NCBI GenBank assembly: GCA_947478845.1 | Contig: CANJXC010000005.1 | Coordinates: forward strand, 80,246-144,245 | Direction: 5' to 3' | DNA from: Spirochaetales bacterium | GTDB taxonomy: Bacteria; Spirochaetota; Spirochaetia; JABEVK01 | DNA length: 64,000 nt | Shown here: one piece after another, positions 1 through 64,000 of the stretch | Numbering within the stretch: position 1 is the first letter of the stretch | How the letters are laid out: each line of letters starts with the position of its first letter | The notes under the pieces: model-generated | Told to the model about the DNA's origin: nothing | The model's input: the letters and a program-made list of their open reading frames with translations, nothing else | The model's database searches: none | Program-made: the position numbers and the translations under genes

Positions 1-105
1 GCCAATTCGGTACCGGTCCGCGTCGTTGGGGGCGCGGTGACCACGGTGATTATTGCGCTCAACCTCTGGCTGCTGGTTCAGCTGCTGTTTCCTGGGGCAA
101 CCTAA
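1..105 (+). CDS. 3' end (partial) of an upstream gene encoding a hydrophobic C-terminal tail; stop TAA at 103-105
   Basis: Frame 1 is open from the window edge to the TAA. The tail ...TTVIIALNLWLLVQLLFPGAT looks like a TM segment. It overlaps the convergent kinase gene by 47 nt. Confidence 0.25.
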   Translation, partial: ANSVPVRVVGGAVTTVIIALNLWLLVQLLFPGAT

Positions 106-1522
106 TCACAAACTCGGTACCAGATTCCTCGGTGCTTGTGACGCCCACGCTGCCCGAGTGCATTTCAACCAGAGCTTTTACGATGGACAAGCCCAGTCCG
201 TAACCTTTTTCCCTCATGGTAGAACGGCTCCGCCAAAAGCGGTCGAAAACCTGCGGAAGTTCTTCCTTTGGAATCACTGAGCCACGGTCGTGCACCCGCA
301 GAACAATCTGGTTGTCGTCGCACTGGCCCGTCAAGGTGACGAGGGTTTGGGGAAGTGCATATTTGATGGCGTTGTCGAGCAGGTTGAGCAGTGCCTGCTC
401 GAGTTTAAAACGGTCTGCCGTGAGTTCCAAGTCGGCCGGGCACGAAAGATCCAAAACGACATGGCGGGAATCAGCAAGCTTTTCCACTTGGTCGAGCAAA
501 GTTTTGAGACAATCATGCAGACCGAAACGAGCCGGTTCGAAGTGCATTTCCTGCGCATCAAACCGTGCCAGCTTGAGAAGGTTCTCGACAATCGAGGCCA
601 TGCGTTCCACTTCCTCGAGAGAACTGGCAAGTATGTACTGATAGTCCTTCGTGGTGCGGCTCTTTTTGAGGGAAACTTCCAGCTCGCCGCGCATCACCGC
701 AAGGGGCGTTTTCATCTGATGACTGAGGTCTTCAAACACCCGGCGCTGCTGGTCGAAGTTCACCTCTATACGCGTCATGAGGGCGTTGAAAGCCAACGAA
801 AGGTCACGTGTCTCGGTTTCATGGAACTCATTCGGGTCGAAGGGTTCCCGCAGGGTGCCGGCTGTGTCGCGCAGACCTTCCATAAACCGGCCTACTCCGC
901 GCAGCGAGCGCTTGATCAGGCCAAACTCCAGCAAGGCACCAGCCACCAGAAACAGCGGAAGCAGAATCCAAATCACCGTGGTCAGGGCAGAAAGTGGTTC
1001 CTCGATTTTCCGGTTTTCAAGCGCTGTCTGGATAATGTAGTCCTGACGCCGGGTCGAGACGTAACTCATCAGGCTTTCAACCCACACGTCAAAGCCCACA
1101 AAGTTCTGAATGGTCGTGTTTTGGATAATCGTGCGGTCCTTCTGCAATTGAGTCAGAAACTCCTTGCTGATGCGAACCTCTTCCAAATCCTTGCGGTTGG
1201 TGGCGATGAGGGTACCATCGGCCTTGTAGACCCGCACGATGAGACCCACCAGAAGGTTTGAGTTTGTACTGGAATTGATCCAGTCCTTGGCAGCCTGAGT
1301 GAAGTTCTGTTCAGTTTCCACCGTGCGCTTATAAAACAGCCAATACACGTTGATAGAGTCTTCCAAGCCCTGGGTCTTGGCACGCAAAAGGTTGTCGGTA
1401 TCGAGGTATAGCACTCCCTGAAACCGGTTGATAACAAAGCCTGAAAACACAGTCATCACGATGAGAAGCACCAGGGTCAGTTGCCAGGTCAGGGTGAAGC
1501 GGATGCTCCTATTCTTGGCCAA
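59..1522 (-). CDS. two-component sensor histidine kinase (N-terminal TM, periplasmic domain, HAMP, HisKA, HATPase_c)
   Basis: 487-aa ORF. The H-box is MKTPLAVMRGELEV. The ATPase motifs are DNAIKY, DRGSVIP and GYGLGLSIV. An N-terminal TM is present. Confidence 0.9.
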   Translation of the reverse strand: MAKNRSIRFTLTWQLTLVLLIVMTVFSGFVINRFQGVLYLDTDNLLRAKTQGLEDSINVYWLFYKRTVETEQNFTQAAKDWINSSTNSNLLVGLIVRVYKADGTLIATNRKDLEEVRISKEFLTQLQKDRTIIQNTTIQNFVGFDVWVESLMSYVSTRRQDYIIQTALENRKIEEPLSALTTVIWILLPLFLVAGALLEFGLIKRSLRGVGRFMEGLRDTAGTLREPFDPNEFHETETRDLSLAFNALMTRIEVNFDQQRRVFEDLSHQMKTPLAVMRGELEVSLKKSRTTKDYQYILASSLEEVERMASIVENLLKLARFDAQEMHFEPARFGLHDCLKTLLDQVEKLADSRHVVLDLSCPADLELTADRFKLEQALLNLLDNAIKYALPQTLVTLTGQCDDNQIVLRVHDRGSVIPKEELPQVFDRFWRSRSTMREKGYGLGLSIVKALVEMHSGSVGVTSTEESGTEFVIRLPQETAAEPAARG

Positions 1523-2249
1523 GCGTATACCCGCTGCCCCTTACCGTCTGGATAAGCTTGAGATCAAACCCGTGGTCGATTTTTTTTCGCAGGCGATTAA
1601 TGTGAACGTCGATCACGTTGGTGGTGGTGTCAAAATGGATGTCCCAAACCTTCTCGCTGATCTCCATGCGGCTGAGCACCTTTCCGGAGTTTTCCATTAG
1701 GAACTGCAGGAGGGCAAACTCTTTGGTCGAAAGGTCGATCACTTGGCCTGCTCGCTCTACCCGCCGCTGTTTGGTATCGAGAATAAGGTCGCTCAGGCGC
1801 AAGCTGGTGTCCGCGCGTTGCTCGGCCTTACGAATAAGCGACCGGCACCGCGCCAAAAACTCTTCAAACGCAAAGGGCTTGGTTAGGTAATCATCGGCCC
1901 CCAAATCGAGGCCCAAAACCTTATCGTTCACGCCATCACGGGCTGTGAGGAAAATAATGGGCACCTGCCTGCCCTTGGCTCTCAGCTGCCGGCAGACATC
2001 CAGACCATCGAGGTCAGGGAGCATGATATCGAGCACGATGAGGTCCCAGGGACGGCCGGCAGCCGTTCCTGTGAGGGCCATTTCGAGGCCAGCTCTGCCG
2101 TCCTGGGCCCAGTCAACATGATAGCCTTCCTCAGAGAGGCCTTTCTGCACAAAACTGGCAATCTTGGCCTCGTCTTCGACAACAAGGATATTGTGAGTCA
2201 TAGGGTCAGTTTGGGCGCCACCAAAGCGCTTGTCAACGTGGGGAGACAC
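1509..2249 (-). CDS. OmpR/PhoB-family response regulator; probable true start at internal Met (MTHNILVVEDE, about 2201)
   Basis: The receiver domain has DLIVLDIMLPDLDG. The winged-helix C-terminus has TKEFALLQFL..RGSGY. It overlaps the kinase gene by 14 nt, which fits an operon. Confidence 0.9.
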   Translation of the reverse strand: MSPHVDKRFGGAQTDPMTHNILVVEDEAKIASFVQKGLSEEGYHVDWAQDGRAGLEMALTGTAAGRPWDLIVLDIMLPDLDGLDVCRQLRAKGRQVPIIFLTARDGVNDKVLGLDLGADDYLTKPFAFEEFLARCRSLIRKAEQRADTSLRLSDLILDTKQRRVERAGQVIDLSTKEFALLQFLMENSGKVLSRMEISEKVWDIHFDTTTNVIDVHINRLRKKIDHGFDLKLIQTVRGSGYTLGQE

Positions 2250-2310
2250 AAGGGTTTAGCGTTTACAACCAATTGCGTGGATTCGCGAGAACAATTATGG
2301 TGTTAGCCCG

Positions 2311-3321
2311 ATGATCTATCGCGCCATTGTACTTCTCTTATGCTTTGCCGCCGGGCTAGCTGGTCTACCTGCGCCGGTTTCTGTGAACCTCAACGAGGTC
2401 TGGGGTTACCTCGATTCTGGCGACCGAGGGGCCTTGAACCCTGACCTGCCCCTCACCGATGTGGCGGTGTTTGCGGCTTCGATCAACAGCAAGGGCCAAC
2501 TTGTGGCGGTTCCAGCTCCGTTCTCGGCCGAGAGTTCCTCGGCCAGGGCTCACCTCGTTGTTGCCGAACTTGGCAACATGGCGCTCACCCACTTTGTCCT
2601 CGATCCCGTTTATCCGCTTCGGGATCGACTGGTTACCGATATCGCCGCGGCTTCCAAGCCTTTTGACGGTGTGCAGATCGACTTCGAAGCTGTTGCAAGG
2701 TACGACAAGGAAAACTACCTGGAGTTCCTTACGCGCCTGAAACACGCCTTAGGCTCCAAAATGCTCAGTGTGGCGGTTCCCGCCCGCTGGAAGGCCGTCG
2801 ACGATGCCCAAGACTACACCAGCCTTGCCCGCATTGCCGACAGGTTGGTAATCATGGCCTACGACGAGCACTGGAGCACCAGCGCTCCTGGAGCCATTGC
2901 GTCTGTGACCTGGGGTTCCAAGGTCGCGGCCTATGCGCTGGCCACTCTTGGCCGCACCAGGACCGTTTTAGGACTGCCCTTTTATGGCAGGGCCTGGGGC
3001 GATGCCAACCCGGCGGGAGGTTATCGGTTTTCAGGCGTAGAGCGCGTGCGGGGGGAAACCGAAGCTCAAATAGAACGCGATGCAGGGGGAGTTCCCTCGT
3101 TCCGGTTCACCCGGAACATTGCCTACACCATGTGGTACGAAGATTCCGTTTCGCTTGAGGTCAAGGCCAGCCTTTATCTGGGCATGGGAATCACCAAACT
3201 GGCGTTCTGGAGGCTGGGCCAGGAAGACAAGACCGTCTGGAGCGTCGTGAAAAAAAAACTGGCAGGCCCTTCCCTCGTAGACCTGCCCCGCTATCTGCTC
3301 CGGTTAACACCTGCGGAGTAA
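2311..3321 (+). CDS. exported glycoside hydrolase family 18-like protein with a variant catalytic motif
   Basis: A signal peptide is present. The motif FDGVQIDFE sits where GH18 has DGxDxDWE. The fold-level resemblance is to YaaH/chitinase-like proteins. Confidence 0.55.
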   Translation: MIYRAIVLLLCFAAGLAGLPAPVSVNLNEVWGYLDSGDRGALNPDLPLTDVAVFAASINSKGQLVAVPAPFSAESSSARAHLVVAELGNMALTHFVLDPVYPLRDRLVTDIAAASKPFDGVQIDFEAVARYDKENYLEFLTRLKHALGSKMLSVAVPARWKAVDDAQDYTSLARIADRLVIMAYDEHWSTSAPGAIASVTWGSKVAAYALATLGRTRTVLGLPFYGRAWGDANPAGGYRFSGVERVRGETEAQIERDAGGVPSFRFTRNIAYTMWYEDSVSLEVKASLYLGMGITKLAFWRLGQEDKTVWSVVKKKLAGPSLVDLPRYLLRLTPAE

Positions 3322-3326
3322 GGCAA

Positions 3327-4511
3327 CTATCGTTTCACGCGGCGAGTGGCCACATCGAAAATGACCGCGAGAGCCAGAACTCCTCCGCGGATAATGTACT
3401 GGAGCGACTCATCGACGCCCATCAGGTTCATACCGTTGCGCAGCGACATATAGACGATGGCGCCCACGACGGAACCGGTGACCTTACCGACGCCGCCGGC
3501 GGCAGAAACGCCACCAATGTAGGCGGCTGCGATGGCGTCGAGTTCGAGCATGGCTCCCGCCGAGGGCCCAGCCGACTGGAGGCGCGAAGCGAGGAGAATG
3601 CCCGAAACCGCAGTGAGAAGACCCATCGAACCAAAAACCAACATGGTTACCTTGCTGACGCTGATACCCGAGAGCTCTGCCGCCTCAGGGTTACCGCCAA
3701 TGGCGTAAATGTGGCGACCAATCACGGTCTGCCGGGTAATCCAGTCGTAAACACCAACCACAGCGAGCATGATCACGATGGTCCAGCCCATGCCGTTGTT
3801 GGCGGCTAGGGTCCAAGTGACATACCCAATCGCGATCGAGATGAGGGCCAGCTTGATGATCTGCATGTCGAGAGGAATCACCTCGAAGTTGTACGACTTT
3901 TTTATCTTGCGGGCCCGGATGTCTGCCCAGATGAACCAGAGAATAGCCGCAACGCCAATCGTTAGCGTGAGGATGTGCAATCCCGGAAGCAGAGCGTCTT
4001 TGGGAAGGAAGTCAGGAATCTTGCCGTTGCTGAGCGCCACAAAAGTCTCGTCCTTGATGTTGAGCGTACCGGTAGACGTTGTCGAGCGCAGCAAAAGCCC
4101 CCGGTAGATGAGCCAACCGGCGAGCGAGGCCACAAACGACGGAATACCGAGCTTGGCCACAGGTAAGGCCGTCAGAAGGCCGGCTAACACGCCAATGACC
4201 AAGACAGCTGGAATGACCAGCCAAACCGGAAGGTGCAAAGTTGTCAGTCCGATAGCAGCAATGGCACCCAAAAAGCCGGCCAAGAAGCCAACCGAAAGGT
4301 CGATGTGCCTAATGACGATCACGAGGGTCATTCCCACAGCCAAGACCGCGATGTAGCCGGTCTGGTTCATCAGGTTGGCGATGTTGCCGGGTTGTAGGAA
4401 CAACCCACCGGTGGTGATTTCGAAAATCAGCATGATCACAGCCAGCGCGATATACATGCCGTACTCGCGGATGTTCTGATTCAGGGCTTTTTGTAGGTCG
4501 TGGACGGTCAT
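3327..4511 (-). CDS. sugar ABC transporter permease (XylH/GguB-like, monosaccharide family)
   Basis: 394-aa polytopic membrane protein. It resembles the xylose/ribose-type permease family. Confidence 0.85.
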   Translation of the reverse strand: MTVHDLQKALNQNIREYGMYIALAVIMLIFEITTGGLFLQPGNIANLMNQTGYIAVLAVGMTLVIVIRHIDLSVGFLAGFLGAIAAIGLTTLHLPVWLVIPAVLVIGVLAGLLTALPVAKLGIPSFVASLAGWLIYRGLLLRSTTSTGTLNIKDETFVALSNGKIPDFLPKDALLPGLHILTLTIGVAAILWFIWADIRARKIKKSYNFEVIPLDMQIIKLALISIAIGYVTWTLAANNGMGWTIVIMLAVVGVYDWITRQTVIGRHIYAIGGNPEAAELSGISVSKVTMLVFGSMGLLTAVSGILLASRLQSAGPSAGAMLELDAIAAAYIGGVSAAGGVGKVTGSVVGAIVYMSLRNGMNLMGVDESLQYIIRGGVLALAVIFDVATRRVKR

Positions 4512-4539
4512 TTTGGGGTTTACTCCTAGAGATCTGCGG

Positions 4540-6060
4540 TTATTGTGTGGCCATGTGCATGATTTTTTCTTGGGTGGCCTCAGAGCGGGACAACTCTCCT
4601 GCGATGCGCCCGGCAGAGACGACGTAGATGCGGTCGCTCATGCCCAGCACTTCGGGAAGCTCTGAAGAGATCATGATGATGCTCATACCTTGTTCTACAA
4701 GGCGATTCATGATGGTGTAGATCTCAAACTTGGCACCAACATCGATGCCACGGGACGGCTCATCGAGGATGAGCACTTCAGGTTCGACGAACAACCACTT
4801 GGCGATGGAAACCTTTTGCTGATTCCCACCCGAAAGGTTGCTGACCCTCTGCTCCACACTAGGGGTCTTAATGTTGAGACTGGTTTTGAACTCGTTGGCA
4901 AACTTGACCTCAAGGTTCTGATCGGTGACCCCGCGACTGGAAATCCTCTCGAGTTTGGCCAAGCTGATATTGGATTTGATATCCTGGATCAGGATAAGAC
5001 CGTTTCCTTTGCGGTCCTCAGATGCATAGGCAAGCTTGGCGGCGATGGCGTCTCGGGGACTCTTGAACTCAACCTTTTTGCCCTTAATGAGCAACTCCCC
5101 CTGAAGGTGGTAGCGGTCGGGGTTGCCAAAAATGCTCTTGGCCAATTCGGTCCGTCCGGAGCCCATCAGCCCGGCGATTCCGATTATCTCTCCTTTGTGC
5201 AGTTTCAGGTTCATTTCCTTGAGCACGGTCCGGCCGAGTTTGGGGTCGTAGCCGTTCCAGTTCTTGATCTCGAGGACCACGACAGGTTCTACCGCGTGGC
5301 TGCGTGGAGGATAAATATTGTTGATCTCCCGACCGACCATGTTCTTGATCAGATTGGCCTCAGACACATCACCACTTTTGGAGTCCAGAGTGCAAATCGT
5401 CTGCCCGTCGCGTAGAACCGTAACGGTGTCGGCGATGTGAATCACCTCTTTGAGGCGGTGAGAAATCAGCACCGAGGTGATTCCTTTCTTCTTCAGTTCA
5501 AGAATGAGCGAGAGCAGGTTCTCGGCGTCGTCCTCGTTCAGGGCGGCGGTGGGCTCGTCGAGAATCAGCAGTTTGACGTCTTTGCACAGCGCCTTGGCAA
5601 TTTCCACCAACTGCTGCTGGCCAATGCCGAGGTCTTTGATCTTCATCTCGGGGTTCACCTTGAGGCGGACGGTCGCCAGCATCTCGGTGGCCTTGCGGAT
5701 GGTTTCGTTCCAGTCGATGGCCAGGCCTTTGGTGATTTCTTGGCCCATCAGAATGTTCTCGTACACCGTCAACTCGGGGAACAGCGCCAACTCCTGGTAG
5801 ATGATGGCAATGCCCGCGTGTTCGCTGTCGGAAATGTGGCGGAACTTCTGCACTTCACCCTGCAGCAGAATGTCGCCCTCGTAATCGCCGAACGGGTACA
5901 CGCCGCTCAGCACTTTCATCAACGTCGATTTTCCGGCGCCGTTTTCACCGACCAAGCAATGAATCTCGCCTTCTTCCACGCGGAAGCTGACGTTGTTCAG
6001 GGCCCGGACGCCGGGAAAAGTCTTGGAAATTGACTTCATTTCTAGGATGGTTTTGCTCAT
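4540..6060 (-). CDS. sugar ABC transporter ATP-binding protein with duplicated ATPase domains (XylG/MglA-like)
   Basis: Two Walker A motifs (GENGAGKST and GLMGSGRTE) and two LSGG signatures. 506 aa. Confidence 0.9.
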   Translation of the reverse strand: MSKTILEMKSISKTFPGVRALNNVSFRVEEGEIHCLVGENGAGKSTLMKVLSGVYPFGDYEGDILLQGEVQKFRHISDSEHAGIAIIYQELALFPELTVYENILMGQEITKGLAIDWNETIRKATEMLATVRLKVNPEMKIKDLGIGQQQLVEIAKALCKDVKLLILDEPTAALNEDDAENLLSLILELKKKGITSVLISHRLKEVIHIADTVTVLRDGQTICTLDSKSGDVSEANLIKNMVGREINNIYPPRSHAVEPVVVLEIKNWNGYDPKLGRTVLKEMNLKLHKGEIIGIAGLMGSGRTELAKSIFGNPDRYHLQGELLIKGKKVEFKSPRDAIAAKLAYASEDRKGNGLILIQDIKSNISLAKLERISSRGVTDQNLEVKFANEFKTSLNIKTPSVEQRVSNLSGGNQQKVSIAKWLFVEPEVLILDEPSRGIDVGAKFEIYTIMNRLVEQGMSIIMISSELPEVLGMSDRIYVVSAGRIAGELSRSEATQEKIMHMATQ

Positions 6061-6120
6061 AGAACCTCGGTAGGATTTTAATGCACGAAAGCGGTTACGA
6101 CAACAGAGAGTTGGGGGACC

Positions 6121-6531
6121 TCAAGGCTCGAGAGCGACCCTCAAGGCGACCAGCGCCAGCACAATGGCGACGGGAGCGAAAAACCAGTTTTCCAGGCTCA
6201 CACCGCTGGCCAGATTGCCCACCGCGTTGAGCACCAAGAAGCCAAAAACCAGCCACAGCCCCACCGTGGGAATCACCCGGGCCCTGTCGGTGGGCACGAC
6301 GCCTGTTTTCATGAGCACCAGGGTCGCGAACCCCAAGGTGACCACCACGGCCAGCGCCTCGAGCCAATAGAAATTGGCCCGGTCGTTGATCACGATGCCG
6401 CCCCAGACAATGTCGGCCGGCAGAAGCCCCGCCACCACCAGCACGTGAAACACCAGCAAGGCCGCCAGCGCAGCGAGCAGAAGCGCCGAGGCCACCTTGG
6501 CCGGAAACACCTTGTCGAGGAAGGCTTTCAT
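6121..6531 (-). CDS. small hypothetical integral membrane protein (about 136 aa, 4 predicted TM)
   Basis: It starts at MKAFLDKVF. Its ATG overlaps the aspS stop as ATGA. The annotated 279-aa ORF is an upstream over-extension. Confidence 0.5.
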   Translation of the reverse strand: MKAFLDKVFPAKVASALLLAALAALLVFHVLVVAGLLPADIVWGGIVINDRANFYWLEALAVVVTLGFATLVLMKTGVVPTDRARVIPTVGLWLVFGFLVLNAVGNLASGVSLENWFFAPVAIVLALVALRVALEP

Positions 6532-8312
6532 CCCTCGACCACCTTGAGGCCCAGTTCCTTGAGTTGCAGGTCTTCGACCATGGCAGGGCTCTCGTCCATG
6601 GGGCTCGCGCCGAGCGTGTTCTTGGGGAAGGCGATCACTTCGCGGATGTTCTCTTGCCCGCTCATCACCATCACGAGGCGATCGAGTCCGGGGGCGATGC
6701 CACCGTGCGGCGGGGGGCCATACTGAAAGGCCTCGAGCAGAAAACCGAAACGTTCCTTGGCGCGGGCTTCGGGGTACCCCACCGTGTTGAACAGCCTCTG
6801 CTGAATGGCCGGGTCGTGAATACGGATGGAGCCCGACGCCATTTCGAAGCCGTTGCACACCAGGTCGTAGAGGTCGCCCTTCACCGGCCCCGGGTCGGTG
6901 TCGAAGGTGTCGAGGAAGCGGGCCTGGGGCATGGTGAACATGTGGTGCGCCGGTTCCCACGCCTTCAACTCGTCATTGAACTCAAACAGCGGAAAATCGA
7001 CAATCCACGCAAAGGCAAACTCGCCGGCCTTTGCCAGCCCCAGTTCGCGGCCGGCCTTGAGGCGCACAGCCCCCAGACTGGTGTTGGCCACCTTGGGCTG
7101 GTCCGCCACGAGCAGGATCACGTCGCCCACCGCCGCTTCGAGCTCTCGGAGAATGCCCTCGCTCATGGTGGCGAAGAACTTGGCCACGCCGGTGTCGAGC
7201 GTGGGTTGGCCGTCGGCGCCGGCGATGACCTTCATCGAAGCCAAACCCTTGGCACCGTATACCTTGGCGGCGTCTTCCCACTCGGCAATCTTCTTGCGGC
7301 TGGCATATTCGGCGGCACCCTTCACCACCAGCGCCTTCACGAGGCCGCCGGTCTCCAGCACGGACTCGAACGCGCTGAACCCGCTGCCGGGCACAAACAC
7401 GCTGAAGTCCTTCATGGGCATGCCAAAGCGCAGGTCGGGCTTGTCGCTGCCGTACAGCTCCATGGCGGTGTCGTAGGCCAGGCGCGGGAACGGGGTCTTG
7501 AGGTCGTACCCGATGCCGTCGGAGAACACCTTCGCCATCAGGCCTTCCATCATGGAATAGATATCCTCTGCGGTCACAAAACTCATTTCAATATCGATCT
7601 GGGTAAACTCCGGCTGACGGTCTACCCTCGGATCCTCGTCGCGGTAGCAACGAGCAATTTGAAAGTACTTGTCCATGCCGCCCACCATCAGAAGCTGCTT
7701 ATACAGCTGGGGGCTTTGAGGAAGGGCATAAAACTTACCCTGGTTGACCCGACTGGGAACCAAAAAGTCACGCGCGCCTTCGGGGGTACTCTTGATGAGC
7801 GTCGGCGTCTCAATTTCGAGGAAACCTAATCCATGCAGATACTGTCGGGTAGACCAAGTGACTTTATCGCGGAGAATCAAACGGTCCTTCATGCCGGTGG
7901 AACGCAGATCGAGGTAACGGTATTGCAACCGCAGCGTCTCGTTGGCCTTGTTGTCGTCCTCTGTAGGGAAGGGTAGCGTCGGAGCGCTGGAAAGCACCTG
8001 GACCTCACGGGCCACCACCTCCACCTCGCCGGTAGTCATTTTTGGGTTTCGCATGGTTTCGGGGCGGGCCTTCACAGTGCCAGACACCGCGAGGCAGAAC
8101 TCACTCTTGAGGCAGCTCACCTGCTCGAGCAGACCAGCAGGAGAACGTTCGTCGATGACAACCTGCGTGGTTCCGTAGCGGTCGCGCAGCGTAATGAAAG
8201 CCACGCCACCCTGATTGCGGAAACGATGGACCCAGCCATTGAGAACAACTGTTGCCTCCCTGTTGGACAGGGTCAATTCACCGCAGGTGAACGTTCGTTG
8301 GGGGAATACCAT
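6528..8312 (-). CDS. aspS: aspartate--tRNA ligase
   Basis: 594 aa. Class II aaRS motifs are present, including FQYGPPPHGGIAPGLDRLVM, and an N-terminal OB fold. Confidence 0.95.
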   Translation of the reverse strand: MVFPQRTFTCGELTLSNREATVVLNGWVHRFRNQGGVAFITLRDRYGTTQVVIDERSPAGLLEQVSCLKSEFCLAVSGTVKARPETMRNPKMTTGEVEVVAREVQVLSSAPTLPFPTEDDNKANETLRLQYRYLDLRSTGMKDRLILRDKVTWSTRQYLHGLGFLEIETPTLIKSTPEGARDFLVPSRVNQGKFYALPQSPQLYKQLLMVGGMDKYFQIARCYRDEDPRVDRQPEFTQIDIEMSFVTAEDIYSMMEGLMAKVFSDGIGYDLKTPFPRLAYDTAMELYGSDKPDLRFGMPMKDFSVFVPGSGFSAFESVLETGGLVKALVVKGAAEYASRKKIAEWEDAAKVYGAKGLASMKVIAGADGQPTLDTGVAKFFATMSEGILRELEAAVGDVILLVADQPKVANTSLGAVRLKAGRELGLAKAGEFAFAWIVDFPLFEFNDELKAWEPAHHMFTMPQARFLDTFDTDPGPVKGDLYDLVCNGFEMASGSIRIHDPAIQQRLFNTVGYPEARAKERFGFLLEAFQYGPPPHGGIAPGLDRLVMVMSGQENIREVIAFPKNTLGASPMDESPAMVEDLQLKELGLKVVEG

Positions 8313-8480
8313 AGCCCAAAGCTTAGCATGGTTGGCTTTTTGAGAGAAGTCGCCCGAAGTTCAGCCAAGACGAATCGACAGTCGCTGAGTGACGATAATA
8401 CCAGCTTTTGATAGACAATAGAGGTCAATAATAGCCAATATTGGACAACTTTTCATTTCTCATCAAACTTTAACGTTTTT

Positions 8481-8510
8481 ATTGACAAAATTGACAACCC
8501 ATGCATTGAC
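8481..8510 (+). promoter_or_regulatory. three direct ATTGAC(AA) repeats at about 10-12 bp spacing in an AT-rich divergent intergenic region
   Basis: The sequence is tttttATTGACAAaATTGACAAcccatgcATTGACgc. The repeats are helical-turn spaced and also match a -35-like TTGACA. Confidence 0.35.
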
Positions 8511-8560
8511 GCTTCTCGAAGCGCGAACGTACCTTGAGTTTAAACCGAAGGAGGTTTTCC

Positions 8561-8938
8561 TTGAACACACACTTGTTCGACCCCACTGAGTTTGCCGGGG
8601 CCCACACCGAAGACTTGCTTCATCATGTTGAGGAGCACAAATACTGGACCAACCAGTCGATTCCCCATGAAATCACCTTTGAGGAAGCCCTCGACTCATG
8701 GAACCAACTCGTTTACGCCCCGCTTTCCGATGCTATCCGCGACTTCCAATTGGATCTCGCCTTCCCTGAAGCGGGTCACGGTGAACTCTACCTGTGGGTA
8801 AGCCGACATTGGCACTACATGAAGCAAAACCTTAACCGCGAGGTGCTGGCACGCGAAGCCGTGCTCGACTTTGGAACTCGCTTCGGTAGGGATGCGCTTT
8901 CCCGTTTCGGCTTCTTCCTGAAAGGCCTGCGGGCCTAA
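8561..8938 (+). CDS. hypothetical protein (probable TTG start after AGGAGG RBS)
   Basis: AGGAGG at 8549-8554 precedes TTG 8561. The alternative start is 8534. It is the first gene upstream of msrA. Confidence 0.4.
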   Translation: MNTHLFDPTEFAGAHTEDLLHHVEEHKYWTNQSIPHEITFEEALDSWNQLVYAPLSDAIRDFQLDLAFPEAGHGELYLWVSRHWHYMKQNLNREVLAREAVLDFGTRFGRDALSRFGFFLKGLRA

Positions 8939-8993
8939 CTCCCGCTTGACTTCGGCTTCCCGCAACCCTAATTTCCTCATGAAGAGGTGAGGT

Positions 8994-9602
8994 ATGAAGG
9001 TGCGCGTGGGGGCCGTTTTTGGGGCGTTGCTGTTGTTGGCGCCAACGACACAGGTTTGGGCCGCCCAATCCGAAGTGGCTGTATTTTCCGGAGGCTGTTT
9101 TTGGGGTGTTGAGGCCGTTTTTGAACGCCTCAAGGGTGTAGGTGAAGTTTTATCGGGCTACACGGGCGGAACTCTTTCCAGCCCTAGCTACGAAGCAGTG
9201 AGTTCTGGCTCTACGGGCCACGCAGAATCGGTGAAGGTTGTTTACGACCCCGCCGTGGTCAGCTACGAAACACTACTTAAAGTGTTCTTTCTGGTGGCGC
9301 ACGACCCGACGCAACTGAATTATCAGGGACCGGACCACGGCACCCAGTATCGTTCGGCGCTTTGGTACACTACTCCTGCTCAAAAAACCACGGCTGAAGG
9401 GTCCATTCGCCAGCTTGAGAAAGACAAAATCTACCCGGGCAAGGTAGTGACAGAGGTAAAACCTCTGGTGAAGTTCTGGCCCGCCGAGGACTACCACCAA
9501 GACTTCATCGCCAACAACCCCACACAGGGCTACATTGTCAGGTTCGATCTTCCCAAGCTGAGGTACCTGCACAAAAACTTCCCCTCACTGGAGAAATCAT
9601 GA
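8994..9602 (+). CDS. msrA: peptide-methionine (S)-S-oxide reductase MsrA with N-terminal signal peptide
   Basis: GCFWG active-site motif. The signal peptide is [23 protein letters not shown]. Confidence 0.9.
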
Positions 9603-10186
9603 AGAGGAGTGCACTTACTCTTGCCGCTGTTTTTGTGTCGGTTGTTGGCCTTGTAGCGCCCTTGGTTGCCCAGTCAGGACTGTGGAAAGGTCTTCCGGTG
9701 GTGGAGGCTAGTGCCAAGCTAACCTTTCCAATAACCCGAACGGACGCCGAGTGGAAGAAGCAGCTTGGCGATTTCGCCTATTTCGTGCTTCGGGAACAGG
9801 GCACCGAAAGGGCCTTTTCCAACCCGATGCACCACGAAACCCGAAAGGGCACCTTTTATTCCGCAGCTACCGGCCAACCCTTGTTCCGCTCTGAGGCAAA
9901 GTTTGATTCCGGCACCGGCTGGCCGAGTTTCAGCCACCCCATACAGCAGAGCGCCGTGGTACTGCGCATCGATACCAGTTTTGGCGCGCAACGGGTGGAG
10001 GTCAGTGATTCCTCGTCCGGAAGCCACCTAGGTCATGTGTTCGACGACGGGCCGGGCAAGTCGGCAGACTTCCCCGAGGGTACCGGCCTGAGGTACTGCA
10101 TGGACGCGGCGAGCCTGCTGTTTGTTCCCGACGGAGCCGCCTTGCCTTCGTTGGTCAAAGACTATCAGGCCAAGTTCAAGAAATGA
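9599..10186 (+). CDS. msrB: peptide-methionine (R)-S-oxide reductase MsrB with N-terminal signal peptide
   Basis: SelR domain with GTGWPSF...RYCMDAASL. It overlaps the msrA stop by 4 nt. Confidence 0.9.
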
Positions 10187-10848
10187 CCATGAACAGCAGG
10201 AACTTCTTTCCGGTCACCCTGATGCGGAAAGAGCGCGAATACGACCAAGTGTTCAGTTTCTTTTTTCAACCCGAAGAGCCGGTAGAGTTTATTCCTGGCC
10301 AATACGTCCATTTTCTGGCGCCGGCCAGCGGGCCCGGCCGGGAAAACGTGCGCCACCTGTCGATGGCTTCGATTCCCGCAGAAGGAGAGTTGCGCTTCAG
10401 CCTCGACCTGCGATCAACGAGCGATTTCAAGCGCAAACTGGCTGCGCTTCGGCCCGGAGAAAGGGCACACATCTTCCGGGTCAAGGGTGATTTCGTTCTC
10501 GGGTCGCCCCCACCTGCTCAGGTAGTCTTTATTGCAGGGGGCTTGGGAATCACACCGATCCGAGGCCTCATCCGCCAGATTGTTCACGAAAGTCTCCCCG
10601 TCGACTGGCGCCTGCTCCACGCCGCCCGTGAGGCTTGGCTCTACGAAGCTGAACTGAGTGACCTCCGAGGAACCCAACTGCGTGTCAGGCGTGAAGGCGT
10701 ACCCGAAGTTCTCGACTCCTGGACTCAACAATGGCCGGCGGCACGGTACTACCTGTGCGGCTCGTCGAGGTTTGTGACCGGTCTGCGCGAGGCCCTTGCC
10801 TCCCGCCGGGTCAACGCTAACGTGGTGACGGTGGAAGACTTTGAGTAG
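10183..10848 (+). CDS. FNR-like FAD/NAD(P)-binding oxidoreductase (ferredoxin-reductase fold)
   Basis: The flavin-binding region has the RxYS-like motif RHLSMAS. The NAD-binding motif is [12 protein letters not shown]. It overlaps the msrB stop by 4 nt. No signal peptide. Confidence 0.7.
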
Positions 10849-10916
10849 AACTGAGCCTGATACACAGGCGAACCTCCGATGCTGACCCTCGGTGTTCCAT
10901 TGGGAAGCTCCCGGGT

Positions 10917-11771
10917 CTACATTGCTGTGCCGTAGATTCGACTTGGAGTGAAGTATTCGGTCAGCTTCATGCCTACCGTGACGGCGCTCGAAAAGCTACC
11001 TACAGCAAAGTAGTCTACGGGCACATAGGTACCGTTAGGTATCGTGTCTCCCTCATGGGTTTTGTTACCGCTGAGGTGGTAATTCAAGTAACTTGGGGGA
11101 ACCGGAAGTTCAGCCCGGACAAAACAGAGGGCATGCCCCGCGTTTGCCTTGAAAAAACTCGCCACGAACGACCGCCAGCCCCAGAACCGGAAAAACTCAC
11201 AGCTCAACAAGGCAAAATCCTCACAATCGCCGCCCCCTTGAGCAAGAAAGGCGTCGGGCCGCAGTGCGATAGAGTTCGGCTGGTAATGGTAGCGCGAATA
11301 GACGTACTGCTGGAATCTTTCGATCTCACCCCAATTGAGAGACCCGGAGCCGAGGTCGAACATCGTGAAAAGTCGGACAAGCTCTGCGGTAGCCCAGGGT
11401 GTTGCAGCCAGGTATTTTTCGGCCCGTGTGGTCTTTTCGTCCTTGGAATATTGGGGTGGGGGAAGTACCGCCTTGGGTGCGGTCTTCTTGTAGGTTTCCA
11501 CCTGGTCTACTGTAAAGTCATCGTAGGTAATGGAATAGGAAGTCGTGTCTATGGCTGGAATATCGATGGCCGGGATGTAGATCTCGGGCACGTCGATGGC
11601 CGGAATCTCAAAGAGTGCAGTCCTTCGGGCAGGGATGTGTATTGCCGGAAGGTGGACAGCCGGAAGGTGACGCGCGGGAACGTGAAGTTCGGGAATCACG
11701 ATACTCTCCGCGTAAAGGGCCGAAAGACAGCCAAGGGCCACCAAAAGCAGAAGCGCAATAAAAGGCTTCAT
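10917..11771 (-). CDS. secreted transglutaminase-like cysteine protease-fold protein with N-terminal tandem xxPAx pentapeptide repeats
   Basis: Signal peptide present. The repeats are HVPAR-HLPAV-HLPAI-HIPAR...IPAIDVPEIYIPAIDIPAID. The core motif GGGDCEDFALL carries the catalytic Cys. Confidence 0.6.
   Translation of the reverse strand: MKPFIALLLLVALGCLSALYAESIVIPELHVPARHLPAVHLPAIHIPARRTALFEIPAIDVPEIYIPAIDIPAIDTTSYSITYDDFTVDQVETYKKTAPKAVLPPPQYSKDEKTTRAEKYLAATPWATAELVRLFTMFDLGSGSLNWGEIERFQQYVYSRYHYQPNSIALRPDAFLAQGGGDCEDFALLSCEFFRFWGWRSFVASFFKANAGHALCFVRAELPVPPSYLNYHLSGNKTHEGDTIPNGTYVPVDYFAVGSFSSAVTVGMKLTEYFTPSRIYGTAM
11546..11705 (-). repeat. intragenic tandem 15-nt DNA repeat encoding the pentapeptide repeats
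   Basis: gccggaa/gccggga units recur (ggctggaatatcgatggccgggatgtag..cggaaggtggacagccggaaggtgacgc). Confidence 0.6.
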
Positions 11772-12151
11772 CGCAACTGGTTGTGTCGGAGTTTGTGCTC
11801 GGTTGCGAGCGAGTACCCCGCAACTACCGGGTGCTCATGCATAAACTGAGTCGACCAATAAATGCGGTATTTTCCGACGACGCTGAACGCCAGGATGTAC
11901 ACTCCGAGCTCATCGTTTTCCACTTCAGTGAGAATACCCAGCGTTTTCACATTCAGGATTTGCAGCACCTCTTCAAAGGTCATACCGTCATAAATCACAT
12001 TCTCAACCGCGTTATTGGAAATCGCGATTCTTTGCAGGGCATTCTTGATGGCATCAACCTGAGTTTGGGAAACACCAAGCTGCTGGGCTTCGACACCCGG
12101 AACCAAGAACAAGGCGAAAAAAAAGGAAAAAACGAGACAGGTTTGCTTCAT
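11768..12151 (-). CDS. small secreted hypothetical protein co-transcribed with the transglutaminase-like gene
   Basis: Signal peptide MKQTCLVFSFFFALFLVPGVEA. 4-nt overlap with the downstream gene. Confidence 0.45.
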   Translation of the reverse strand: MKQTCLVFSFFFALFLVPGVEAQQLGVSQTQVDAIKNALQRIAISNNAVENVIYDGMTFEEVLQILNVKTLGILTEVENDELGVYILAFSVVGKYRIYWSTQFMHEHPVVAGYSLATEHKLRHNQLR

Positions 12152-12183
12152 GAGGAGCCTCCAAACCGGAGTCTAGGCCAGCA

Positions 12184-12201
12184 TGATGCATCAATGATGC
12201 A
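12184..12201 (+). promoter_or_regulatory. perfect palindrome TGATGCATCA followed by a direct ATGATGCA copy
   Basis: The sequence is ATGATGCATCAATGATGCA. It lies 33 nt upstream of the start of the small secreted-protein gene. Confidence 0.3.
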
Positions 12202-12266
12202 AAGTCTCACACGATTCAGAGGAAGTGAGTTTTTTGGCCTGAAATCGCTAGCTGACCGGCGCCACC

Positions 12267-12887
12267 CTAGGCTTGACGGCCGTTGGGATGCGGCAATTGG
12301 GCGGCCTTGGCCGCCACCAACGCGGAGTTCGCCACGAGCAGGGCCGTGCTGTCCCAGGTGCCATTTACCAGCGCGTTGCGTCGGCTAGGGGGCATAGACA
12401 CTTTGACAACCATTGTTTGGCCAGCCCCGTGACCCGCATGGATTTCCATCTTATCGAGGTTCACCACAAACTCGGTGTCTGGGTGCTCGATGGCGAGTTT
12501 TTGCAACGCACTCACGTCTTCCTTGCTGGCAACAACGGCAGGGGTGCCGAGCATCACGCAGTTTCCGGCAAAAATTTCGGCAAAGCTTTCAGCAACAACG
12601 GCCTTGATTCCCCAGCGCACCAGAGCTTGCGGAGCGTGTTCGCGGCTCGAGCCGCAGCCAAAGTTGACGTTTCCCAACAGAATGGCCGCACCTTGGTATT
12701 CGGCCCGGTTAAAGGGATGATCTTTTTTGGTGCCGTCAGGTGCAAACCGTTCATCGTAGAAAGGGTACTCCCCCATACGACTGAAGGTTATTTCCTTGAG
12801 GTAGCGGGCGGGTATGATGCGGTCGGTATCGATATCGTCGCCCACCACGGGGACGGCTCGACCGGTAATGGTAGTGACTTTGCTCAT
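12267..12887 (-). CDS. leuD: 3-isopropylmalate dehydratase small subunit
   Basis: It starts at [13 protein letters not shown]. The ATGA overlap with the leuC stop is at 12884-12887. The 280-aa ORF is an artefactual extension. Confidence 0.9.
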
Positions 12888-14329
12888 TGGGCGGCTCCCG
12901 TAGTTACAGAAGTGTATTGGCGCACGTCGGTCACGTGGCCGGCGATGGCGGCGGCGGCCACCATGGCCGGGCTCATCAGCAGGGTGCGGCCCGTAGGACT
13001 TCCCTGCCGACCAATAAAATTGCGGTTGGAGCTTGAGGCAGAAATCTGGTCGCCCTTGAGCTGGTCGGGGTTCATAGCCAAGCACATCGAGCACCCTGCC
13101 TCGCGCCACTCAAACCCAGCGGCCAGAAACACTTTGTCGAGGCCCTCTTCCATGGCGGCCTTGCGCACCTGCATGGACCCGGGCACTACAAAGGCCTGTA
13201 CCCGGGGATCGACTTTTTGGCCCAGCTCGGTGGCCGCTCGGGCAATGGAAGCAGCTGCCCGAAGGTCTTCGATACGGCCATTGGTGCAACTGCCAATGAA
13301 GGCCACGTTGATGGCAATGTCGCTCGGCTTTTGGCCCGGTTTGAGCTTCATGTGGCGGTAGGCCAGCAAAACCGATTGCTTCTCGCCCTCGTCGGCGATT
13401 TTTTCGGGGTCGGGCAGCGATTCTAGCACGCCTACACTCTGGCCAGGGGTGACGCCCCAAGTGATCATGGGTTCGATATCGGCTGCGTTGAACCGGATGA
13501 CGTCGTCGTACTGGGCGTCGGCGTCGCTAGCCAAGGCCTTCCAACGACCCACGGCCACTTCCCAGTCGCTGCCCTTGGGCGCGTGCTCACGGCCTTTTAG
13601 GTAGGCAAAGGTGGTCTCGTCGGGGTTGCAGTAGCCTGCGCGCGCTCCCCCTTCGATGGCCATGTTGCACACGGTCATCCGGCCTTCCATCGTCATATCG
13701 CGGAACACGTCGCCCGAATATTCGTAGGCGTACCCGATTCCGCCCTTCACGCCGAGCTTGCCGATAATGTACAGGCTCACGTCCTTGGGGGTAACTCCGG
13801 CATTCAATTTGCCGTTGATTTCGACCTTACGGACCTTCATAGGGTCCATGCACAAGCACTGGCTGGCCAAAACGTCGCGAACCTGACTGGTGCCAATTCC
13901 AAAAGCCAAGGTGCCAAAGGCACCATGGGTGCTGGTGTGACTGTCGCCGCAGGCTATGGTCATTCCCGGTTGGGTAAGGCCCAGTTCGGGCCCTATGATG
14001 TGCACCACTCCCTGCTTCCCGCTGGCAAAGTCAAAAAAATTGACGCCAAAGGCCTTGGTGTTGCGCTCTATGGCCTGCATCATCAGCTCGGCTTCCGAGT
14101 CGGTGAAGGGCCGCTTCTGGCTTTTGGTGGGCACGATGTGGTCCATGGTGGCGAAGGTGCGGTCGGGGTAGGCCACCTTGAGCCCGCGCTCGCGGAGCAT
14201 ATCGAAGGCCTGAGGACTGGTCACTTCGTGCACGAGGTGCAAGCCGATGAATAGCTGGGTCTGGCCGGTGGGAAGCATCGCAACGGCGTGCGCATCCCAG
14301 ATTTTGTTGTACAGGGTGTTCTTTGCCAT
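12884..14329 (-). CDS. leuC: 3-isopropylmalate dehydratase large subunit
   Basis: 481 aa. Aconitase-family Fe-S ligand regions are present (GSCTNGR, CGDSHT). Confidence 0.95.
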
Positions 14330-14383
14330 GACACTACTCTACCGGAAGTCCGATTCTTTGGAAAGGATAGGCAATTAGGTTTT

Positions 14384-15832
14384 CTACGACCCCAGGCGGT
14401 AACCCAGCGGTTCCAGGTGCACCTTTTGCCCTTCGGCCTCGAAGTCCACTCCTTGGAAACGGTCGAAGTTGGCGGCGAAAAGTAGCTTTTGACCGTCATA
14501 TTCGCGAAACCACGCCAGTGCTAAGGGAGAACCGGTGGGAACAATTCGGGTAGAGCCTTTGGCCAGAACCTCGCTACTGGAGGCCAACTGCAGCAGGTCG
14601 CGGTAAAACGAACGCAGACCCAGTTGCTGAGGCAACAAGCCTCCCCCGTCAAACTTGCCGCCGTTGATCCAGCGTTGAAGTTCGGGAACCGTGGCGTAAT
14701 CGAACATCGTGGTGCGCCCGTCGTCACCGGAGAACCCCTGCGCGCCTAGTGCTGGCTCACCGACTTCTTGGCCGAAGTAGACGAGCTCGGCCCCCTGCCC
14801 CAGGCAAGCGCTCACCACCAACGCCGGCCGGCCCACTTCGGGATCACCGGCAAAGAAGCGGGAGGCCAGGCGCTGTTCGTCGTGATTTTCCAAAAAATTG
14901 AGAAGACGGTTTTGCAGCCCTTCCATTTGAAAATGGGTGGCGACGATTTTTCCCACGTCTGCCCTCCCCTGCACCACGTCGCGGATAGAATCGTAAAGGC
15001 CAACTTTGTCGTATAAAAGGTCGAACTTGCCCTCGTCGAGGTAACGCCCGTAGGAGTCGGGGTTGTAGGTTTCCGCGATGAACAGCAGACGGGGGTTGGT
15101 TTTTTTCACGATGGGGATTACCCAGCCCCAGAACTCGACTGGGACCATTTCGGCCATATCACAACGGAAGCCATCAACGCCCATGCGGGTCCAAAACGCC
15201 AATATTTCGGCCATGCGCAGCCAGGTATCGGGAACCGGGAAAAAGTGGGCTGTACGACCGTTTAAGTAGTCAATTCCGTAGTTGAGTTTCACGGTTTCAA
15301 ACCAGTCGCTGAGTCCCGGGGAGGCCGAAAACACATCGTTGCCCGTGGCTTTGGCAGGAAACTCTGTCCAGCGGGGATCGGGCGTGAGCTCGGGGTGATA
15401 GGCCACCGGCGGAACGAAGTAAAGCCCTGGCAGATAATAGAAGTTGTTTTGCGGCGAAAAAGGCACCGAGAGGTCGTCGTTGTCGCCGAAGTTGATGTTG
15501 GTGCGAGCCACATGGTTGGGCACAAAATCGATGAGCACCTTGAGGCCTGCCGCGTGGGTGCGCTCGAGCAGCTTTTTGAACTCCTCATCGGCGCGCTCGG
15601 GGCTGCTTGCCAAGTCGCGGTGCACGCGGTAGTAGTCGGTGATGGCGTAGGGCGAGCCGGCGCGACCCTTCACCACCTGCGGGGGGTCCTTGGCCATAGT
15701 AGCGTGCTCAATGATGCCGGTATACCACACGTGGGTGACCCCGAGGTCTCGGATAGCCCTCAGGGCCGTCGGGGTGAAGTCGTTGAGTCGGCCAAACAGG
15801 CGGGTAAACACCTGATAAATGGTGAGCTTCAT
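14384..15832 (-). CDS. glycoside hydrolase family 13 (alpha-amylase family) enzyme
   Basis: Motif DFVPNHVA and a catalytic-domain-sized TIM barrel. The start MKLTIYQVF overlaps the CYTH gene stop as ATGA. Confidence 0.85.
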   Translation of the reverse strand: MKLTIYQVFTRLFGRLNDFTPTALRAIRDLGVTHVWYTGIIEHATMAKDPPQVVKGRAGSPYAITDYYRVHRDLASSPERADEEFKKLLERTHAAGLKVLIDFVPNHVARTNINFGDNDDLSVPFSPQNNFYYLPGLYFVPPVAYHPELTPDPRWTEFPAKATGNDVFSASPGLSDWFETVKLNYGIDYLNGRTAHFFPVPDTWLRMAEILAFWTRMGVDGFRCDMAEMVPVEFWGWVIPIVKKTNPRLLFIAETYNPDSYGRYLDEGKFDLLYDKVGLYDSIRDVVQGRADVGKIVATHFQMEGLQNRLLNFLENHDEQRLASRFFAGDPEVGRPALVVSACLGQGAELVYFGQEVGEPALGAQGFSGDDGRTTMFDYATVPELQRWINGGKFDGGGLLPQQLGLRSFYRDLLQLASSSEVLAKGSTRIVPTGSPLALAWFREYDGQKLLFAANFDRFQGVDFEAEGQKVHLEPLGYRLGS

Positions 15833-16302
15833 AGAGTCTTCCACAGTTTGTAGGGATATTTTGCCAGTCGCGAATTGAAGTACATCGGGTTGTCGGACAC
15901 CTCGGCCCCTAGCCACAGGGGAGATTGAAACGGCTCGTCAGCACGCTCGAGCTCCAACTCAGCGACCACCAAACCCTCGTTGGCCCCATGGAACTCGTCG
16001 ATTTCCCAACGGTGACCAGCGAAGGTCACCTGATAGCGCGTCTTTTCAATGAGAGCCGGTTCGCAAAGGTTAGCCAGCAACTCGTGAGCATCTTCCAAAG
16101 GAAGCGGGTACTCGTATTCAGACCGCACAATATCTACCAACGGCCCTTTGATAGTGAGCCAGGCCCGTTGCCCCGCTACCCGGACGCGGACGGTGCGCCC
16201 CGGCGAGGTAGAAAGATACCCCTGCCTGTATTCGGTACCTTGGGCTCCCGTGCGCCAGGAGTCGTCGCGAAGAAGAAACTTGCGCTCAATTTCGGTGCCC
16301 AT
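15829..16302 (-). CDS. CYTH-domain protein (CyaB/ThTPase-like triphosphate tunnel metalloenzyme)
   Basis: N-terminal EIERKFLL, which is the ExExK signature. 157 aa. Confidence 0.8.
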   Translation of the reverse strand: MGTEIERKFLLRDDSWRTGAQGTEYRQGYLSTSPGRTVRVRVAGQRAWLTIKGPLVDIVRSEYEYPLPLEDAHELLANLCEPALIEKTRYQVTFAGHRWEIDEFHGANEGLVVAELELERADEPFQSPLWLGAEVSDNPMYFNSRLAKYPYKLWKTL

Positions 16303-16345
16303 GACTGCATTCTAGTCGCAGGGCAAGATTCCCGCAACCGCAGCG

Positions 16346-16357
16346 GGGACAGACCTC
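16346..16357 (+). repeat. dispersed word GGGACAGACCTC, copy 1 (intergenic, tandem with copy 2)
   Basis: exact 12/12. Confidence 0.9.
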
Positions 16358-16363
16358 ACGCTG

Positions 16364-16375
16364 GGGACAGACCTC
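16364..16375 (+). repeat. dispersed word GGGACAGACCTC, copy 2 (intergenic, 18-nt period with copy 1)
   Basis: exact 12/12. Confidence 0.9.
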
Positions 16376-16381
16376 GGAGGG

Positions 16382-17479
16382 CTAAACGCTTAGATGTAAG
16401 CCAAGTTCTATAGTCCACCAAAAGGCTTTGTTGTTGCTAATGGGCAGACCCAGTGAATCGTTGTCGAGCAACGGAAGGCCCGCTGAAACGACGACTGAGG
16501 CCAGTCCCAGAACATCGAGGGACAGACCTCCCCCCACCGAAGCCAAAGGGCCCGAAGAGTCCTGGGTCCCTGATTTCCAGACGCTGGTGGAACTCATGTC
16601 GTTGTAACCGCTGTAGTAGCCATTATCGCTAAACACAAACATCGTAGGCAGCAGGTCGGCCTTGCCCAGTAGCGAGGGCAGGTTGACCCGGAGCTCAGCG
16701 GTGGCGTAGGCGCGTAACCTTGTGTCGAGCCGGAGCGGATAAGCGCGGACGTCGGTCTCCTCTAGCATAAAAATAGGCACTTGGGACCCTTGAATGTACT
16801 TGGTGTTGGCCCTCAGCACGAGATAGGCCGACAGCAGGTTGCTCTCGCCTTCGAGATCGAAAAGCGGCACAAACTCGGTCACTTCTGCCTTCAACCTCCA
16901 GAAGTCGGTTGCCTGCAGCGAGAGGAAACTCGGCCCCCATTCACCTTCGGCTATCACCTGAATGCCGTCGCGAACTTTGTGGTCGGTTTTGGTTGTGTTG
17001 TCGAGTAACAGGCCGCCAGCCAAACTGCCCATTCCGGCGCTGTTACGATCGGGGAAAATCGACGCTACGGAGGTGCCCAAATTAACTTCGGCGCGAAGGT
17101 TGAGCGAGCCCCAAACCGACAACAGGTCCCGGGATTCCTCCAGCGGTATCAAGCCCTGCCGAAAGCCGAGTTCCCACTGCAGGTCGGGCTTGTTGGTCCT
17201 AGGCATTTCCGTCGCCCCAAAAGGCTGGGGATTGCCGGTGACATCGTCGCGGTAGACCCTGAAGTTCTCATAACCGAACCCAAGTTCACTTTCGAGGTCG
17301 GTACGCAGACCTGGAAGCAACTGCCATGGGCCATAACCGAACTTCAGGATAGGCCCGGTGGGAACGACAAACCAATTGACCTTGATGTTGTAGAGCGACC
17401 AACTGAACCCGGCTTCCTGACTCCCGGCGACCTGAGCGGCAAGAAAAAACGCAACGAGCAGAGCGGCGAACCTGCGCAT
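16382..17479 (-). CDS. secreted hypothetical protein (signal peptide; possible outer-membrane or surface protein)
   Basis: Signal peptide MRRFAALLVAFFLAAQVAGS. 365 aa. No recognisable catalytic motifs. Confidence 0.55.
   Translation of the reverse strand: MRRFAALLVAFFLAAQVAGSQEAGFSWSLYNIKVNWFVVPTGPILKFGYGPWQLLPGLRTDLESELGFGYENFRVYRDDVTGNPQPFGATEMPRTNKPDLQWELGFRQGLIPLEESRDLLSVWGSLNLRAEVNLGTSVASIFPDRNSAGMGSLAGGLLLDNTTKTDHKVRDGIQVIAEGEWGPSFLSLQATDFWRLKAEVTEFVPLFDLEGESNLLSAYLVLRANTKYIQGSQVPIFMLEETDVRAYPLRLDTRLRAYATAELRVNLPSLLGKADLLPTMFVFSDNGYYSGYNDMSSTSVWKSGTQDSSGPLASVGGGLSLDVLGLASVVVSAGLPLLDNDSLGLPISNNKAFWWTIELGLHLSV
16519..16530 (+). repeat. dispersed word GGGACAGACCTC, copy 3 (antisense inside secreted-protein gene)
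   Basis: exact 12/12, followed by CCCCC. Confidence 0.9.
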
Positions 17480-17573
17480 GGTAAACCTCCAGCATGAACG
17501 TGCGATCAGTGTGGGGGCGGTAGCTGGATGTTGTCAAGAAAAGGTAGGTTCAAGCCAAGCCGTCGCAAGAGCT

Positions 17574-19262
17574 TCAGCCCCGAGAAAACTCCCTGGCCAC
17601 CAGCTCACGGATTTTGGCCGGCCGGTCCAAATCGACCGGACTGATTCCGTTGGGGGTAAGCTCGCCAAACAACCACTCGACTACGGCCTCCAGCGTGGAT
17701 GGGTCGGGGCTGTAGGCATTGAGCAGGGTGTCTGCCCAAGGCAAGTCGTGAACCAGATAGGGGGTACCGAAGCTCACGTGTACATGCGGGCACAGCGGTT
17801 GTTCATGGCGCACGAACCAGCCGGAGCGCATCCAGGCTCCCGCCGGGCGAATGAAGTTGGTGCCCCAAGTGGGACCCACTACCCAGGCCATAAGAACGGC
17901 CTTGTATTTTGAATAGTCAAGATTCCGCAAATCAAAGGCGCTATCGGCCTCGGTACGCCGGTCAACCACGACTCCCCGTACCTTTAGCAGGTTGTCCAAG
18001 CCATCCACTTGGTACTCGGGGTTGGAGCGCAGGTGGACCACCAGCAACCGGTCGCCGGCTTTCAGCGTAAGGGGCACCCTTCCATCAGAATGCACGAGGG
18101 TCAGCGCCCTGCGGGCTAGTTCGCGGCTGGCTTGGGCAAAACGAGCTCGGTGGGGCGCCAGAACTTTTTCAGGGTCAGCGGCCGGACGGGCACTGGCCGG
18201 GTTGGACGCAAACCCCAAGCGTTCCTTGAGAGCAAGAACCTGCGCACAGGCTTCGTCGATACGCTCACGGGTCACCCTCCCCTCGGCAACGGCGCGCCTC
18301 AAGATCTCGAAATCTCGCTTGGCAATGCTGAACAGAAGCATATCGTTGCCAGCGTTGATCATATTGATGATCGCCTCATCGGGTGTGCGGACCCGGCTCA
18401 TCGAGCCATTCATTTCGATGGCGTCGCTGACCACCAGACCGTCGAAGCCCAGCTCACCACGTAGCAAGTCGGTCGTGATTTTGCGGCTCATGATGGCCGG
18501 CGGAGGCCCAAAGGGGTCGGCAGGGTCGCCCGGATCTACCGAAGGCAACGCAATGTGGCCGATCATTGTCGTCCACGCACCGCCTGAATCCGCTCCACGA
18601 CCAAAAGTTTCGCGGAACGGGAGAGCGCTGGTGCGGTCCCACTCTGGGCGGATCAGCGGGTTGATGCTGGTCAACAGATGCTGATCGCGGTCGTCCCAGC
18701 CGTCGCCGGGAAAGTGTTTCACGGTGGCAGCAAGGCCGTGTTTCTGCAGGCCTTCCACAAGCGCCTTGGCCAAACGGGCCACTTTTGCAGGGTTGTCGCC
18801 CAGGCTCCGGGTATTGGAGATGGGGTTGGCAGGGTTGGCATTCACATCCACGACCGGCCCGAAGGTCCAGTGCACGCCGTAGGCTCTGGCCTCAACCGCG
18901 GTAGCTTCTCCCATCAAACTGGCGAGAGCCTCGCTGTTGGCAGCCCCGGTGCTCATCAGGTCGGGAAAATTGGTGGCTCCCTGAATCATCCGGCCTGCCC
19001 CGCTTTCAAGGTCGGTGCTGATCACCAGAGGTAGCCCAGGTCCATCCTGAAGGAGGTTAGTAATGCGCACGAAGTCTTCTGTGCTTCCTGAAAACAGGAA
19101 CATGCCCCCCACTCTCACCGGGGGAAGGGCATCAAACAACTCCTCGGAGCTCACCTGCGGGCGGACGTTGGGGTGCAGCAACTGGCCGATTTTCTCGTCC
19201 AGGCTCAAGGATGCTAGGGTCTTCACGACCCACGGGCTATGGGGTTTCATGCGAACGAGCAT
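17574..19262 (-). CDS. glycoside hydrolase family 3 (NagZ / beta-glucosidase-like)
   Basis: GH3 N-terminal domain motifs GPVVDVN and KHFPGDG. 562 aa. Confidence 0.85.
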   Translation of the reverse strand: MLVRMKPHSPWVVKTLASLSLDEKIGQLLHPNVRPQVSSEELFDALPPVRVGGMFLFSGSTEDFVRITNLLQDGPGLPLVISTDLESGAGRMIQGATNFPDLMSTGAANSEALASLMGEATAVEARAYGVHWTFGPVVDVNANPANPISNTRSLGDNPAKVARLAKALVEGLQKHGLAATVKHFPGDGWDDRDQHLLTSINPLIRPEWDRTSALPFRETFGRGADSGGAWTTMIGHIALPSVDPGDPADPFGPPPAIMSRKITTDLLRGELGFDGLVVSDAIEMNGSMSRVRTPDEAIINMINAGNDMLLFSIAKRDFEILRRAVAEGRVTRERIDEACAQVLALKERLGFASNPASARPAADPEKVLAPHRARFAQASRELARRALTLVHSDGRVPLTLKAGDRLLVVHLRSNPEYQVDGLDNLLKVRGVVVDRRTEADSAFDLRNLDYSKYKAVLMAWVVGPTWGTNFIRPAGAWMRSGWFVRHEQPLCPHVHVSFGTPYLVHDLPWADTLLNAYSPDPSTLEAVVEWLFGELTPNGISPVDLDRPAKIRELVAREFSRG

Positions 19263-19298
19263 AAGCCCTGAAGCAACACCCGTGCTAGAATACCTTCC

Positions 19299-20624
19299 GT
19301 GAAAGTTCCTAAAATTTCCATCAAGACTTGGCGTGCTTCCCGGAATCCGGTATGGAGAGAACCGGTCAAATGGGGCTGGTTTCCCTGGTTGGTCGATCTC
19401 CTAGGCCCAGTGTACACTCGCTTCGGATTGGGGCTGGGCAGGCTGGAACTCGAGGGTTCCGAGATTCTGGCTCGGGCTCTGCGCGGTGTTGCCGAACAGG
19501 AAGACCGACTACTGCTTGTGTTTCGCCATTGTGGCGACGCCGACCCTCATGGTGTTTACTATGCGCTGAACTCGCTGGCAAAACCGGCTTACCGGCGTGC
19601 CGGCGTGAAACGGCCTCGGTTCTTGTTTCTGGCCAGTGCGGAAATCGCCTTATGGGGTGGTGGGCTGACCAACTTCGCCTTGCGTGCCGGGGGAACCCTG
19701 GCAATGGCTCACGGACCAGGATCGCGAACGGCCCTCCACTACGTGCGCAACCATTTCCGCAATAGCCCCGACCCTGTGGTGATGGCGCCGGAGGGCCAGA
19801 TCTCTTACGAACTGAACGGCCCCCTTGTCCTCGACTCGGGAGCAGGCAACTTTGCCCAGTGGGCGACTGCATCCACCGCGGGAAGCGCCAAAATTATCCC
19901 CATCGGCTTGCGCTACCTGACCCCGGACGAAACTTGGACCCGCTGGAACCGGTTCCTGAATGCCTTGGAAAAAGGCGCAGGGTTGCCGCCCTGGAAAAAG
20001 CTGGTTTCGGTGGAAGCCGATGCTGCGACCCGGCTTCGCCGAGTTTGGGATCATCTTCTCACTCGGGGAGAAAGCTACTACCGTCAGAAACATCTGCGTA
20101 GTTTTTCGCCCCAACCTTCCTTGAATGCCCGCTGCCGTCAATTGACCCGGGTGGCCGTTGAGGCGGGCGCCCGCTCGCGTAACATCGCGGTGGGGGACGA
20201 TCTAAGGCCAAGTATATTCGAACTGCGGTATTCGGCCATGGACCTAGTGTTTCCTCGCCCCCGAGGTCTGTCCCTCCTTGAGCAGGCCATGGACAACCGG
20301 GCTGCCGCCGAGGGATGGTGGAACAACCGGCACCAAGACCTCGCCGACCTGCTCAATTACCTCAACCCTGATTCCTTGCCCGACCACCCGACGCTGGAAC
20401 TCGCGGTGGAAACGGCCCTCAATCTGGCCGATTTCGCTGGCCGGCTCGCAGGGGGCACCCTCAAGCACCGCCCCCGATATTTTCGCAGGTTGTTGCAGCT
20501 CAAGATCGGTGACCCGATTCTCGTACCGAAGGACAACAAACATTCCCGCAAACAGAGGGCGCAAATCCTCACGGGGCAAATCAAGTCCGCCTTCGAGGGG
20601 CTCCGCAAGGAAGGGCTTCCTTGA
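19299..20624 (+). CDS. lysophospholipid/glycerol-phosphate acyltransferase-family protein with long C-terminal extension
   Basis: HX4D motif (FRHCGDADPH) and a PEGQ block. Divergent from the GH3 gene with a 36-nt spacer. Confidence 0.55.
   Translation: MKVPKISIKTWRASRNPVWREPVKWGWFPWLVDLLGPVYTRFGLGLGRLELEGSEILARALRGVAEQEDRLLLVFRHCGDADPHGVYYALNSLAKPAYRRAGVKRPRFLFLASAEIALWGGGLTNFALRAGGTLAMAHGPGSRTALHYVRNHFRNSPDPVVMAPEGQISYELNGPLVLDSGAGNFAQWATASTAGSAKIIPIGLRYLTPDETWTRWNRFLNALEKGAGLPPWKKLVSVEADAATRLRRVWDHLLTRGESYYRQKHLRSFSPQPSLNARCRQLTRVAVEAGARSRNIAVGDDLRPSIFELRYSAMDLVFPRPRGLSLLEQAMDNRAAAEGWWNNRHQDLADLLNYLNPDSLPDHPTLELAVETALNLADFAGRLAGGTLKHRPRYFRRLLQLKIGDPILVPKDNKHSRKQRAQILTGQIKSAFEGLRKEGLP
20263..20274 (-). 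repeat. dispersed word GGGACAGACCTC, copy 4 (minus orientation, antisense in acyltransferase gene)
   Basis: exact 12/12 as GAGGTCTGTCCC, preceded by CCCCC. Confidence 0.9.
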
Positions 20625-20648
20625 CCAAGGTCAGCATAGGGGTTACTT

Positions 20649-21707
20649 TTGGTAACCATGCAATTTGGACTTTTTTCGTTTGGCGATTACGCTCATGAAC
20701 TTTTTGGCGACTCGGGCCTCTCGCAAGCCCAGCGCATGACCAACCTCCTCGAGGAAATGAAGCTTGCCGACGAGGTGGGGCTGGATTTCTTCGGCCTAGG
20801 CGAGCACCACCGACCCGACTTCATCGTGAGCTCACCGGTAACCGTACTGGCCGCCGCGGCCGCTATCACCAAGAAGATCCGCCTGAGCACTGCCGTGTCG
20901 GTGTTGAGCTCGGAAGACCCTGTGCGGGTGTTTCAACAATTTGCCACCCTTGATTTGATTTCTGGTGGGCGCGCCCAAATCATGGCCGGACGAGGGAGCT
21001 TCATCGAAAGTTTCCCTTTGTTTGGTTACGATCTCGACGATTACGAGGAACTATTCAACGAGAAACTGGATCTGCTTCTTGCCCTCACGCAGGGCTCAGA
21101 GCACGTGCATTGGAAGGGCAGTGGCAAGTTCCGCGCGGCACTGACAGGCCAGTCGATTCAGCCCAGGCCTATCCAGAGCCCGCTTCCGGTAACCATTGCC
21201 GTAGGGGGCAGCCCCGACTCGGCGGCTCGAGCTGGACACCTAGGCCTTCCCTTAGCACTGGCCATCATCGGCGGACAACCCGCGCGCTTCAAGCCTTTCG
21301 TGGACTACTACCGCGAAGCCGGAGCACAGGCCGGGCACTCACCCGAAAAACTGAACGTCACCATAAACCAGCACGGCTTTCTTGCCGAAGACAGCCAAGT
21401 TGCGGGCGACTTAGTTTGGCCCTCCTATCAACGGATGGTAGACCGACTCGGACGCGAGCGTGGCTGGCCGCCCCAAGCTCGCCAGCACTTTGACGCCGGC
21501 TGTGGCAAGCACGGACACCTGCTGGTGGGAAGCCCTCAGCAAGCCATCGACAAAATCTTGCTTGAGTATGAAATCTTCCACATGGAAAAGTTTGCCATAC
21601 AGTTCACCGTGGGGGGAAACAACCATCCCGAGGTGCTGCGGTCGATCGAGCTGTTTGGCACGGTAGTGGCCCCCGAAGTCCGCAAGGCGCTCGGCCAGCC
21701 TGCATGA
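20649..21707 (+). CDS. LLM-class flavin-dependent oxidoreductase (luciferase-like monooxygenase)
   Basis: Typical N-terminus FGLFSFGDY...LGEHH. 352 aa. Confidence 0.85.
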   Translation: MVTMQFGLFSFGDYAHELFGDSGLSQAQRMTNLLEEMKLADEVGLDFFGLGEHHRPDFIVSSPVTVLAAAAAITKKIRLSTAVSVLSSEDPVRVFQQFATLDLISGGRAQIMAGRGSFIESFPLFGYDLDDYEELFNEKLDLLLALTQGSEHVHWKGSGKFRAALTGQSIQPRPIQSPLPVTIAVGGSPDSAARAGHLGLPLALAIIGGQPARFKPFVDYYREAGAQAGHSPEKLNVTINQHGFLAEDSQVAGDLVWPSYQRMVDRLGRERGWPPQARQHFDAGCGKHGHLLVGSPQQAIDKILLEYEIFHMEKFAIQFTVGGNNHPEVLRSIELFGTVVAPEVRKALGQPA

Positions 21708-22735
21708 AACTCTTCGAGCCTTACCTGCTAGGAGACCTACAGCTCCCCAACCGCATCGTGATGGCCCCGATGACGCGCAATCGTTCGCCAGGGCAGATCC
21801 AGTCGGACTGGGCAGTGGAGCATTACTCGCTGCGCGCTACTGCGGGCTTGATTCTCAGCGAGTCGACGCAAGTTTCGGCAAGAGCTCAGGGCTCAGCGGA
21901 CACTCCGGGACTGTATAATCAGGCCCAGGCTACGGCGTGGAAAAACGTTGTAGAGGCGGTTCACGACGCCGGTGGTCGCATCGTGGCGCAACTCGGCCAT
22001 GCGGGAAGGCTCTCCCATTCCGACTACCATGGCCAGAAGCCCGCCGCTCCCTCGCCCGTCATCCCTGAGGGGTTTGTTCGCACTCCTTTGGGAACCAAAA
22101 ACTACGAAGACCCTTGGGTGCCAGCCACCGCCGAGGTGGCTGCTTTGGTAGAGGAGTTTGCCCTCGCGGCCAAGTGGGCCCGATGGGCTGGGTTTGACGG
22201 AGTGGAACTACACGGGGCGCATGGCTTCCTTCTCGACCAGTTTCTGCAAAGTGCCACCAATCGGCGCACTGACCGCTATGGGGGCGACGCGGCCGGTCGG
22301 CGTACTTTCGCTCTCGAGGTTTTGCAGGCGGTGATGGCCCATTTTCCAGGCCATCGCATCGGCTACACGGTGTCGCCTGGAGGCAACCACAAAGGAATCG
22401 GCGATAGCGACCCGATTGGCACTTTCACGGGCTTGGCCCGAGCGCTGTCTCAGGCGAGAATCGGCTGGCTCCACGTGGCCGACCTCCCTTTGGGCGAGCT
22501 CAAGCCCAGCGAGTTCCTGCGTGGTGAGTTCCAGGGCACGCTGATAGTGAGCGAGGGCTACACCCGCGATTCCGCCCAAGAGATTCTGGAGCACAACGGT
22601 GCCGACCTGGTGGCCTTCGGTAAGGCCTTCACCGCAAATCCCGACCTTGTAGACCTTCTGCGCCGCGGTGACCGGCTGGAACTTCACGACCCCAAAACTT
22701 TCTATGCGGGTGGAAAGACCGGCTATATCGAGTAG
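21704..22735 (+). CDS. NADH:flavin oxidoreductase, Old Yellow Enzyme family (alkene reductase)
   Basis: Motifs NRIVMAPMTR and HGAHGFLLDQF. Overlaps the LLM gene stop. Confidence 0.9.
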   Translation: MKLFEPYLLGDLQLPNRIVMAPMTRNRSPGQIQSDWAVEHYSLRATAGLILSESTQVSARAQGSADTPGLYNQAQATAWKNVVEAVHDAGGRIVAQLGHAGRLSHSDYHGQKPAAPSPVIPEGFVRTPLGTKNYEDPWVPATAEVAALVEEFALAAKWARWAGFDGVELHGAHGFLLDQFLQSATNRRTDRYGGDAAGRRTFALEVLQAVMAHFPGHRIGYTVSPGGNHKGIGDSDPIGTFTGLARALSQARIGWLHVADLPLGELKPSEFLRGEFQGTLIVSEGYTRDSAQEILEHNGADLVAFGKAFTANPDLVDLLRRGDRLELHDPKTFYAGGKTGYIE

Positions 22736-22773
22736 TCCGTAACCAGTGCTATACTCGAGGTTAGGAGGACACA

Positions 22774-23229
22774 ATGATCCTTGATTCTCTGGAATCCAGT
22801 TCCCGCTACGACGCATTTGGACCACGTTTTGCGCATGCCTTTGCTTGGCTGAAATCGATTGACCCCGCTTCGATGCCCAACGGCAAGGTAGAGATCGATG
22901 GTGAAAACCTCTATGCCCTTGTGATGCGTGATCATGGTAAGCCCCTGGCCGAAGCGAAGTGGGAAGCCCATGAAAAGTACGCCGATATCCAGTATGTGGC
23001 TGCAGGCACCGAGGAGATGCGCTGGTGTGCGCTCAACCTCTCCTTCCCGGGTGAGTACCAGCCCGAAAAAGATTTCGTTCCCATCGAAACCGACGTTTGG
23101 ACCTCCATCGAAGTGATCGAAGGCCAATTCGCCCTGTTCTTCCCCCAAGACGCTCACCGCCCGAGCATACTCGTAGACGGGGCGCCTGCGGTAACCAAAG
23201 TGGTGGTCAAAGTCAGACTGGATGCTTGA
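22774..23229 (+). CDS. YhcH/YjgK/YiaL-family protein (DUF386, beta-galactosidase beta-subunit-like; sugar-catabolism associated)
   Basis: 151 aa. Family-typical regions ...GENLYALVMRD...YADIQYV... A strong AGGAGG RBS is present. Confidence 0.75.
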   Translation: MILDSLESSSRYDAFGPRFAHAFAWLKSIDPASMPNGKVEIDGENLYALVMRDHGKPLAEAKWEAHEKYADIQYVAAGTEEMRWCALNLSFPGEYQPEKDFVPIETDVWTSIEVIEGQFALFFPQDAHRPSILVDGAPAVTKVVVKVRLDA

Positions 23230-23977
23230 GACCCTCTCTACACGCGAGAAGCTCCTGCTGGAAATCCTCACCGAGAGCCCGAACTGCACCGTTACTGAAC
23301 TGGGAAAACGACTTTCGGTTTCAGAAGTGACCATACGGTCTGACCTCAAGGGACTGGCAGGCAAAGGTCTGATTGTGCGCACCCACGGAGGCGCGCGGCC
23401 CGCTTATCACAAGAGCATCGTAGAACGCCAAAGCTTCCGCACCGAGGAAAAAAACCGCATTGCCAAAGCTGCTGCCGACCTGGTGAGCGATGGCGACACC
23501 GTGATGATTGTAGCCGGCACCACCACCGCGCTGGTGGCAAAATATTTGCTGGGCAAGGGCCATGTGCATATTGTCACCGACTCGACCTTGGTGTTGCCTT
23601 ATGTTCGCTCCAACCCTTCGCTTCAGTTGACAATCGTGGGCGGCGAGTTCCGAAGCGCCAATGAATCTTTTGTGGGCCCGCTCGCTCTCGACACGATTCG
23701 CAGGTTCAACGTCAGGCTGGCGTTTCTGGGCACCGACGGCTTCACCCTTGAGAAGGGGCTTACCACTCACTTGGTGGAAGGCGCAGAAATGGTAAAAACC
23801 ATGGCCGAACAGGCCGAAAAACGCGTCTTGGTGGTTGACTCTTCGAAGTTCGGACGCTCGGGCTTTGTGTCCATCATGCCACTCAAAAGGATAGACACCC
23901 TCATCAGCGATACAGACTTTCCCGCCGATCAGGCAGCCCTACTGACCGATTTGGGCATCGACGTCCACCTAGTTTGA
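23222..23977 (+). CDS. DeoR/GlpR-family transcriptional regulator
   Basis: N-terminal HTH (REKLLLEILTESPNCTVTELGKRLSVSEVTIRSDL) and a C-terminal sugar-phosphate-binding domain. Confidence 0.9.
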   Translation: MLETLSTREKLLLEILTESPNCTVTELGKRLSVSEVTIRSDLKGLAGKGLIVRTHGGARPAYHKSIVERQSFRTEEKNRIAKAAADLVSDGDTVMIVAGTTTALVAKYLLGKGHVHIVTDSTLVLPYVRSNPSLQLTIVGGEFRSANESFVGPLALDTIRRFNVRLAFLGTDGFTLEKGLTTHLVEGAEMVKTMAEQAEKRVLVVDSSKFGRSGFVSIMPLKRIDTLISDTDFPADQAALLTDLGIDVHLV

Positions 23978-24053
23978 CACAGTACCGCTGATTTTTCCTT
24001 CCATGGGAAAACTTTCACTTGCGTAACTAGTTTAACAGGTATATCGTAAGTTA

Positions 24054-24070
24054 TTCGAAACGATTTCGAA
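24054..24070 (+). promoter_or_regulatory. inverted repeat TTCGAAA-cga-TTTCGAA upstream of the E2 gene
   Basis: 7-bp perfect arms with a 3-nt spacer. It lies 18 nt before the RBS/ATG of the 2-oxoacid dehydrogenase genes. Confidence 0.35.
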
Positions 24071-24087
24071 AGACAAAGAGGAAGCTC

Positions 24088-25446
24088 ATGGCCGAAACCC
24101 TTGTGATGCCCCGTCAGGGCAATTCCGTTGAGTCATGCGTACTGATCAAATGGCGAGTCAAAGAAGGCGACGAGGTCGAACCAAAGACCGTGGTCGCCGA
24201 CGTTGAAACCGATAAAGCGGCCTTCGAGGTCGAAGCCGGCTTCGCCGGCACGGTGCTCAAGCTCCTGTGTCGCGACGGCGACGACATACCAGTCATGCAG
24301 CCCATCGCCTACGTTGGTAAGGCTGGTGAGGCTCTTCCTGCGCAGGCCGCCTCGAGTGCGCCGGCCCTGGAAGGATCCTCCCGGTCAAGTGAGACTTCCA
24401 TACCCGCGGCCCAACCCGTTGTGGACGTTGCAGCGCCGCACGGAAGGGGAGCTTCTTTCGCCTCTCCAAGAGCGCGCCATCTGGCAACCAGTCAGGGACT
24501 AGACGCCACTTTGCTTGCCGGCACGGGCCCCGAGGGCCGGGTCGTCGAGCGTGATGTGCGAGCTGTCCTCGACGCCAAGGCCCCGGCCACGAAGGCAGCC
24601 CTCGAAGCGGCCCTCGCCGCTGGCGTGAACTTGCCTGCCCGCGGCAGCGGCCTCGGTGGCCGCGTTGTTGCCACCGATGTCACCGGGGTATCGACGACCA
24701 CTGCGACCGTTACCGGCCCAGTTCCTGCTATTGCTCGTTCACAGGGCTCTGGAACCCGAGTCGAAACCAAGATCAAGGGCATCCGCAAGGTGATCGCCGA
24801 CCGCATGGCCGAAAGCCTGTCCACCACAGCCCAGTTCACGCTTAACTCCTCGGCCTCAGCCGTCCGTTTGCAGGAACTTCGCGCCCGGTTCAAAGCCAGC
24901 GAAGCCGATCTTGGGGTGCAGGGCATCACCATCGGCGATCTCATCGTTTACGCCACGGCCCGCACCTTGAAGCGCTTTGGACACATGAACGCACACAAAG
25001 TGGGAGACACCATCATCGAGTTTGGCGACGTGCATATGGGAGTGGCCTGCGATACCCCTCGTGGCCTCATGGTCCCCGTCATCCGCCATGCCGACAGCCT
25101 GAGCCTCAAGCAGATCAGCGACGAGACCAAGCGGCTGGCCGAAGCGTGCCGCAACAGCAGCGTGAAGCCCGATGAGCTTTCAGGGAGCACGTTCAGCATC
25201 AGCAATGTTGGTGCGTTTGGCATAGAAAGCTTTACGCCGGTACTCAACGTGCCCGAAGTGGCCATTTTGGGTGTTTGTGGCATTAACCTCAAGGCCGTCC
25301 AGGGCAAAAGCGGTGTCGAGTTTGTTCCTTTCATAGGTCTGTCGCTCACCATCAACCACATGGTGGTGGACGGAGCCCCGGCAGCAAAGTTTCTGGGGGC
25401 GCTCTGCGATGCCATCGCCGAAGTCGACCTGTTGCTGGCCGTTTAG
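24088..25446 (+). CDS. dihydrolipoamide acyltransferase (E2) of a 2-oxoacid/acetoin dehydrogenase complex
   Basis: Lipoyl domain with ETDKA. Ala/Pro linker and E3-binding domain. The catalytic region has NHMVVDGA. Confidence 0.9.
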   Translation: MAETLVMPRQGNSVESCVLIKWRVKEGDEVEPKTVVADVETDKAAFEVEAGFAGTVLKLLCRDGDDIPVMQPIAYVGKAGEALPAQAASSAPALEGSSRSSETSIPAAQPVVDVAAPHGRGASFASPRARHLATSQGLDATLLAGTGPEGRVVERDVRAVLDAKAPATKAALEAALAAGVNLPARGSGLGGRVVATDVTGVSTTTATVTGPVPAIARSQGSGTRVETKIKGIRKVIADRMAESLSTTAQFTLNSSASAVRLQELRARFKASEADLGVQGITIGDLIVYATARTLKRFGHMNAHKVGDTIIEFGDVHMGVACDTPRGLMVPVIRHADSLSLKQISDETKRLAEACRNSSVKPDELSGSTFSISNVGAFGIESFTPVLNVPEVAILGVCGINLKAVQGKSGVEFVPFIGLSLTINHMVVDGAPAAKFLGALCDAIAEVDLLLAV

Positions 25447-25454
25447 GAGTATCG

Positions 25455-26837
25455 ATGTACGATATCATCATTGTTGGCGGCGGCCCGGGTGGCTATGTTG
25501 CCGCCGAAAGAGCCGGAGCCCGTGGCTTAAAAGTGCTCCTCATTGAGAAAGAGTTCCTGGGCGGCACCTGCCTCAACTGGGGTTGCATTCCCACAAAAAC
25601 GCTGCTGAACTCCGCCAAAACCTACGCCCATGCGTTGCATGGAGAACGCTTTGGCCTCCATGCCGAAAAAGTGATTATGAACTGGGCAGAGGCGCTTGCC
25701 TGGAAAGCTGAGGTGGTCACCAAATTGCGCGGTGGCGTTGCCTTCCTCATGAAGAAGTTTGGGGTAGAAGTGGTCAACGGCACCGCCGAGCTTGTTGACA
25801 GGAATACCGTGCGAACAGTCGAGGGACAGACCTACCAGGGAAGAAACCTCATTATCGCCACCGGGAGCTCGCCCGCCATGCCCCCCCTGCCCGGCACCAA
25901 AGACAACCCCAAAGTGGTCAGCAGCACCAGTTTGCTCGACCTCAAAGAAGTTCCCAACCGCCTTGTGGTCATTGGTGGTGGCGTCATAGGCGTTGAGTTT
26001 GCCAGCCTGTTTGCCACCCTGGGAAGCAAGGTTACGGTGGTCGAGATGATGGACGAGATTATCCCGTTCATGGACAAGGAACAGGCACCCCAGTTTCGTA
26101 AAGCCTTGTCCAGCGTCCCGCACTCTGGCCTGCTGGACGCCAATATCGACTTCCAACTTGGCTGCAAGGTGGAAAAGCTCGAGGGAGGCACAGTTCAGTA
26201 CACCGGGAAAGACGGAGCCAAGAGCGTCACCGGCGACGTGGTGCTGATGGCTGTCGGACGCACCCTGAATGTGAAGGGCTTGGGTCTTGAGGCGCTCGGA
26301 GTGGACTTCGGCCCCAAAGGTATCGTCGTGAACGAGTACCAGCAGACCAACCTTCCGGGTGTGTACGCTGTTGGCGATGTCACGGGCCGCAGCCTCTTGG
26401 CTCACTCGGCCAGCCGCATGGGCGAAGTTGCCGTCAGTGCCATTATCGACGAGCCCCACAAACGCCAGCGGATGCGCTACCACGCCATTCCGTGGGTGGT
26501 GTACAGCAATCCTGAGGCCGCCGGCGTGGGCCTCACCGAAGATGAGGCCAAAAAACAGGGAAAGAACGTGGTGACGGCCACGGTTGCGTTGCGCAACATG
26601 GGTCGATATCTGGCCGAAAATGGCCCCACGGGTCCCGGCGCCACCAAAGTGATCGTCGACAAAGACACAGACCGAATTCTAGGTATCCACATGTACGGCG
26701 CCGGAGTTGGCGAGATGATCTGGGGCGGCGCGGCCCTCATCGAATTGGAGCTGCGGGTTCACGAGGCCCGTGAACTCATTTTCCCTCACCCCACGACCGG
26801 CGAGTCCATCCGAGACGCCCTCTGGGAACTTCACTAA
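25455..26837 (+). CDS. lpdA: dihydrolipoyl dehydrogenase (E3)
   Basis: GGGPGGY FAD motif and redox CLNWGCIPTK. Confidence 0.95.
   Translation: MYDIIIVGGGPGGYVAAERAGARGLKVLLIEKEFLGGTCLNWGCIPTKTLLNSAKTYAHALHGERFGLHAEKVIMNWAEALAWKAEVVTKLRGGVAFLMKKFGVEVVNGTAELVDRNTVRTVEGQTYQGRNLIIATGSSPAMPPLPGTKDNPKVVSSTSLLDLKEVPNRLVVIGGGVIGVEFASLFATLGSKVTVVEMMDEIIPFMDKEQAPQFRKALSSVPHSGLLDANIDFQLGCKVEKLEGGTVQYTGKDGAKSVTGDVVLMAVGRTLNVKGLGLEALGVDFGPKGIVVNEYQQTNLPGVYAVGDVTGRSLLAHSASRMGEVAVSAIIDEPHKRQRMRYHAIPWVVYSNPEAAGVGLTEDEAKKQGKNVVTATVALRNMGRYLAENGPTGPGATKVIVDKDTDRILGIHMYGAGVGEMIWGGAALIELELRVHEARELIFPHPTTGESIRDALWELH
25823..25833 (+). repeat. dispersed word, copy 5 (11/12: GGGACAGACCTa) in lpdA, sense
   Basis: Encodes E-G-Q-T-Y. 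Confidence 0.8.
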
Positions 26838-26860
26838 GCATAGGAAACAGGAGATAGAAG

Positions 26861-29317
26861 ATGCCCAAAGCCCTTACCGTTGACCCCAAAGTTGTCCGCC
26901 AGCCCGGAGTTCTCAAGACGAAGGACATCCCGCTGAACCAGTATAAAGGCGATATCCAAGTCGAGCTGAAAAAGTACGGCAAGGACAAGCTGGTGCGGAT
27001 CTTCCACACCATGGCCACTATTCGCGAGTTCGAGTCGATGCTCAACCTCGTCAAAACCCAGGGAGGATACAAAGGGGTAGACTACAACCACCGCGGCCCG
27101 GCCCACCTTTCCGCCGGGCAGGAGGCCAGCTCCACGGGTCAGTCTTTCGCCCTCGATGTGCAAGACTTCACCTTTGGCAGCCACCGCAGCCACGGCGAGA
27201 TCATCTCGAAGTGCTTTGCCGCGGTATCCCAATTGCCCGACGAAGAGCTTCTCAAGGTGATGAAAGCTTTCTGGGGTGGTGAAACCCTGAAAGTAGCCGA
27301 AAAGGCCGGAGCCAACAGCACCAAGGAACTGGCCGACGACTTCGTGTTGTACGGTGCCCTTGCCGAAATCTTTGCCAAGTCCCCCGGCTTCCACCGTGGT
27401 TTGGGCGGCTCGATGCATGCCTTTTTCGCACCTTTTGGCATGATGCCCAACAATGCACTGGTGGGTGGTTCGGCCGACATCGCCACAGGCGCCGCTCTCT
27501 TCAAGCGCATCAACGGCAAACCCGGCATTGTTGTGAGCAACGTCGGCGATGCCGCCATGGGTTGTGGCCCGGTGTGGGAGGCGATGATGTTCGCTGGAAT
27601 GGAACAGTACCGCACCCTTTGGGGCAAAGACGCTGGCGGTGCGCCGCCCATCCTTTTTAACTTCTTCAACAATTTTTACGGCATGGGGGGACAGACCTCG
27701 GGCGAAACCATGCCCTACCAAATCCTAGCCCGCGTCGGTGCCGGTGTGAACGCTGCGGCCATGCATGCCGAGCGTGTCGACGGCTACAACCCGCTGGCGG
27801 TGCTTGATGCGGTGGAACGCAAAAAAAAGATTCTCTTGGCCGGCGAGGGCCCGGTTCTCTTGGACACCATTACCTACCGCCTCAGCGGCCACTCACCCTC
27901 CGATGCCTCGAGTTACCGCACCAAAGAAGAGATAGAGCTCTGGGAAAATGCTGACTGCGTCAAGAGTTACGGCGAGTACCTAGTCAACGGTGGCGTCTTG
28001 AAAGCCAATGAGGTGGAGACCATCCGCGCGGGCATTGGAGCCAAGATGGACAGCATCTACAAGCTTGCCATCGACATGAACGAGTCTCCGCGCATCCAAG
28101 GCGCCTACATCGAAACGGTGATGTTCAGCAACCAAAAGGTCGACAAGCTCGAAGACCGCAAGCCGGAAACTCTTTTGCTCCGTGGCGAGGATCCCCGCAG
28201 CGTTTCGCTGAAAACCAAGGCACGCTACGCTCTCGACGCCGAGGGAAAGCCACTTCCCAAGGCCAAGATATTCGCCTACCGCGACGGCCTGTTTGAAGCC
28301 ATGCTGCACCGGTTTTATGAGGATCCGACCATGGCAGCCTGGGGCGAAGAAAACCGCGACTGGGGTGGCGCGTTTGCCGTTTACCGCGGCCTCACCGAAG
28401 CACTGCCCTACAAGCGACTGTTCAACAGCCCCATCAGCGAAGGCGCCATCGTGGGCTCGGGTGTAGGCTATGCTCTGGCCGGTGGGCGCGCGGTGGTAGA
28501 ACTGATGTATTGCGACTTCATGGGCCGCGCAGGTGACGAGATTTTCAACCAAATGGCCAAATGGCAGGCGATGTCGGCCGGCCAACTTCGCATGCCGCTG
28601 GTACTTCGCGTCTCGGTGGGAGCCAAGTACGGAGCCCAACACAGCCAGGACTGGAGCGCACTAGTAGCTCACATTCCTGGGCTCAAGGCTTACTTCCCCG
28701 CCACGCCTACCGACGCCAAGGGCATGCTTAACCTCGCTCTGCGGGGTACCGACCCTGTGGTCTTCTTTGAAAGTCAGAGCCTCTACGACGTGGGTGAGCT
28801 CTTCGAAAAAGCCGGTGTACCGGAAGGCTTCTATGAGACTGCCGAAGGTGAACCCGTTGTACGCCAAACTGGCAAAGACCTCACCATCGCCACTCTGGGA
28901 GCTACCCTCTATAAGGCCGTCGACACGGCAAAAGTTCTCAAAGACAAATATGGCCTGGAAGCCGAGATCATCGACCTGCGTTTCATCAGCCCGTTGAAGT
29001 ACGACGTTCTTCTGGATTCAGTGAAGAAAACGGGTAAACTCCTTCTGGCAAGCGACGCGGTCGAACGGGGCAATTTCCTCCACACTGTCGCTTCTACGGT
29101 GACCCAAGTGGCCTTCGATTACCTTGACGCTCCAGTTGCCGTCGTGGGAAGCCGCAACTTCATTACTCCTGCAGCTGAGATGGAGGAAGAGTTTTTCCCG
29201 CAACGAGAATGGCTTCTCGATACCATCCACGAACGGATTCTCCCGTTGAACGGACACACTCCAACTACGGTTCAAACCTCGGGAGAAATTCTTCGCCGCA
29301 ACCGGTTGGGAGTTTAG
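26861..29317 (+). CDS. fused E1 component (alpha+beta subunits in one 818-aa polypeptide) of a thiamine-diphosphate dependent 2-oxoacid/acetoin dehydrogenase
   Basis: The N-terminal half carries the TPP-binding alpha-subunit region (GGSMHAF...). The C-terminal half is a transketolase-like beta subunit. Fused E1 alpha/beta genes are annotated in other bacteria (for example Bacteroidetes). Confidence 0.85.
27688..27699 (+). repeat. dispersed word GGGACAGACCTC, copy 6 in E1 gene, sense
   Basis: Exact 12/12. Encodes G-G-Q-T-S. Confidence 0.9.
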
Positions 29318-29321
29318 CCCT

Positions 29322-30671
29322 GTGAGCCGACGCGACCGCGTCAACGACGCCCAACTAACGCCGGCTGAGCGACTTCAAGCCTTGCGAGAGCTGGTGAAAG
29401 CGGGACAAGTCCGCCGCGAGAGCGCCCTCTCCGGGGGTGAGGTGAACAACCATGTTCATACCATTTATAGCTTTAGTCCCTATACGCCTTCGATGGCCGT
29501 ACTGAAAGCCTTCGAGGCCGGCCTAGACGCCGTCGGATCGGTAGATCATGACTCGGTGGGAGCAGCCCGAGAAACCCTCGAAGCAGGGAAGGTTCTAGGC
29601 ATCGCTACCACAGTAGGTTGTGAAGTCAGGGTTTCCTTTGCCAAGACGCCTTTTGAGCACCGCAAAATCAATTACCCCGAGTGTCTGGGCAAAGCCTATA
29701 TGGTGTTCCACGGCCTTCCTGAGCGTAGTCTGGACGCCGTGGAAGCTTTCCTAAAGCCCTTACGGGAAGTAAGGGTGGAAAGAACCCGGGCGATGACCAT
29801 CAGGCTGTCAGAGGTTTTCGTGTCAGCCGGGCTGCCTTCGGTGCACTTCGAACGCGATGTGGCTTCGATTACCCAGCTTCATCAAGGTGGCGGGGTCACC
29901 GAAAGACACCTCTGCGCCGCTGCTGCCAAGGTTCTCCGGGGCCACGCGGGCAACGGGAAGGGTGTGGTGACCCTACTTCAGGACAACCTCGGCTTTACTG
30001 TAACCCCGGAAGTTGCCAAACGGCTCGGTGATGAAGCCAATCCCCACGCCCTTTACGATTTGGTCGGATTCCTTAAGACCACCTTGCTCGAGCAGGTGTT
30101 TTTGCAGCCTTCCGATCTCGAATGCCCTCCCGTGCGCGAGGTGGTGGCCTTTGCTCGCTCGGTGGGAGCCTTGCCTTCCTACGCCTACCTAGGAGACGTG
30201 GGTGAATCACCTACGGGAGACAAAAAATCCGAGTTCTTCGAGGATGCTTATCTGGCCGATTTATTGGCTGCCCTGGGAGAGCTTGGTTTTCAGGCCGTAA
30301 CTTATATGCCACCACGAAACTCGCTGGCCCAGCTCAAGCGCGTCCAAGAGCTCTGTGCGAGTCACGGACTGATGGAGATTTCCGGGGTCGACATCAACAG
30401 TTCGCGTCAGAGCTTTCATTGTCCGGAGGTGCTGTTACCAGAGTTTCGCCACCTGAACCAAAGCACGTGGGCTCTCATCGCTCACGAGAAATTAACTAAC
30501 CGCGAAGCCAGCTTGGGTCTCTTCGACCCCAGAAACCCGGGCTCGAGACTCCCGCTGACTCAACGTCTCGAGGCCTACGCCCAGGTGGGCAGAGCGATGG
30601 ATGCCCGCCAACCCCAGAATCTCCGCACACCGGAGTTTCCAGACCAACTTGCCAGGAGCCCTCGTGTCTGA
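29322..30671 (+). CDS. PHP-domain metal-dependent phosphoesterase with C-terminal extension
   Basis: NNHVHTIYS...SVDHDS PHP motifs. A GTG start lies 4 nt after the E1 stop, so it is operonic. Confidence 0.7.
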   Translation: MSRRDRVNDAQLTPAERLQALRELVKAGQVRRESALSGGEVNNHVHTIYSFSPYTPSMAVLKAFEAGLDAVGSVDHDSVGAARETLEAGKVLGIATTVGCEVRVSFAKTPFEHRKINYPECLGKAYMVFHGLPERSLDAVEAFLKPLREVRVERTRAMTIRLSEVFVSAGLPSVHFERDVASITQLHQGGGVTERHLCAAAAKVLRGHAGNGKGVVTLLQDNLGFTVTPEVAKRLGDEANPHALYDLVGFLKTTLLEQVFLQPSDLECPPVREVVAFARSVGALPSYAYLGDVGESPTGDKKSEFFEDAYLADLLAALGELGFQAVTYMPPRNSLAQLKRVQELCASHGLMEISGVDINSSRQSFHCPEVLLPEFRHLNQSTWALIAHEKLTNREASLGLFDPRNPGSRLPLTQRLEAYAQVGRAMDARQPQNLRTPEFPDQLARSPRV

Positions 30672-31749
30672 CACCGCTTTCCTTGTGGCACCGCGAATCC
30701 GTGGGCTGGCCTCGTGCTCGGGTCACCGTGTGCGTGTGCGCTTTGAGGACTTGACCATTCGCCCCACCAAAGGAACTGTGCTCAATCTAAAGTCGCCCGA
30801 CGAGCTAGAGTCCACATGGAAACAAGCAGTCACCTCTAGCCAGTTGCCCTCAGCGGTTTTCGTCGATGGTGTGGGCTGTTTTTTTCTCACGGTTTCGGGA
30901 CCTTCAAGGCCCAGCCGCCGCGACGAGGTGATTGCGGGCAAAGTTGCCGTTGTCACCGGCGGTGCTCAAGGCTTCGGTGAGGAAATCGCCCGCGGTTTGG
31001 TGGCCAACGGAGGCTTTGTGGCAGTGGCCGACCTCAACCTTGCGGGGGCGAACAAACTCGTCGAAAGCCTCAATGCCGCCGCTGGCAAACCTGTTGCCAT
31101 GGCCGTGGCCGTGAACATTGCCGACGAGGCCTCCGTGGAGGCCATGGTCAAGGAGGTCACTCTGGCCGTGGGTGGCATAGACCTTTTCGTGGCCAACGCA
31201 GGGGTGCTCAAAGCCAGTCCTGTGGTCGACCAAGACCTCAAGTCCTTCGAGTTTGTTACCGCCGTCAATTACACCGGCTACATGCTTTGCGTCAAACACG
31301 CCGCCAGGGTCATGCGCGAGCAGACCCAGTTCGACCCAAGCAGTTGGACCGATATCATTCAGATCAATTCCAAATCGGGACTAGAGGGCTCCAACAAGAA
31401 TGGCAGCTATGCGGGAAGCAAGTTTGGTGGCATCGGTCTTACACAGAGCTTTGCCCTCGAGCTAGTGGCCTACCACATCAAGGTCAATGCAATCTGCCCG
31501 GGCAATTTCTTCGACGGGCCTTTGTGGTCAGACCCCGAAAAAGGTCTGTTCGCCCAGTACCTGCACACCGGCAAAGTACCCGGCGCCAAGAGCCTGGCCG
31601 ATGTGAAGACCTTCTACGAAGCCAAGGTGCCCATGAACCGGGGTTGTACCGGGGCCGATGTTCTCAAAGCCCTGCTTTACATTTGTGACCAAGCCTATGA
31701 AACCGGCCAAGCAGTCCCTGTTACTGGTGGCCAAACCATGCTGAACTAA
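30664..31749 (+). CDS. SDR-family dehydrogenase, sorbitol-6-phosphate 2-dehydrogenase (SrlD/GutD)-like, with about 100-aa N-terminal extension
   Basis: The C-terminal half aligns closely with E. coli SrlD (IIQINSKSG..SKFGG.GLTQS.ALEL...KVP.KRGC...VTGGQ). Rossmann motif VAVVTGGAQGFG. There is no ATG before the Rossmann fold, so the start is an upstream GTG (30664 or later). Confidence 0.75.
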   Translation: MSDTAFLVAPRIRGLASCSGHRVRVRFEDLTIRPTKGTVLNLKSPDELESTWKQAVTSSQLPSAVFVDGVGCFFLTVSGPSRPSRRDEVIAGKVAVVTGGAQGFGEEIARGLVANGGFVAVADLNLAGANKLVESLNAAAGKPVAMAVAVNIADEASVEAMVKEVTLAVGGIDLFVANAGVLKASPVVDQDLKSFEFVTAVNYTGYMLCVKHAARVMREQTQFDPSSWTDIIQINSKSGLEGSNKNGSYAGSKFGGIGLTQSFALELVAYHIKVNAICPGNFFDGPLWSDPEKGLFAQYLHTGKVPGAKSLADVKTFYEAKVPMNRGCTGADVLKALLYICDQAYETGQAVPVTGGQTMLN

Positions 31750-31778
31750 GAGGCCGATATCGAGCACAAGGAGTTACT

Positions 31779-33041
31779 ATGAAAACTAAGGCGGTGCGCC
31801 TCCATGGTGTCAATGATTTGCGACTCGAGGAGTTTGAACTCCCAGCGATCAAGGAGGATGAGATTCTGGCCAAGGTTGTGTCCGACTCCCTGTGCATGTC
31901 GAGCTACAAGCTGGCCAAACAGGGCGACAAGCACAAGCGGGTCCGCTACGATCTGAAAAAACACCCGATCATCCTCGGACACGAGTTCTGCGGCGAGCTC
32001 ATCGAAGTGGGAAAAAAATGGTCGAAGAAGTTCAAGGTGGGAGACCACTTCAGTATACAGCCTGCGTTGAACAAAGACGGCACTCCGTGGGCGCCTGGAT
32101 ACAGCTATGAGCATATCGGTGGCGATAGCCAATATGTGGTTATTCCCTCCGAAGTGATGGAACTCGACTGCCTTCTTCCGTACCCCAGCGACGTCTTTTT
32201 CATGGGCTCCTTGAGCGAGCCGGTCAGTTGTGTGATCGGCGCCTTTAACGCCAACTACCACAGCAAACCCGGAAGTTACGTGCATGAAATGGGCATTGTC
32301 GAAGGGGGAGCCACCGTCTTGGTGGCCGGCATCGGCCCCATGGGTCTCGGAGCCATTGACTACGCCCTGCACGGCCCCCGACGCCCACGCCGCCTCATCG
32401 TGACGGGAACCAAGGAAGAGCGGCTTAACCGCGCTCGCAGCCTGCTCACGGTGGAGGATGCCCGAGCCCACGGCGTTGACTTGCATTACGTGAATACCAC
32501 AGAACACACCGACCCGGTGGCTGCTCTGAAGGCGCTCAACGAGGGTAAACTCTTCGACGACGTCTTTGTCTTCGCCCCGGCTCGTGACCTTGTCGAGTTC
32601 GGCGCCCAACTTTTGGGCCGTGATGGCTGTTTGAACTTCTTTGCTGGCCCCAGCGATACGGCGTTCAGCGCAACCTTCAACTTTTATGGGGTCCACTATG
32701 AGGGCCATCATGTGGCTGCCAATTCCGGTGGAAACAACGACGACCTGCACCAGGCACTTGAGTTGATGATGCGCGGCCAACTCAACCCGGCCATCATGGT
32801 CACGCACGTGGGCGGCCTCAACGCCGTCGTGCAGACCACCCTCGAGTTAGACAAGATCCCCGGTGGCAAAAAGCTCATGTACGTGCAAAAGAATCTGGAA
32901 CTGGTCGCGATTGCGGAGTTTGCGCAGCACGGCAAGACGAATCAATTCTACGCAAAATTGGCTGAAATCTGCGCGCGGCACAATCAGCTCTGGAACGGCG
33001 AGGCCGAGAAGTATCTGTTGGCACACGCGCCTTTGATTTAG
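31779..33041 (+). CDS. zinc-containing medium-chain dehydrogenase, L-sorbose-1-phosphate reductase (SorE)-like
   Basis: 420 aa. Zn ligand region GHEFCGELIEVG. Good RBS. Confidence 0.8.
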   Translation: MKTKAVRLHGVNDLRLEEFELPAIKEDEILAKVVSDSLCMSSYKLAKQGDKHKRVRYDLKKHPIILGHEFCGELIEVGKKWSKKFKVGDHFSIQPALNKDGTPWAPGYSYEHIGGDSQYVVIPSEVMELDCLLPYPSDVFFMGSLSEPVSCVIGAFNANYHSKPGSYVHEMGIVEGGATVLVAGIGPMGLGAIDYALHGPRRPRRLIVTGTKEERLNRARSLLTVEDARAHGVDLHYVNTTEHTDPVAALKALNEGKLFDDVFVFAPARDLVEFGAQLLGRDGCLNFFAGPSDTAFSATFNFYGVHYEGHHVAANSGGNNDDLHQALELMMRGQLNPAIMVTHVGGLNAVVQTTLELDKIPGGKKLMYVQKNLELVAIAEFAQHGKTNQFYAKLAEICARHNQLWNGEAEKYLLAHAPLI

Positions 33042-33125
33042 CAGAGATGGGGCCTAGCTGAGCGACCTCATTTTCGTGGCCTCGGTAAGGCCGCACTCAA
33101 ACATTTGACGAGAAAGGAGAACCAA

Positions 33126-33794
33126 ATGATCTACATGGCCGACACTGCGAATCTCGAGGAACTACGATCACTTTTCCATCACTTCCCACTCGAGGGCGTG
33201 ACCACCAACCCCACCATCTTGTCGAAAGGTGGACTACAGCTCTCGAAGGCGGTGCCAGCCATTCTCGAAATCGTCGGTAACAAGATGATGCACATGCAGA
33301 TGATCAGTGACAGCGCCGAGGACATATTGGCTGAGGCACAAAGCTACCGCAAGCGCTTTTCACTGGGTGACAACTACTACGTGAAGATACCGGTCACCCG
33401 GGAAGGCTTCCGAGCCATACAGATGGTGAAGCGTGCCGGAATGAAAGTGACCGCTACTGCTATTTTCACCCAACAACAGGCGCTCATCGCCGCCAAAGCC
33501 GGAGCGGATTACGTGGCCCCATATGTGAACCGCCTCGACAACATTGTCAGCCACGGCATCGAAGTGGTGAGCGACATTGTCAACACTTTCGCCCGCTACG
33601 GACTGGCCACCAAAGTCCTCGCCGCCAGCTTCAAAAACGTGGACCAGATTTACCGCGTCAGCATGGTGGGCTGCCATGCCGTCACCGCGTCGGCAGACGT
33701 GCTCAACGCCATGGTCAACCACCCCATGACCGACCTGGCCGTGGAAGATTTCAAGATCGACGGTGCTGCTTGGTACGACGTGGAACGGGTGTAG
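33126..33794 (+). CDS. fructose-6-phosphate aldolase / transaldolase-family (FSA/TalC-like) enzyme
   Basis: The GVTTNPT signature and an active-site Lys region are present. AAGGAGA RBS before ATG 33126. Confidence 0.85.
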   Translation: MIYMADTANLEELRSLFHHFPLEGVTTNPTILSKGGLQLSKAVPAILEIVGNKMMHMQMISDSAEDILAEAQSYRKRFSLGDNYYVKIPVTREGFRAIQMVKRAGMKVTATAIFTQQQALIAAKAGADYVAPYVNRLDNIVSHGIEVVSDIVNTFARYGLATKVLAASFKNVDQIYRVSMVGCHAVTASADVLNAMVNHPMTDLAVEDFKIDGAAWYDVERV

Positions 33795-33828
33795 GATAAG
33801 CTTCCCAGCGCTTCACTAGAAATCACAT

Positions 33829-34257
33829 CTAAAATGGAAACTTGATTTTGAGCCCGGCGAACCTCAGGTAGTCGCGGTCGCCAGTGACCAGCGTTGCATC
33901 GTTTTCAAGGGCCAAGGCAGCCAAGTGGGCGTCGGTAGTCAAGTTACCACCGGTGCCAGCAACCAGCAGCAGGTGGCGCAAAATTCCGGCGTGGCCCGGC
34001 CCGGGGTTGAGCGGCACCACCGAAGGGGCAGACCTAAAATAGTCGAGCCATTCCAATGCCTGATCAACCGTTAAGGGACGCGAAAACACCTTGGGTGAAG
34101 TCGTGAGTCTCAGAAAACCCAAATGAACCACCCAAGGTAAGGCAACTTCTTCACCCGAGTCGTTGACAGCAATCTCGAGCCACTCTTTGGCCGCGTGGTG
34201 CCTCACAGAACTGTCGTCTGCCGCGTAGAGAAGCACATTGAGATCCGGGACAATCAC
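33829..34257 (-). CDS. vapC: PIN-domain toxin VapC
   Basis: 142 aa. N-terminal MIVPDLNVLLYA is the PIN acidic-residue pattern. Overlaps vapB by 4 nt. Confidence 0.85.
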   Translation of the reverse strand: MIVPDLNVLLYAADDSSVRHHAAKEWLEIAVNDSGEEVALPWVVHLGFLRLTTSPKVFSRPLTVDQALEWLDYFRSAPSVVPLNPGPGHAGILRHLLLVAGTGGNLTTDAHLAALALENDATLVTGDRDYLRFAGLKIKFPF

Positions 34258-34511
34258 TTGAGGCGCTCGAAGTTTTCGGCGACCGACCCGGCCTCGAGCG
34301 CATCGATCAACGCCCAGGCTTTTGTGTAATCAAGCCTCTGGCCTCCCAGCGAAAAGGTGGGGCAGACCCAGCGAGGCTGGGTGCCGGCTTTCTTGTGCAA
34401 CCCCAAACTAAGGGCCTCGGCGACTACCGACTTAATTGAACGAGCCTCAAGGGCAGCCCGTTGTGCAACTTCACGCATTAAAACATCTGGTAATACTAAA
34501 GTAGTTCGCAT
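34254..34511 (-). CDS. vapB: antitoxin VapB (ribbon-helix-helix/AbrB-like)
   Basis: 85 aa, starting MRTTLVLPDVLMREV. Immediately upstream of and overlapping vapC. Confidence 0.7.
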   Translation of the reverse strand: MRTTLVLPDVLMREVAQRAALEARSIKSVVAEALSLGLHKKAGTQPRWVCPTFSLGGQRLDYTKAWALIDALEAGSVAENFERLK

Positions 34512-34517
34512 ATTCGC

Positions 34518-34546
34518 ATACTACTCTCGCTGGAGGCGCAAGTCAA
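34518..34546 (-). promoter_or_regulatory. near-consensus sigma70-type promoter TTGACT-17nt-TAGTAT for vapBC, -10 ending 6 nt before the ATG (leaderless-type)
   Basis: Minus-strand sequence cTTGACTtgcgcctccagcgagagTAGTATgcgaatATG. Confidence 0.45.
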
Positions 34547-34558
34547 GTGTGGAGAGCC

Positions 34559-35737
34559 TCAGGGGGTTTTCGTAGGCCAAGTTGCCAACAGCTTGTCGAC
34601 CCTTTGGCGCTTTTCGCCCGGGAAGCTCTCGTGGAACACGCCGCCCATGTGATAGCAAGCCAGACCACCGCAGGTTGAGGCCCAACGGAGAGCTTCCTCT
34701 AGGTCCGAGGTCTGTCCCCGTTCCTTTTGCAAAGCCAAAGAAGTGAGCACTCCCCCTGCAAAGTTATCGCCACAGCCGGTCGTGTCACCTTTCAGGTAAG
34801 GGTTTTCGGCCAAGTCATTTAGCACATGTTGGCAGACGGGGGAGGTCTGTCCCTCGGGTTTAACGAAACGAGGCGACGCCACCCGGAACTCAGTGTCGTG
34901 CACCCCGTCGGTGACTACGGCGGCCCCTACGCCCTGCCCTACAAACCAATCGAGGGCCGCACCGACGGTCGACGCTCCCGACAACCTCAGGGCCTCTTCA
35001 CGGTCGGCCACCAACAAGTCGATGAAACGATAGCTGGCGTCGCTGCTGCCTAAAGGCCAGCGCCCTGCCGGGTTGCGTTTTTCATTGCGGAAGTCGTACA
35101 CGGTGTTCACGAGGGTGAAGGCACCTGCTTGTTTGGCGCGCTGGAGAAGCGTATCGAGGTGGTCGTGCAGGCCGGGCACGAGGCCGGTTCCACCGAAGAC
35201 GACGAAATCTGAGGCAAAGAAGTCTTCACCCAAGTCTTCGGGAGTCAAGTGCCATGCGGTGCCAATGTTATTCACAAACGTCCTTTCGCCCCGGCCGTTC
35301 GCGTATCGGGGATCGGAAAGAACGTAGGTGAACGGGGTGAGTCCGCTTTTTAGTTTCAGACCGCGCGGGGAGAGGGGAGTCCGCGCCAATTGTCTGCCCA
35401 GCTCCGTGCCCAATTCATCGGCGCCGATGGCTCCCACGAAGTTCACTTCGAAGCTTGAGGGCTCCAGTAATTGCGCGGCGTTGATGAGGGCTACGATTCC
35501 GGGCCCCCCGATGTTGGTGGCGTGAGCCTGCCGACCTTGGGTGATTGTCCCCAAAGTCTCAAGGCATGGGCGCCCCGTGAAACGCTCAAAGTCTTCGGTA
35601 AAAACCAGTTTGCCAGGTTCAAGGCCCCCGTCTCCTGGTGTACGTGACCGACTGTTCTCAAATCCGGACGACAAAAAATCGACATCGGCATAGATGACAT
35701 CGACGAGGACGCAACCTGCACCCGAGATTCTGATCAT
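34559..35737 (-). CDS. PfkB-family (ribokinase superfamily) carbohydrate kinase, unusually long (392 aa)
   Basis: GCGDNFAGG anion-hole/catalytic Asp motif and an NXXE region. Lies 4 nt downstream of the isomerase-like gene. Confidence 0.8.
   Translation of the reverse strand: MIRISGAGCVLVDVIYADVDFLSSGFENSRSRTPGDGGLEPGKLVFTEDFERFTGRPCLETLGTITQGRQAHATNIGGPGIVALINAAQLLEPSSFEVNFVGAIGADELGTELGRQLARTPLSPRGLKLKSGLTPFTYVLSDPRYANGRGERTFVNNIGTAWHLTPEDLGEDFFASDFVVFGGTGLVPGLHDHLDTLLQRAKQAGAFTLVNTVYDFRNEKRNPAGRWPLGSSDASYRFIDLLVADREEALRLSGASTVGAALDWFVGQGVGAAVVTDGVHDTEFRVASPRFVKPEGQTSPVCQHVLNDLAENPYLKGDTTGCGDNFAGGVLTSLALQKERGQTSDLEEALRWASTCGGLACYHMGGVFHESFPGEKRQRVDKLLATWPTKTP
34707..34718 (-). repeat. dispersed word GGGACAGACCTC, copy 7 (minus) in PfkB kinase gene
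   Basis: exact 12/12. Confidence 0.9.
34842..34853 (-). repeat. dispersed word GGGACAGACCTC, copy 8 (minus) in PfkB kinase gene, flanked by GGGGG
   Basis: exact 12/12. Confidence 0.9.
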
Positions 35738-35741
35738 GCCT

Positions 35742-36773
35742 CTATCCCCGCAACAAAAGATTCACCACGTACATTTCCAGAGCCTCGTAGTTGCGCTCGG
35801 CTACGCACTTCTTCTGGAACCCGTAGTCGAACTTCAGGGCCTTTTCTTCCAGTAACTTGGCAATGGTCAGGCTGTTGGACAGGTGCTCGTAGCCGGCGCT
35901 GTCCTTGGTGGTGCGCATGGCTTTCACGTCCAAGCCGACGTACTCGCCGTTCTTGCCGTAGTCGTTTTCGACGAGCACCTTGATCTGATTGAACCCTTGG
36001 CGAAGGTTCTCGACGCCGAAGGAGCGGTCTTGGTCGAACTTTAGGCCATTCTGGTCGTTGAGGTGTACCCCCCAGAGCTTGCCCATGGCCAGCCCAAAGG
36101 CGATCTCGTTGGCGGGATCGAGGCCCGCAAGAATGGCGTGGGCCGACTCAAGAAGACCGCCCACGCGGGTGGGGTCAACTGTGGCGGCGCTGACGCCCAT
36201 CACGTGGCCGATGGTTCCACAGTAGCTGCGGTCCACTGGTTCGTTGGGCTTGGGCTCGATGAGAATTTTGATGGTTTTGTCGTAGCTGAGCATAGCGTTT
36301 ACGGCTTCCACCAAGTGCTTGATGGCCACCACCGGGTCTTTGCTCTCGGCGCAACTGGTACCTTCTCGAGCCAACCACAGCACAATCTTGTCGCAACCGA
36401 GCTCTCGGGCGATGTCGATCGACTTTAGCGAGCGGTCGATGGCGTACTTGCGGTCGGCAGCACTGTTGGACGTGTAGGCTCCATCAATGCAGTGCTCGTC
36501 CATCCACAATCGGGGGGCCACGAACTCGGCCGCCATGCCGTGGTTGTCGAGCAGCTTCTTGACTTCTTTAGCCTTCGCCGAAATCTGCGCAGCGGATTTG
36601 CCATTGATTTCAGGCACCGCGTCATCGTCGTGGAACTGCACGGCGTCGAAGCCCAGCCGCTTAAAGGTTTCCACCTTTTTTGCGAAGGCGATCGTGGCTC
36701 GGGTGGCGGGGCCATAAACGTCGGCACCCTCGGCAACATTCCATGGACCTACGGAATAACGGAACTTCGACAT
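35742..36773 (-). CDS. xylA: xylose isomerase (XylA class I)-like sugar isomerase, short form (about 343 aa)
   Basis: Matches class I xylose isomerase (for example Streptomyces) at FHDDD, EPKPNEP and HLNDQNGLKFDQDRSFG. The start MSKFRYSVGPW is at 36773. The 24-codon upstream extension has no RBS. Confidence 0.7.
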   Translation of the reverse strand: MSKFRYSVGPWNVAEGADVYGPATRATIAFAKKVETFKRLGFDAVQFHDDDAVPEINGKSAAQISAKAKEVKKLLDNHGMAAEFVAPRLWMDEHCIDGAYTSNSAADRKYAIDRSLKSIDIARELGCDKIVLWLAREGTSCAESKDPVVAIKHLVEAVNAMLSYDKTIKILIEPKPNEPVDRSYCGTIGHVMGVSAATVDPTRVGGLLESAHAILAGLDPANEIAFGLAMGKLWGVHLNDQNGLKFDQDRSFGVENLRQGFNQIKVLVENDYGKNGEYVGLDVKAMRTTKDSAGYEHLSNSLTIAKLLEEKALKFDYGFQKKCVAERNYEALEMYVVNLLLRG

Positions 36774-36903
36774 GGTCAAACTCTCCTTTCTTCGTGAGCG
36801 CGCACGGGCTACCTTGAGGATTATCCACGACAAGTGTGTGGTCAAGACGTTTTGTGCTGGTCAAGTTCGCAATATCGCGGGACACTGGCAGCAGGAGACT
36901 TGT

Positions 36904-38100
36904 ATGCCCTTGTTTGTTCAGTTTGGCGCCGGGAACATTGGTCGGTCTTTTCTTGGCCGCCAGTTCTCGGAAGCAGGCTTCGAGGTGACGTTTGTCGATG
37001 TTGACCGGCGGCTGGTTGCTCTCCTGAACGAGCGGGGAAGCTATAGAGTTGTTGTCAAAGATCTCGATAAGCCCGATGAAACCAAGACAGTGTCGCCGGT
37101 GAGTGCCCTTTTGGGGACAGACCTCGAAGGAATCATCGATGCGGTTGTCAGGGCCGACTTCGTGGCCACCTCGGTAGGGCTCAGGGCCTTGGACTCTGTG
37201 CTTCCCGTGTTTGCCCGGGGGCTTATCGCGCGGGCAAAGGCAGGCCGACCCGACCTCGATGTGATCATCGCCGAGAATCTGAGATCTGGGGCTCAGCTTT
37301 ACCATGAAAAACTGCGGTCTTTGCTCGGTGACCAAGTTTCTGTGCTTGACCACCTCGGACTAGTGGAAACCAGCATCGGCAAAATGGTGCCCTTGATGCC
37401 GGCCGCCGCACTTGCAGAAGACCCTTTGCAACTGTTTGCGGAACCCTACGACACGCTCATCGTCGACCGCAAAGGCTTTCACCAAGCCCTCCCCCCTCTC
37501 AAAGGGCTCAAAGCCGTTGAAAACGTGACGGCCTACGTCGACCGAAAACTTTTCATGCACAACATGAGCCACGCAGCGGCTGCCTATTTCGGTTATGTCG
37601 CCGAGCCCGCGGCCAAGTACCTCTGGCAGGTGATGGAGAACCAAGCGGTGGTCAGCCGAGTCAGGTTGTGTTTGGATGAGAGCGCTGCGGCCCTTGCCTG
37701 CGTTTACCCCCAGGAGTTCAACGGTGCCGAACTGCAGCAACACGGATACGACCTCTTGGCGCGTTACCGCAATCGGGCGTTGGGCGACACGCTCCACCGG
37801 GTGGGGCGCGACCTAGGGCGCAAACTCGCCCGTGACGATCGGCTCATTGGCGCTTGCCTGCTCGCGGCCGAGGCGGGGCTCCCCTACCACCACCTCGCCG
37901 CCGCCGCCGCCGCGGCCCTAGTATTCCGGGCCCCCGACGAACAGGGGCAAATGCTCCCTGCCGACGCGCAGTTTGTTGCAAGGTTAGGCAGCGAGGGCTC
38001 ACGCGCCCTACTGCTTGCGACCTCAAAGCTCGACCCAACCAAGCCTCACGAGGCCGCCGTGCTTGAGACCATCCTGTTGGGGACAGACATGCTCAGGTGA
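36904..38100 (+). CDS. mtlD: mannitol-1-phosphate 5-dehydrogenase (MtlD)-family dehydrogenase
   Basis: N-terminal FVQFGAGNIGRSF. Regions VIIAENL and YVDRKLFMHNMSHAAAAYFGY align with E. coli MtlD. True start is ATG 36904. Confidence 0.75.
   Translation: MPLFVQFGAGNIGRSFLGRQFSEAGFEVTFVDVDRRLVALLNERGSYRVVVKDLDKPDETKTVSPVSALLGTDLEGIIDAVVRADFVATSVGLRALDSVLPVFARGLIARAKAGRPDLDVIIAENLRSGAQLYHEKLRSLLGDQVSVLDHLGLVETSIGKMVPLMPAAALAEDPLQLFAEPYDTLIVDRKGFHQALPPLKGLKAVENVTAYVDRKLFMHNMSHAAAAYFGYVAEPAAKYLWQVMENQAVVSRVRLCLDESAAALACVYPQEFNGAELQQHGYDLLARYRNRALGDTLHRVGRDLGRKLARDDRLIGACLLAAEAGLPYHHLAAAAAAALVFRAPDEQGQMLPADAQFVARLGSEGSRALLLATSKLDPTKPHEAAVLETILLGTDMLR
37114..37125 (+). repeat. dispersed word GGGACAGACCTC, copy 9 in mtlD-like gene
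   Basis: Exact 12/12. Encodes G-T-D-L. Confidence 0.9.
38079..38088 (+). repeat. dispersed word, partial copy 10 (GGGGACAGACat) at 3' end of mtlD-like gene
   Basis: 10 of 13 nt match. Confidence 0.5.
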
Positions 38101-38314
38101 GAAGACTTGCGGGGTTGAGTTCGCTCGATGTCGCTAGATGGTTGAGACACTTGGCGGCCACTCTCCGGTGGCCCAGGAAGCTGGCTTGGGCTTGGCCTTC
38201 CAGCTCAAGCCGTTCTGAAGAAACTCATTAAATCTCTTTTTTAGCCTCTAGGTTTTTGGGGTGTTTTTTTGGCACCGGATTGACATTTTAGAGGGAAAGC
38301 CCTAAAACAGGACA

Positions 38315-39721
38315 ATGCGTGAACGTACACACCCTGAGTTGGCCTGGGGAGTTGACCACCCTGAGCTCAAGCAGGCTCTCAGGTTCTGCCTCACTGCTGG
38401 GGCGTTCAACATCTTTTGGTTTGTGCTTGCAACGCCGCAACAAATCCTTACTGTACTAGTAAAAACCCACTTAGGGGGTAGTGCGTTTCTGCTCGGGATT
38501 CTTGTAGGCGGCGTCAACCTCGCGGGGGCTCTGAATCTTGCTTCAGTGATTCTTGTGGGAGTCTTCCGTGAGCGTCGGATGCTGTGGTTTTGGACCACGC
38601 TCTTCGCCCGCCTTTGCGCCTTTGCCGTGGCTGGAGCCGCTTTCTGGGTCGCGGCCGGGGGCCCGAAGAACCAGGCCGTACTGATCGTGATTATTGCTTC
38701 GGTGGCGTCTTCCATAGGAAACGCGCTTGGGGCTTCCGCCTGGTGGGCTTGGATGGGCGACCTGATTCCCGAAAACATCCGTGCAGGCTTTTTTGGCAAG
38801 CGGTCGGCGCTGGTGCAGACCATCAACATGGTGTTCTTCTTTCTGGCCACTCTGATGATCGACCGCTTTTTGCCGGTGGTCTTCGTGGTGTACGGATGCC
38901 TCTACCTGATTGCCGGCCTCGGAGGAACGCTGGAAGTTCTTACCCAGATCAGGGCCCCGGACCCTCTGCAGGGTAAGGTACCCAAACTTGACCTATCAAC
39001 CTTCCTGGTTCCCCTTAAGGACAAAACTTTCCGACGCTACTGCCTTACTGTGGGTAGTTTCCTGCTGTCGTTCAATCTGGTGGCACCCTTTCTAGCACCT
39101 TTTATTGTGGACCCTCACGGAGCGGGGGCCTCTCCTCTATGGCTGGGAATTGGGTTCGTGATTAGCCAAGGGACCTGGGTACTCGTGGTTCCTCACTGGG
39201 GGCGTCTGATGGACTCCATAGGTCGCCGCGCCGTGGTTGTGGTGGGCGGATTCTTTGTGGTCGCCTGGGTTGCCTACCTGTTCATGAACTCCACCAATTA
39301 CTGGTATTTGATTCCCCTTGCCTCTTTCATCGTAGGCCTTTTGGCCCCGGCCTATTGGGAAGGCATCACCCAGTTCATGGTCACCCTATCGCATCCTGAC
39401 CACCGCACCGCCTATGCGGGCTGGTTTTGGACTTGGTTTGGCCTGACGGCGGCCGTGGGACCCGTTATCGGCGGGGCCGCCTACGACCTGCTGGAGGCCA
39501 CCCCTATGGTGATTGGCCAGGTTTCTTTCCAGCCGCTTCAAGTGCTCATTGTTGCGGCCATTTTGCTCACTTCCACCGCCCAGCTCACTCTTGCCCGTAT
39601 GCGCTCACCCCAACGTCCCACCGACAGCGTGCGTAGCCTGCTTTCCACGCTCCTGAGCGCCGAGACCCTGCAGACTATCACCGGAAACGTGCTGTTTTGG
39701 CGCCGGCCTCCGCGAGAGTAG
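38315..39721 (+). CDS. MFS-type transporter
   Basis: 468 aa, 12 or more predicted TM. Sugar-transporter-like loop GKRSALVQ. Confidence 0.8.
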   Translation: MRERTHPELAWGVDHPELKQALRFCLTAGAFNIFWFVLATPQQILTVLVKTHLGGSAFLLGILVGGVNLAGALNLASVILVGVFRERRMLWFWTTLFARLCAFAVAGAAFWVAAGGPKNQAVLIVIIASVASSIGNALGASAWWAWMGDLIPENIRAGFFGKRSALVQTINMVFFFLATLMIDRFLPVVFVVYGCLYLIAGLGGTLEVLTQIRAPDPLQGKVPKLDLSTFLVPLKDKTFRRYCLTVGSFLLSFNLVAPFLAPFIVDPHGAGASPLWLGIGFVISQGTWVLVVPHWGRLMDSIGRRAVVVVGGFFVVAWVAYLFMNSTNYWYLIPLASFIVGLLAPAYWEGITQFMVTLSHPDHRTAYAGWFWTWFGLTAAVGPVIGGAAYDLLEATPMVIGQVSFQPLQVLIVAAILLTSTAQLTLARMRSPQRPTDSVRSLLSTLLSAETLQTITGNVLFWRRPPRE

Positions 39722-39726
39722 GGCTC

Positions 39727-39753
39727 AAGTTGACCAACTGAGTTGGTCAACTT
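39727..39753 (+). promoter_or_regulatory. 27-bp perfect palindrome AAGTTGACCAAC-tga-GTTGGTCAACTT overlapping a -35-like TTGACC; probable Phd/YefM autoregulatory operator
   Basis: The 12-bp arms are perfect. It lies 12 nt upstream of the antitoxin ATG. TACACT is a -10-like element 17 nt after TTGACC. Confidence 0.55.
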
Positions 39754-39764
39754 ACACTTGGGGA

Positions 39765-39995
39765 ATGAGTACCGTCACCATTCATCAGGCGAAGGCACGG
39801 CTTTCGGCCCTGATCGAACAGTCCCTGCAAGGCGAGGAAGTCATCATCGCGCGCAGGAACAAGCCGCTGGTCAGGCTTGTCCCTCTCGAGCCAACTCAAC
39901 TCGGCGAGCGCGAGCTTGGTACCGCCGAGGGCATGGTGTGGATGGCTGAGGACTTCGACGAGACACCGGAGGGCTTCGAGGAGTACATACCGTGA
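39765..39995 (+). CDS. yefM: Phd/YefM-family type II antitoxin
   Basis: 76 aa. TIHQAKARLSALIEQSLQGEEVIIARRNKPLVRLVP is the canonical Phd/YefM fold sequence. Confidence 0.85.
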   Translation: MSTVTIHQAKARLSALIEQSLQGEEVIIARRNKPLVRLVPLEPTQLGERELGTAEGMVWMAEDFDETPEGFEEYIP

Positions 39996-40054
39996 ACCTC
40001 CTGATCGACACCCACATCTTCCTGTGGGCTGTCTTCGAGGACCCCTTCGATTGA
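39992..40054 (+). pseudogene. remnant of a vapC (PIN) toxin gene: 20 codons (VNLLIDTHIFLWAVFEDPFD) then stop
   Basis: A GTG overlaps the antitoxin stop, as expected for phd-vapC coupling. The classic PIN N-terminus is truncated at a TGA after 20 codons. Confidence 0.5.
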
Positions 40055-40593
40055 GGTTGCTTGCCGAGAACTGCCAACTGCTGGTGATCGACCTCCAGGA
40101 GCGCCTGCTGCCGGTGATGCACGAACGTGAGGCCCTGCTTGAAAGGATCGATGTTCTCTTGCAAGGGACAGACCTGCTGGGACTGCCGGTGGTAGTCAGC
40201 GAGCAGTACCCTAAGGGTCTCGGTCCCACCTCGCAAGCGGTATTGGCTCGGGTGGACGCGGCGCCGGTCTTCGCTAAAGTCAGTTTCAGCGTCTACGACG
40301 ACCCAAGTTTGAAGGCCGCCCTCGAAGCCAATGGACGCACAACGGTGGTGGTGTGCGGAATCGAGGCCCATGTTTGCGTTCTGCAGTCGGCACTCGACCT
40401 TCTGGCCGCCGGTTACACGGTGGTGGTGGTGGCCGACGCCATTTCGAGTCGTCAAGGTTCCGATGTTTTTCGGTCCTTGGCCCGCATGCAGGCCGAAGGA
40501 GCCGTGATAACCTCAGTGGAGTCGTTGCTCTTCGAGCTGACGCGCACCTCGGGAACGCCGCTGTTCAAGGCGATTTCGGCCCTGGTGAAGTAG
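40051..40593 (+). CDS. isochorismatase-family cysteine hydrolase
   Basis: Motifs LLVIDLQ and VVVCGIEAHVCVLQSALDL. Probable TTG start overlapping the vapC-remnant stop. Confidence 0.8.
   Translation: MRLLAENCQLLVIDLQERLLPVMHEREALLERIDVLLQGTDLLGLPVVVSEQYPKGLGPTSQAVLARVDAAPVFAKVSFSVYDDPSLKAALEANGRTTVVVCGIEAHVCVLQSALDLLAAGYTVVVVADAISSRQGSDVFRSLARMQAEGAVITSVESLLFELTRTSGTPLFKAISALVK
40165..40175 (+). repeat. dispersed word, copy 11 (11/12: GGGACAGACCTg) in isochorismatase gene
   Basis: Encodes G-T-D-L. Confidence 0.8.
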
Positions 40594-40631
40594 GCGTTAG
40601 GAAGCCAGCCCAGTTGCCTACGCGGAAAGGC

Positions 40632-42467
40632 TTAGGTCCGGTCTAGCAAAGCTTTCAGCGTTTCTATGGGTACCTTAGGTTCCCGATCCATCGTGAGCAA
40701 TCCGTTTACCTCTTGAAAAACATCAGTAAGTTGGGTGTAACAGTAGCCACGAATCCAAGGGAGCTGACGGAAGGCCTCCAACACTCCTGAGAGACGCTCG
40801 ACAAACTTTTCTTGATTCTCCACTGGCCCGAAATAGCCCCAGTGGCTGGCCCGGTCGTCCCGGAATCCTATTCCGCCAAACTCCGTGATGAGTATCGGCT
40901 CACCGCGATAGCTGTACCCAGGCGCATAGATCAGTCTATCGGCAAAACAACTCGACAAAGAAGCCGCCAGATCTCGGGTCTTCTCAACAAACCTCGTTCC
41001 ATCTGCTTCGTAATCGTGGATTGCGCAGAAGTCGGATACCGTTTGCTCCCATCCATCGTTGGAACTTACCAACCGGGTCGGGTCGGTCGATTTGACCAAA
41101 TAATAGAGTGCCAAGGAGAACCGCTGTTGCGCCTCTTGGGTTCGAATCAGAGGGGTTCCCCAGGATTCATTTAACGTGACCCAAGTTACGATGGAGGGAT
41201 GGTTGTAATCCCTGTTGATGAACTCGGTCATTTCTCCAACGAGATTTTCCATCGATACCGAGGAAAAATCGTAGTTGCTGGGTAGTTCTCCCCAAACCAG
41301 GAATCCGAGGCGGTCCGCATGATAATAGTAGCGCGGATCCTCGATTTTTTGATGTTTGCGCGCACCGTTGAAGCCCATTGCCCTAGCCAGTTCGATGTCA
41401 CGGATGAGGGCAGCATCGTCGGGGGCCGTCATCAAGCTATCAGGCCAATAGCCTTGATCGAGAATCAACTTTTGTCGCAAGGGTGAACCGTTGAGCAGGA
41501 TAAGGTCGCCTGCGACTTCGATAGACCGCAGGCCGAAATAACTCTTGACCCGGTCGCTTTCGTGTCCTGTTAACAGAAGAATAAACTCCACATCGTAGAG
41601 ATTGGGAGTCCGGGGGCTCCAAAGTTTCACCGAGTCGTAGAACTGACCATGCTTGAGGTCCAACGAAAACTGTGTCACATTAGGGGTCAGAGAAACTGTC
41701 GTTTCACAAACCAAATGGTTCTCAAACCTCACATTCACCTTGAGTTGCAACTCAGGAGAGCCGGCTAAGGCTCCGGCCAACTTTACTTCCAACCGCACAG
41801 CATTCTTCGGTAGGTCTGCCGTAAAGCGGACCCCTTGCAGCCATACTCTACCAACTGCCTCCAGCCAAACGCTCTGCCAGATGCCCGAGGTCGCCCAGTA
41901 CCAACAAGCTTCAGGCTCCTGTTTCCAGATCTGTTTCCCACGGGGCTGAGTGCAGTCAAAGTGGTCTTCTACCCGTACTGTTAGGGTGTTTCCCGTGGTC
42001 TTGAGGGCGTCGGTGACATCGAAGTCAAAGGGAGTACTGCCACCCCGGTGGTTGCCAATTTCCTTGCCATTGACCCAGACCCTCGCCTCGTAGTCGACGG
42101 CACCGAACTTGAGAAGCACACGTTGCTGGAGGTAAGTCTCAGGCAGATCAAAGGACCGGGAATACCAAAGAACCTCATGCATGGAAGTATCGCCGAGCCC
42201 GCTTGCCTTGCTCTGGTAGCAAAACGGGACCGTGATTAGCTTGTTCAGCCCCCCCGACCGAGCTGGATCTTCAAACCAGCGCTGCGTGACACCGACGTTT
42301 TTATCGTCGTAACCGAACTCCCAGGTTCCATTGAGATTCAACCAGTTCGACCGTTCGAAGTCGGGACGTGGTGCTTCGGGCCTTGGGAGGGTTTTTGCCG
42401 GGATTTTAACGTTTGTTGAGCTCAATTCAAACCTCTGGTTGGTGGATGGGGGCGGGCCGGGAATCAT
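40632..42467 (-). CDS. glycoside hydrolase family 2 (beta-galactosidase/beta-glucuronidase/beta-mannosidase type)
   Basis: Sugar-binding, Ig-like and TIM-barrel domains. Motif NHPSIVTWVTLNES. Start uncertain (annotated 42482). Confidence 0.85.
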   Translation of the reverse strand: MIPGPPPSTNQRFELSSTNVKIPAKTLPRPEAPRPDFERSNWLNLNGTWEFGYDDKNVGVTQRWFEDPARSGGLNKLITVPFCYQSKASGLGDTSMHEVLWYSRSFDLPETYLQQRVLLKFGAVDYEARVWVNGKEIGNHRGGSTPFDFDVTDALKTTGNTLTVRVEDHFDCTQPRGKQIWKQEPEACWYWATSGIWQSVWLEAVGRVWLQGVRFTADLPKNAVRLEVKLAGALAGSPELQLKVNVRFENHLVCETTVSLTPNVTQFSLDLKHGQFYDSVKLWSPRTPNLYDVEFILLLTGHESDRVKSYFGLRSIEVAGDLILLNGSPLRQKLILDQGYWPDSLMTAPDDAALIRDIELARAMGFNGARKHQKIEDPRYYYHADRLGFLVWGELPSNYDFSSVSMENLVGEMTEFINRDYNHPSIVTWVTLNESWGTPLIRTQEAQQRFSLALYYLVKSTDPTRLVSSNDGWEQTVSDFCAIHDYEADGTRFVEKTRDLAASLSSCFADRLIYAPGYSYRGEPILITEFGGIGFRDDRASHWGYFGPVENQEKFVERLSGVLEAFRQLPWIRGYCYTQLTDVFQEVNGLLTMDREPKVPIETLKALLDRT

Positions 42468-43455
42468 CACTGACGCCCCCAAACAGGATTTTGCCTGCTG
42501 AAAACTTTATGGGGTCGATATGGACGCTCCGTGCGCCTAGGCGGTCGCCGATATTCGGGGCGGTCCAGGCATGGTAGACCAGCCACATTGCTCCGGAGTC
42601 GTCCGCAACGATGCACTGGTGGCCTGGGCCGGCCACGGAGCGCTCAGAAAATACGAGGGGATTCTCAGGATCTTTCACAAAGGGTCCCGTAGCCGACGAG
42701 GAAGTCGCGTATCCAATTGCATAGGAATCGCTGGCAAAATCTCCGGCGGAGTATAAAAGGTAGTAAATCTTGTCTTCATAGTGCATGGTCGGCGCTTCGA
42801 CGACGCTGCCCTCCCAAAGCTTGGTATTAAACAGTAACTGCGTGGGCTCGCCAAGCAGGTTAAGGCCGTCTTCCGTGAGCTTTTGCACGTAGAGGTTCGT
42901 GTATTGGCCGACGGCATTCCCGTCGTTCTTCCAATACAAATACAGCTGGCCATCGGTATCCCGGAAGGGACTGGCGTCTATGCTACCTCCGGCACTGGTT
43001 TGGTTGACCAAGGGCCCGGTCGAGCGGTCGACGAATGGTCCCTGAGGCGCACTCGAGAAGGCCACGCTGACGCATTGAACATTGGTTGCCTTGTCCCTCA
43101 CGGTATAATAGAGCAGGAACCCGCCCAAAACTGCAATCACCTCAGGGGCCCATGTGAGACCCTTCCTCGCCCAGCTAGGTAAAACAGGTAAGGCATCCTT
43201 GCCCAGTTGCCAGCTCACCAAGTTATGACTGGTCGCGTATTGCACGTTGCCTTGGGTACCGTTGGTGGCGTACAGGTGGTATTCTCCCGCGACTTTCAAC
43301 ACGAAGGGATCAGGGAAGTTTCCCCTTAGTACCGGGTTCAAGTAACTCCCGGTCGAAGCGTTGTTCAACGTTTCCATTTTAACCACCTTGTTACTTGCGC
43401 AAGAAACCAAACAGGCCAATGTCAAAACCACGAGAACGGTAGTTTTGAAGGTCAT
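42427..43455 (-). CDS. glycoside hydrolase family 43 lipoprotein (beta-xylosidase/arabinanase-like)
   Basis: Lipobox LACLVSCAS. GH43 five-bladed propeller motifs (FPDPFV, WAPEV). ATGA overlap with the upstream GH gene. Confidence 0.85.
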   Translation of the reverse strand: MTFKTTVLVVLTLACLVSCASNKVVKMETLNNASTGSYLNPVLRGNFPDPFVLKVAGEYHLYATNGTQGNVQYATSHNLVSWQLGKDALPVLPSWARKGLTWAPEVIAVLGGFLLYYTVRDKATNVQCVSVAFSSAPQGPFVDRSTGPLVNQTSAGGSIDASPFRDTDGQLYLYWKNDGNAVGQYTNLYVQKLTEDGLNLLGEPTQLLFNTKLWEGSVVEAPTMHYEDKIYYLLYSAGDFASDSYAIGYATSSSATGPFVKDPENPLVFSERSVAGPGHQCIVADDSGAMWLVYHAWTAPNIGDRLGARSVHIDPIKFSAGKILFGGVSDDSRPAPIHQPEV

Positions 43456-44723
43456 GGTAGCTCCGGCTCTTTGATAGGCAGTCCGAGTATCTTGACTGGA
43501 AAGGGAACCAGACCGGAAGAAACAGGACGACCGGCTTTCACAACCTTGCGAAAGGAGCCCACAAGCGAACCCGGGTCTCTGTCGGCAGAAGTCGGTTTCC
43601 CATGCCAAAGGCCCGAGGGGGAAACGTGGCCCTGAAGTCGGGTCAAGCCGGAATCCCAGTCCACGTGATCAAACAGTGGCCACCAAGTTAAACCTACTAC
43701 GGGGAGGCCTTCATCAAGGGCTTGAGAGACCTCTGATACACAGTATTCCAGCCAGGCTTCCTGATGGCTCGTCGAGCTGGTTTCGGCGAGGTAGAGCGGC
43801 CTGCGGTATCGCGCGCAATAGGTGCGCAGGATAGTTAGGATTCCAACAGGTTCACCTTGGGGCAGCATGGCAAAATCACTACGTCGCCCCCAGTCCCCAG
43901 GGTCTTTCGGCCCAAGGGGCAGGTAGATCTCGTGCTCGCTGCCGGGGTAGTAGTCGATACCCACAACGTCGATTCTACACGGTTTTTCCACACATTCCTG
44001 CAACCACCCGGCATCAACGCCATGGTGGGTGAGAAATCGCCACGAGGCGGAGTCGGTTGTGGTTTTGCCCAGCAGGATATCGAGGGGAAGGAAACGAAGG
44101 TTCGTCAGCTCGAAGGCAAGCGCTTCAAGGGCCTCCGAGCCAGCCGCGCAACGGAACTCATCAGCCCCATCGTTAAGCCATATCTCAATCTCAGGGCGAA
44201 CCTCGTGCAGCGCGGCAACGGTCGTCCTCACTCCTTCAATCAAAGGAACCAGTTGGCGCACAAACCCTTCAAAACTTAGTTCATAAGGCGGCCAAGTACC
44301 GTTTCCACCTCGAAAATAGGCGCAGATGTAGGGTTCGTTGAATGGGGTAAACCGCTTGAGACTCGGGTATCGCCTCGCAATTTCCCGGGCAAATTGGGCG
44401 ACACATTCAGGATACTGAGGGTTAAGGAAACCGTCGGCTAGCCAGCTCGGGCAGCCAAAATGCACCAGATCCCAAACTGCCGAAATTCCCAACCCATCAA
44501 GGGCGCCCACTGCCTCATCGGCCAAGGCCCACTGGTACTGATAGCGCTCGGGCTCCAGGAGGGCCCAGGGCAGACCATACCGTATGGCTTTAACCCCGGT
44601 TTCCGCAGCCAAGCTTAGGTCTTTGGTGATCTGAGTGTAGTGCCCTGTCATTGCCAACTCGTCTACACCCAGTTCAGGCAACGAACTGTTTTCAATCCCG
44701 GTCAACCATAGAAACTCGCTCAT
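43452..44723 (-). CDS. clan GH-A (GH1/GH5-like) glycoside hydrolase
   Basis: 423 aa. FNEP (acid/base NEP) and LAETS (candidate nucleophile Glu) in a (beta/alpha)8 pattern. Family assignment is uncertain. Confidence 0.5.
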   Translation of the reverse strand: MSEFLWLTGIENSSLPELGVDELAMTGHYTQITKDLSLAAETGVKAIRYGLPWALLEPERYQYQWALADEAVGALDGLGISAVWDLVHFGCPSWLADGFLNPQYPECVAQFAREIARRYPSLKRFTPFNEPYICAYFRGGNGTWPPYELSFEGFVRQLVPLIEGVRTTVAALHEVRPEIEIWLNDGADEFRCAAGSEALEALAFELTNLRFLPLDILLGKTTTDSASWRFLTHHGVDAGWLQECVEKPCRIDVVGIDYYPGSEHEIYLPLGPKDPGDWGRRSDFAMLPQGEPVGILTILRTYCARYRRPLYLAETSSTSHQEAWLEYCVSEVSQALDEGLPVVGLTWWPLFDHVDWDSGLTRLQGHVSPSGLWHGKPTSADRDPGSLVGSFRKVVKAGRPVSSGLVPFPVKILGLPIKEPELP

Positions 44724-45580
44724 TCCTTGCTCCCTGAGAGGCTCATCCCTCTCTCCAAATGCCGTTGGGCCAAAACGTAAGCAATGATTACAGGAATCGC
44801 CGTCAAAGCCGTCGCCGCCATTAGTTTTCCGTAATCGGTGTTGTAGCGACTCGAAAAGGAAGAGATTCCCACGGGAAGAGTTTGCATGTCACCGTGCATC
44901 ACAAACAGCGGCCAAGTGTAGTTGTTCCAGCAGGCCATGAAGGAAAAGACCAACAAAGTCACCAAGGCGGGGACCGACATGGGAACTAAGATTCGCAAGA
45001 AAACCTTCAAGCTACTCGCACCGTCCATTACGGCCGCTTCCTCCAATTCCCGGGGTATGCCCAGGAAAAACTGGCGGAGGAGGAACACCCCGAAAGCATC
45101 GCTGACGCCAGGCCAAATCATAGCGTTATAGGTATCGATCCACTCAAGCCGAATCATCAGGATATACGAGGGTATCAGAGTGACTACACCCGGTATCATC
45201 ATGCTCGACAAAATGAACCAAAACCAGAGTTCACGCCCTCGAAACTTCATTCTAGCGAGAGGGAAGGCAGCGAGCGCGCAGAACAGCAGATGGAAACCAG
45301 CATACATCGTGGCAGTGAAAACCGAGTTCCAAAGCCAGCGTAAGAGGTTCCCATCGGGGGAGGTTAGAACTTCCAGAAAGTTCCCTAGGGTGGGCCGATA
45401 GGGCCACCACTGGACAGGTCGCGCCAAGGTGTCGGACTCGGGCTTAAACGAAGTGTTCAGCATCCAATAGATGGGCAAAAGGAAAACCAAGGCGAAAAAG
45501 ATCAGCACCGAAAAGCGAAGCAACTGCCGGGCGGATTTCTTCACAACCGCACCCGTTTCGCGTCGCGAGCATTGAGCCAA
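44720..45580 (-). CDS. carbohydrate ABC transporter permease (CUT1, MalG-like)
   Basis: EAA loop LEEAAVMDGAS. Six TM. Start may be an internal GTG, since the annotated start overlaps the upstream gene by 40 nt. Confidence 0.9.
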   Translation of the reverse strand: MAQCSRRETGAVVKKSARQLLRFSVLIFFALVFLLPIYWMLNTSFKPESDTLARPVQWWPYRPTLGNFLEVLTSPDGNLLRWLWNSVFTATMYAGFHLLFCALAAFPLARMKFRGRELWFWFILSSMMIPGVVTLIPSYILMIRLEWIDTYNAMIWPGVSDAFGVFLLRQFFLGIPRELEEAAVMDGASSLKVFLRILVPMSVPALVTLLVFSFMACWNNYTWPLFVMHGDMQTLPVGISSFSSRYNTDYGKLMAATALTAIPVIIAYVLAQRHLERGMSLSGSKE

Positions 45581-46473
45581 AACTGAACCGCAGTAAACAC
45601 CAGCATGATCAGGCCAAAGACGAAGGCCATCGCAGCCGCACTAGAATACTGATTGTTTCCAAAAGCCTCTTCGGTGATATACATGATCACTGATTGCGTC
45701 GACCGCGTGGGCCCGCCGCCGGTAATGAGCAACGATTGCCCAAATAGCTGAAAACTTCCCAGGACCGTTGTCACGGTGACGAAGAGCGTCGTCTGGGAGA
45801 GCATGGGTACGGTTATTTTCGTAAATTGGGCCCAAGATCCGGCTCCGTCCATTTCAGCAGCCTCATAAAGCGAGCGGGAAATATTACCAATGGCAGCCAG
45901 ATAGATTGTCATATTAAATCCCACAGACCACCACAGCGTTCCGAGAACGATCGGCACCCAAGCTGCTCCTTCGGTGGTGAGCCATGCGACCGCTGTTCCG
46001 CCCAAGACCTCTGTGAGGACGACATTGATCAAACCGGCTTGGTTGGCAAACATCCAGCGCCAAAGGATGCTGATCACCGAAACAGATAGGACCCCTGGAA
46101 GAAAAAAAACGGCGCGGAAGAAGTTTCGCCCTCGGATCGGTTTGTAGACCAGATTGGCTAGCCCCAGTGCCGAACCCACCAGAAGGGGTACGGAAACTGC
46201 AACAAAACCTAAAGTGTTCGCGAGTGTCTTCCAGAAAAACTCGTTTTGGGGGGTTCCCTTGGAAAAAAGCTCCCAATAATGTTCTGCGCCAACAAAAGGA
46301 ATGGTGTCTCTTAAAGGATCCCAGCGGACCATGCTGATATAGACCCCAAAGAACAGGGGAAAAATTATGAAACCAAGAAAGAAAAGGGCATGGGGCAACA
46401 GGTACAGCCACGGCGTCCATGACCTCTCAAAGTTCACGCCGGCCTTCCTGTTCACCCGTTGCTCCCGCCTCAT
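45541..46473 (-). CDS. carbohydrate ABC transporter permease (CUT1, MalF-like)
   Basis: EAA loop YEAAEMDGAGS. 310 aa. Confidence 0.9.
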   Translation of the reverse strand: MRREQRVNRKAGVNFERSWTPWLYLLPHALFFLGFIIFPLFFGVYISMVRWDPLRDTIPFVGAEHYWELFSKGTPQNEFFWKTLANTLGFVAVSVPLLVGSALGLANLVYKPIRGRNFFRAVFFLPGVLSVSVISILWRWMFANQAGLINVVLTEVLGGTAVAWLTTEGAAWVPIVLGTLWWSVGFNMTIYLAAIGNISRSLYEAAEMDGAGSWAQFTKITVPMLSQTTLFVTVTTVLGSFQLFGQSLLITGGGPTRSTQSVIMYITEEAFGNNQYSSAAAMAFVFGLIMLVFTAVQFWLNARDAKRVRL

Positions 46474-46506
46474 CTACTTTGTTCCTTATCTTCTCCTGTC
46501 ATCCGG

Positions 46507-47799
46507 TCATTGCAGGGCTTTTCTAGCTTGGTCAATCTGTTTGTTGGCTTCCACCACCCCGTCGGTCAAAGCTTGAGTGACGGTTTTCTTGCCAAGCACC
46601 GAGGCTTCAATTGCTGCATCCCAAGCACCGCGGACCTGTCCAACCCAAGGGTATCCACTGGTAGCGTAGACGTTGGGCAAGCCAGAAAATAGGCCCGAGA
46701 CCATGTTCGACTCATAGCTCTTATCGGCGGCAACGGCTGGCTGGGTCGGCAAACCTCCGGCCTGGGTCCAGTACAGGTTGTTTTCAGGTTGAGTCAACCA
46801 GGCCACGAACTTCAGGGCTGCGGCCCTCTTGGCCGCATCATAGCCTGCCTTCTGCTTGGGAAGGGTGAGGTGACTCGAACCGCCCCAGGCCGCATCCATT
46901 TTCGCCCCGAGACGGGGTACCGGGGAGATGCCGAAGGTCAAGCCGTCTTGAGCTTTGTACTGTTCCAGCATCCAGACGCCGTTAAAATTGAAGGCAACTT
47001 TCCCTTGGCGAAAGGCTGCAATTTCAGATTCTTCCGTGCCGTTTGGGGAAGCGACCTTGTACTTGTAGACCAGATCCACCAGAAACTGCACTGCTTCGAT
47101 CGAGGCAGCGTCACCAAAAGCTGCGTTGAGGTTCTTGTCGACGAGGTCTGCGCCATTCTGACGCAAAACACCATAGGCAATTGTGCCTCCCATCCAGCCA
47201 GTGACAACACCAGTTCCCCAAGTCACCACGTTGGTAGAATCGAAGGTCGCGTCGTTGGGGTGTTTTCCGTTCTTGTCGACGGTTGCGGCTGTGGCTGCCT
47301 TGAGAAACTCTTCTCTTGTTCGTGGCGGATTGAGGATTCCGGCTTTTTGGAGCAGATATTTGTTGTAGTACATAGCCAAGGCCACCGAATGCACCGGGAC
47401 ACCGTACGATTTGCCTTGGTAATCCGCAGTTGCCCAGAGGGGACCGTAGAACTTAGCCTTAGCGATGTTGGCGTTCTTGAGGTCGGCAGCGGTCAGTTCT
47501 GTCAAAGCTCCACGGGCTGCAAAGCCGGTAACTTGGTCCTCATTAATCGCCACGATGTCGGGGGCCTTGCCAGAAGCCACCAAAGGAGCTAGTTGTTGCC
47601 AGGTTGTTCCCCAAGGTTGCGACTGTGTCTTGACCACAATACCTGTCTGCGAGGAGTTAAACTTCTCGACAAGACTCTCCATGAATGGGCGGTCTGGGCC
47701 CGTGAACCCGTGTAAATAAGTAATTTCCACCTTGTCAGCAGCAAAGGCGGCCATAGCCGTCAGCATCAGCAAGGCAAGAAAAACAGTTCTCCTCTTCAT
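46507..47799 (-). CDS. extracellular solute-binding protein (family 1, sugar ABC transporter)
   Basis: Signal peptide MKRRTVFLALLMLTAMAAFA. GGAGGAG RBS precedes ATG 47799. The upstream TTG is part of the RBS. Confidence 0.85.
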   Translation of the reverse strand: MKRRTVFLALLMLTAMAAFAADKVEITYLHGFTGPDRPFMESLVEKFNSSQTGIVVKTQSQPWGTTWQQLAPLVASGKAPDIVAINEDQVTGFAARGALTELTAADLKNANIAKAKFYGPLWATADYQGKSYGVPVHSVALAMYYNKYLLQKAGILNPPRTREEFLKAATAATVDKNGKHPNDATFDSTNVVTWGTGVVTGWMGGTIAYGVLRQNGADLVDKNLNAAFGDAASIEAVQFLVDLVYKYKVASPNGTEESEIAAFRQGKVAFNFNGVWMLEQYKAQDGLTFGISPVPRLGAKMDAAWGGSSHLTLPKQKAGYDAAKRAAALKFVAWLTQPENNLYWTQAGGLPTQPAVAADKSYESNMVSGLFSGLPNVYATSGYPWVGQVRGAWDAAIEASVLGKKTVTQALTDGVVEANKQIDQARKALQ

Positions 47800-47963
47800 G
47801 TTCTCCTCCAATTGGCGAACAAATCGAACTCCCGTGGTCGATTACGGGCCACGGCCGAAAGCATATATCACAAATAATGGATATAAGTATTCAGAAATCA
47901 GTGTAAGGGCACATTATCTGTCTGTCAATCAATTATTATTGCTCTAAAGGTCGTTCTTGTCTG

Positions 47964-48029
47964 ACTGTATCACTTATTTGCACTGATGGGAGTGAGATTC
48001 TTGCGTTCATCCGAAAAAAATGATACAGT
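47964..48029 (+). promoter_or_regulatory. pair of 9-bp inverted half-sites ACTGTATCA ... TGATACAGT (48-bp spacer) in the AT-rich divergent promoter region
   Basis: Perfect 9-bp inverted repeat. Located between the sugar ABC operon and the ArsR-like regulator gene. Confidence 0.3.
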
Positions 48030-48050
48030 TCGCAAAGGGTGAACTTAGTT

Positions 48051-48974
48051 ATGCAAAGTCGAGTTTTCATTGCCGAGGAAGCGGATATAGCGAGCATTGC
48101 TCGTGCCCTTGATTCGAAACTTCGCCGCAAAATGCTTGCATTGCTTGCTTCCCGAGAGATGAATGTAGGTACACTGGCCCTAGAAATGGGGATACCGCAG
48201 TCTACCTGCACGGTCAATCTTCAGGTCTTGGAGCGAGCCAAGCTGGTAGAAACCGAGCAAGTCGCCGCCAGCAAAGGCTCTCAAAAGATTTGTCGTTCAG
48301 TTTATGATGAAATCGTGCTTCCATTGTTGGCCAGTCCCACCCTAGAAGTAGACAAATATATCGAAACCGAAATGCCTATTGGCCTATATACGGATTTCAG
48401 TGCCTCGCCGCCTTGCGGACTTGTTTCGCCCACCGCGATCATTGGCTACTATGATCATGCTGACTCGTTTCTCGATCCCCACCGCGCGAGTGCCGCCTTG
48501 ATTTGGATTGCAAGCGGTTACTTGGAGTACCGCTTCCCGCGAAACGCCCATTCTTCAAAGAAAATAGTGAGCGTCTCTCTGATGGCGGAAGTCTGTTCCG
48601 AGTTCCCGGGCTACAAGACGGACTGGCCTTCGGACATTACGGTGTGGATCAACAAGGCTGAAGTGGGCACTTGGACGTCACCCGGCGACATGGGTGGCGA
48701 GAGAGGTCGTCATACCCCTGAATGGTGGGACGTGCGTGACAGCCAGTTCGGTTTTCTCAAAACCTGGAAAGTCGGTTTGGAGGCTTCCTATATCGACGGA
48801 GTTCAGTGTTCAGGAGTACGAGTTTCCGACCTGGACATAGACGGGCACGATAGTTTCAAGGTTCGAATCGGGGTCAAGGAAGGTGCAGACAACTTCGGGG
48901 GTCTCAACTTGTTTGGAAACGGTTTCGGTAACTACCGCCATGGGTTGATCCTAAGAATCGAACTAGCCGACTAG
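48051..48974 (+). CDS. ArsR/SmtB-type HTH regulator fused to an about 200-aa C-terminal domain of unknown function
   Basis: N-terminus IARALDSKLRRKMLALLASREMNVGTLALEMGIPQSTCTVNLQVLERAKLV is ArsR-type wHTH. The C-terminal domain has no motif I recognise. Confidence 0.6.
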   Translation: MQSRVFIAEEADIASIARALDSKLRRKMLALLASREMNVGTLALEMGIPQSTCTVNLQVLERAKLVETEQVAASKGSQKICRSVYDEIVLPLLASPTLEVDKYIETEMPIGLYTDFSASPPCGLVSPTAIIGYYDHADSFLDPHRASAALIWIASGYLEYRFPRNAHSSKKIVSVSLMAEVCSEFPGYKTDWPSDITVWINKAEVGTWTSPGDMGGERGRHTPEWWDVRDSQFGFLKTWKVGLEASYIDGVQCSGVRVSDLDIDGHDSFKVRIGVKEGADNFGGLNLFGNGFGNYRHGLILRIELAD

Positions 48975-49211
48975 TCTGTTATCTGATGGTTGCTCCCGTA
49001 AGTACGTCTGCGGCGGGCAAGGCGAAACGGCGGTGACTGCTCTCGGAGTTCTGGGGGGATTCTCGCCCGGAATTAATCCGATGTATTGTAGTTATCCTTC
49101 ACTTTGATTGTATGCGGTGGCCGTTGGTGCCAAACAGTCGGGGTAGAAGGAAGTGGGTGAAGAACCTGCTAGGTCCCATACTGAGAACCTACGAAAGAAT
49201 GGAGTTTCACC

Positions 49212-50144
49212 ATGAGTTCTCACTTATTGCGCCGGGCCGCCTCGGCTCTGCTGGCCGTTGCCTTGGCCTTCGGGGCCTCGGCGACCGACAAGAGTTTTCC
49301 GCTCACGCTCAAGGACGCCGGAGGCACGCCCGTCACGTTGGCCACGCCCCCCAAGGCCATTATCTCCATCACTCTCCCCAGCGACGAGATTCTGGTGGAG
49401 CTGGTCGACAAAAGCCGCCTCAGAGCCATTGATAGTTTTGCCGCAGATCCCGGCATTTCCAACATCGCCGAATGGGCCAGAACTTTCCCGAACAAAATCG
49501 CCGGCGAAAAAGAAAAAATCATCGCCCTCCAGCCCGACCTGGTGTTTGTGGCCAGTTGGAAGGAACCCGAGTTCGTCGCCGCCCTGCGAGAGGCCAAAGT
49601 TCCGGTCTTTGTGTTCAAAACCCCCGATAATTTCGACGAGCTGGGTGCCCTGATCTTGCAGATGGCCACCCTCACCGGTGAGACGGCCAAGGGCAAGTCC
49701 CTGATGGCCTCGGTGGATAATCGATTAGCCAACGTTGCTGCCAAACTGAAAGGCACGACCAAAAAGCCAACGGTGCTGAGTTACAGCTTTTGGGGCAGCA
49801 CCTTTGCCAAGGGCACCAGTTTCCAAGCCCTCGTCGAGAAGGCGGGTCTAGTCAACGTGGCCACAAAGGCAGGCATGGTAGGCTGGCCGCAGGTGAGCAA
49901 GGAACAAATTCTGGCTCTCAATCCTGACCTGATTGTTCTACCAAGCTGGAGCTATGACGGAAGCTCCGACCCTCAGAAGTTCCTCGCCGAGTTTGTGTCC
50001 GATCCGGTGTTTGCCAGTCTGGGGGCCATCAAGAATAAGCGAGTTATCGTTATGCAAGACAAGCACTTGCAAGCCACTAGCCAATACATGGCCGATGCCG
50101 TGGAAGACCTTGCTAGAGCCGGCTATCCGGAACTTTTCCGGTGA
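49212..50144 (+). CDS. periplasmic binding protein of an iron-siderophore/cobalamin-type ABC importer (FecB/BtuF fold)
   Basis: Signal peptide. 310 aa. Class III SBP pattern. Confidence 0.85.
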   Translation: MSSHLLRRAASALLAVALAFGASATDKSFPLTLKDAGGTPVTLATPPKAIISITLPSDEILVELVDKSRLRAIDSFAADPGISNIAEWARTFPNKIAGEKEKIIALQPDLVFVASWKEPEFVAALREAKVPVFVFKTPDNFDELGALILQMATLTGETAKGKSLMASVDNRLANVAAKLKGTTKKPTVLSYSFWGSTFAKGTSFQALVEKAGLVNVATKAGMVGWPQVSKEQILALNPDLIVLPSWSYDGSSDPQKFLAEFVSDPVFASLGAIKNKRVIVMQDKHLQATSQYMADAVEDLARAGYPELFR

Positions 50145-51193
50145 CACCAGTGATCCCCGACCGCCAAGCTTGGTGGGTGCTGCTACCCTTGGCGGTAGCG
50201 CTCGGCGGGCTGGTCCTCTTAGCCACAGCCGTGGGTTCGGTGTCAGTCCCTCTAGGCGATGCAGTCACCGTGATCTTGGCTCGTTTGGGCGTCCCAGCCA
50301 CCTTTTTGGCCTCGCTTCCCGACCCTAAGTGGGACGCCATCATTTTCTTGGTGCGATTGCCGCGGGTGTTGGGGGCCACGGTCATCGGGGCAGCCCTAGC
50401 CGTGGCCGGTACCGTGATGCAGGGTCTGTTGCGCAATCCTTTGGCCGATCCGGGGCTTATTGGCGTGTCCAGTGGTGCAGGCTTTGGCGCTGTGCTCTCC
50501 ATAGCGCTAGGTTTCGCTGCCACCAGTTCGTGGTCCCTGCCAGTTTTCGCTTCGGTGGGCTCTTTGGTGGCAACGGGCATCATTTTCCTGCTGGCCATCC
50601 GGGCAGGAAAGATGGGTCTGTTCACGCTGATCTTGGCGGGCATGGCCGTGGGCACGTTTTTCGGTGCCAGTACTTCGCTGGTGCTCACCTTTGCCAGCCA
50701 CGACAGCATCGCGCAGTTTCTGTTTTGGTCCATGGGAAACCTTTACAACGTGCGGTGGGAGTCCTTGCAGCTGGTTGCTTTACCCATCGGGGGCGGGATC
50801 TTTCTGCTCCTGTGGTTTGCCCGCGACCTGAACGTGCTGCTGCTCGGAGAGGAGGAAGCCCAAGCCGTGGGGGTAGATGTTTTTCGCACACGGTTAGTCT
50901 TGTTGGTGCTGGTTTCAGCAGTGACAGCCTCTGCGGTGTGTATTAGTGGCCCGATCAGCTTTGTGGGGCTGGTCGTACCCCACATTCTGCGCCTTTTGCT
51001 GGGGCCCAACCACCGGCTTCTGGTACCCGCAGCCGCTTTGGGCGGTGCGGCGTTTCTTGTGGTTTGCGACCTCGTAGCCCGGTTGGCTTTGGGCGCCCAG
51101 GAGATCAACGTGGGAATCGTAACCGCCTTGGTTGGCGCACCTTACTTCGTGTTTCTGCTTCTGCGTAGCGTCAAACGAGGCATAGACCTGTGA
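50141..51193 (+). CDS. FecCD-family ABC permease
   Basis: 350 aa, polytopic. Overlapping stop/start with flanking genes. Confidence 0.9.
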   Translation: MTPVIPDRQAWWVLLPLAVALGGLVLLATAVGSVSVPLGDAVTVILARLGVPATFLASLPDPKWDAIIFLVRLPRVLGATVIGAALAVAGTVMQGLLRNPLADPGLIGVSSGAGFGAVLSIALGFAATSSWSLPVFASVGSLVATGIIFLLAIRAGKMGLFTLILAGMAVGTFFGASTSLVLTFASHDSIAQFLFWSMGNLYNVRWESLQLVALPIGGGIFLLLWFARDLNVLLLGEEEAQAVGVDVFRTRLVLLVLVSAVTASAVCISGPISFVGLVVPHILRLLLGPNHRLLVPAAALGGAAFLVVCDLVARLALGAQEINVGIVTALVGAPYFVFLLLRSVKRGIDL

Positions 51194-52443
51194 GTTCCTT
51201 GATGGTTCGCGGTTTGCGTTGCTCGCTTGGCGGTACTGAAGTACTCCGGGGGCTTGATCTGGAGGTGAACCCGGGGGAAATCGTCGGGCTTCTTGGACCC
51301 AACGGCGCCGGCAAGTCCACCCTGCTGCGCTGCGTGGCAGGACTCCTGCCTTTTTCTGGGCAGATAGAAGTCAGAGGACAACCTGTGTCTTCGTCCGAAA
51401 GGCGTGGGCTAGGCCCGCGCGAGCTCGCCCTGCAGGTGGCACTGATGCCGCAAAGCACAACTCTCACCTCTGCGTTCCCGGCTGCCGACGTGGTGATGAT
51501 GGGCCGCTATCCGCATCAGGGGCGTTTCCAAGCCGAGTCGGCCGAAGACCGCCGGGCCGTAAAAAACGCCATGGCCTTTACCGCCACCGAGGCACTGGCC
51601 CTGCAACCCATAAACCAGATGTCGGGCGGCGAGCGACAGAGAGTACTGTTTGCGAAAGTTCTCGCGCAGGATACGCCTCTTTTGTTGCTCGATGAGCCTA
51701 GTTCCGGCCTTGACCTAGCCCACCAGCAGCTCACCTTCTCGTACGCCCAGACTCTGGCGTCCCAGGGCAGAACCATCGTGGCGGCCGTGCAAGACCTGAG
51801 ACTTGCGTCAACCTTTTGCACCCGAGTCATATTGTTGTCGCAAGGCTTGATACTGGCGCAGGGGACACCACAGGAGGTTTTGACGGGCCAGAATCTGGAA
51901 GCCGCCTACGGTGTAAAGGTGCGGGTGTACGTTAATCTAGCGACGGGCCAGTTTGACTTCCACCTCGATGGCGCCGAGCCCTCAGAAACAGCCCCCTTGG
52001 TGCACGTGATCGGTGGAGGAGGTTCCGCCTCTTCGGTACTCCGCCTGCTCACCCAGGCGGGCTACCGGGTGACCACCGGTGTGCTCAGCCCCGGAGACAG
52101 CGACTTGTACGTGGCCAACGTTTTTGAGCTTCCCAGCATTGTCTCACCGCCTTTTTGGCCCATCGAAGAGGCAGTTCACCGCCAAAATTGCGCTTGGGTG
52201 CGCGAGGCTGACCTGGTGGTACTGTGCAATTTGGTTGTGGGGGCCCAAAACCTGCGCAACCTCGAGGCCGCGACGCACGCCAACGAGCTCGTAGTCCTGG
52301 AAGATCAGCCCATGAGCGAGCGGGACTTCACCGGTGGAGCTGCCTTGGATGCCTACAGCAAGCTCACGGCCAGGGCGAGGGTCATGCGGTCGGCAGAGTT
52401 CCCTCGCTGGCTCAAGACACTGTTTTACCCTATGAAACATTGA
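51190..52443 (+). CDS. ABC ATP-binding protein (FecE/BtuD-like) with about 150-aa C-terminal Rossmann-like extension
   Basis: Walker A GPNGAGKST, LSGGERQR and Walker B LLLDEPSSGLD within the first about 260 aa. The remainder includes HVIGGGGSASSVLRLL...ADLVVLCNLVVG. Confidence 0.85.
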   Translation: MSSLMVRGLRCSLGGTEVLRGLDLEVNPGEIVGLLGPNGAGKSTLLRCVAGLLPFSGQIEVRGQPVSSSERRGLGPRELALQVALMPQSTTLTSAFPAADVVMMGRYPHQGRFQAESAEDRRAVKNAMAFTATEALALQPINQMSGGERQRVLFAKVLAQDTPLLLLDEPSSGLDLAHQQLTFSYAQTLASQGRTIVAAVQDLRLASTFCTRVILLSQGLILAQGTPQEVLTGQNLEAAYGVKVRVYVNLATGQFDFHLDGAEPSETAPLVHVIGGGGSASSVLRLLTQAGYRVTTGVLSPGDSDLYVANVFELPSIVSPPFWPIEEAVHRQNCAWVREADLVVLCNLVVGAQNLRNLEAATHANELVVLEDQPMSERDFTGGAALDAYSKLTARARVMRSAEFPRWLKTLFYPMKH

Positions 52444-52475
52444 CACGGTGAGTGGTCACCGATAGCTTGGTTTGT

Positions 52476-53258
52476 ATGCCTGATCGGAAAAACACCAGCC
52501 CCGTTGTCCAGACTCTCGACCGTGCTCTCAAGATCATTGAGCTTCTTGCTGTTCACGCCGAAGGGTTCGGGGTAACGGAGATCGGGAAACGGGTCGGACT
52601 CCACAAGAGTACCGTTCACCGCCTGTTGGGTCATCTTTTGGCCCAAGGGTACATCGAAAAAGACGAAGAACGGGCCAACTACACCCTAGGACTCAAGTTC
52701 ATTGAACTGGCTAGCCTGCGCATGGGACATGTGGAACTCAAAACTGAAGCGGGACCCTATTTGCGAAAGCTGGCGGCCCAGGTCGACCAACCGGTGCATC
52801 TGGCCATCCTTGACGGTACCGACGCGGTTTACATCGAGAAAATTGAGCCCAGAGCGCACCTGCGCATGTACTCGCAGATCGGCAGGCGTATCCCGTTGTC
52901 GTGCTCGTCGCTCGGAAAGTGCCTGGTTCTTGACCTTCTAACCCCGGAATTAGAGGCGCTGGCCAATAAAATGACCTACCACCCCTTCACCGCCAAGACC
53001 CGCGTCACCGCCCAAGCCTTTTTGGCAGACGTAGAAGCGGCCCGTGGGCGGGGCTGGGCCCTCGACGATGAGGAACACGAGCCTGGGATAAGGTGCATCG
53101 GAGCCCCGATCCGTGATTTCACAGGACGCGTCGTTGCGGCTTTGAGTGCCTCTGGAGACGTGGCCGTGATCCGACCAGACCCGGAAGCCAAGGTCAGTGC
53201 TTTGGTGTGCGAGGCTGCTGAGGCCATTTCCCGCCGTTTGGGGTGGCTGGGACCCTAG
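52476..53258 (+). CDS. IclR-family transcriptional regulator (KdgR-like)
   Basis: HTH region VTEIGKRVGLHKSTVHRLL and a C-terminal IclR effector domain. Alternative start 52452. Confidence 0.85.
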   Translation: MPDRKNTSPVVQTLDRALKIIELLAVHAEGFGVTEIGKRVGLHKSTVHRLLGHLLAQGYIEKDEERANYTLGLKFIELASLRMGHVELKTEAGPYLRKLAAQVDQPVHLAILDGTDAVYIEKIEPRAHLRMYSQIGRRIPLSCSSLGKCLVLDLLTPELEALANKMTYHPFTAKTRVTAQAFLADVEAARGRGWALDDEEHEPGIRCIGAPIRDFTGRVVAALSASGDVAVIRPDPEAKVSALVCEAAEAISRRLGWLGP

Positions 53259-53285
53259 TCAATGAGGCGTTTACCTCAGGTCACT

Positions 53286-54062
53286 CTAGCGGGCTAGCCA
53301 ACCTCCGTCGACGGGTACAAGGGCCCCAGACATGTAATCCGAGGCGGCACTGGCCAAGAAGATGGCCGGCCCCATGAGGTCGGTGGCCTCGCCCCAACGC
53401 CCAGCCGGTATGCGCGCCAAAATGGATCGGCTGCGCTCTGCATCGGCCCGTAACCCAGCGGTGTTGTCGGTGACCATGTAACCTGGGGCAATGGCATTGA
53501 CCTGGATATTGTGCTGGGCCCACTCGTTGGCCATGGCCTTGGTGAGCCCAGCGAGTCCGCTTTTGCTAGCGGTGTAACTTGCCACCCTGATACCCCCCTG
53601 AAAGCTGAGCATCGAGGCAATATGGAGAATTTTTCCACCAGTTTTTTGCTTCAGGAACTGCTTGGCAACGGCTTGACTGAGAAAAAAAACAGTCTTGAGG
53701 TTAAGATCCATCACCTCATCCCAGTCTTTCTCGGTGAAATCGACCATGTCGACCCGCCGGATGGTACCAGCATTGTTCACGAGGATATCGATGCGGCCGA
53801 ATCCCTTCAGAGTAGCTTCAACAATAGCAGGGATGGGTGACGTAGTGGTCAGGTCAGCTTGCACCCAAAGGAATTGTCCTCCTGCGGCTTCCACTTGCTC
53901 CTTGGTTTGGGCCGACGAACTGGAGCTGACTCCCACGACGCTGGCACCAGAGCGGGCGTAGGCCACGCAGATAGCCTGGCCTAGCCCGCGGGAACTTCCC
54001 GTGACGATGGCCACCTTTCCACGGAGGGAAAACAGGTTTGAGCCGGGGTCTCCTTGGCTCAA
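53286..54062 (-). CDS. kduD: 2-dehydro-3-deoxy-D-gluconate 5-dehydrogenase
   Basis: Near-colinear match to E. coli KduD (ASMLSFQGGIRV.SYTASKSG, NAIAPGYM, GPIVFLAS.ASDY). TTG start overlaps the kduI stop. Confidence 0.9.
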   Translation of the reverse strand: MSQGDPGSNLFSLRGKVAIVTGSSRGLGQAICVAYARSGASVVGVSSSSSAQTKEQVEAAGGQFLWVQADLTTTSPIPAIVEATLKGFGRIDILVNNAGTIRRVDMVDFTEKDWDEVMDLNLKTVFFLSQAVAKQFLKQKTGGKILHIASMLSFQGGIRVASYTASKSGLAGLTKAMANEWAQHNIQVNAIAPGYMVTDNTAGLRADAERSRSILARIPAGRWGEATDLMGPAIFLASAASDYMSGALVPVDGGWLAR

Positions 54063-54895
54063 CGAAGATCCCCTGTCGCCACTTGGTCCATATCGTCGAA
54101 GCTCTGGTTTTCGCCTGCCATTGCCCAGATGAAGGTGTAACTCCCGGTGCCGACTCCGGAATGGATGCTCCAAGAAGGGCTGATCACGGCCTGTCGGTCG
54201 GCGACAACCAGATGGCGGGTCTCCTGGGGTTGGCCGTGCATGTGAAAGACCCGGGTATCGGCAGCCATGTCAAAATACAGGTACACCTCCATACGTCGCT
54301 CGTGGGTGTGGCACGGCATGGTGTTCCAGACGCTGCCGGTCTCCAGTAGGGTCATTCCCATCACCAGTTGGCAGCTTTGGCAGACGGCCGGATGCACATA
54401 TTGGTAAATGGTGCGCAAGTTCACCGTTTCGGGGTTCCCGACCTTACGGGGGTTAGCCTTGCTGAACTCGATTTTCACTGAAGGATACTTATGGTGGGCC
54501 GGAGAACTGACCAGGTAGAACTGTGCCGGATTCATCGGGTCTTTGCTGGAGAAAGAGACCCCCTTGGTGCCCATTCCAACATAGAAACCATCCCCCTTAA
54601 CCATCGAATGGCTTGTGCCATCGAAGGCTAGGCTCCCCTCTGCGCCAATGTTGATCACCCCTAATTCGCGTCGTTGTAGGAACTCCTCGCTTCCGAAGTC
54701 CTTGCCTCCAACGAGGGTGAGCGGTTTTTCTTGGGGTGTAGCGCCACCGAAAACCATTCGGTCGACGTGGGTGTAAGTCAGCGCAATTTGGCCGGGTGCA
54801 AAGACCTTCTCAACGAGAAATTGCTCACGGAGTTTGGTGGTGTCGTAGGCTTTCACGTCTTCGGGATGATGCCCGTAGCGGATGTCGAGTTTCAT
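54059..54895 (-). CDS. kduI: 4-deoxy-L-threo-5-hexosulose-uronate ketol-isomerase
   Basis: Match to E. coli KduI (WNTMPCHTHERRMEVY, GQPQETRH, ISPSWSIHSGVGT). Confidence 0.9.
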   Translation of the reverse strand: MKLDIRYGHHPEDVKAYDTTKLREQFLVEKVFAPGQIALTYTHVDRMVFGGATPQEKPLTLVGGKDFGSEEFLQRRELGVINIGAEGSLAFDGTSHSMVKGDGFYVGMGTKGVSFSSKDPMNPAQFYLVSSPAHHKYPSVKIEFSKANPRKVGNPETVNLRTIYQYVHPAVCQSCQLVMGMTLLETGSVWNTMPCHTHERRMEVYLYFDMAADTRVFHMHGQPQETRHLVVADRQAVISPSWSIHSGVGTGSYTFIWAMAGENQSFDDMDQVATGDLR

Positions 54896-54911
54896 GGCTT
54901 CTCCTCAAATC

Positions 54912-55961
54912 TCAGCGTTTGACCCGGCCTGTGGCATCGCCAGCGATAAGGCCTTCCACCTCAGCCTTGGTGGCAAGGTTGAAATCGCCGGGGACGCTAT
55001 GCTTGAGGCAACTCGCCGCCACGGCAAACTCCAGGGCCCTAGCCTCTTCGAGGTCTGTCCCCGAAGTAACGACATCTAGACAATAAATGAGGCCAGCAGA
55101 GAAACTATCTCCACCGCCTACACGGTCGACGATGTCGTCGATTTCATAGCTGCGGCTCTGGTAAAACCCCGTTTTGCCGTCGAGTACGGCCGACCATCCG
55201 TTGCTGTCAGCCGAACGGCTCGACCTGAGGGTGACGGCAACTCGCGTCAGGTTGGGGAAAGCTTTCTTCACTTTGTGGGTGAGGCTCTGGTAGGAGTGCG
55301 CATTGAGGTGCCCAGCCACTACGTCGACGCCATCGGGGTGAATGCCGAGGCACATCTGGATATCTTCCTCGTTGGCGATGAGCGTATCGACGTGCCTCAC
55401 CAGTTCGGTCATCACCTCTGGCGGCTTCTTGCCGTAGTTCCAAAGCTTTTTGCGGTAGTTCAGGTCAAGACTCACGGTAAGGCCGGCTTTACGAGCGGCT
55501 TGCAGGGCTTCGAGAGTCGCATCGGCTGCCGATTGCGAGAGCGCCGGTGTAATGCCTGTCACGTGGAACCAGGAGGCCCCCACGAACAGGGCGTGCCAGT
55601 CAAAATCGCCGGGCTTCACCTGGCTGATGGCTGAACCTTCTCGGTCGTAAACGACCGTGCTCCCTCGCTGATTGGCTCCTGTCTCAAGAAAATAGATTCC
55701 CAATCGCCCGCTCTTGGTGCGACGAATACCATCAACCTCGACACCATAGCCTCGGACCTCGCGCAGGGCTGCATCCGCCAGCGGGTTATCGGGCAGGGCC
55801 GTGACAAAGCTAGCCTGACGGCCGAGCAGCGCAAGCGAAACCGCCACGTTAGCCTCGCCACCACCAAAACTCGCCTCAAGAGCCGACGATTGGAAGAGCC
55901 GCTCGTGACCGGGGCTCTTGAGGCGCAACAGGATCTCTCCGAAAGTGACGACTTTAGGCAT
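54912..55961 (-). CDS. kdgK: 2-dehydro-3-deoxygluconokinase (PfkB family)
   Basis: 349 aa. PfkB motifs GGGEANVAV and GGGDSFSAG. Operon context with kduID and eda. Confidence 0.85.
55050..55061 (-). repeat. dispersed word GGGACAGACCTC, copy 12 (minus) in kdgK
   Basis: exact 12/12. Confidence 0.9.
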
Positions 55962-55970
55962 TCTAGCTCC

Positions 55971-56618
55971 TTAATTCGGGTTCCGGGCCGACCGGACAGC
56001 CTCGATGAAGGCGCGGGCAGTACGGGTAACCTTCTCGTAGTCACCGGAGAGGGCCCCGTTTGTCAACTGGCTACCCACCCCAACCGCCACCGCGCCTGCT
56101 GACAGCCAAGCTTTCACGTTCTCGAGGTTGACTCCCCCGGTTGGCATCATTCGGGCCTGAGGGATGGGGCCTAAAACCCCTTTGATGAATTGCGGACCCG
56201 CCACCTCGCCAGGAAAAACCTTGATGAGGTCTGACCCTGCTTCCATGGCGGCGACCACTTCGCCCACGGTCATTGCTCCCGACATGCACGCCATTCGGTA
56301 CCGATTGCAAAGCCGAACGGTTTCCAAATTGAGGCATGGGGACACAATAAAGTTCGCCCCTTCGAGAATGGCGATGCGAGCTGTTTCGGGGTCAAGCACC
56401 GACCCTGCACCCAAGAGCAGTTCTCTTGAGAGGAATCGGCGCTCGAGGGTAGCGATCACTTCGTGGGCCCTCGGCACGGTGAAGGTTACTTCAATGGCAA
56501 CGACACCGCCTTCCAAGCAAGCTTCTGCAATTCTTAAGGCTTGGTCTGCGGACTCAGCACGAACCACGGCAACGACACCCGACTCACGGATGCGTAGCAA
56601 GACCGATTCTTTGTCCAT
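55971..56618 (-). CDS. eda: KHG/KDPG aldolase
   Basis: Class I aldolase Eda motifs (VVAVVR, EVTF, GAGSV, FPG). GGGAG RBS before ATG 56618. Upstream ATG 56636 has no RBS. Confidence 0.9.
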   Translation of the reverse strand: MDKESVLLRIRESGVVAVVRAESADQALRIAEACLEGGVVAIEVTFTVPRAHEVIATLERRFLSRELLLGAGSVLDPETARIAILEGANFIVSPCLNLETVRLCNRYRMACMSGAMTVGEVVAAMEAGSDLIKVFPGEVAGPQFIKGVLGPIPQARMMPTGGVNLENVKAWLSAGAVAVGVGSQLTNGALSGDYEKVTRTARAFIEAVRSARNPN

Positions 56619-56627
56619 AGGGCTCCC

Positions 56628-56659
56628 GTGTTTCATTTATTAAAACGACGTTTTATAAT
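56628..56659 (-). promoter_or_regulatory. KdgR-type operator: perfect half-site AAATGAAACA plus adjacent palindrome AAAACG-a-CGTTTT, upstream of eda-kdgK-kduI-kduD
   Basis: AAATGAAACA at 56628-56637 on the transcribed strand. ATTAAAACGACGTTTTATAAT at 56639-56659 matches AATRAAAYRNYRTTTYATT at 17 of 19 positions. Confidence 0.5.
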
Positions 56660-56800
56660 ATCTAAGAGTTTGGAACGCTGTCAAGAATATTTGACGGGAA
56701 AGTCAGCACGCGGTACAATTGGCAGAACGATGTTTCACCTAATAAGACGCGAAGGTTTTGTGGTTGCGGTTTCCTCGAACGTCCCGTCGAGGATGCCACT

Positions 56801-57610
56801 TTGACCCGCCGACGCTTCCTCGGGTACGACGAAGGCAAGCAGACTCTGGGACTTTACGATACCTCCGCCTCGGAACCTGCTTGGCTGCTAGGCCTCGCCG
56901 GACTTCCGCTCGCGAGGGATCTCCAAAAACTGGACTCGGATAAGGTCCTAGTTGGATTCAACCGCGGATTCTTTGAAGTTCACGTCAACTCTGGCAAAAT
57001 TCTGACCTTACAGGACCGATGGAACGGGGTCACTTCGGTTCGGCGGGTCGGCGAGCGAACGCTTCTGACAGGTATTGGTCTCGAGGGGCGACTCGGCGTC
57101 ACTGTAGCTACCCTAACGGCGACTGCGGGCCTGGAAAAAATGGCACGGCGGAATGGAAACTATGTCCGCTTAATGCGTCTAACGCCGACCGGTACCTATT
57201 TACTTTGTACCGACGATCACATTCTCGAAACAACCCCCGACCTTGTCGAACTTCGCAAACTGACGGCTCCAGGGTTTAGGCATGCTTGGATGGCGCAAAG
57301 AATGGAAGACGGAAGCACTCTTGTCTCGGCAGGCTATGGCGCCTTCATGGCACGGTTTGACGCCGAGGGCCAACTTTGTCAGAGGTTTGGCGGGACCGGC
57401 GAGGTACCCTCCGAGGTGGCACCTTTTTTCTATGCCGGCTTCCAAGTCATGGAAGATGGCCACATTATTGCCGTAAATTGGCAGGGTCATGGCCCAGAAA
57501 ACGGTCACAAAGGTCGCCAATTGGTGGAGTTCGACGCCTCAGGTAATTACGCTGACAGCTGGTCGAGCCCCGCAAACATATCTTCCCTTCAGGGGTTACT
57601 CATCCTCTGA
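56801..57610 (+). CDS. hypothetical protein
   Basis: 269-aa ORF with a TTG start. No recognisable motifs. Start codon uncertain. Confidence 0.35.
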   Translation: MTRRRFLGYDEGKQTLGLYDTSASEPAWLLGLAGLPLARDLQKLDSDKVLVGFNRGFFEVHVNSGKILTLQDRWNGVTSVRRVGERTLLTGIGLEGRLGVTVATLTATAGLEKMARRNGNYVRLMRLTPTGTYLLCTDDHILETTPDLVELRKLTAPGFRHAWMAQRMEDGSTLVSAGYGAFMARFDAEGQLCQRFGGTGEVPSEVAPFFYAGFQVMEDGHIIAVNWQGHGPENGHKGRQLVEFDASGNYADSWSSPANISSLQGLLIL

Positions 57611-57775
57611 CCGAACAACACCTCACCCAACTGATCTGTGGAAGTCCTTGCAATTGGTGTTTCCGTGCGCTAAGGTAAACTTGTTGTACAATCGGACTGG
57701 ACCGCACCTTCAGCGGGTTTACTCTCAGGTGCCAGTGAGAAAATCCACCCAGGGTCAAATCATAAGGAGTCTTGA

Positions 57776-58300
57776 ATGCGTGATTTTATCGAGGGAAGCG
57801 TAGAGAGACTGATCTTTGCTAGTCGCTGGTTGCTCGCACCCTTCTATCTTGGGCTAGTCGGTGCCGTACTCGTGCTGCTGTTCAAGTTTTGCGAAATGTT
57901 TTTCAATTTCGCTGTGAGAGCATTTGAGTCGGACTCGACCGCTATTTTGCTCGCAGTTCTTAATCTCATTGACTATACCCTGCTAGCCAACCTCATGATT
58001 TTGGTTATTTTCAGCGGGTATGAGAACTTTGTATCAAAGATCACAATCGCCGAAAACTCGCCAGACCGACCGGAATGGATGGGGGAGGTTGATTTTGCGG
58101 GCTTGAAGCTCAAACTAATTGGCTCGATCGTGGCACTTTCTGCCATCAACCTCCTAGGGGCTTTCTTCAATCTTAAAGACTGGACAAGTGAGCAATTGGC
58201 CTGGATGGTTGGCATCCATCTCGCGTTTGTTTTCACTGCAGTAATGTTCGCGCTTTCAGAAAAAATTGGTATCCACGGTGTCGTCCACAAAGGGAAGTAA
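57776..58300 (+). CDS. yqhA: YqhA-family (UPF0114) inner-membrane protein
   Basis: Colinear similarity to E. coli YqhA (ASRWLLAP.Y.GL, FSGYENFVS, WM.G.HL.FV). Confidence 0.85.
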   Translation: MRDFIEGSVERLIFASRWLLAPFYLGLVGAVLVLLFKFCEMFFNFAVRAFESDSTAILLAVLNLIDYTLLANLMILVIFSGYENFVSKITIAENSPDRPEWMGEVDFAGLKLKLIGSIVALSAINLLGAFFNLKDWTSEQLAWMVGIHLAFVFTAVMFALSEKIGIHGVVHKGK

Positions 58301-58321
58301 ACCTAGATAACTTGATAGGAA

Positions 58322-59842
58322 TCATCCTCCATAATTGGCTGACCAGCTGAGAAAGGTTTCGGCAGCTAGTTCATGATTGGAGGGAACATAAAGGTTTACT
58401 TCAAAGGACTTTGCCACGGCTTGTCGTGCTTCTGCTATCGAACTGAAGGTCCCCAGGGCAACAAACTGGCAGGCAATATTTCCCAAAGCGGTGGTTTCAG
58501 CGGGACCGGTGAAAACCGGTCGGCCGCAGATGTCGGCGGTTAATTGGCAAAGCAAAAGGTTTTGCGCCCCTCCCCCGACAAGCCAGAGTTCGCCAAACTG
58601 TTTACCGGTTACCATTTCCATTTTCTCAAGGCTACTGCGGAACTCGCAGGCCAAGCTTTCGAGTACACAGCGGATTATGCCACCACGACCTTGCGGTAAC
58701 GGCATCTTCTTCTTGCGACAATACTCTTCTATTCGCCCCGGCATGTCGCCAGGAGTAGAGAACATCGGGTCTTTGACGTCGATGAGGCTGGCGCCCCAAG
58801 GGGCCCCGGTGGCCCATTCCACTAGGTCGCGGTGCTCCCATTTCTGACCGTCCCGCTCCCACCAGCGCTTGCACTCTTGCACCAGCCACATCCCCATGAT
58901 GTTGCTTAGAAGCAGGTTGGTTCCAAACGCACCGGCCTCGTTGGAGAATCCACCCAGACGAGCTTCCTCGCCCAACACCGGTGCATTTAGTTCCGTAGCC
59001 AGCAGGGCCCAGGTTCCGCAGCTGATGAACGCAAACGGTTTTCCCGAAGTGGAAGGAACCGCCAGTGCGGCGCTTTCAGTATCATGGCTGGGCACAAGCG
59101 CAACTTGGGTATCGGGGGACAGACCTACTTCTCTTGCCACCTCGGGAAGAAGAGGGCCAAGAAGTGTTCCCGGTTCAAGGACATTCTGCATCAAGTGAGG
59201 TGGAACCCCCAGTTTCTCAAGAATATCCTGGTCCCAATCGACCTGACCTGCCCTCAGCATTTGCGAGGTTCCCGCGATGGTTCTTTCCGCGGCTTTTCGC
59301 CCGGTTAGAAAATAATTGAGCAGGTCAGGGGAGAACAGCAACGTTTCGGCGCCTTGCAGAAAGTTTGGATCTGCTTCGAGAGCGCCACTAAGCTGCCCTG
59401 TGGTGTTGAACCAGAACTCCTGGACCCCGGTACGCCGAAAAAGGACTCCTTCGCCAAAACGGGCCGAAAGTTTGGAAACCTGTCCTTCGGTCCGTTTGTC
59501 CCGGTAATGAACGGGATTTCCCAGAAGCCTACCCTTCCGGTCCAACAGACCAAAGTCGACACCCCAGGTGTCGATACCTAGGCATCGGATGGTGTCGCCA
59601 GGGGGAAGGGTGCGAATCGCTTCGCGGATGCCTTTCTGTGTTTCGTGAAACAGGCGAAGGATGTCCCAATGCAAAGTTCCAACGACCTCTACAGGCTCGT
59701 TATCAAACCGATGAACCTCCTGAAGTTCCAGCTTTCCTGCAGCCAAGTTCCACGAACCTCGTATCACCCGACCACCGGAAGCGCCGAGGTCAATCGCGAG
59801 AACGTGGTCCACAGGGTTAGTACCTTCCGTAGAGCGGACCAT
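58322..59842 (-). CDS. rhaB: FGGY-family ketose kinase, rhamnulokinase (RhaB)-like (could act as L-fuculokinase)
   Basis: Motifs shared with E. coli RhaB ([39 protein letters not shown]). Start ATG 59842. Confidence 0.8.
59116..59126 (+). repeat. dispersed word, copy 13 (11/12: GGGACAGACCTa), antisense in kinase gene
   Basis: preceded by CGGGG. Confidence 0.8.
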
Positions 59843-61619
59843 AGGCGGCGCAAGCACGATAGTCGCCACTTTCTGGCTCGGAAGTTCCAAAGGCCGACCA
59901 AGACGCCGGGCGGAACACCTTATCAGGATCGACGTTGTGCATGCACACAGGAATGCGAAGCAGAGCACACAGAGCAATCAGGTCGGCACCGATGTGCCCG
60001 TAGCTAAAGGCACCATGGTTGGCACCCCAGTTGTTCATCACCGTGTACACGTCGCGGAAAGCTCCGTGTCCGGTAACGTTGGGCGCAAACCAAGTGCTTG
60101 GCCAGGTGGGGTTGGTACGGTCTTCCAAAGTCTTCGCCACCACCTTGGGAAGGTTGACGGTGTACCCTTCGGCCAACTGAAGCACAGGACCGACACCGGC
60201 CACGTGGTTCAATCGCACCAGCGTTACGGGCATTTCGCCCTCGGTCGACCAAGTGGAGGAGAAACCGCCGCCGCGGAAATACTCTGTGATGGCCGGTCCC
60301 CAGGTGGTGGCTTTGAGCGAAGCGGTCACATCTTCTTCGGTTATCTCCCAAAAGGGTTTCATCAGGCTGTTGCCTTTTTTGTCTTTCATCCTGCCGGCAC
60401 CATCAAGGGCGGCGGCACCTGAGTTGATCAGGTGGATGATGCCTTTCGCACTATGACCTTCGAGCTTGTGGCCGGTGACCCGCTTCACAGAATCCGGGCT
60501 CCAATAGGTGCGTACATCGGCGAAAACTTGGGCCGTTCCCGTCAGCAGGTGGCTGAAGAGCATGGTCACGCCATTGAGGCTGTCGTTTTCGGTGGCGACC
60601 ACGAAGGCCTCGCGTATCCCGTTCCAATCGAAACTGCTGCACAGGATGGCCTCAAGGAAATCGCCATTGGGCGAGTGGTCGGTCCAAGCCCTTTGACCCT
60701 GAAAACCCGAGGCGATTGCATTTCGGCCCAAAGCCTCCTCACCGAAGCCGAGCTCGGCAAGTCGGGGGTTGCCAATCATCAAATCTCGGGCGATGAGTAC
60801 CATCTTCACAACGTATTCCCACTCTTTGTCGAGCTGGGGTTGCTTCTTCTTGGCTTTAGGCGGGTTGAGGTCTGTCCCTTGCGGACAATTCTTTTTGACC
60901 CAGGTGAGCGCTTTCTTAAACTCTTCGGGGTCAAAAATACCTTCATCGATGCGCCGGGAGAACTCACTCATGTCTACAAACTCATTTCGCATCCCGAGGT
61001 ACTTCTGAAAAAAGTCCTCATTGACAATCGAACCGGCGATGCCCATCGAAACCGAACCTATCGAAAGGTAAGAGCGTCCCTGCATGGTCGCCACGGCAAG
61101 GCCGGCTCTGACAAACCGCAGGATTTTTTCTTGCACGTCTGAAGGGATTTTCGTGTCGCCAGCTTCCTGAACTTCATGGCCATAAATGCCGAAACAAGGA
61201 AGGCCCTTCTGCGCATGGGCAGCAAGGACGGCTGCCAGGTACACGGCGCCGGGGCGCTCTGTGCCGTTAAATCCCCAAACGGCCTTCGGGGTCAGTGGGT
61301 CCATGTCCATAGTCTCGCTTCCATAGCACCAGCAAGGGGTTACCGTTAACGTCAGTCCTACCCCTTGCTCACGGAAATACTCCCGGCATCGGGCAGCTTC
61401 GTTGACTCCCCCTATCGTTGTTTCTGCAATCACGCATTCGACGGGTTCACCGCTGGGGTGGCGGAGGTTCTTGCTGATAAACTTGGCAGCAGCCTTAGCC
61501 AGATTCAATGTCTGCTCCTCAAGCGATTCCCTTACGCCGTTAAGGCGACCGTCGATCGTAGGACGGATTCCCACTTTGGGCAGTGCAGCCTTCCAGATTG
61601 CTGATGTTTTCTTTGCCAT
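59817..61619 (-). CDS. fucI: L-fucose isomerase
   Basis: 600 aa, colinear with E. coli FucI ([48 protein letters not shown]). Confidence 0.95.
60867..60878 (-). repeat. dispersed word GGGACAGACCTC, copy 14 (minus) in fucI
   Basis: exact 12/12. Confidence 0.9.
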
Positions 61620-61642
61620 GTCGTCTCCTTGATTGAAAAGTT

Positions 61643-62584
61643 TTATTGAAGGTCACTAAGACTTGGAATAGAAGGGATTCCCCCCCTCTTAGTGGTCGAG
61701 GCCGAGCCGGACTTCACACCAAACGCTGCCAAGGCGGCGGCTTCAGCGGGGAGAACCTCAGAGGGGGCCTTGCCCAACGCCAGAAGGGAATGCAGGACCC
61801 CAGCCATGAAGCAGTCGCCGGCTCCTGTGGTATCCACGACTTTTACGGGCGCCGGGCTCTGCCGACCCCACTCCCCGCCACATTTCCAAAGACAACCCTG
61901 AGGCCCGAGAGTGACGAAAAACAGAGGAGCCGGAAACTTTTGGTGGAGGCGCTTAGCTTGCGCAAACGGGTCACCTGCCGGCTCGTCCAACGCAAAGGCC
62001 ACTTCCTCTTCGCTGATTTTCACAATGTCTGCGAGGGACAGACCTCCCTGGATGGCCCGCCGGGCTTCTGCCGGATTTTCCCAGAGCCGAGGTCGGTAGT
62101 TGGGGTCGAAACTAATGGTCACGCCGGCTACTTGATGTGATTTCGCTGAAGCCAGGTTGTTGGCAAATCCCACCGACTCGCACATCGAAACTGTACTGAA
62201 ATGAAAAATCTGCGGCAAATGGGAAGCGTCGGCAAGAGCTACCGGAAGGCCCGCACAACTTGTTCCCTGCCACAGGAAATCAAAACTGCGGTCTCCGTGG
62301 GCATCGAGTGAGACGATAGCCATGGTGGTTGGAGGAAAATCGCTCGTCAGGCGAGAGGTATCGACTTTGCCGTCCTCTAGGGTTTTTCTCAGGAGGCTGC
62401 CAAGGGCATCAGCACCTACGCGGCCTGAGAAACTGACGCGGTGGTCCCATCGCCCGAGAGCAACAGCGAGGTTGGCGACACCCCCACCGGGAAGCGCCTC
62501 GTAAGCCGGGAAACCCATGGGTCCGGGACCGTGCTGTGAAAGGTCTATGAGTACCTCACCGTGGGCCAGCACTTCAGGGTTCAT
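61643..62584 (-). CDS. PfkB-family sugar kinase (fructokinase-like)
   Basis: [15 protein letters not shown] and [12 protein letters not shown] motifs. Overlaps the fucU stop. Confidence 0.8.
62045..62056 (+). repeat. dispersed word GGGACAGACCTC, copy 15, antisense in PfkB kinase gene
   Basis: exact 12/12. Confidence 0.9.
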
Positions 62585-63012
62585 ACCGGAATTACCCCTT
62601 TCTTGAGGATGATGTTGCCATATTTAACTGTTTCACCGGTCATCACCACAGCAAACGCTTCTCGGGAGCGGTCATAGAACTTGAAGCGCTCGAGGCGGGT
62701 GAACGCTGGGGCTTTGGGCCAGTGTTTCTCAATGGCGGCTCGGTAGGTCTTCTCCATTCTGGGGTCTAAGTGGTCGCCCTTGACCGGATCCATGATGACC
62801 AGCGAGTCGACCACAAAGTCGTCCAAATTGATCAGCCTAAGGATTCCGTCCAAGAGATCTGGAATACGAAGACCATCAGCGCGAATAACGCGCTTTCCAA
62901 GCGAATCTCCCGTAAAAAAGGCGTCGGCAAGGACGATTTCATCACCATGTCCCATTCGGAAAAGCACGTCCAAAAGCTCGGGCCCTATTACCGGTGAAAT
63001 GCCAATTAACAT
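62581..63012 (-). CDS. fucU: L-fucose mutarotase (RbsD/FucU family)
   Basis: Colinear with E. coli FucU (MGHGDEI, RADGL, KAFA.V.TGE.AKYGNILLKKGV). Confidence 0.9.
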   Translation of the reverse strand: MLIGISPVIGPELLDVLFRMGHGDEIVLADAFFTGDSLGKRVIRADGLRIPDLLDGILRLINLDDFVVDSLVIMDPVKGDHLDPRMEKTYRAAIEKHWPKAPAFTRLERFKFYDRSREAFAVVMTGETVKYGNIILKKGVIPV

Positions 63013-63035
63013 AGCTGAATCTCCTCTTGAGGGAA

Positions 63036-63049
63036 TGTAATCGTTTACA
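63036..63049 (+). promoter_or_regulatory. LacI/CcpA-family operator-like pseudo-palindrome TGTAATCGTTTACA
   Basis: Fits TGnAAnCGnTTnCA. Lies 24 nt upstream of the fucU ATG and downstream of the LacI-family gene. Confidence 0.5.
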
Positions 63050-63079
63050 GAACCACACTAGACCCAGTGGGCAATTCTG

Positions 63080-64000
63080 TCAAGTTTTATTCTGGGAACT
63101 CAGGTACAGAAGGGGTTCGAACAGGACTGTCCGAGGGGAACCAGGTTGTCCCTGGAGCCGTTCAAGGAGGAAACGCGTAGCTTGCGCACCCATCTCGTAG
63201 GCTTGCTGGCGCACGTGGGTGATCGGTGGATCCACTAGGTCTCCCATCTCGTCAAAAACAACTAATTCCAGATCTTGTGGCACTTTGAAACCTAATTCGC
63301 GGAAGGCCTTCAGAGCACCGATTCCCAGCAAATTAGCGGTGGCCAAAACGGCTTCTGGAGCAAGGTTCTCATCAATGAGTTCTCTTGCGAGCCGAAACCC
63401 CGCCTCAATGGTGAACTCGCCCGATCTGACAAGGTGCGGATTGTCTTCTAGATGATATTTTCGTACCAGAACCCGGTATGCCTCGTTTCTCTCTCGGCCA
63501 AGCCTCGAGGTCTCGGGTCCTCCGATCAGTGCGACACGTCGGTTCCCTTTTTCAGCTAAATGACTGAGCAACAGAGAGATACCACCAAAGTTGTCACTCA
63601 AGACAGTATCATGGTCTTCGCCCAGTGAACGGTCGACAACCACTAGAGGAATACGAGCCTCAGCGAGAACTCGGGGAAGCCTCTGGTTGGTTAGCACCGG
63701 AATATATACCAAGCCGTCAATTTGGCGGTCGAGAAGGTCACGCAAGTTCCGGAGCTCTTTCTCGGCATTTTCTTCGGTATCCATAATGAAGAGCGTGTAG
63801 CCCGCCGCCGAAAGTACCGCCTCGGCACCTTTGATTATCTTGAGATGAAAAGGGTTAGAGATATCCGGTACGATGACGGCAACACTTTTGCTTGTCTGCA
63901 CTTTAAGACTGCGTGCGAGTTTGTTCGGAGCGAAACTGGTTTTTCGGATTACCGAGTTAATACGTTCTAGGGTCAATGGAGCGACCGAGGACGGATCATT
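63080..64000 (-). CDS. LacI-family transcriptional regulator (5' end outside window; partial)
   Basis: Periplasmic-binding-protein-like effector domain (VAVIVPDISNPFH, VDGLVYIP). The end of the HTH region is at the window edge. Confidence 0.85.
   Translation of the reverse strand, partial: NDPSSVAPLTLERINSVIRKTSFAPNKLARSLKVQTSKSVAVIVPDISNPFHLKIIKGAEAVLSAAGYTLFIMDTEENAEKELRNLRDLLDRQIDGLVYIPVLTNQRLPRVLAEARIPLVVVDRSLGEDHDTVLSDNFGGISLLLSHLAEKGNRRVALIGGPETSRLGRERNEAYRVLVRKYHLEDNPHLVRSGEFTIEAGFRLARELIDENLAPEAVLATANLLGIGALKAFRELGFKVPQDLELVVFDEMGDLVDPPITHVRQQAYEMGAQATRFLLERLQGQPGSPRTVLFEPLLYLSSQNKT

Follow-up and report, generated by a model that had tools for sequence, protein, structure and literature searches.

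Predicted exported MsrA and MsrB with single cysteines, downstream of a conserved ORF125 upstream region in an uncultured Spirochaetales bacterium

INTRODUCTION

Thiol-based MsrA and MsrB enzymes acting outside the cytoplasm of diderm bacteria are known from Neisseria, where PilB joins thioredoxin, MsrA and MsrB domains (Trx-MsrA-MsrB), and from Haemophilus influenzae, which has a periplasmic MsrAB. Their redox partners are a fused thioredoxin working with DsbD in Neisseria and a thioredoxin working with CcdA in H. influenzae (PMC13488963 Table 1). The MsrAB2–Etrx1/2–CcdA1/2 system of Streptococcus pneumoniae and the msrAB-trx-ccdA-modRS locus of Fusobacterium nucleatum are also extracytoplasmic and need an external electron relay, and the F. 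nucleatum locus is under two-component control by ModRS (PMC9239216). All characterised exported MsrAB proteins use thioredoxin plus DsbD or CcdA (PMC13488963 Table 1; PMC9239216). In Escherichia coli, electrons for a membrane protein come from Fre, a soluble flavin reductase with the FNR fold (PMC12525009). Among spirochaetes, the MsrAB of Treponema denticola is a predicted exported protein or lipoprotein, and its redox partner is unreported (PMC13488963 Table 1).

Here we analyse an msrA-msrB locus in a 64-kb stretch of DNA, called the window below, from an uncultured Spirochaetales bacterium. An initial annotation of the window had described both Msr proteins as exported, had implied that a third gene encoding a cytoplasmic FNR-like flavoprotein takes part in their electron supply, and had likened upstream ATTGAC repeats to an OmpR-family site, pointing to a two-component system at 59–2249. 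Our comparison with related loci indicates that the locus is largely ordinary, because the FNR-like gene is a recent species-specific addition and the ATTGAC motif belongs to the probable ORF125 promoter; it is a further example of extracytoplasmic thiol-based Msr repair in a diderm.

RESULTS

Four packed genes led by ORF125

The cluster consists of four tightly packed genes on one strand, as follows.

8561 to 8938, + strand: ORF125, a conserved 125-aa gene, first in the cluster
8939 to 8993, + strand: ORF125–msrA spacer, 55 nt, without a T-tailed terminator
8994 to 9602, + strand: msrA, peptide-methionine (S)-S-oxide reductase, predicted exported
9599 to 10186, + strand: msrB, peptide-methionine (R)-S-oxide reductase, predicted exported
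10183 to 10848, + strand: FNR-like gene, FNR-fold NAD(P)H flavoprotein of 219–221 aa, its start overlapping the msrB stop

A 4-nt ATGA overlap joins msrA to msrB and another joins msrB to the FNR-like gene. Model scores of the Pfam/NCBIfam type bore out the earlier identification of msrA, msrB and the FNR-like flavoprotein. The ATTGAC repeats do lie upstream of msrA, though not immediately before it: ORF125, which had been overlooked, sits between.

ORF125 begins with TTG at 8561 behind the Shine-Dalgarno (SD) sequence GGAGG (8550–8554), ends at 8938, and encodes a cytoplasmic protein of 125 aa without cysteine. Its homologues fall into 43 clusters at 58–99% identity, with a mean column identity of 81%, and its invariant residues are E24, E25, H26, H83 and D103. 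An AF2 model was all helical (pLDDT 72), and a Foldseek search of this model against PDB returned no significant match. Nothing in Pfam or NCBIfam rose above threshold, the score of ORF125 alone against DUF4032 (PF13224) being 13.9 bits for a gathering cut-off of 23.8. The family profile gathered 444 relatives, including multi-domain DUF4032 plus Usp proteins that pass DUF4032, and ORF125 is probably a remote relative of DUF4032. A literature search for DUF4032 found no papers. Comparison of relatives' loci showed that msrAB is placed downstream of ORF125 in one sub-lineage only.

MsrA and MsrB each keep the catalytic cysteine alone

MsrA matched Pfam PMSR (PF01625) with 201.6 bits against a cut-off of 23.7 (E 1e-59) and TIGR00401 with 180 bits against a cut-off of 108. 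Its sole cysteine, Cys35, is the catalytic one in GGCFWG. The best PDB match was the MsrA domain of Neisseria PilB (E 7e-42), in an alignment that places the recycling GYC of PilB over GYI. By both cysteine count and this alignment, the C-terminal recycling cysteine(s) of 2- or 3-Cys MsrA of the E. coli or Neisseria type are absent from the protein.

MsrB matched Pfam SelR (PF01641) with 127.5 bits against a cut-off of 24.9 (E 3e-37) and TIGR00357 with 150 bits against a cut-off of 113, and its best solved match was mammalian MsrB3 (E 1.4e-30). Its sole cysteine, Cys167, is the catalytic one in RYC (RYCMD). Alignment to MsrB3 showed that both zinc-binding CxxC motifs have become SAAT and DSSS, and the resolving cysteine has gone with the change of CGWPSF to TGWPSF, so that the two CxxC pairs and the cysteine before GWPSF that define a canonical zinc-containing 2-Cys MsrB are all lacking. 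These replacements are invariant across the clade of this protein, as are two clade motifs, and 81 of the 120 closest MsrB homologues have one cysteine. Exported, zinc-less, single-Cys MsrB proteins form a widespread, large and motif-defined clade. By family models and active-site motifs, MsrA and MsrB are bona fide Msr enzymes, each with its catalytic cysteine alone.

N-termini of both Msr proteins

Export was judged by a rule-based check of n-, h- and c-regions and of the −3/−1 site, together with homologue comparison. The MsrA N-terminus has MKVR, an uncharged core of 15 residues and VWA|AQ, giving a predicted signal peptide of aa 1–23 (nt 8994–9062). That of MsrB has MKR, an uncharged core of 21 residues and LVA|QS (aa 1–24, nt 9599–9670). 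By the same check, ORF125, the FNR-like protein and AspS have nothing like these N-termini. Hydrophobic N-termini occur in 102 of the 120 closest MsrB homologues, and MsrB of the nearest relative carries a lipobox, LAGC. These Sec-type N-termini support the predicted export of MsrA and MsrB, and the signal peptides of the initial annotation are upheld by both the rule-based and the comparative checks.

For MsrB, the long core of 21 residues, the Leu at −3 of its best site and the lipobox tethering of relatives to the membrane would also suit an uncleaved signal anchor, by which the enzyme would stay attached to the inner membrane on its periplasmic side. However, LVA|QS obeys the −3/−1 rule, a Pro stands at −4 of the site, and a typical A-x-A with Q after it is seen in many MsrB homologues. 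We consider the anchor unlikely and keep to a cleaved signal peptide as the preferred prediction.

Conserved upstream elements belong to ORF125

The region before ORF125 holds the following elements.

8414 to 8449, + strand: GACAAT / GTCAAT / GCCAAT / GGACAA array with an exact 10 bp period; candidate set of several regulator-binding sites before the ORF125 promoter
8481 to 8487, + strand: ATTGAC copy 1 (ATTGACA), a conserved box 24 bp before copy 3, within a T-rich stretch
8490 to 8495, + strand: ATTGAC copy 2, lineage-specific, found only in the window and in contigs 99% identical to it
8505 to 8511, + strand: ATTGAC copy 3 (ATTGACG); TTGACG at 8506–8511 is the probable −35 of the ORF125 promoter
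8530 to 8535, + strand: probable −10, TACCTT (TACATT in most orthologues), assigned from conservation
8542 to 8557, + strand: SD hairpin AAACC-GAAGGA-GGTTT, overlapping the Shine-Dalgarno GGAGG of ORF125

Three direct ATTGAC copies are indeed present on the + strand, as had been noted, but their start-to-start spacing (8481, 8490, 8505) is 9 and 15 bp and not about 10–12 bp. ATTGAC is the only complex 6-mer found three times within 30 bp in the whole window, and when the intergenic region was shuffled 20,000 times, the triple arose in 24 cases. The description of ATTGAC as a helical-turn-spaced array therefore has to be given up, with its 9 and 15 bp steps; the true 10-bp array is the GNCAAT array at 8414–8449, the only place in the 64 kb where GNCAAT-N4-GNCAAT-N4-GNCAAT occurs with 0 mismatches. 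Arrays of this kind, with 3–5 GGACAA-type units every 10–11 bp, were found in eight orthologous loci.

Alignment of orthologous upstream regions separated the three ATTGAC copies. Copy 1, as WTTGACA, is position-invariant in all eight aligned regions, and CRTGCRTTGACGTTTT of copy 3 is kept in seven of the eight, with TAC(A/C)TT 16–18 nt later; GTAC(A/C)TT is invariant in the alignment. Copy 2 arose via substitution and not insertion, the orthologues reading GATTTAGG, TTTTGGAC, ATCTGACG etc. with the 24-bp frame intact. Equivalent SD hairpins with compensatory changes (GAACC/GGTTC, GTGAGCC/GGTTCAC and GAAGCC/GGTTTC) were found in orthologues. Seven or more Spirochaetales lineages, the majority lacking msrAB, have copies 1 and 3 upstream of ORF125, 24 bp apart. 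On these comparative grounds, copies 1 and 3 and the GNCAAT array are conserved cis-elements of ORF125, independent of msrAB; copy 1 may be an UP-element, an activator site or a second −35.

A sigma-70 and terminator scan of 8250–11000 called no promoter above its thresholds on the + strand, and no terminator there either. The ORF125 −10 was missed by the consensus scan because only 3 of its 6 bases match, and the promoter call therefore rests on conservation. An Rfam scan of the same interval with E up to 1 gave no matches, and the conserved leader thus does not belong to a known RNA family. Sigma-54, ECF and sigma-B promoters and a palindromic operator at box 3 were looked for by eye, and none was conserved across the orthologous regions. 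According to the model that we favour, transcription would begin near 8542 from TTGACG-N18-TACCTT, with copy 1 and the phased array serving as an upstream regulator site or UP elements.

The ORF125–msrA spacer holds a weak promoter-like TTGACT (8946–8951)-N17-TAATTT (8969–8974), followed by the msrA SD GAGGTGAGG (8984–8992). The genes msrA, msrB and FNR might form their own unit driven by this weak promoter, with the ATTGAC boxes and the array having no effect on msr. The position of TTGACT-N17-TAATTT (8946–8974) just before the msrA SD, the insertion of msrAB after ORF125 in a single sub-lineage, and the strong hairpin (−28 kcal/mol) that separates ORF125 from msrA in the closest msrAB-bearing relative (L011) would all fit such a unit. 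However, the spacer −10 matches 3 of 6 bases and falls under the scan threshold, no T-tailed terminator follows ORF125 in the window, and the spacer sequence is unconserved between the window and L011. We regard a separate unit as doubtful. We infer that msrA is co-transcribed with ORF125 and/or transcribed from an internal promoter, in which case msrAB-FNR would be read through from the ORF125 promoter and/or started at the weak internal promoter at 8946–8974.

The two-component system at 59–2249

OmpR/PhoB-family sites typically are direct repeats at 10–11 bp. The regulator of the 59–2249 system (1509–2249) is itself of the OmpR/PhoB type (Response_reg plus Trans_reg_C), and the GNCAAT array has the repeat geometry of that family. 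Control of the cluster by this system through direct repeats, ATTGAC or GNCAAT, in the manner of HprSR-msrPQ or ModRS-msrAB, would also agree with the OmpR-type RR-HK pair immediately upstream of an exported msrA-msrB in L025, with similar pairs 0.3–3 kb from msrB in L070, L065 and L029, and with the regulation of msrAB by ModRS in F. nucleatum (PMC9239216).

Several observations argue against such control. The cis-elements accompany ORF125 with or without msrAB, and the nearest relative keeps them while the two-component system is missing from the syntenic position. The system lies 6 kb away with six genes on mixed strands between, and its own upstream region contains no similar array. Its regulator shares about 31% identity with the one that adjoins msrAB in L025, and 31–34% across L025 and L014; because of this low identity, we rejected orthology of the window system with the two-component systems near msrAB or ORF125 elsewhere. 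In addition, the ATTGAC copies, at 9, 15 and 24 bp, do not show the tandem direct repeats with 10–11 bp period of OmpR/PhoB-type sites. The proposal of an OmpR-family msr site at ATTGAC, a motif tied to ORF125 in lineages without msrAB, with an unconserved copy 2 and non-helical spacing, is thus not sustained. Nor did we find the adjacency to, or conservation with, the msr locus that characterises HprSR- and ModRS-type systems, and the suggested HprSR-like role fails on the six intervening genes, the missing syntenic copy and the low identity to the L025 regulator. We judge control by the 59–2249 system quite unlikely, and prefer to see the conserved elements as parts of the ORF125 upstream region.

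The FNR-like gene and the supply of electrons

The FNR-like protein matched NAD_binding_1 with 26.9 bits against a cut-off of 22 and a flavohaemoprotein reductase model with E 8.5e-20; against the Fre model it reached 29 bits for a cut-off of 230. In PDB, its matches were the flavohaemoglobin reductase domain (E 4e-11), the SpNOX dehydrogenase domain (~1e-6) and Fre (2.4e-4). The motifs RHLS and GGLGITP are present, and RHLS(M/I)AS, GGLGITP and EDFE are (near-)invariant in the family alignment, so all features used to define the FNR-like superfamily (NAD_binding_1, R-x-[YL]-S, GGxGxxP and a C-terminal aromatic residue) were found. With an FNR fold by domain models and no N-terminal hydrophobic segment, the product of the third gene agrees with the soluble, cytoplasmic FNR-like flavoprotein described initially.

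Its linkage to msrAB is narrow. About 31 clusters make up the family at 50–62% identity, after which matches drop to E 1e-11. Seven contexts of the 50–62% homologues each follow a DinG-like helicase, with no msr genes near, and in 80 further msrB loci no homologue of the FNR-like gene turned up. The gene adjoins msrAB in this species only (99%-identical contigs), and L011 has no FNR gene but a 139-aa membrane ORF in the same slot, with four TM segments and His residues. The FNR-like gene joined the cluster in this species only. We dropped a cytochrome-b/DUF4405-like assignment of the L011 ORF, for which searches gave neither a family match nor a window homologue. A metagenome scan with the MsrB clade alignment returned heterogeneous proteins (zinc-containing, cytoplasmic and exported), and it was used as a negative control for linkage to FNR-like genes or ORF125 and as a source of redoxin and cytochrome b561 neighbour examples: thioredoxin-fold redoxins adjoin exported msrAB in L034 and L051, and exported msrB adjoins cytochrome b561 genes in other bacteria.

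No MsrQ, DsbD, CcdA, thioredoxin or cytochrome b gene was found in the 64-kb window, nor any Oxidored_molyb, Ferric_reduct or cytochrome b ORF of the MsrP/MsrQ kind. All window ORFs with several TM segments encode transporters or UPF0114, and the earlier remark that no MsrQ- or DsbD-like membrane partner is present is confirmed within these 64 kb.

The reading that we prefer, with a probability of roughly 60%, is that a thioredoxin-fold/CcdA-type relay, encoded elsewhere, recharges the periplasmic thiol Msr enzymes in trans, and that the FNR-like reductase is co-expressed and not the donor. Reduction of Met-SO in periplasmic proteins would leave the single cysteine as a sulfenic acid, which a periplasmic thioredoxin-fold protein would reduce. 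A CcdA/DsbD-type membrane relay would then recharge this protein from cytoplasmic thioredoxin, with the partner genes elsewhere in the genome, and the FNR-like flavoprotein would act in the cytoplasm as a merely co-expressed neighbour. The relay in trans is assumed and not observed, because no thioredoxin-fold or CcdA/DsbD gene was seen beside any of the five close clade members examined (the window, L011, L025, L026 and L108).

The 4-nt overlap between msrB and the FNR-like gene speaks for co-translation and hence some functional tie, which counts against mere co-expression. It would fit an electron route reserved for the periplasmic Msr enzymes, with the cytoplasmic flavoprotein as entry and a membrane carrier in between, much as in MsrQ/Fre or NOX systems. 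The family is similar to the reductase parts that supply haem proteins with electrons (flavohaemoglobin reductase, SpNOX and Fre), the nearest relative has its 4-TM His-containing ORF in the same slot, cytochrome b561 genes stand beside exported msrB in other bacteria, and a Trx or CcdA gene is found beside none of the close clade members examined. However, linkage is limited to this species, with seven homologue contexts free of msr and 80 msrB loci free of FNR-like genes; the window has no haem or quinone membrane protein; and the membrane ORF of L011 has neither a family match nor a homologue in the window. To our knowledge, moreover, thiol Msr chemistry (Cys-SOH) has no flavin or haem reductant. 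A donor role of the FNR-like gene, as initially suggested, is hence very unlikely. We hold it highly improbable that the zinc-less single-Cys Spirochaetales Msr clade uses a new route (through an FNR-fold reductase or the L011 4-TM protein) in place of CcdA/DsbD-thioredoxin, and that ORF125 and its phased-repeat promoter mark an uncharacterised stress regulon that recruited msrAB; the missing relay genes beside the five clade members and the unreported partner of T. denticola MsrAB would agree with such a route. Recharging by a relay encoded elsewhere thus stays our preferred reading.

DISCUSSION

As neighbours of msrAB, the flavin reductase and the nearby two-component system appear to be accidents of recent gene order. 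Two features add modestly to this picture. One is the exported MsrB clade, in which the zinc site and all cysteines but the catalytic one are gone. The other is the strikingly conserved module before ORF125, which combines repeats phased at 10 bp, a pair of TTGAC boxes at a distance of 24 bp and the SD hairpin; it would be a tractable starting point for studying how genes are controlled in this uncultured lineage of Spirochaetales.

Compared with PilB and H. influenzae MsrAB, MsrA and MsrB are separate proteins here, no thioredoxin domain is fused to them or encoded next to them, MsrA is without a recycling cysteine, and the redox partners of both systems are not in the window. The loci of S. 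pneumoniae and F. nucleatum encode a thioredoxin-fold protein, CcdA and a regulator beside msrAB, whereas msrAB here has a DUF4032-like gene on one side and an FNR-fold reductase gene on the other. Periplasmic Met-SO repair is also the function of E. coli MsrPQ/Fre/HprSR, a system with an FNR-fold reductase and under two-component control. However, it relies on the molybdoenzyme MsrP and on MsrQ, a membrane protein with haem and flavin, and the window has neither; the enzymes here are thiol Msr proteins, and the FNR-like protein is only weakly Fre-like by its model score (29 bits vs 230). Mammalian MsrB3 likewise works in an oxidising compartment (ER) and, as in the window MsrB, has a non-Cys residue before GWPSF; however, MsrB3 keeps its zinc CxxC pairs, whereas the window MsrB has replaced all four zinc cysteines and carries a 7-residue insertion before the catalytic RYC. 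T. denticola MsrAB is spirochaetal too, but it is fused, whereas the two enzymes of this locus are split, with one cysteine each.

Gene content of the cluster

The ORF listing and profile scans of the window, from which gene identities were taken, bear out three consecutive plus-strand genes for MsrA, MsrB and an FNR-like reductase. Because the msrA/msrB and msrB/FNR junctions both overlap by ATGA, these genes form one translationally packed unit. What the initial annotation observed is largely real; the spacing of the upstream ATTGAC repeats was wrong, a truly phased array went unnoticed and a gene was missed. The repeats had been taken as lying upstream of msrA, and the overlooked gene, the conserved ORF125, lies in between.

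Features of the cluster and its upstream region
8414-8449: phased array GACAAT, GTCAAT, GCCAAT, GGACAA at exact 10-bp spacing, unique in the window
8561-8938 (+): ORF125, 125 aa, TTG start, SD GGAGG at 8550-8554, between the ATTGAC repeats and msrA
8994-9602 (+): msrA, PMSR E 1e-59, TIGR00401 180 bits against a cut-off of 108
9599-10186 (+): msrB, SelR E 3e-37, TIGR00357 150 bits against a cut-off of 113
10183-10848 (+): FNR-like gene, 221-aa FNR-fold protein, NAD_binding_1 26.9 bits against a cut-off of 22

Two exported-protein genes run convergent to the cluster. The product of 10917-11771 (-) shows weak, sub-threshold transglutaminase-core similarity and N-terminal short proline-containing repeats (HVPAR HLPAV HLPAI HIPAR ... 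IPAIDVPEIYIPAIDIPAID); that of 11768-12151 (-) has no family match.

Exported single-cysteine Msr enzymes

Export was judged by classical signal-peptide rules applied to N-termini. MsrA begins with MKVR, a 15-residue uncharged core and VWA|AQ, and MsrB with MKR, a 21-residue core and LVA|QS; good SD sequences precede both start codons. By the same rules, no comparable export-type N-terminus was found in ORF125, the FNR-like protein or AspS. In the nearest msrAB-bearing relative, Spirochaetales MAG ELA137 (GCA_037142615.1; locus L011), the MsrA signal differs from that of the window yet is equivalent, and MsrB carries the lipobox LAGC. A strongly hydrophobic N-terminus is present in 102 of the 120 closest MsrB homologues. 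The claimed export of both enzymes is thus supported as a prediction, by the N-terminal rules and by conservation in relatives, and the MsrB N-terminus could be an uncleaved anchor instead of a cleaved signal.

The sole Cys of MsrA is the catalytic Cys35, in GCFWG. Its best solved relative is the MsrA domain of Neisseria PilB (E 7e-42), whose recycling Cys aligns with an Ile in the window protein. Likewise, the sole Cys of MsrB is the catalytic Cys167, in RYC; SAAT and DSSS stand in place of the two zinc CxxC pairs, and Thr precedes GWPSF. The zinc-Cys and pre-GWPSF replacements are two invariant signature motifs of the clade, and 81 of the 120 closest MsrB homologues have exactly one Cys. Since export signals are present and only the catalytic Cys are kept, the window enzymes are best described as exported, zinc-less, 1-Cys Msr. 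Judged from sequence, they are members of a large, already existing clade.

Linkage of the FNR-like gene to msrAB

Among NCBIfam models, the FNR-like protein is most similar to the flavohaemoprotein reductase portion (E 8.5e-20). Aligned members of its family share RHLS(I/M)AS as flavin motif, GGLGITP as nucleotide motif and EDFE at the C-terminus. The family is small, with about 31 clusters at 50-62% identity and next matches only at E 1e-11. Placement after msrB is confined to contigs that are 99% identical to the window. For the 50-62% homologues, seven genomic contexts show an 814-aa DinG-like helicase gene upstream, usually an alpha/beta-hydrolase gene downstream, and no msr genes nearby. 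ELA137 has the same synteny as the window (aspS / ORF125-msrA-msrB ... leuDC), with identities of 85% for AspS, 76% for ORF125 and 76% for MsrB; its slot after msrB is occupied by a 139-aa 4-TM ORF instead of the FNR gene (L011 8738-9157, +). This ORF has several His; it matches no family, and the window has no homologue of it. Among 80 further metagenome msrB loci, none had an FNR-like or ORF125 homologue. GC3 of the FNR-like gene (0.67) is in line with its neighbours.

Because the FNR-like and msr loci of relatives lie apart, the linkage is a recent species-level rearrangement. It would give co-expression, with no comparative support for a shared pathway. The proposal that the FNR-like protein is the Msr donor is therefore unsupported, the linkage being confined to the window species and homologues elsewhere lacking msr genes. 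Luciferase-like monooxygenases often require a separate flavin reductase. A gene for such an enzyme (20649-21707, +) lies about 10 kb from the FNR-like gene, as does an Old-Yellow-Enzyme-type NADH:flavin oxidoreductase gene (21704-22735, +); the monooxygenase as an alternative cytoplasmic client of the FNR-like protein is speculation.

Upstream module and ORF125

ATTGAC copies 1, 2 and 3 lie at 8481, 8490 and 8505 on the plus strand, with spacings of 9 and 15 bp and not the 10-12 bp initially given. No other complex hexamer occurs three times within 30 bp anywhere in the 64 kb, and when the 248-bp intergenic region was shuffled 20,000 times, the triple arose in 24 shuffles; it is statistically real. 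ORF125 upstream regions were compared in eight lineages (window, L011, L013, L014, L017, L018, L019 and L020), most without msrAB. They share a module in which 3-5 GGACAA-type units, spaced 10-11 bp apart, are followed by a T-rich stretch with WTTGACA (copy 1) at its end, by CRTGCRTTGACGTTTT (copy 3) exactly 24 bp after copy 1, by GTAC(A/C)TT 16-18 nt past copy 3, and then by SD and start codon. The two paralogous ORF125 copies of one MAG (L017, L018) each have it. Copy 2 is confined to the window lineage and arose via substitution within the fixed 24-bp frame.

Since the module is conserved across eight lineages, we infer that TTGACG (8506-8511)-N18-TACCTT (8530-8535) is the ORF125 promoter. 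Under this reading, copy 1 and the phased array are putative upstream regulator or UP elements, and the array is a likely candidate for a multi-site regulator target. A consensus scan called no plus-strand promoter, and Rfam gave no known RNA in the region. Read-through from ORF125 into msrA is plausible because the 55-nt spacer 3' of ORF125 has no T-tailed terminator. The spacer also holds a weak promoter-like TTGACT-N17-TAATTT (8946-8974), and the two routes are compatible.

Metagenome contigs 99% identical to the window carry ORF125 as an annotated gene; its homologues form 43 clusters at 58-99% identity, and mean column identity of the family alignment is 81%. It has no Cys. The AF2 model is predicted all helical (pLDDT 72), with no significant fold match in the PDB. 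Alone, ORF125 scores 13.9 bits against Pfam DUF4032 (cut-off 23.8). Its family profile finds 444 relatives in a 1.8-billion-protein library, many of them multi-domain proteins passing DUF4032, some with Usp domains; in large proteins, relatives of the ORF125 domain occur in several copies alongside Usp domains. These matches suggest a remote relationship to DUF4032. Synteny of ORF125 with aspS is ancient; in relatives it extends to a SpoIIE-type phosphatase or STAS-like gene. A hairpin overlapping the ORF125 SD (AAACC-GAAGGA-GGTTT, 8542-8557) is kept in orthologues by compensatory changes (GAACC/GGTTC, GTGAGCC/GGTTCAC, GAAGCC/GGTTTC) and may have a role in translational control.

Two-component control

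The system at 59-2249 is OmpR-type, and HprSR-like control of msrAB by it had been proposed. Six genes on mixed strands lie between it and the cluster (GH18, two ABC transporter genes, a small membrane ORF, aspS and ORF125). ELA137, which retains the cis-module, lacks the system at the syntenic position, and the window regulator is only 31-34% identical to those near msrAB (L025) or ORF125 (L014). Gene distance, absence from ELA137 and low regulator identity leave this proposal unsupported. Elsewhere, in L025 (4141-7576), genes for a response regulator of the OmpR type and a histidine kinase immediately precede exported msrA-msrB in the same orientation, an arrangement resembling ModRS/HprSR; the MsrB of L025 is 67% and its regulator 31% identical to those of the window. 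In L070, L065 and L029, a two-component system lies within 0.3-3 kb of exported msr genes, and ModRS of F. nucleatum is a characterised two-component system with exported msr genes (PMC9239216). Two-component control is reasonable as a class; the case for the window system is weak, as nothing ties it to this locus.

Redox partner and comparison with known systems

Every non-overlapping ORF of 90 aa or more was listed with its predicted TM segments and CxxC motifs, and those with multiple TM segments were all profile-scanned. The multi-TM ORFs are ABC permeases, an MFS transporter, a FecCD permease, a UPF0114 protein and one 135-aa ORF without family match. CcdA, DsbD, MsrQ and cytochrome b are not among them, and the 64-kb window has no small CxxC thioredoxin-fold ORF. 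For the window, the reported lack of a membrane partner was thus confirmed. The 135-aa ORF (6121-6528, -) has several hydrophobic stretches and no Pfam match, and its start overlaps the aspS stop; it is missing at the corresponding site in L011, where an ABC ATPase gene directly follows aspS.

Four other close clade members (L011, L025, L026, L108) also have no Trx or CcdA gene adjacent to msr. At more distant metagenome loci, exported msrB, with or without msrA, is adjoined by TlpA/AhpC-like redoxins (L034 7134-8954; L051 5323-9872) or by prokaryotic cytochrome b561 (L051; L066 3083-5080; L071 7166-9440). L066 also has a molybdopterin oxidoreductase by exported msrB, an MsrP-like pairing.

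The 1-Cys Msr cycle ends as Cys-SOH, and an external thiol reductant is needed. The cluster encodes two predicted exported single-Cys thiol Msr enzymes and a cytoplasmic FNR-fold flavoprotein, with no partner gene in cis. We favour, with a probability of about 0.6, a thioredoxin-fold relay with DsbD/CcdA, encoded elsewhere, that would recharge the Msr enzymes in trans while the FNR-like protein would work in the cytoplasm. A non-thioredoxin electron route involving the FNR-like reductase or the small 4-TM protein of ELA137 is very improbable. Of the initial interpretation, gene identities, export and the missing partner are supported; the FNR-like donor and HprSR-like control are not.

In all extracytoplasmic MsrA/B characterised, the electron source is a thioredoxin-fold protein that DsbD or CcdA recharges (PMC13488963 Table 1; PMC3914529; PMC7034828). 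The client of the MsrPQ/Fre route is a molybdoenzyme, not a thiol Msr (PMC12525009). Residual doubt about the relay arises because close clade members have no adjacent relay gene and because, for T. denticola MsrAB, likewise exported and spirochaetal, the partner is given as not reported (PMC13488963 Table 1). The locus is a further case within a known class, the thiol Msr systems that work outside the cytoplasm.

Follow-up and report, generated by a model that had tools for sequence, protein, structure and literature searches.

Copies of the word in and around the window

The window, which is the whole 64-kb stretch of DNA that was analysed, contains among others the genes for dihydrolipoyl dehydrogenase, a fused 2-oxoacid dehydrogenase E1, PfkB kinases, mannitol-1-phosphate dehydrogenase, KDPG aldolase and L-fucose isomerase, and copies of the word GGGACAGACCTC are scattered within and between such genes (Table 1). 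There were 11 exact and 4 one-mismatch copies, compared with 0.00 and 0.44 expected from dinucleotide shuffling, which bore out the claim of an earlier note that a dispersed 12-nt word is real. The list of copies given there was mostly right, with three exceptions: the copy placed at 62045 really begins at 62035, a one-mismatch copy at 56226 (-) had been missed, and what was taken for a partial copy at 38079 matches the word with two mismatches at 38080.

A purine, previously described as usual before the word, precedes it in all 15 copies. An alignment of the flanks of these copies showed that conservation ends at 13 nt, and the consensus unit is R-GGGACAGACCTC, 12-13 nt long and non-palindromic. 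The exact copies are divided between the strands (6 on the plus and 5 on the minus strand), in agreement with the two orientations reported earlier, and the density of about one copy per 4-6 kb falls within the densities of DUS and USS, as had been proposed, and also of Chi. The copy-free stretches also held up, since no copy with at most one mismatch was found in 1-16345 or 40177-55049, and 1-16345 is without any match of up to two mismatches. The only hairpin-like pair in the window is an imperfect one, 16497/16519. In the 72 kb known of this genome, 11 of the 15 exact copies (73%) are located in genes with Pfam support; all counts for this genome rest on 64-72 kb, and "genome-wide" here means an extrapolation from 72 kb. 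A strain-specific island of 8.6 kb, with a lower G+C, does not contain the word.

Table 1. Positions of the word copies and of the neighbouring RAYT gene, numbered from the first letter of the window
Feature	Position	Strand	Context
Exact word	16346..16357	+	Intergenic between CYTH gene (15829-16302, -) and ORF 16382-17479 (-); direct pair member 1, 6-nt spacer
Exact word	16364..16375	+	Intergenic; direct pair member 2
Two-mismatch copy GGGACTGGCCTC	16497..16508	-	Forms an inverted pair with the 16519 copy; 10 nt apart
Exact word	16519..16530	+	Antisense, 3' part of hypothetical ORF 16382-17479 (-); reads GGLSL
Exact word	20263..20274	-	Antisense, hypothetical ORF 19299-20624 (+); reads RGLSL
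One-mismatch copy GGGACAGACCTA	25823..25834	+	Sense, dihydrolipoyl dehydrogenase gene; reads EGQTY
Exact word	27688..27699	+	Sense, fused 2-oxoacid dehydrogenase E1 gene; encodes GGQTS
Exact word	34707..34718	-	Sense, PfkB kinase gene 34559-35737 (-); RGQTS; kept in strain L092
Exact word	34842..34853	-	Sense, PfkB kinase gene 34559-35737 (-); EGQTS; kept in strain L092
Exact word	37114..37125	+	Sense, mannitol-1-phosphate dehydrogenase gene; GTDL; kept in strain L092
Two-mismatch match	38080
One-mismatch copy GGGACAGACCTG	40165..40176	+	Sense, isochorismatase-family gene; GTDL
Exact word	55050..55061	-	Sense, KDG kinase (PfkB) gene; GTDL
One-mismatch copy GGGTCAGACCTC	56226..56237	-	Sense, KDPG aldolase gene; GSDL
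One-mismatch copy GGGACAGACCTA	59116..59127	+	Antisense, FGGY kinase gene; VGLSP
Exact word	60867..60878	-	Sense, L-fucose isomerase gene; GTDL; kept in strains at 98.5-99.1% identity
Exact word	62035..62046	+	Antisense, PfkB kinase gene 61643-62584 (-); GGLSL; kept in strains; nearest window copy to the RAYT gene
Exact word	64382	+	Beyond the window; 43 nt before the RAYT ATG, in gene orientation
RAYT gene	64436-64948	+	Beyond the window (window-equivalent position); L002 6672-7184 (-)
Exact word	64989	+	Beyond the window; 41 nt after the RAYT stop, in gene orientation

At least 10 assemblies, made independently of each other and from different samples, have the copies at identical positions, and the copies are therefore not an assembly artefact. 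At the 40165 site, strain L092 has GGAGCAAACCTC (GANL) inside a patch of clustered substitutions. The 80 control loci (1.28 Mb from other genomes, about 45 of them Spirochaetota), whose genomes may or may not carry a RAYT of this kind, contained no exact word and 11 one-mismatch matches; RGGGACAG occurred there at 0.045 per kb, and no 10-mer was present three or more times.

Conservation at the DNA level within genes

When synonymous codons were shuffled with all proteins kept, 0.07 exact coding copies were expected and 9 were observed, while the corresponding values were 0.73 and 4 for one-mismatch copies and 6.3 and 8 for two-mismatch copies. The conservation of the word is at the DNA level and not at the protein level, as the earlier note had argued. 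Of the six possible reading frames, only three occur among the 13 genic copies (GTDL and (G)GQTS in sense, GGLSL in antisense), so that the several frames described before are limited to three giving mild peptides. All four GTDL and all three GQTS peptides of the window are encoded by the word, via the Thr codon ACA, which is otherwise unused.

The E1 copy sits within the universally conserved YGMGGQTxGETMG motif without an indel relative to 80 homologues, and the identical GGQT motif of these homologues was word-encoded in none of the 80 genomes. In FucI, GTDL stands in place of the G-P-D-N or G-F-D-H of solved homologues, again without an indel, and the GTDL of KDG kinase is aligned to G-F-D-S of its closest solved homologue. 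Counting CarB as well, the copies in E1, CarB, FucI and KDG kinase are all at aligned residues with no indels. These alignments show that the genic copies arose by base substitution at near-word codon strings (GGQT, GxDx, GGLx), without indels. Since transposase-linked repeats are normally intergenic hairpins, a word written into genes by substitution is unusual, and we know of no Y1-transposase chemistry described so far that accounts for substitution-type genic copies. Among relatives, in-frame word arrays inserted in genes were seen in DHFR in L124 and in a YfiH-like gene in L091.

A RAYT gene beside the window and its homologues

An intact RAYT gene lies about 380 nt past the right window end. 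Its 170-aa ORF scored 82.9 bits against NCBIfam NF047646, "REP-associated tyrosine transposase" (cut-off 80), and matched Pfam Y1_Tnp, with no further domain found. The HUH motif NHFH and the tyrosine motif Y-x-x-x-N-P (YLDENP) are conserved across 44 homologues, and the sole match of the family profile in the PDB was E. coli TnpA-REP (4ER8, E = 9e-11). Two exact words bracket the gene (Table 1), and they are direct, not inverted. The order LacI - RAYT - Zn-ADH is identical in 8 assemblies of 98.5-100% identity. Seven further strains (97.3-99.1% identity) had the RAYT gene at the same locus and kept all the words; this comparison of related genomes, which the earlier note had suggested, found the words at the same positions. 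No gain or loss of a word was seen among the strains compared, and there is thus no sign of ongoing activity. The gene is apparently a fixed, domesticated transposase gene.

RAYT homologues that are 68% and 60% identical, and whose genomes have 61% and 47% G+C, showed the direct word-gene-word arrangement again. Comparison loci were picked by anchoring on RAYT genes, and of the 79 with enough upstream sequence, 55 had GGG[AT]CAG within 250 nt upstream in the gene orientation, compared with 6.4% of control windows. The nearest upstream core copy was mostly at -51 to -75 from the RAYT start. A logo of the RAYT-proximal copies gave R GGGACAG [A/T][G/C] C [T/c] and nothing further, which is the length of the dispersed word. 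The core variant follows the RAYT phylogeny, with GGGACAG at 41% identity or more and GGGTCAG below, in genomes of 25-69% G+C, and the gene neighbourhood of the RAYT differs between genera. The linkage between motif and RAYT is thus conserved over many genomes. A downstream copy was direct at 10 and inverted at 12 of 78 RAYT loci. Direct bracketing copies were present at L002, L084 and L087, and an inverted downstream copy at 51-62 nt only at L117, L119, L124 and L137. Over all loci, 15-20 of 605 core sites (about 3%) had a complementary arm within 40 nt. At L090, GGG is followed by a 13-bp stem.

The word also occurs in dialects, and the RAYT-adjacent dialect co-varies with the one dispersed nearby: 12 loci combined dispersal with a copy upstream of the gene, and in 11 of them the RAYT-proximal 10-mer was also the dispersed one (ACC, AGC, TGC and TCC dialects). 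The dialects were ACCTC in the window, L084 and L087, GGGSCAGACCTC in L088, TGCTC in L089 and L090, ACCCC in L091, AGCTY in L100, L110, L111, L124, L126, L133 and L137, and TCC in L105. The density of dispersed words among RAYT loci reached about 1.5 per kb, and the strand counts in relatives were balanced (L124 11/14, L111 7/6, L098 6/8). A flanking motif without dispersal was found at L084, L113, L136, L142 and in the distant GGGTCAG group, so a RAYT alone is insufficient for spread.

Interpretation and comparison with known systems

R-GGGACAGACCTC is probably the cognate single-strand DNA motif of the RAYT/TIRYT-type Y1 HUH transposase near the window, and the system is likely to work like REP-RAYT, in which a domesticated gene is bracketed by a short sequence that the chromosome contains in excess. 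If the enzyme resembles E. coli TnpA-REP, whose biochemistry has been studied, it would recognise, and probably cleave and rejoin, the word on single-stranded DNA. We infer that the word is enriched through the activity of the RAYT and not through ordinary selection. A word unit could insert beside a near-cognate site, after which excision or slippage would leave the word, and the in-frame arrays in relatives' genes show that there is a copy-paste mode as well. Three traits of the motif are unusual, namely its length of 12-13 nt, the lack of a hairpin and the majority of copies in functional genes. Some observations count against the RAYT reading: classical REPs, unlike the word, are palindromic, extragenic and spread by insertion, the best-resolved genic copies are substitutions, and the flanks are direct, unlike those of REPtrons and TIRtrons.

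It is unlikely that the word has a host function of its own, in uptake, repair or nucleoid organisation, and that an IS200-like RAYT only targets it or borrows it as a site or end. Certain insertion sequences target REPs, and the direct word-gene-word layout resembles IS200/IS605 inserted 3' of its target. Substitution-type genic copies would also suit a host-level drive better than transposition, and the differing RAYT neighbourhoods among genera point the same way. However, the core GGG[AT]CAG follows the RAYT phylogeny across the whole G+C range, the RAYT gene has the same location in 8 strains and is therefore not hopping, and there is no known candidate host factor. As many RAYT loci are flanked without dispersal, the motif at the gene looks primary and the dispersal secondary. 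The earlier note favoured a DNA uptake sequence of the Neisseria DUS or Pasteurellaceae USS type. On this view, competent cells would prefer DNA that bears the word, and recombination would then drive the word into the genome. This explanation gained no support and is rather improbable, as the word was absent from all 80 related or control loci and tracks the RAYT instead, although its placement within genes, with substitutions at compatible codon strings and filtering of frames, is like that of DUS/USS. The length of 12-13 nt, about one copy per 5 kb, the near-equal strands, the large excess of exact over near copies and the word-free island would all agree with uptake. It leaves unexplained the fixed-distance word upstream of the RAYT in 55 of 79 loci and the RAYT-tracking dialects. 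Moreover, about 45 related Spirochaetota loci all lack the word, there are hardly any of the inverted pairs at terminators that are typical of DUS, no competence genes (com, pil) were annotated in the 72 kb, and in-frame tandem word arrays, as in the relatives' genes, are foreign to uptake sequences.

We give very little credence to a host signal with polarity, such as Chi (RecBCD/AddAB) or KOPS (FtsK). The density of Chi in E. coli resembles that of the word, which is mainly genic via codon choice, but the word has 12-13 nt against 5-8 nt, such a signal gives no account of the RAYT linkage, and the two strands have similar counts in the window as well as in several relatives, which is a weak test of polarity. 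A by-product of a paralogous peptide motif, codon usage or assembly can be considered refuted. Three of the host genes encode kinases of the PfkB family, and G-rich peptide motifs contain several of the copies, but the proteins concerned are unrelated, and the copies occupy positions without homology, in three frames and also in intergenic DNA, which speaks against the single peptide motif in paralogues that the earlier note had considered. The copy numbers in the window likewise departed from the composition-corrected background in both the dinucleotide and the codon shuffles. The codon-shuffle expectation of 0.07, the GGQT never word-encoded in 80 genomes and the identity of at least 10 assemblies reject these origins. 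The "unknown genome-word signal" also mentioned in the earlier note came closer to the result, but its actual kin, the REP/RAYT and TIRYT systems, were not considered there.

With DUS and USS, the word has in common that it is short, non-palindromic, over-represented hundreds-fold and present on both strands, that it enters genes through substitutions in the frames that do least harm, that dialects are lineage-specific and that recently acquired DNA is free of it. In contrast, DUS and USS have no tie to a neighbouring transposase gene, are common to whole families of related species and function through the competence machinery, and inverted terminator pairs are frequent in DUS. HIP1 of cyanobacteria (GCGATCGC) is an 8-nt palindrome whose proposed link is to methyltransferases and not to a Y1 transposase; like the word, it is very abundant, short, genic as well as intergenic, made by substitution and without a known driver.

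The TIRYT genes, for TIR-associated tyrosine transposases, correspond approximately to subclass 2.1 in Quentin et al. 2018 (PMC6006769) and to group 1 of Bertels; they have flanking repeats that lie at similar distances and share GGGGWSAS (PMC3733652; PMC6006769), and the corresponding unit is the TIRtron (Di Nocera et al. 2013, PMC3733652). The RAYT-like Y1 HUH gene described here resembles them in its flanking repeat at near-constant distance, and R-GGG[A/T]CAG fits GGGGWSAS exactly; in some genomes, the TIRtron repeat is likewise a moderately abundant dispersed family. Unlike terminal inverted repeats, the flanks at this locus and its closest relatives are direct, and the conserved unit here is just 12-13 nt. 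Subclass 2.1 proteins are about 238 aa long and carry an HTH domain at the C-terminus (PMC6006769, Table 1), whereas the protein here has 170 aa without that domain, with W-G instead of W-[EQ] in the W motif and YxDENP as the Y motif. The copies here are also dense (one per 0.7-5 kb), mostly genic and in many cases made by substitution, on which the cited TIR papers are silent. Intragenic REPs/RPEs (Opitutus terrae, Rickettsia conorii; Di Nocera 2013) are in-frame repeat units in functional genes, and the relatives' arrays are of this type; such insertions add 20-80 residues, whereas the window copies add none.

That the oligomer flanking them is frequent has been described as a core feature of RAYTs (PMC5581495). 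The REPs of Proteobacteria are imperfect palindromes of 20-40 nt with a 5' GT[AG]G tag, extragenic, often in inverted doublets (REPINs) and spread as insertions, whereas the word has no hairpin, an RGGG tag and a 73% genic share without indels. As in REPtrons, the short sequence with the greatest excess in the genome brackets an apparently single, fixed RAYT gene with stable vertical inheritance, and lineages differ in repeat and RAYT together. TnpA-REP is the sole solved-structure match of the family.

Abundance and DNA-level conservation of the word

The 64-kb window contained 11 exact and 4 one-mismatch copies of GGGACAGACCTC, against 0.00 and 0.44 expected from dinucleotide-preserving shuffles of the window, so the abundance claimed in the earlier note is real. 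Its list of copies required correction, since the copy placed at 62045 lies at 62035 and a one-mismatch copy at 56226 (-) had been overlooked. The "partial copy" at 38079 does correspond to a match, but to a two-mismatch one at 38080. When the 15 copies were aligned with their flanks, the preceding purine that had been described as usual was found in all 15, and conservation stopped there; consequently, the unit is 12–13 nt long. A larger element around the word, such as a REP or a MITE, was rejected because the flanks were unconserved and hairpin partners were rare, with a complementary arm nearby at about 3% of 605 sites of the core GGG[A/T]CAG.

The window represents ordinary chromosomal DNA, with genes for sugar catabolism, for a 2-oxoacid dehydrogenase complex, and for AspRS, MsrA/B, and LeuC, in which Rfam and ARAGORN scans found no known RNA and no tRNA. 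A PIN-domain toxin gene and a small ORF upstream of it likely form a VapBC-type toxin–antitoxin pair (Table). The two word-free gaps noticed earlier hold at up to one mismatch, and the left one had zero matches even at two mismatches, where the remainder of the window would predict around 6. This gap is not readily explained by recent acquisition, as it holds the housekeeping genes AspRS, MsrA/B, and LeuC.

Thirteen of the 15 copies lay inside ORFs, the majority of them Pfam-supported. The word has no stop codon in any of the six frames, and the genic copies were confined to three of these, encoding GTDL or (G)GQTS in sense and GGLSL in antisense orientation. The window proteins contain four GTDL and three GQTS peptides, and each of these was encoded by the word or a one-mismatch form, with ACA as the Thr codon. 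The Thr codon was ACC in TDL without a preceding Gly and in GTD without a following Leu, the exception being the two-mismatch GTDM at 38080. When synonymous codons were shuffled with all proteins kept, 0.07 exact coding copies were expected and 9 observed, compared with 0.73 and 4 for one mismatch and 6.3 and 8 for two mismatches. Thus, the exact word is hugely enriched, its two-mismatch neighbours are not, and the enrichment is sharply confined to the exact word. A peptide motif or paralogy was ruled out as the source of the copies by this codon-preserving null, the non-homologous sites, the three frames, and the intergenic copies, and the claim that conservation acts on the DNA and not on the protein is borne out.

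Table. Coordinates of features in the window and in comparison loci
Locus	Coordinates	Feature	Details
Window	1-16345	Word-free gap	No copy with <=1 mismatch
Window	33829-34511 (-)	PIN-domain toxin gene	Overlapped 4 nt by small upstream ORF; between sugar-metabolism genes
Window	34559-35737	PfkB gene	No PDB relative for insertion-versus-substitution comparison
Window	40125-40185	Substitution patch around 40165	Aligned with 13210-13270 of strain L092; 11 clustered substitutions in ~55 nt
Window	40177-55049	Word-free gap	No copy with <=1 mismatch
Window	40592-49200	Strain-specific island, 8.6 kb	GH2 and other genes, mostly minus strand; 52-56% G+C; no word copy with <=1 mismatch
Window-equivalent, past right end	64436-64948	RAYT ORF, 170 aa	Words 43 nt ahead of ATG and 41 nt past stop
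L084 (Spirochaetales MAG)	7296-9161	Diversity-generating-retroelement-like pair adjoining RAYT	bAvd accessory gene and reverse transcriptase
L090	1-11000	Four RAYT paralogues	Alternating with RHS/YD-repeat toxin cassettes
L091	15950-16050	In-frame 39-nt duplication in YfiH-like gene	EGQTP twice
L111	8473-12825	ImuB-like/DnaE2-like mutagenesis cassette	8 local-dialect copies, 7 in DnaE2-like gene
L124	16950-17110	In-frame dialect array	~50-residue insert of SSVP/ELCP/ALSP units splitting DHFR domain
L173 (IMG/VR contig, 37% G+C)	1640-1700	(GGGACAGACCTC)n head-to-tail coding repeat	GGGTCAGACCTC variants; in 447-aa ORF

The word is linked to a RAYT gene across genomes

A profile search of all six frames found no RAYT (REP-associated tyrosine transposase) within the window. 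In L001 and L002, which are longer contig copies, four further exact words lay past its right end, and two of these, both in gene orientation, bracketed an ORF that matched Pfam Y1_Tnp and the NCBIfam equivalog 'REP-associated tyrosine transposase' (82.9 bits, cut-off 80). The ORF contains the HUH and tyrosine motifs, and when its family profile was compared with solved structures, E. coli TnpA-REP was the sole match. From this gene, the word extends at least 48 kb across the window without thinning in density, which means that it is not confined to the surroundings of the RAYT.

The contexts of RAYT homologues were collected from seven loci via a protein index and 80 loci via a metagenome scan with the family alignment. 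Homologues at 68% and 60% identity, in genomes of 61% and 47% G+C, were bracketed by the word in the same direct arrangement. Among the 79 RAYT loci with enough upstream DNA, 55 had the core within 250 nt upstream in gene orientation, compared with 6.4% of control windows drawn from those loci, and the nearest copy usually lay 51–75 nt from the RAYT start. The logo of this proximal copy, R GGGACAG [A/T][G/C] C [T/c] followed by unconserved positions, has the same 12–13-nt extent as the dispersed word, and in distant RAYTs (29–38% identity) GGGTCAG replaces GGGACAG. In a 1.28-Mb control from 80 genomes sampled via an unrelated gene, RGGGACAG occurred at the chance level of 0.045 per kb and no 10-mer was present three or more times. 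The link between word and RAYT is thus conserved across genomes. Most of the homologues found sit on contigs of only about 1–2 kb, which points to RAYT genes or their flanking repeats as frequent break points in assemblies. At L084, two BrnT/BrnA toxin–antitoxin pairs also adjoin the RAYT.

The dispersed dialect, that is, the variant of the bases after the core, was read in the 10 kb to either side of every RAYT, and it equalled the RAYT-proximal variant in 11 of the 12 loci having both an upstream copy and dispersal. The dialects of the dispersed and the proximal word therefore co-vary. They were ...ACCTC in this genome and L087, GGGSCAGACCTC in L088, ...TGCTC in L089 and L090, ...ACCCCA in L091 (39.5% G+C, 9 copies in 20 kb), ...AGCT[CT] in L100, L110, L111, L124, L126, L133, and L137 (up to 32 copies in 20 kb), and ...TCC in L105. 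In the papers that could be searched, the word and its dialects turned up only in unrelated primers and eukaryotic sequences, none of them in a RAYT context. When viral contigs were screened for adjacent word pairs, the single match was L173, whose exact 12-mer repeat, a 12-nt coding tandem, is probably coincidental.

Substitution and expansion as origins of the copies

At every genic copy of the window that could be checked, the word had been placed by substitution. In the fused E1, it encodes the GGQTS of YGMGGQTxGETMG, a motif that neither varied nor contained indels across 80 homologues, none of which spelled it with the word. In L-fucose isomerase, the word-encoded GTDL aligned without gaps with G-P-D-N and G-F-D-H of solved homologues, and in KDG kinase with G-F-D-S, where the small gaps nearby belong to a variable loop. 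An origin by insertion is thus ruled out for these three genes, since the residues align with no indel at the word. The gap-free alignment instead points to base substitution at near-word codon strings, with GGCGGCCAGACCTCC and GGTCCGGACAAC as candidate proto-sites. The genic copies are substitutions under protein-level filtering, the filter being the tolerance of each protein. Relatives showed the same pattern, with the local dialect in the GGQT of CarB and in the GGL and GADL of RpiA.

For genic and intergenic calls in relatives, Pfam-supported examples were used, as naive ORF-based calls are unreliable in G+C-rich loci. The word lay inside Pfam-supported helicase, ImuB-like, and DnaE2-like genes of L111, among others. 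AT-richer relatives carried intergenic direct tandem arrays of the word with periods of 19–39 nt, and in-frame expansions were found within genes of L124 and L091 (Table). Together with the substitution copies, these arrays indicate that the family has two modes, one of copy-paste or expansion and one of substitution. At L090, GGG and a perfect 13-bp hairpin (ACAGTGCTCGGCT...AGCCGAGCACTGT), with the word as its left arm, lay about 20 nt ahead of the ATG of each RAYT, an arrangement which hints that the word descended from a REP-like hairpin.

Independent assemblies from three samples yielded contigs that match the window at 100% identity over part of their length, and further strains are known at 97.3% and 98.5–99.1% identity. 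The best homologues of three window proteins were Spirochaetota MAG proteins at only 62–71% identity (71% for E1), so the source is probably an uncultured spirochaete with no near relative among sequenced genomes. In seven further strains, every exact or one-mismatch word was in place, the RAYT locus was unchanged, and no word had been gained or lost. The 96 word columns held 0 segregating sites against 1.7 expected (not significant), and 0 against about 2.9 when the 97.3% strain L092 was added (suggestive, not significant). At the site of the strain-specific island, L092 has a 1.27-kb segment with an AAA_14/DUF4143 gene instead; the word-free, lower-G+C island fits a slow accumulation of the word in long-resident DNA. 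The near-copy at 40165 differed from L092 at four positions, encoding GTDL here and GANL there. Word-specific conversion was rejected at this site, because the clustered patch, in strains otherwise 97% identical, resembles an ordinary short recombination tract.

Explanation of the word and its relation to known systems

The word is best explained as a RAYT/TIRYT-associated one whose form and genomic behaviour set it apart from the REP and TIR families described so far. In the main rival reading, the word belongs to the host and serves the RAYT only as a target. This reading is weakened by the flanking motif at RAYTs in genomes without dispersal (L084, L113, and the GGGTCAG group) and by a core that tracks RAYT phylogeny across 25–69% G+C. 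The uptake signal of DUS/USS type proposed earlier would account for the behaviour of the word in genes, since such sequences are likewise placed by substitution at compatible codons and filtered by the protein, but it leaves the RAYT linkage unexplained and found no other support here. A polar signal of the Chi/KOPS type is disfavoured, as the word is too long and its strand counts are balanced.

By analogy with TnpA-REP and the IS200/IS605 enzymes, we infer that the RAYT would recognize the word on single-stranded DNA and could cut and rejoin there. To our knowledge, known chemistry gives no account of the enrichment of substitution-type copies. It is possible, if rather doubtful, that a RAYT-dependent conversion drive propagates the word by overwriting near-cognate codon strings with the exact 12-mer. 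Three candidate routes could account for the enrichment. A word unit may insert beside a near-cognate site, where later excision or slippage would leave the word behind; single strands that bear the word may be processed preferentially in recombination; or a RAYT-dependent host function may be under weak selection. The conversion drive would take either of the first two routes. In a more radical sub-case of this drive, the RAYT may act on incoming single-stranded DNA, with the word as a cytoplasmic self-recognition or recombination signal.

A conversion drive, if true, would make the word the first genome word of the substitution type, in the manner of DUS, USS, or HIP1, to be driven by an HUH single-strand DNA transposase, and RAYT-type enzymes could then rewrite coding sequence with its length unchanged. 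With the RAYT as driver, a domesticated transposase would shape coding sequence, codon choice, and even amino acids genome-wide in a new way, and REP-type repeats would be linked to DUS/USS/HIP-type words, hitherto treated separately. Because each RAYT could be tested against its own dialect, the system would then be directly testable in vitro, and the clade offers a much simpler RAYT substrate in a 12–13-nt, hairpin-free word with clear dialects. Such words were found in many uncultured lineages, including Spirochaetota, at DUS-like densities and in conserved genes without indels.

The function of RAYTs and the spread of their repeats are a long-standing question, and work has centred on hairpin REPs in the intergenic DNA of Proteobacteria. 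A high frequency of the flanking oligomer is a core RAYT feature according to Bertels et al. (PMC5581495); because 16-mers were used, that survey would miss a 12–13-nt word, as would flanking-16-mer surveys in general and hairpin searches. Di Nocera et al. (PMC3733652) noted REPs inside dnaE2 genes and described the TIRYT genes, which are RAYT-like and have terminal inverted repeats on their flanks, at similar distances and with GGGGWSAS in common; some of these repeats form moderately abundant families. Quentin et al. (PMC6006769) equate most TIRYTs with subclass 2.1, in which no REP-like structure was found. Since the core fits GGGGWSAS exactly, the TIRYTs are the closest known kind. However, the flanks at this locus are direct and not inverted, the protein is short and without the HTH tail, the unit is 12–13 nt, hairpin-free, and present at high density, and the copies are mostly genic and derived by substitution. 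Known intragenic REPs are insertions, whereas the checked window copies are substitutions.

What the first reader, a model, noticed from the sequence alone, without database searches (positions are those of the whole stretch)
22774..33794. 11-kb co-directional cluster linking a 2-oxoacid/acetoin-type dehydrogenase complex to polyol-phosphate dehydrogenases, a PHP phosphoesterase and an F6P-aldolase homologue
Gene order is YhcH-family, DeoR regulator, E2, E3, fused E1 alpha-beta, PHP-domain protein, SrlD-like SDR, SorE-like Zn-dehydrogenase, FSA/transaldolase-family enzyme. Spacers are short or overlapping, as expected for an operon. Sorbitol-6-P dehydrogenase and sorbose-1-P reductase homologues normally accompany a sorbose or glucitol PTS, but no PTS is present. 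A TPP-dependent E1/E2/E3 complex in this setting suggests acetoin-type C-C cleavage of a ketose or deoxyketose into an aldehyde plus an acyl-CoA. I do not recognise this combination as a described pathway.
Basis: partly seen in the sequence, partly recalled or inferred. Interest (0 to 1): 0.7.

Follow-up and report, generated by a model that had tools for sequence, protein, structure and literature searches.

The report
Deoxy-sugar operon with lipoamide dehydrogenase complex
A seven-gene operon found in hundreds of spirochaete species joins a pyruvate-dehydrogenase-like enzyme complex to two sugar dehydrogenases and an unknown metal hydrolase; it lies among rhamnose and fucose genes, which points to an undescribed route from the methyl end of these sugars to acetyl-CoA.

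Summary
The gene content and tight co-directional packing are confirmed. The conserved core is DeoR-E2-E3-fused E1αβ-PHP-SDR-MDR (window 23222-33041). The PHP marker occurs in at least 496 species genomes, nearly all Spirochaetota. YhcH and the FSA aldolase are lineage-specific add-ons.

The SDR is closest to sorbitol-6-P dehydrogenase. In one relative it is fused to a class II aldolase, the architecture of RhaEW. The MDR is a polyol-dehydrogenase-type Zn enzyme, with no test supporting SorE. No PTS is needed: 34 of 82 related loci carry L-rhamnose or L-fucose genes within 10 kb, and the window has a fucI-kinase-fucU locus 25 kb away.

A candidate DeoR operator sits in front of the operon in the window and in 20 related loci. 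Lipoate ligase or synthase genes accompany the cluster in several relatives.

The fused E1αβ belongs to a distinct subfamily. Its roughly 50%-identical relatives in Rhizobium and Agrobacterium pair with an acetoin-system-type E2, sugar kinases and SorC regulators.

Best reading (0.45): a 6-deoxyhexose catabolic operon whose complex cleaves an oxidised deoxyketose phosphate to acetyl-CoA. Main rival (0.22): a dedicated pyruvate dehydrogenase. I found no description of it in the literature searched.

The parts
22774..23229 (+). YhcH/YjgK/YiaL (DUF386) protein. An accessory gene of this lineage whose stop overlaps the DeoR start by 8 nt.
   Evidence: Pfam DUF386 142 bits. Below the NanQ equivalog cut-off. 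No homologue near the cluster in 82 related loci.
23222..23977 (+). DeoR-family regulator, the first gene of the conserved core.
   Evidence: HTH_DeoR and DeoRC domains. No NCBIfam equivalog is reached; the best is AgaR at 178 against 260. Present at the head of the cluster in 43 loci.
24043..24070 (.). Candidate DeoR operator. Two overlapping sites 11 bp apart of the near-palindrome TTCGAAAG-N2-TTTCGAA, ending 17 nt before the E2 ATG.
   Evidence: Unique in the window, with 0 matches in 100 shuffles. The same motif lies 7-70 nt upstream of DeoR in 19 other loci and upstream of E2 in L004. Of 49 sites scoring at least 13 bits in 1.4 Mb, 37 are at these promoters.
24088..25446 (+). E2 dihydrolipoyl acyltransferase: lipoyl domain, E3-binding domain and catalytic domain.
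   Evidence: Pfam. Lipoyl-lysine motif DKA at residues 42-44 and catalytic motif NHMVVDG. Below every NCBIfam E2 equivalog cut-off.
25455..26837 (+). E3 dihydrolipoyl dehydrogenase.
   Evidence: TIGR01350 484 bits against a cut-off of 409. Redox-disulfide motif CLNWGC.
26861..29317 (+). Fused E1 α-β thiamine-diphosphate component, 818 aa, a member of a distinct subfamily.
   Evidence: E1_dh, Transket_pyr and Transketolase_C domains. The GDA..NN ThDP motif and the [10 protein letters not shown] loop are kept. About 70% identical across spirochaete genera. 49.5-52.6% identical over about 800 aa to Rhizobium, Agrobacterium and Pleomorphomonas fused E1αβ; the α half is no more than 32% identical to any other plasmid-borne E1. 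Below the PDH equivalog cut-offs.
29322..30671 (+). PHP-fold metal-dependent hydrolase of unknown substrate, the marker gene of the cluster.
   Evidence: Pfam PHP 23 bits, below the cut-off of 26.4. AF2 model with pLDDT 91. Foldseek finds 3o0f, 2yb1 and RNase AM at probability 1.0, TM 0.7 and 17-19% identity, with a helical insert at residues 134-260. The HxH, DHD, E and H motifs are invariant, and the last DxH motif is DxN. 2955 homologues found.
30664..31749 (+). SDR dehydrogenase with a roughly 90-aa N-terminal extension. Its start overlaps the PHP stop by 8 nt.
   Evidence: Best PDB match is sorbitol-6-P dehydrogenase 5o3z at 175 bits, with the next at 100. NCBIfam S6PDH 238 against a cut-off of 307. 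56% identical to the SDR half of an Aldolase_II::SDR fusion in L079.
31779..33041 (+). Zn-dependent MDR dehydrogenase of the polyol-dehydrogenase type, 420 aa, last gene of the conserved core.
   Evidence: ADH_N and ADH_zinc_N domains. The catalytic Cys39, His68, Glu69 and Glu147, a GxGxxG motif and a VVTD motif (NAD type) are invariant; there is no structural-Zn lobe. Weak matches to ketose reductase, sorbitol dehydrogenase, butanediol dehydrogenase and threonine dehydrogenase.
33105..33794 (+). FSA/TalC-type class I aldolase, a lineage-specific accessory gene.
   Evidence: TAL_FSA 172 bits. TIGR00875 203 against 246. Found next to the cluster only in L004, the closest relative.
58322..63976 (-). 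Probable feeder locus for L-fucose: LacI regulator, FucU mutarotase, PfkB kinase, FucI isomerase and an FGGY kinase. It contains no aldolase.
   Evidence: FucI 1060 bits against a cut-off of 775. FucU 168 against 141. FGGY kinase scores 417 on the rhamnulokinase model against 528. No class II aldolase among the window ORFs scanned.

Best explanation
This is the conserved core of a Spirochaetota operon for catabolism of 6-deoxyhexoses (L-rhamnose and L-fucose).

A DeoR repressor binds TTCGAAAG-N2-TTTCGAA arrays at the operon head. By analogy with FucR and RhaR it probably senses a deoxyketose-1-phosphate. It controls E2-E3-E1αβ-PHP-SDR-MDR.

Isomerase and FGGY kinase make L-rhamnulose-1-P or L-fuculose-1-P. 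These genes sit beside the operon in relatives; here FucI and a kinase lie 25 kb away.

The polyol-dehydrogenase-type MDR, which is distantly similar to threonine and butanediol dehydrogenases acting on CH3-CHOH- ends, and the sorbitol-6-P-dehydrogenase-like SDR oxidise the sugar phosphate. This turns its methyl-bearing end into an α-hydroxy methyl ketone (or α-diketone).

The thiamine-diphosphate E1αβ then cleaves that ketone as acetoin dehydrogenase cleaves acetoin. It loads an acetyl group on the lipoyl-E2, which releases acetyl-CoA, and E3 returns the electrons to NAD+.

The remaining phosphorylated C4/C3 fragment is taken to DHAP-level metabolites. The PHP metal hydrolase does this and, where present, the RhaE-like class II aldolase-fold protein.

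Shown:
- gene families and cofactor motifs;
- operon packing;
- phylum-wide conservation;
- the link to rhamnose and fucose genes;
- the operator candidate;
- a distinct E1αβ subfamily with Aco-type partners elsewhere.

Inferred: every substrate, the order of steps, and the role of PHP.
For: 1. Core order. DeoR-E2-E3-E1αβ-PHP-SDR-MDR recurs in Leadbettera, Marispirochaeta and dozens of MAGs. Among 82 loci fetched around the PHP gene, many on truncated contigs, SDR is present in 72, E1αβ in 55 and MDR in 48. The genes stay adjacent when the order is inverted.

2. Rhamnose and fucose genes. 34 of 82 loci carry specific markers within 10 kb: RhaA (640 bits against a cut-off of 572) in 10, a rhamnulokinase-like kinase in 13, a RhaE-like class II aldolase in 14, FucU (173 against 141) in 12 and RhaM in 5. 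A divergent FGGY kinase sits between SDR and MDR in 28. The window has FucI, FucU and kinases, and no class II aldolase was found among the ORFs scanned.

3. Dehydrogenase types. The SDR is clearly closest to sorbitol-6-P dehydrogenase, a sugar-phosphate dehydrogenase. The MDR keeps a polyol-dehydrogenase catalytic Zn site.

4. E1αβ relatives. They are 49.5-52.6% identical over about 800 aa on Rhizobium, Agrobacterium and Pleomorphomonas plasmids. They sit beside a lipoyl carrier plus an α/β-hydrolase annotated as AcoC of the acetoin-cleaving system, with xylulokinase-like or PfkB kinases, SorC regulators, and in single clusters FucU, sugar ABC transporters or LipA. These bacteria are known to have an ordinary PDH (my own knowledge, not checked here), so pyruvate is an unlikely substrate there.

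5. Termite-gut spirochaetes of the same family use PFOR for pyruvate. Their rhamnose route is called non-conventional (PMC13067680).

6. LplA (322 bits against 280) in 9 loci and a LipA-like radical-SAM gene in L028 travel with the cluster, so lipoylation appears to serve this complex.

7. The operator candidate occurs at the operon head only.
Against: - No biochemical data exist for any member.
- E1, E2 and E3 look like a generic PDH/BCKDH-type complex. The spirochaete E2 is the classical type, not the AcoC type.
- The SDR is homologous to the SDR half of an aldolase::SDR fusion with the RhaEW architecture. RhaEW makes DHAP plus L-lactate (PMC3870299), from which pyruvate is the obvious next 2-oxoacid.
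- PHP-SDR-MDR occurs without E1/E2/E3 within 10 kb in L026, L030 and L079. E1/E2/E3 occurs without PHP-SDR-MDR in L084. The two halves can therefore work apart.
- Retaining C3 of L-rhamnulose or L-fuculose gives a tetrose or tetrulose phosphate of non-central configuration unless C1-C3 ends up as DHAP.
- The PHP role is unexplained.
- Rhamnose and fucose genes are not adjacent to the cluster in this window.
Confidence: 0.45

Rival explanations
1. Extended RhaEW-type pathway with a dedicated pyruvate dehydrogenase. A RhaE-like aldolase and the SDR convert the deoxyketose-1-P to DHAP plus L-lactate. The MDR oxidises the CH3-CHOH- unit (lactate or lactaldehyde) to pyruvate. E1αβ/E2/E3 is a true PDH complex giving acetyl-CoA plus CO2.
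For: - L079 has RhaB-RhaA-PHP-[Aldolase_II::SDR]-MDR. The SDR half is 56% identical to the window SDR.
- Stand-alone RhaE-like genes lie beside RhaA in 9 loci.
- RhaEW yields DHAP plus L-lactate in vitro. Lactate dehydrogenase genes join the rhamnose regulon in other phyla (PMC3870299).
- The E1 α half is closest to PDH E1α, and the ThDP and loop motifs are intact.
- The two sub-modules can be separated.
Against: - E1α, E1β and E2 are far below the PDH equivalog cut-offs: 160 against 394, 232 against 321 and 250 against 445.
- The roughly 50%-identical E1αβ relatives in aerobic Alphaproteobacteria pair with an AcoC-type E2 and sugar kinases.
- Related spirochaetes already use PFOR.
- As far as I know, no MDR has been shown to be a lactate dehydrogenase.
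- PHP has no role, because the only phosphate would leave as DHAP.
- The L079 fusion and the RhaE-like proteins are below all RhaEW cut-offs.
- Most loci and this window lack the aldolase.
Confidence: 0.22
2. The complex oxidatively decarboxylates a sugar-derived 2-oxoacid, for example a 2-keto-3-deoxy or 2-keto deoxy-aldonate made by the dehydrogenases and a PHP lactonase or hydrolase. The product is a deoxy-acyl-CoA.
For: - The fold and family are those of 2-oxoacid dehydrogenases.
- PHP is a relative of the amidohydrolase superfamily, which includes sugar lactonases (my own knowledge).
- Two dehydrogenases are present.
Against: - No dehydratase is present in the core.
- Kinases, isomerases and a class II aldolase point to the phosphorylated route.
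- The SDR resembles a sugar-phosphate dehydrogenase.
Confidence: 0.1
3. Acetoin and 2,3-butanediol utilisation. E1/E2/E3 is an AcoABCL-type system, and the SDR and MDR are the two classes of butanediol dehydrogenase.
For: SDR- and MDR-type butanediol dehydrogenases exist. Both proteins give weak hits to them: acetoin reductase 115 bits and (R,R)-butanediol dehydrogenase 32 bits.
Against: - The SDR scores twice as high on sorbitol-6-P dehydrogenase.
- A DeoR regulator, FGGY kinases, PHP, ABC sugar transporters and rhamnose and fucose genes accompany the cluster.
- No sigma-54 AcoR-type regulator is present.
Confidence: 0.05
4. Glucitol/sorbose-type hexitol-phosphate pathway (SrlD plus SorE) that merely lies next to a housekeeping 2-oxoacid dehydrogenase operon, with no functional link.
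For: S6PDH is the best SDR match.
Against: - The linkage is conserved across the phylum and through rearrangements, with translational coupling of E1-PHP-SDR.
- No PTS is present.
- The SDR is below the SrlD cut-off, and the MDR has no SorE or GatD signal: 23 bits on galactitol-1-P dehydrogenase.
Confidence: 0.04

Closest known systems
Acetoin dehydrogenase enzyme system (AcoA/AcoB/AcoC/AcoL)
   Same: A ThDP E1 of the α/β type, a lipoyl E2 and an E3. The proposed chemistry is the same: cleavage of an α-hydroxy methyl ketone into acetyl-CoA plus an aldehyde. The alphaproteobacterial relatives of this E1αβ sit beside an AcoC-type lipoyl/α/β-hydrolase E2.
   Different: E1 α and β are fused and carry a roughly 100-aa N-terminal extension. 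The spirochaete E2 is the classical 2-oxoacid_dh type. The regulator is DeoR, not AcoR. The context is sugar kinases and rhamnose and fucose genes, not butanediol genes. The substrate is unknown.
RhaEW-dependent L-rhamnose pathway (Rodionova et al. 2013, PMC3870299)
   Same: RhaA, a rhamnulokinase (or a divergent FGGY kinase), a class II aldolase-fold protein and an SDR that are fused in L079, and a DeoR-family regulator.
   Different: The SDR and aldolase are split in spirochaetes and score far below the RhaEW models. PHP, MDR and the lipoamide complex have no counterpart in the described pathway.
Pyruvate dehydrogenase complex with heterotetrameric-type E1 (Gram-positive/mitochondrial)
   Same: The domain set, the ThDP motif, the His-containing active-site loop, the lipoyl-lysine and the E3.
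   Different: All E1 and E2 equivalog cut-offs are missed. E1 is fused. The complex is embedded in a sugar operon, and related spirochaetes use PFOR.
L-sorbose/D-glucitol route (SorE ketose-1-P reductase plus SorD/SrlD hexitol-6-P dehydrogenase)
   Same: An MDR plus an SrlD-like SDR acting on hexose or hexitol phosphates. This offers a precedent for moving the keto group from C2 to C5. Applied to a 6-deoxyketose-1-P, the same shift would give a methyl ketone.
   Different: No PTS is present, the MDR is not detectably SorE-like, and the SDR is below the SrlD cut-off.
Lsr pathway end step (LsrF thiolase: phospho-diketopentose to DHAP plus acetyl-CoA); comparison from my own knowledge
   Same: A phosphorylated 1-deoxy-diketo sugar is split into acetyl-CoA and a triose phosphate, under a sugar-phosphate-sensing regulator (SorC type in the alphaproteobacterial clusters).
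   Different: LsrF is a cofactor-free class I aldolase-fold thiolase. No ThDP or lipoamide is involved, and there is no homology.

Membership tests
Pyruvate dehydrogenase complex (E1 α/β type) | E1α and E1β reach the curated PDH equivalog scores | tested here: not met
   TIGR03182 160 against 394; PRK09212 232 against 321; PRK11892 219 against 454.
Pyruvate dehydrogenase complex (E1 α/β type) | E2 reaches an acetyltransferase equivalog score | tested here: not met
   TIGR01349 250 against 445; PRK11854 238 against 722.
Pyruvate dehydrogenase complex (E1 α/β type) | Cofactor motifs: ThDP GDG..NN, lipoyl-lysine, E3 redox disulfide | tested here: met
   GDA...NN(FYGMG), DKA at residues 42-44 and CLNWGC. 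E3 TIGR01350 484 against 409.
Pyruvate dehydrogenase complex (E1 α/β type) | Pyruvate is the substrate | not testable with these tools
   Needs an enzyme assay.
Acetoin dehydrogenase system (AcoABCL) | AcoC-type E2 (lipoyl domain plus α/β-hydrolase) | tested here: not met
   The window E2 has a 2-oxoacid_dh catalytic domain, and only its lipoyl domain matches NF011457. The feature is met in the clusters of the alphaproteobacterial relatives.
Acetoin dehydrogenase system (AcoABCL) | Context of acetoin or butanediol genes and an AcoR regulator | tested here: not met
   DeoR regulator and a sugar-gene context.
RhaEW bifunctional rhamnulose-1-P aldolase/dehydrogenase | Class II aldolase domain fused to the SDR | tested here: not met
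   The window SDR has a non-homologous 90-aa N-terminal extension and no aldolase. The fusion exists in L079 only.
RhaEW bifunctional rhamnulose-1-P aldolase/dehydrogenase | Reaches the TIGR02632 or PRK08324 equivalog score | tested here: not met
   Window SDR 141 against 568. L079 fusion 223 against 568 and 232 against 931.
RhaEW bifunctional rhamnulose-1-P aldolase/dehydrogenase | Encoded within a rha locus (rhaA, rhaB or rhaK, rhaM) | tested here: inconclusive
   Met in many relatives. Not met in the window, where only a fucose locus lies 25 kb away.
Sorbitol-6-phosphate 2-dehydrogenase (SrlD) | Equivalog score and a glucitol PTS context | tested here: not met
   NF009050 238 against 307. 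No PTS gene among the window ORFs scanned or among the recurrent gene families of related loci. It remains the closest solved relative at 175 bits.
PHP-domain phosphoesterases | Pfam PHP gathering score | tested here: not met
   23.1 against 26.4, N-terminal 66 residues only.
PHP-domain phosphoesterases | PHP (β/α)7 barrel fold | tested here: met
   AF2 pLDDT 91. Foldseek probability 1.0 to 3o0f, 2yb1 and RNase AM, with target-normalised TM 0.69-0.74.
PHP-domain phosphoesterases | Full set of metal ligands (HxH ... E ... H ... DxH) | tested here: inconclusive
   H44/H46, D75-H76-D77, E101, H196 and D357 are invariant, but the last motif is D357-I-N359 rather than DxH.
Fructose-6-phosphate aldolase (FSA/TalC) | Equivalog score | tested here: not met
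   TIGR00875 203 against 246; PRK12656 198.5 against 214. The Pfam TAL_FSA domain is met.
L-sorbose-1-P reductase (SorE)/galactitol-1-P dehydrogenase-type MDR | Specific similarity to sugar-phosphate MDRs | tested here: not met
   GatD model 23 bits against 550. The best hit is IolM at 68 against 450. No SorE model or sequence was available for a direct comparison.

The most novel reading that the evidence does not exclude
The fused E1αβ subfamily, found in Spirochaetota and at about 50% identity in Rhizobium, Agrobacterium and Pleomorphomonas, is the catalytic heart of a previously unrecognised class of lipoamide-dependent, acetoin-dehydrogenase-like complexes. These complexes would cleave sugar-derived (deoxy)ketose phosphates. 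In spirochaetes this would define a new L-rhamnose/L-fucose pathway that bypasses lactaldehyde and 1,2-propanediol and conserves the methyl end as acetyl-CoA. The PHP protein would be a new kind of metal enzyme acting on the remaining phosphorylated fragment.
Probability: 0.35. Interest if true: 0.85.

Novelty: new variant of a known kind. Interest (0 to 1): 0.66.

Why it matters
[quoted passage not shown] In textbook anaerobic catabolism their methyl-bearing half is thrown away as 1,2-propanediol.

This operon is conserved in hundreds of spirochaete species from termite guts, animal guts, sediments and hypersaline mats. It attaches a lipoamide complex, unusual in anaerobes that use PFOR, to these pathways. 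That would change carbon, ATP and H2 budgets for these abundant fibre degraders.

It also flags three uncharacterised enzyme families: the fused E1αβ, the 450-aa PHP protein and the long MDR. They are ready for assay in cultured hosts (Leadbettera, Gracilinema, Treponema primitia, Rhizobium).

If the complex cleaves a sugar-derived acyloin, it would be the first such activity of a 2-oxoacid-dehydrogenase-type complex beyond acetoin.

Tried and rejected
- **Sorbose/glucitol reading.** Rejected: cut-offs are not met, there is no PTS, and there is no SorE or GatD signal.

- **'Second SDR' next to RhaA.** ORF clustering suggested a second SDR paralogue. Pfam showed these are class II aldolase-fold proteins, linked to the SDR cluster only through the L079 fusion.

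- **Keto-shift model** (MDR reduces C2, SDR oxidises C5, then cleavage to acetyl-CoA plus a tetrose-4-P). Kept only as a sub-variant. The stereochemistry gives D-threose-4-P or L-erythrose-4-P rather than E4P, and the aldolase-fold partner is then unexplained.

- **SDR N-terminal extension as a remnant of RhaE.** No similarity found.

- **Riboswitch or other RNA element in the 110-nt DeoR-E2 spacer.** No Rfam hit anywhere in the window.

- **Promoter and terminator consensus scans.** Not above chance.

- **PHP as a regulatory protein phosphatase for the E1 loop.** Considered unlikely. Its tightest partner is the SDR, there is no kinase, and PHP-SDR occurs apart from E1.

- **Literature searches** for the cluster in spirochaetes and in the rhizobial plasmid pRL8 returned nothing relevant.

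- **L004 insertion between DeoR and E2** (MBL-fold protein plus a Pol III fragment). It looks like an assembly or mobile-element oddity and was not pursued.

Full report
**Observation**

- YhcH/DUF386, 22774-23229.
- DeoR, 23222-23977.
- E2, 24088-25446.
- E3, 25455-26837. It is the only component that passes a curated equivalog cut-off (TIGR01350, 484 against 409).
- Fused E1αβ of 818 aa, 26861-29317.
- A 449-aa protein with a sub-threshold PHP match, 29322-30671.
- An SDR.
- A Zn-MDR, 31779-33041.
- An FSA/TalC-type aldolase, 33105-33794.

Alignment with homologues places the SDR start at the GTG at 30664. That start overlaps the PHP stop by 8 nt.

The spacers are -8, 110, 8, 23, 4, -8, 29 and 63 nt. 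Terminator-like hairpins are no more frequent than in shuffled sequence, and none falls in a gap.

The cofactor motifs are intact:

- E1 has the ThDP motif GDA..NN and the loop [10 protein letters not shown].
- E2 has the lipoyl motif DKA and the catalytic motif NHMVVDG.
- E3 has CLNWGC.

The co-directional run begins three genes earlier, at 19299. These genes encode a 441-aa protein with no detectable family, a luciferase-like monooxygenase and an OYE flavin reductase.

**What is conserved**

The E1αβ is about 70% identical across spirochaete genera, including Leadbettera, Treponema primitia, Gracilinema and Marispirochaeta.

The PHP-like protein has 2955 detectable homologues. A scan of one genome per GTDB species found relatives in at least 496 genomes, almost all labelled Spirochaetota.

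I ran tblastn with the window's proteins against 82 fetched loci, many on short contigs. All 82 loci were fetched around the PHP gene or next to it. The number of loci with each further gene was:

| Gene | Loci |
|---|---|
| SDR | 72 |
| E1αβ | 55 |
| E3 | 49 |
| MDR | 48 |
| E2 | 47 |
| DeoR | 43 |
| FSA | 1 |
| YhcH, the three upstream genes, the downstream TIM-barrel and MFS genes | 0 |

The order DeoR-E2-E3-E1αβ-PHP-SDR-MDR is seen from the E1 side as well. Where the order is inverted, the two halves stay adjacent.

L005, a relative with 87% E1 identity, ends the cluster at the MDR and has no YhcH. The conserved unit is therefore window 23222-33041. YhcH and FSA are local additions.

The two halves can be uncoupled. 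L026, L030 and L079 have PHP-SDR-MDR without E1/E2/E3 within 10 kb. L084 has DeoR/E2-E3-E1 alone.

**Context in relatives**

I clustered all ORFs of the loci and scanned representatives against the family libraries. The recurrent neighbours were:

- L-rhamnose isomerase (640 bits against a cut-off of 572) in 10 loci;
- a rhamnulokinase-like FGGY kinase in 13 loci;
- a second, divergent FGGY kinase inserted between SDR and MDR in 28 loci;
- 380-400-aa class II aldolase-fold proteins related to the N-terminal half of bifunctional aldolase/SDR enzymes in 14 loci;
- L-fucose mutarotase FucU (173 against 141) in 12 loci;
- RhaM in 5 loci;
- AraC regulators and sugar ABC transporters;
- HAD phosphatases in 7 loci;
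- lipoate-protein ligase (322 against 280) in 9 loci, and a LipA-like radical-SAM gene in L028.

Thirty-four of the 82 loci carry at least one specific rhamnose or fucose marker within 10 kb.

The window has an L-fucose locus at 58.3-64 kb on the minus strand. It comprises a LacI regulator, FucU, a PfkB kinase, FucI (1060 bits against 775) and an FGGY kinase. No class II aldolase turned up among the window ORFs scanned.

A 2026 genome study of termite-gut Breznakiellaceae notes that their rhamnose pathway looks non-conventional, and that pyruvate is oxidised by PFOR with a confurcating hydrogenase (PMC13067680). It does not mention this cluster.

**The individual enzymes**

*SDR.* Its best solved relative is sorbitol-6-P dehydrogenase at 175 bits, with the next at 100. 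It misses the SrlD cut-off, scoring 238 against 307.

In L079 the equivalent gene is a 653-aa Aldolase_II::SDR fusion lying between RhaB-RhaA-PHP and the MDR. Its SDR half is 56% identical to the window SDR. Its aldolase half is 37% identical to the stand-alone aldolase-fold proteins.

This is the architecture of RhaEW, which converts rhamnulose-1-P plus NAD+ to DHAP plus L-lactate (PMC3870299). All scores are far below the RhaEW cut-offs. That paper reports that no DHAP formed without NAD+, which may mean that oxidation precedes cleavage.

*MDR.* It keeps a polyol-dehydrogenase-type catalytic zinc site and an NAD-type Rossmann motif, and it lacks the structural-zinc lobe. Its only matches are weak: ketose reductase, sorbitol dehydrogenase, butanediol dehydrogenase, threonine dehydrogenase and IolM. 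'SorE-like' is therefore not supported.

*PHP protein.* It gives a confident model (pLDDT 91) with a true PHP barrel. The model is closest to the pAp phosphatase and RNase AM group at 17-19% identity, with a large helical insert. The last DxH metal motif is changed to DxN. Its substrate is unknown.

**Regulation**

A 17-bp near-palindrome, TTCGAAACGATTTCGAA, lies 34 nt upstream of the E2 ATG, with a weaker copy 11 bp upstream of it (24043-24070). It is unique in the window.

The same motif, often as two or three sites phased by 11 bp, lies 7-70 nt upstream of DeoR in 19 other loci and upstream of E2 in L004. Of 49 sites scoring at least 13 bits in 1.4 Mb, 37 are at these promoters.

I take it as the DeoR operator. 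It marks the head of the operon. No equivalent site precedes PHP, which agrees with a single transcription unit. No Rfam element is present.

**The E1αβ subfamily**

I searched the α half of E1 against annotated plasmids. Sixteen records matched at 46-50% identity, from Rhizobium, Agrobacterium and Pleomorphomonas. All other records were at 32% or below.

Full-length identity to the window protein is 49.5-52.6% over about 800 residues.

In R. johnstonii pRL8, A. tumefaciens pAt15955 and Pleomorphomonas pSM30-1, the gene is followed by a 78-aa lipoyl protein. Next comes an α/β-hydrolase, annotated in one record as AcoC of the acetoin-cleaving system, and then a SorC-type sugar-binding regulator. 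Xylulokinase-like or PfkB kinases lie within or near all three clusters. Individual clusters also carry other neighbours:

- an RbsD/FucU protein;
- a sugar-phosphate isomerase;
- sugar ABC transporters;
- LipA;
- a mannitol-dehydrogenase-family gene.

From my own knowledge, these aerobes have an ordinary PDH. That was not checked here. A second, plasmid-borne complex with an acetoin-type E2 inside a sugar locus is unlikely to be for pyruvate. I found no literature on these clusters either.

**Interpretation**

The supported statement is that this is a DeoR-controlled operon, conserved across Spirochaetota, that belongs to 6-deoxyhexose (rhamnose and fucose) catabolism. In it a lipoamide-dependent complex is dedicated to the pathway.

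Which bond the complex breaks is inferred. I favour an acetoin-type cleavage (0.45). In this reading the MDR, and possibly the SDR, oxidise the CH3-CHOH- end of the deoxyketose phosphate to a methyl ketone. E1αβ/E2/E3 convert that end to acetyl-CoA. The phosphorylated remainder goes to DHAP-level metabolites through PHP and, where present, the aldolase-fold protein.

The reasons are:

- the Aco-type partners of the orthologous E1αβ;
- the sugar-phosphate character of both dehydrogenases;
- the redundancy of a PDH in PFOR-using anaerobes;
- the co-localised lipoylation genes.

The main rival (0.22) is a RhaEW-like route to lactate and pyruvate followed by a dedicated PDH. It is favoured by the aldolase::SDR fusion and by the separability of the two halves. 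It leaves PHP, and arguably the MDR, without a role.

Minor rivals are a sugar-derived 2-oxoacid substrate, acetoin and butanediol utilisation, and a fortuitous neighbourhood. The last is contradicted by the conservation.

**Novelty**

All parts belong to known superfamilies, so this is a new variant of known kinds of system: deoxyhexose catabolism and acetoin/2-oxoacid dehydrogenase complexes. It is not categorically new.

However, the combination, the fused E1αβ subfamily, the PHP family and the long MDR are uncharacterised and very widespread. The hypothesis is directly testable in cultured organisms.

Noticed in passing
window 19299-22735 (+): Three further co-directional, tightly packed genes lie upstream of YhcH: a 441-aa protein with no Pfam or PDB match, a luciferase-like monooxygenase and an OYE-type NADH:flavin oxidoreductase. 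None accompanies the cluster in 82 related loci.
   Followed up: partly
window 33829-34511 (-): A PIN-domain toxin gene with a small upstream ORF (VapBC-like pair) lies directly after the FSA gene. The closest relative, L004, also has a PIN gene beside FSA (L004:13925-14356).
   Followed up: no
window 34559-39721: A separate sugar locus: a PfkB-like kinase and a xylose-isomerase-like TIM barrel (minus strand), then a mannitol-dehydrogenase-family gene and an MFS transporter (plus strand). The gene families echo those around the E1αβ relatives in Rhizobium and Agrobacterium, but no orthology was detected.
   Followed up: partly
window 53286-56636 (-): Pectin/uronate lower pathway: KduD, KduI, KDG kinase and Eda aldolase, all above or near their equivalog cut-offs.
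   Followed up: no
window 58322-63976 (-): An L-fucose locus (LacI, FucU, PfkB kinase, FucI, FGGY kinase) that contains two kinases and no FucA-type aldolase.
   Followed up: partly
L007, L011, L026, L030 (downstream of MDR/RhaB/HAD): A transketolase gene directly follows the SDR-MDR(-kinase-HAD) block in four loci. This hints that an aldose or ketose phosphate is produced by the pathway.
   Followed up: no
window 30664-30930 and homologues (alignment A2): The cluster's SDRs carry a poorly conserved 90-140-aa N-terminal extension with an 'AP-IRGL' motif. It is not homologous to RhaE. It may be a docking segment, since PHP and SDR are translationally coupled.
   Followed up: partly
PMC3870299 (RhaEW paper): RhaEW formed no DHAP without NAD+. 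This suggests that the SDR domain may oxidise rhamnulose-1-P before C-C cleavage rather than oxidising free lactaldehyde.
   Followed up: no
L004:650-3507: In the closest relative, about 4 kb encoding an MBL-fold protein and a DNA Pol III α fragment is inserted between a DeoR gene fragment and the E2 operon. It could be a MAG assembly artefact or a mobile insertion.
   Followed up: no
L086 (R. johnstonii pRL8 81899-94445), L087, L088: An uncharacterised alphaproteobacterial cluster: fused E1αβ, a 78-aa lipoyl protein, an AcoC-like α/β-hydrolase, a sugar kinase and a SorC regulator. In pRL8 it lies about 7 kb from the homoserine dehydrogenase gene pRL80071.
   Followed up: partly
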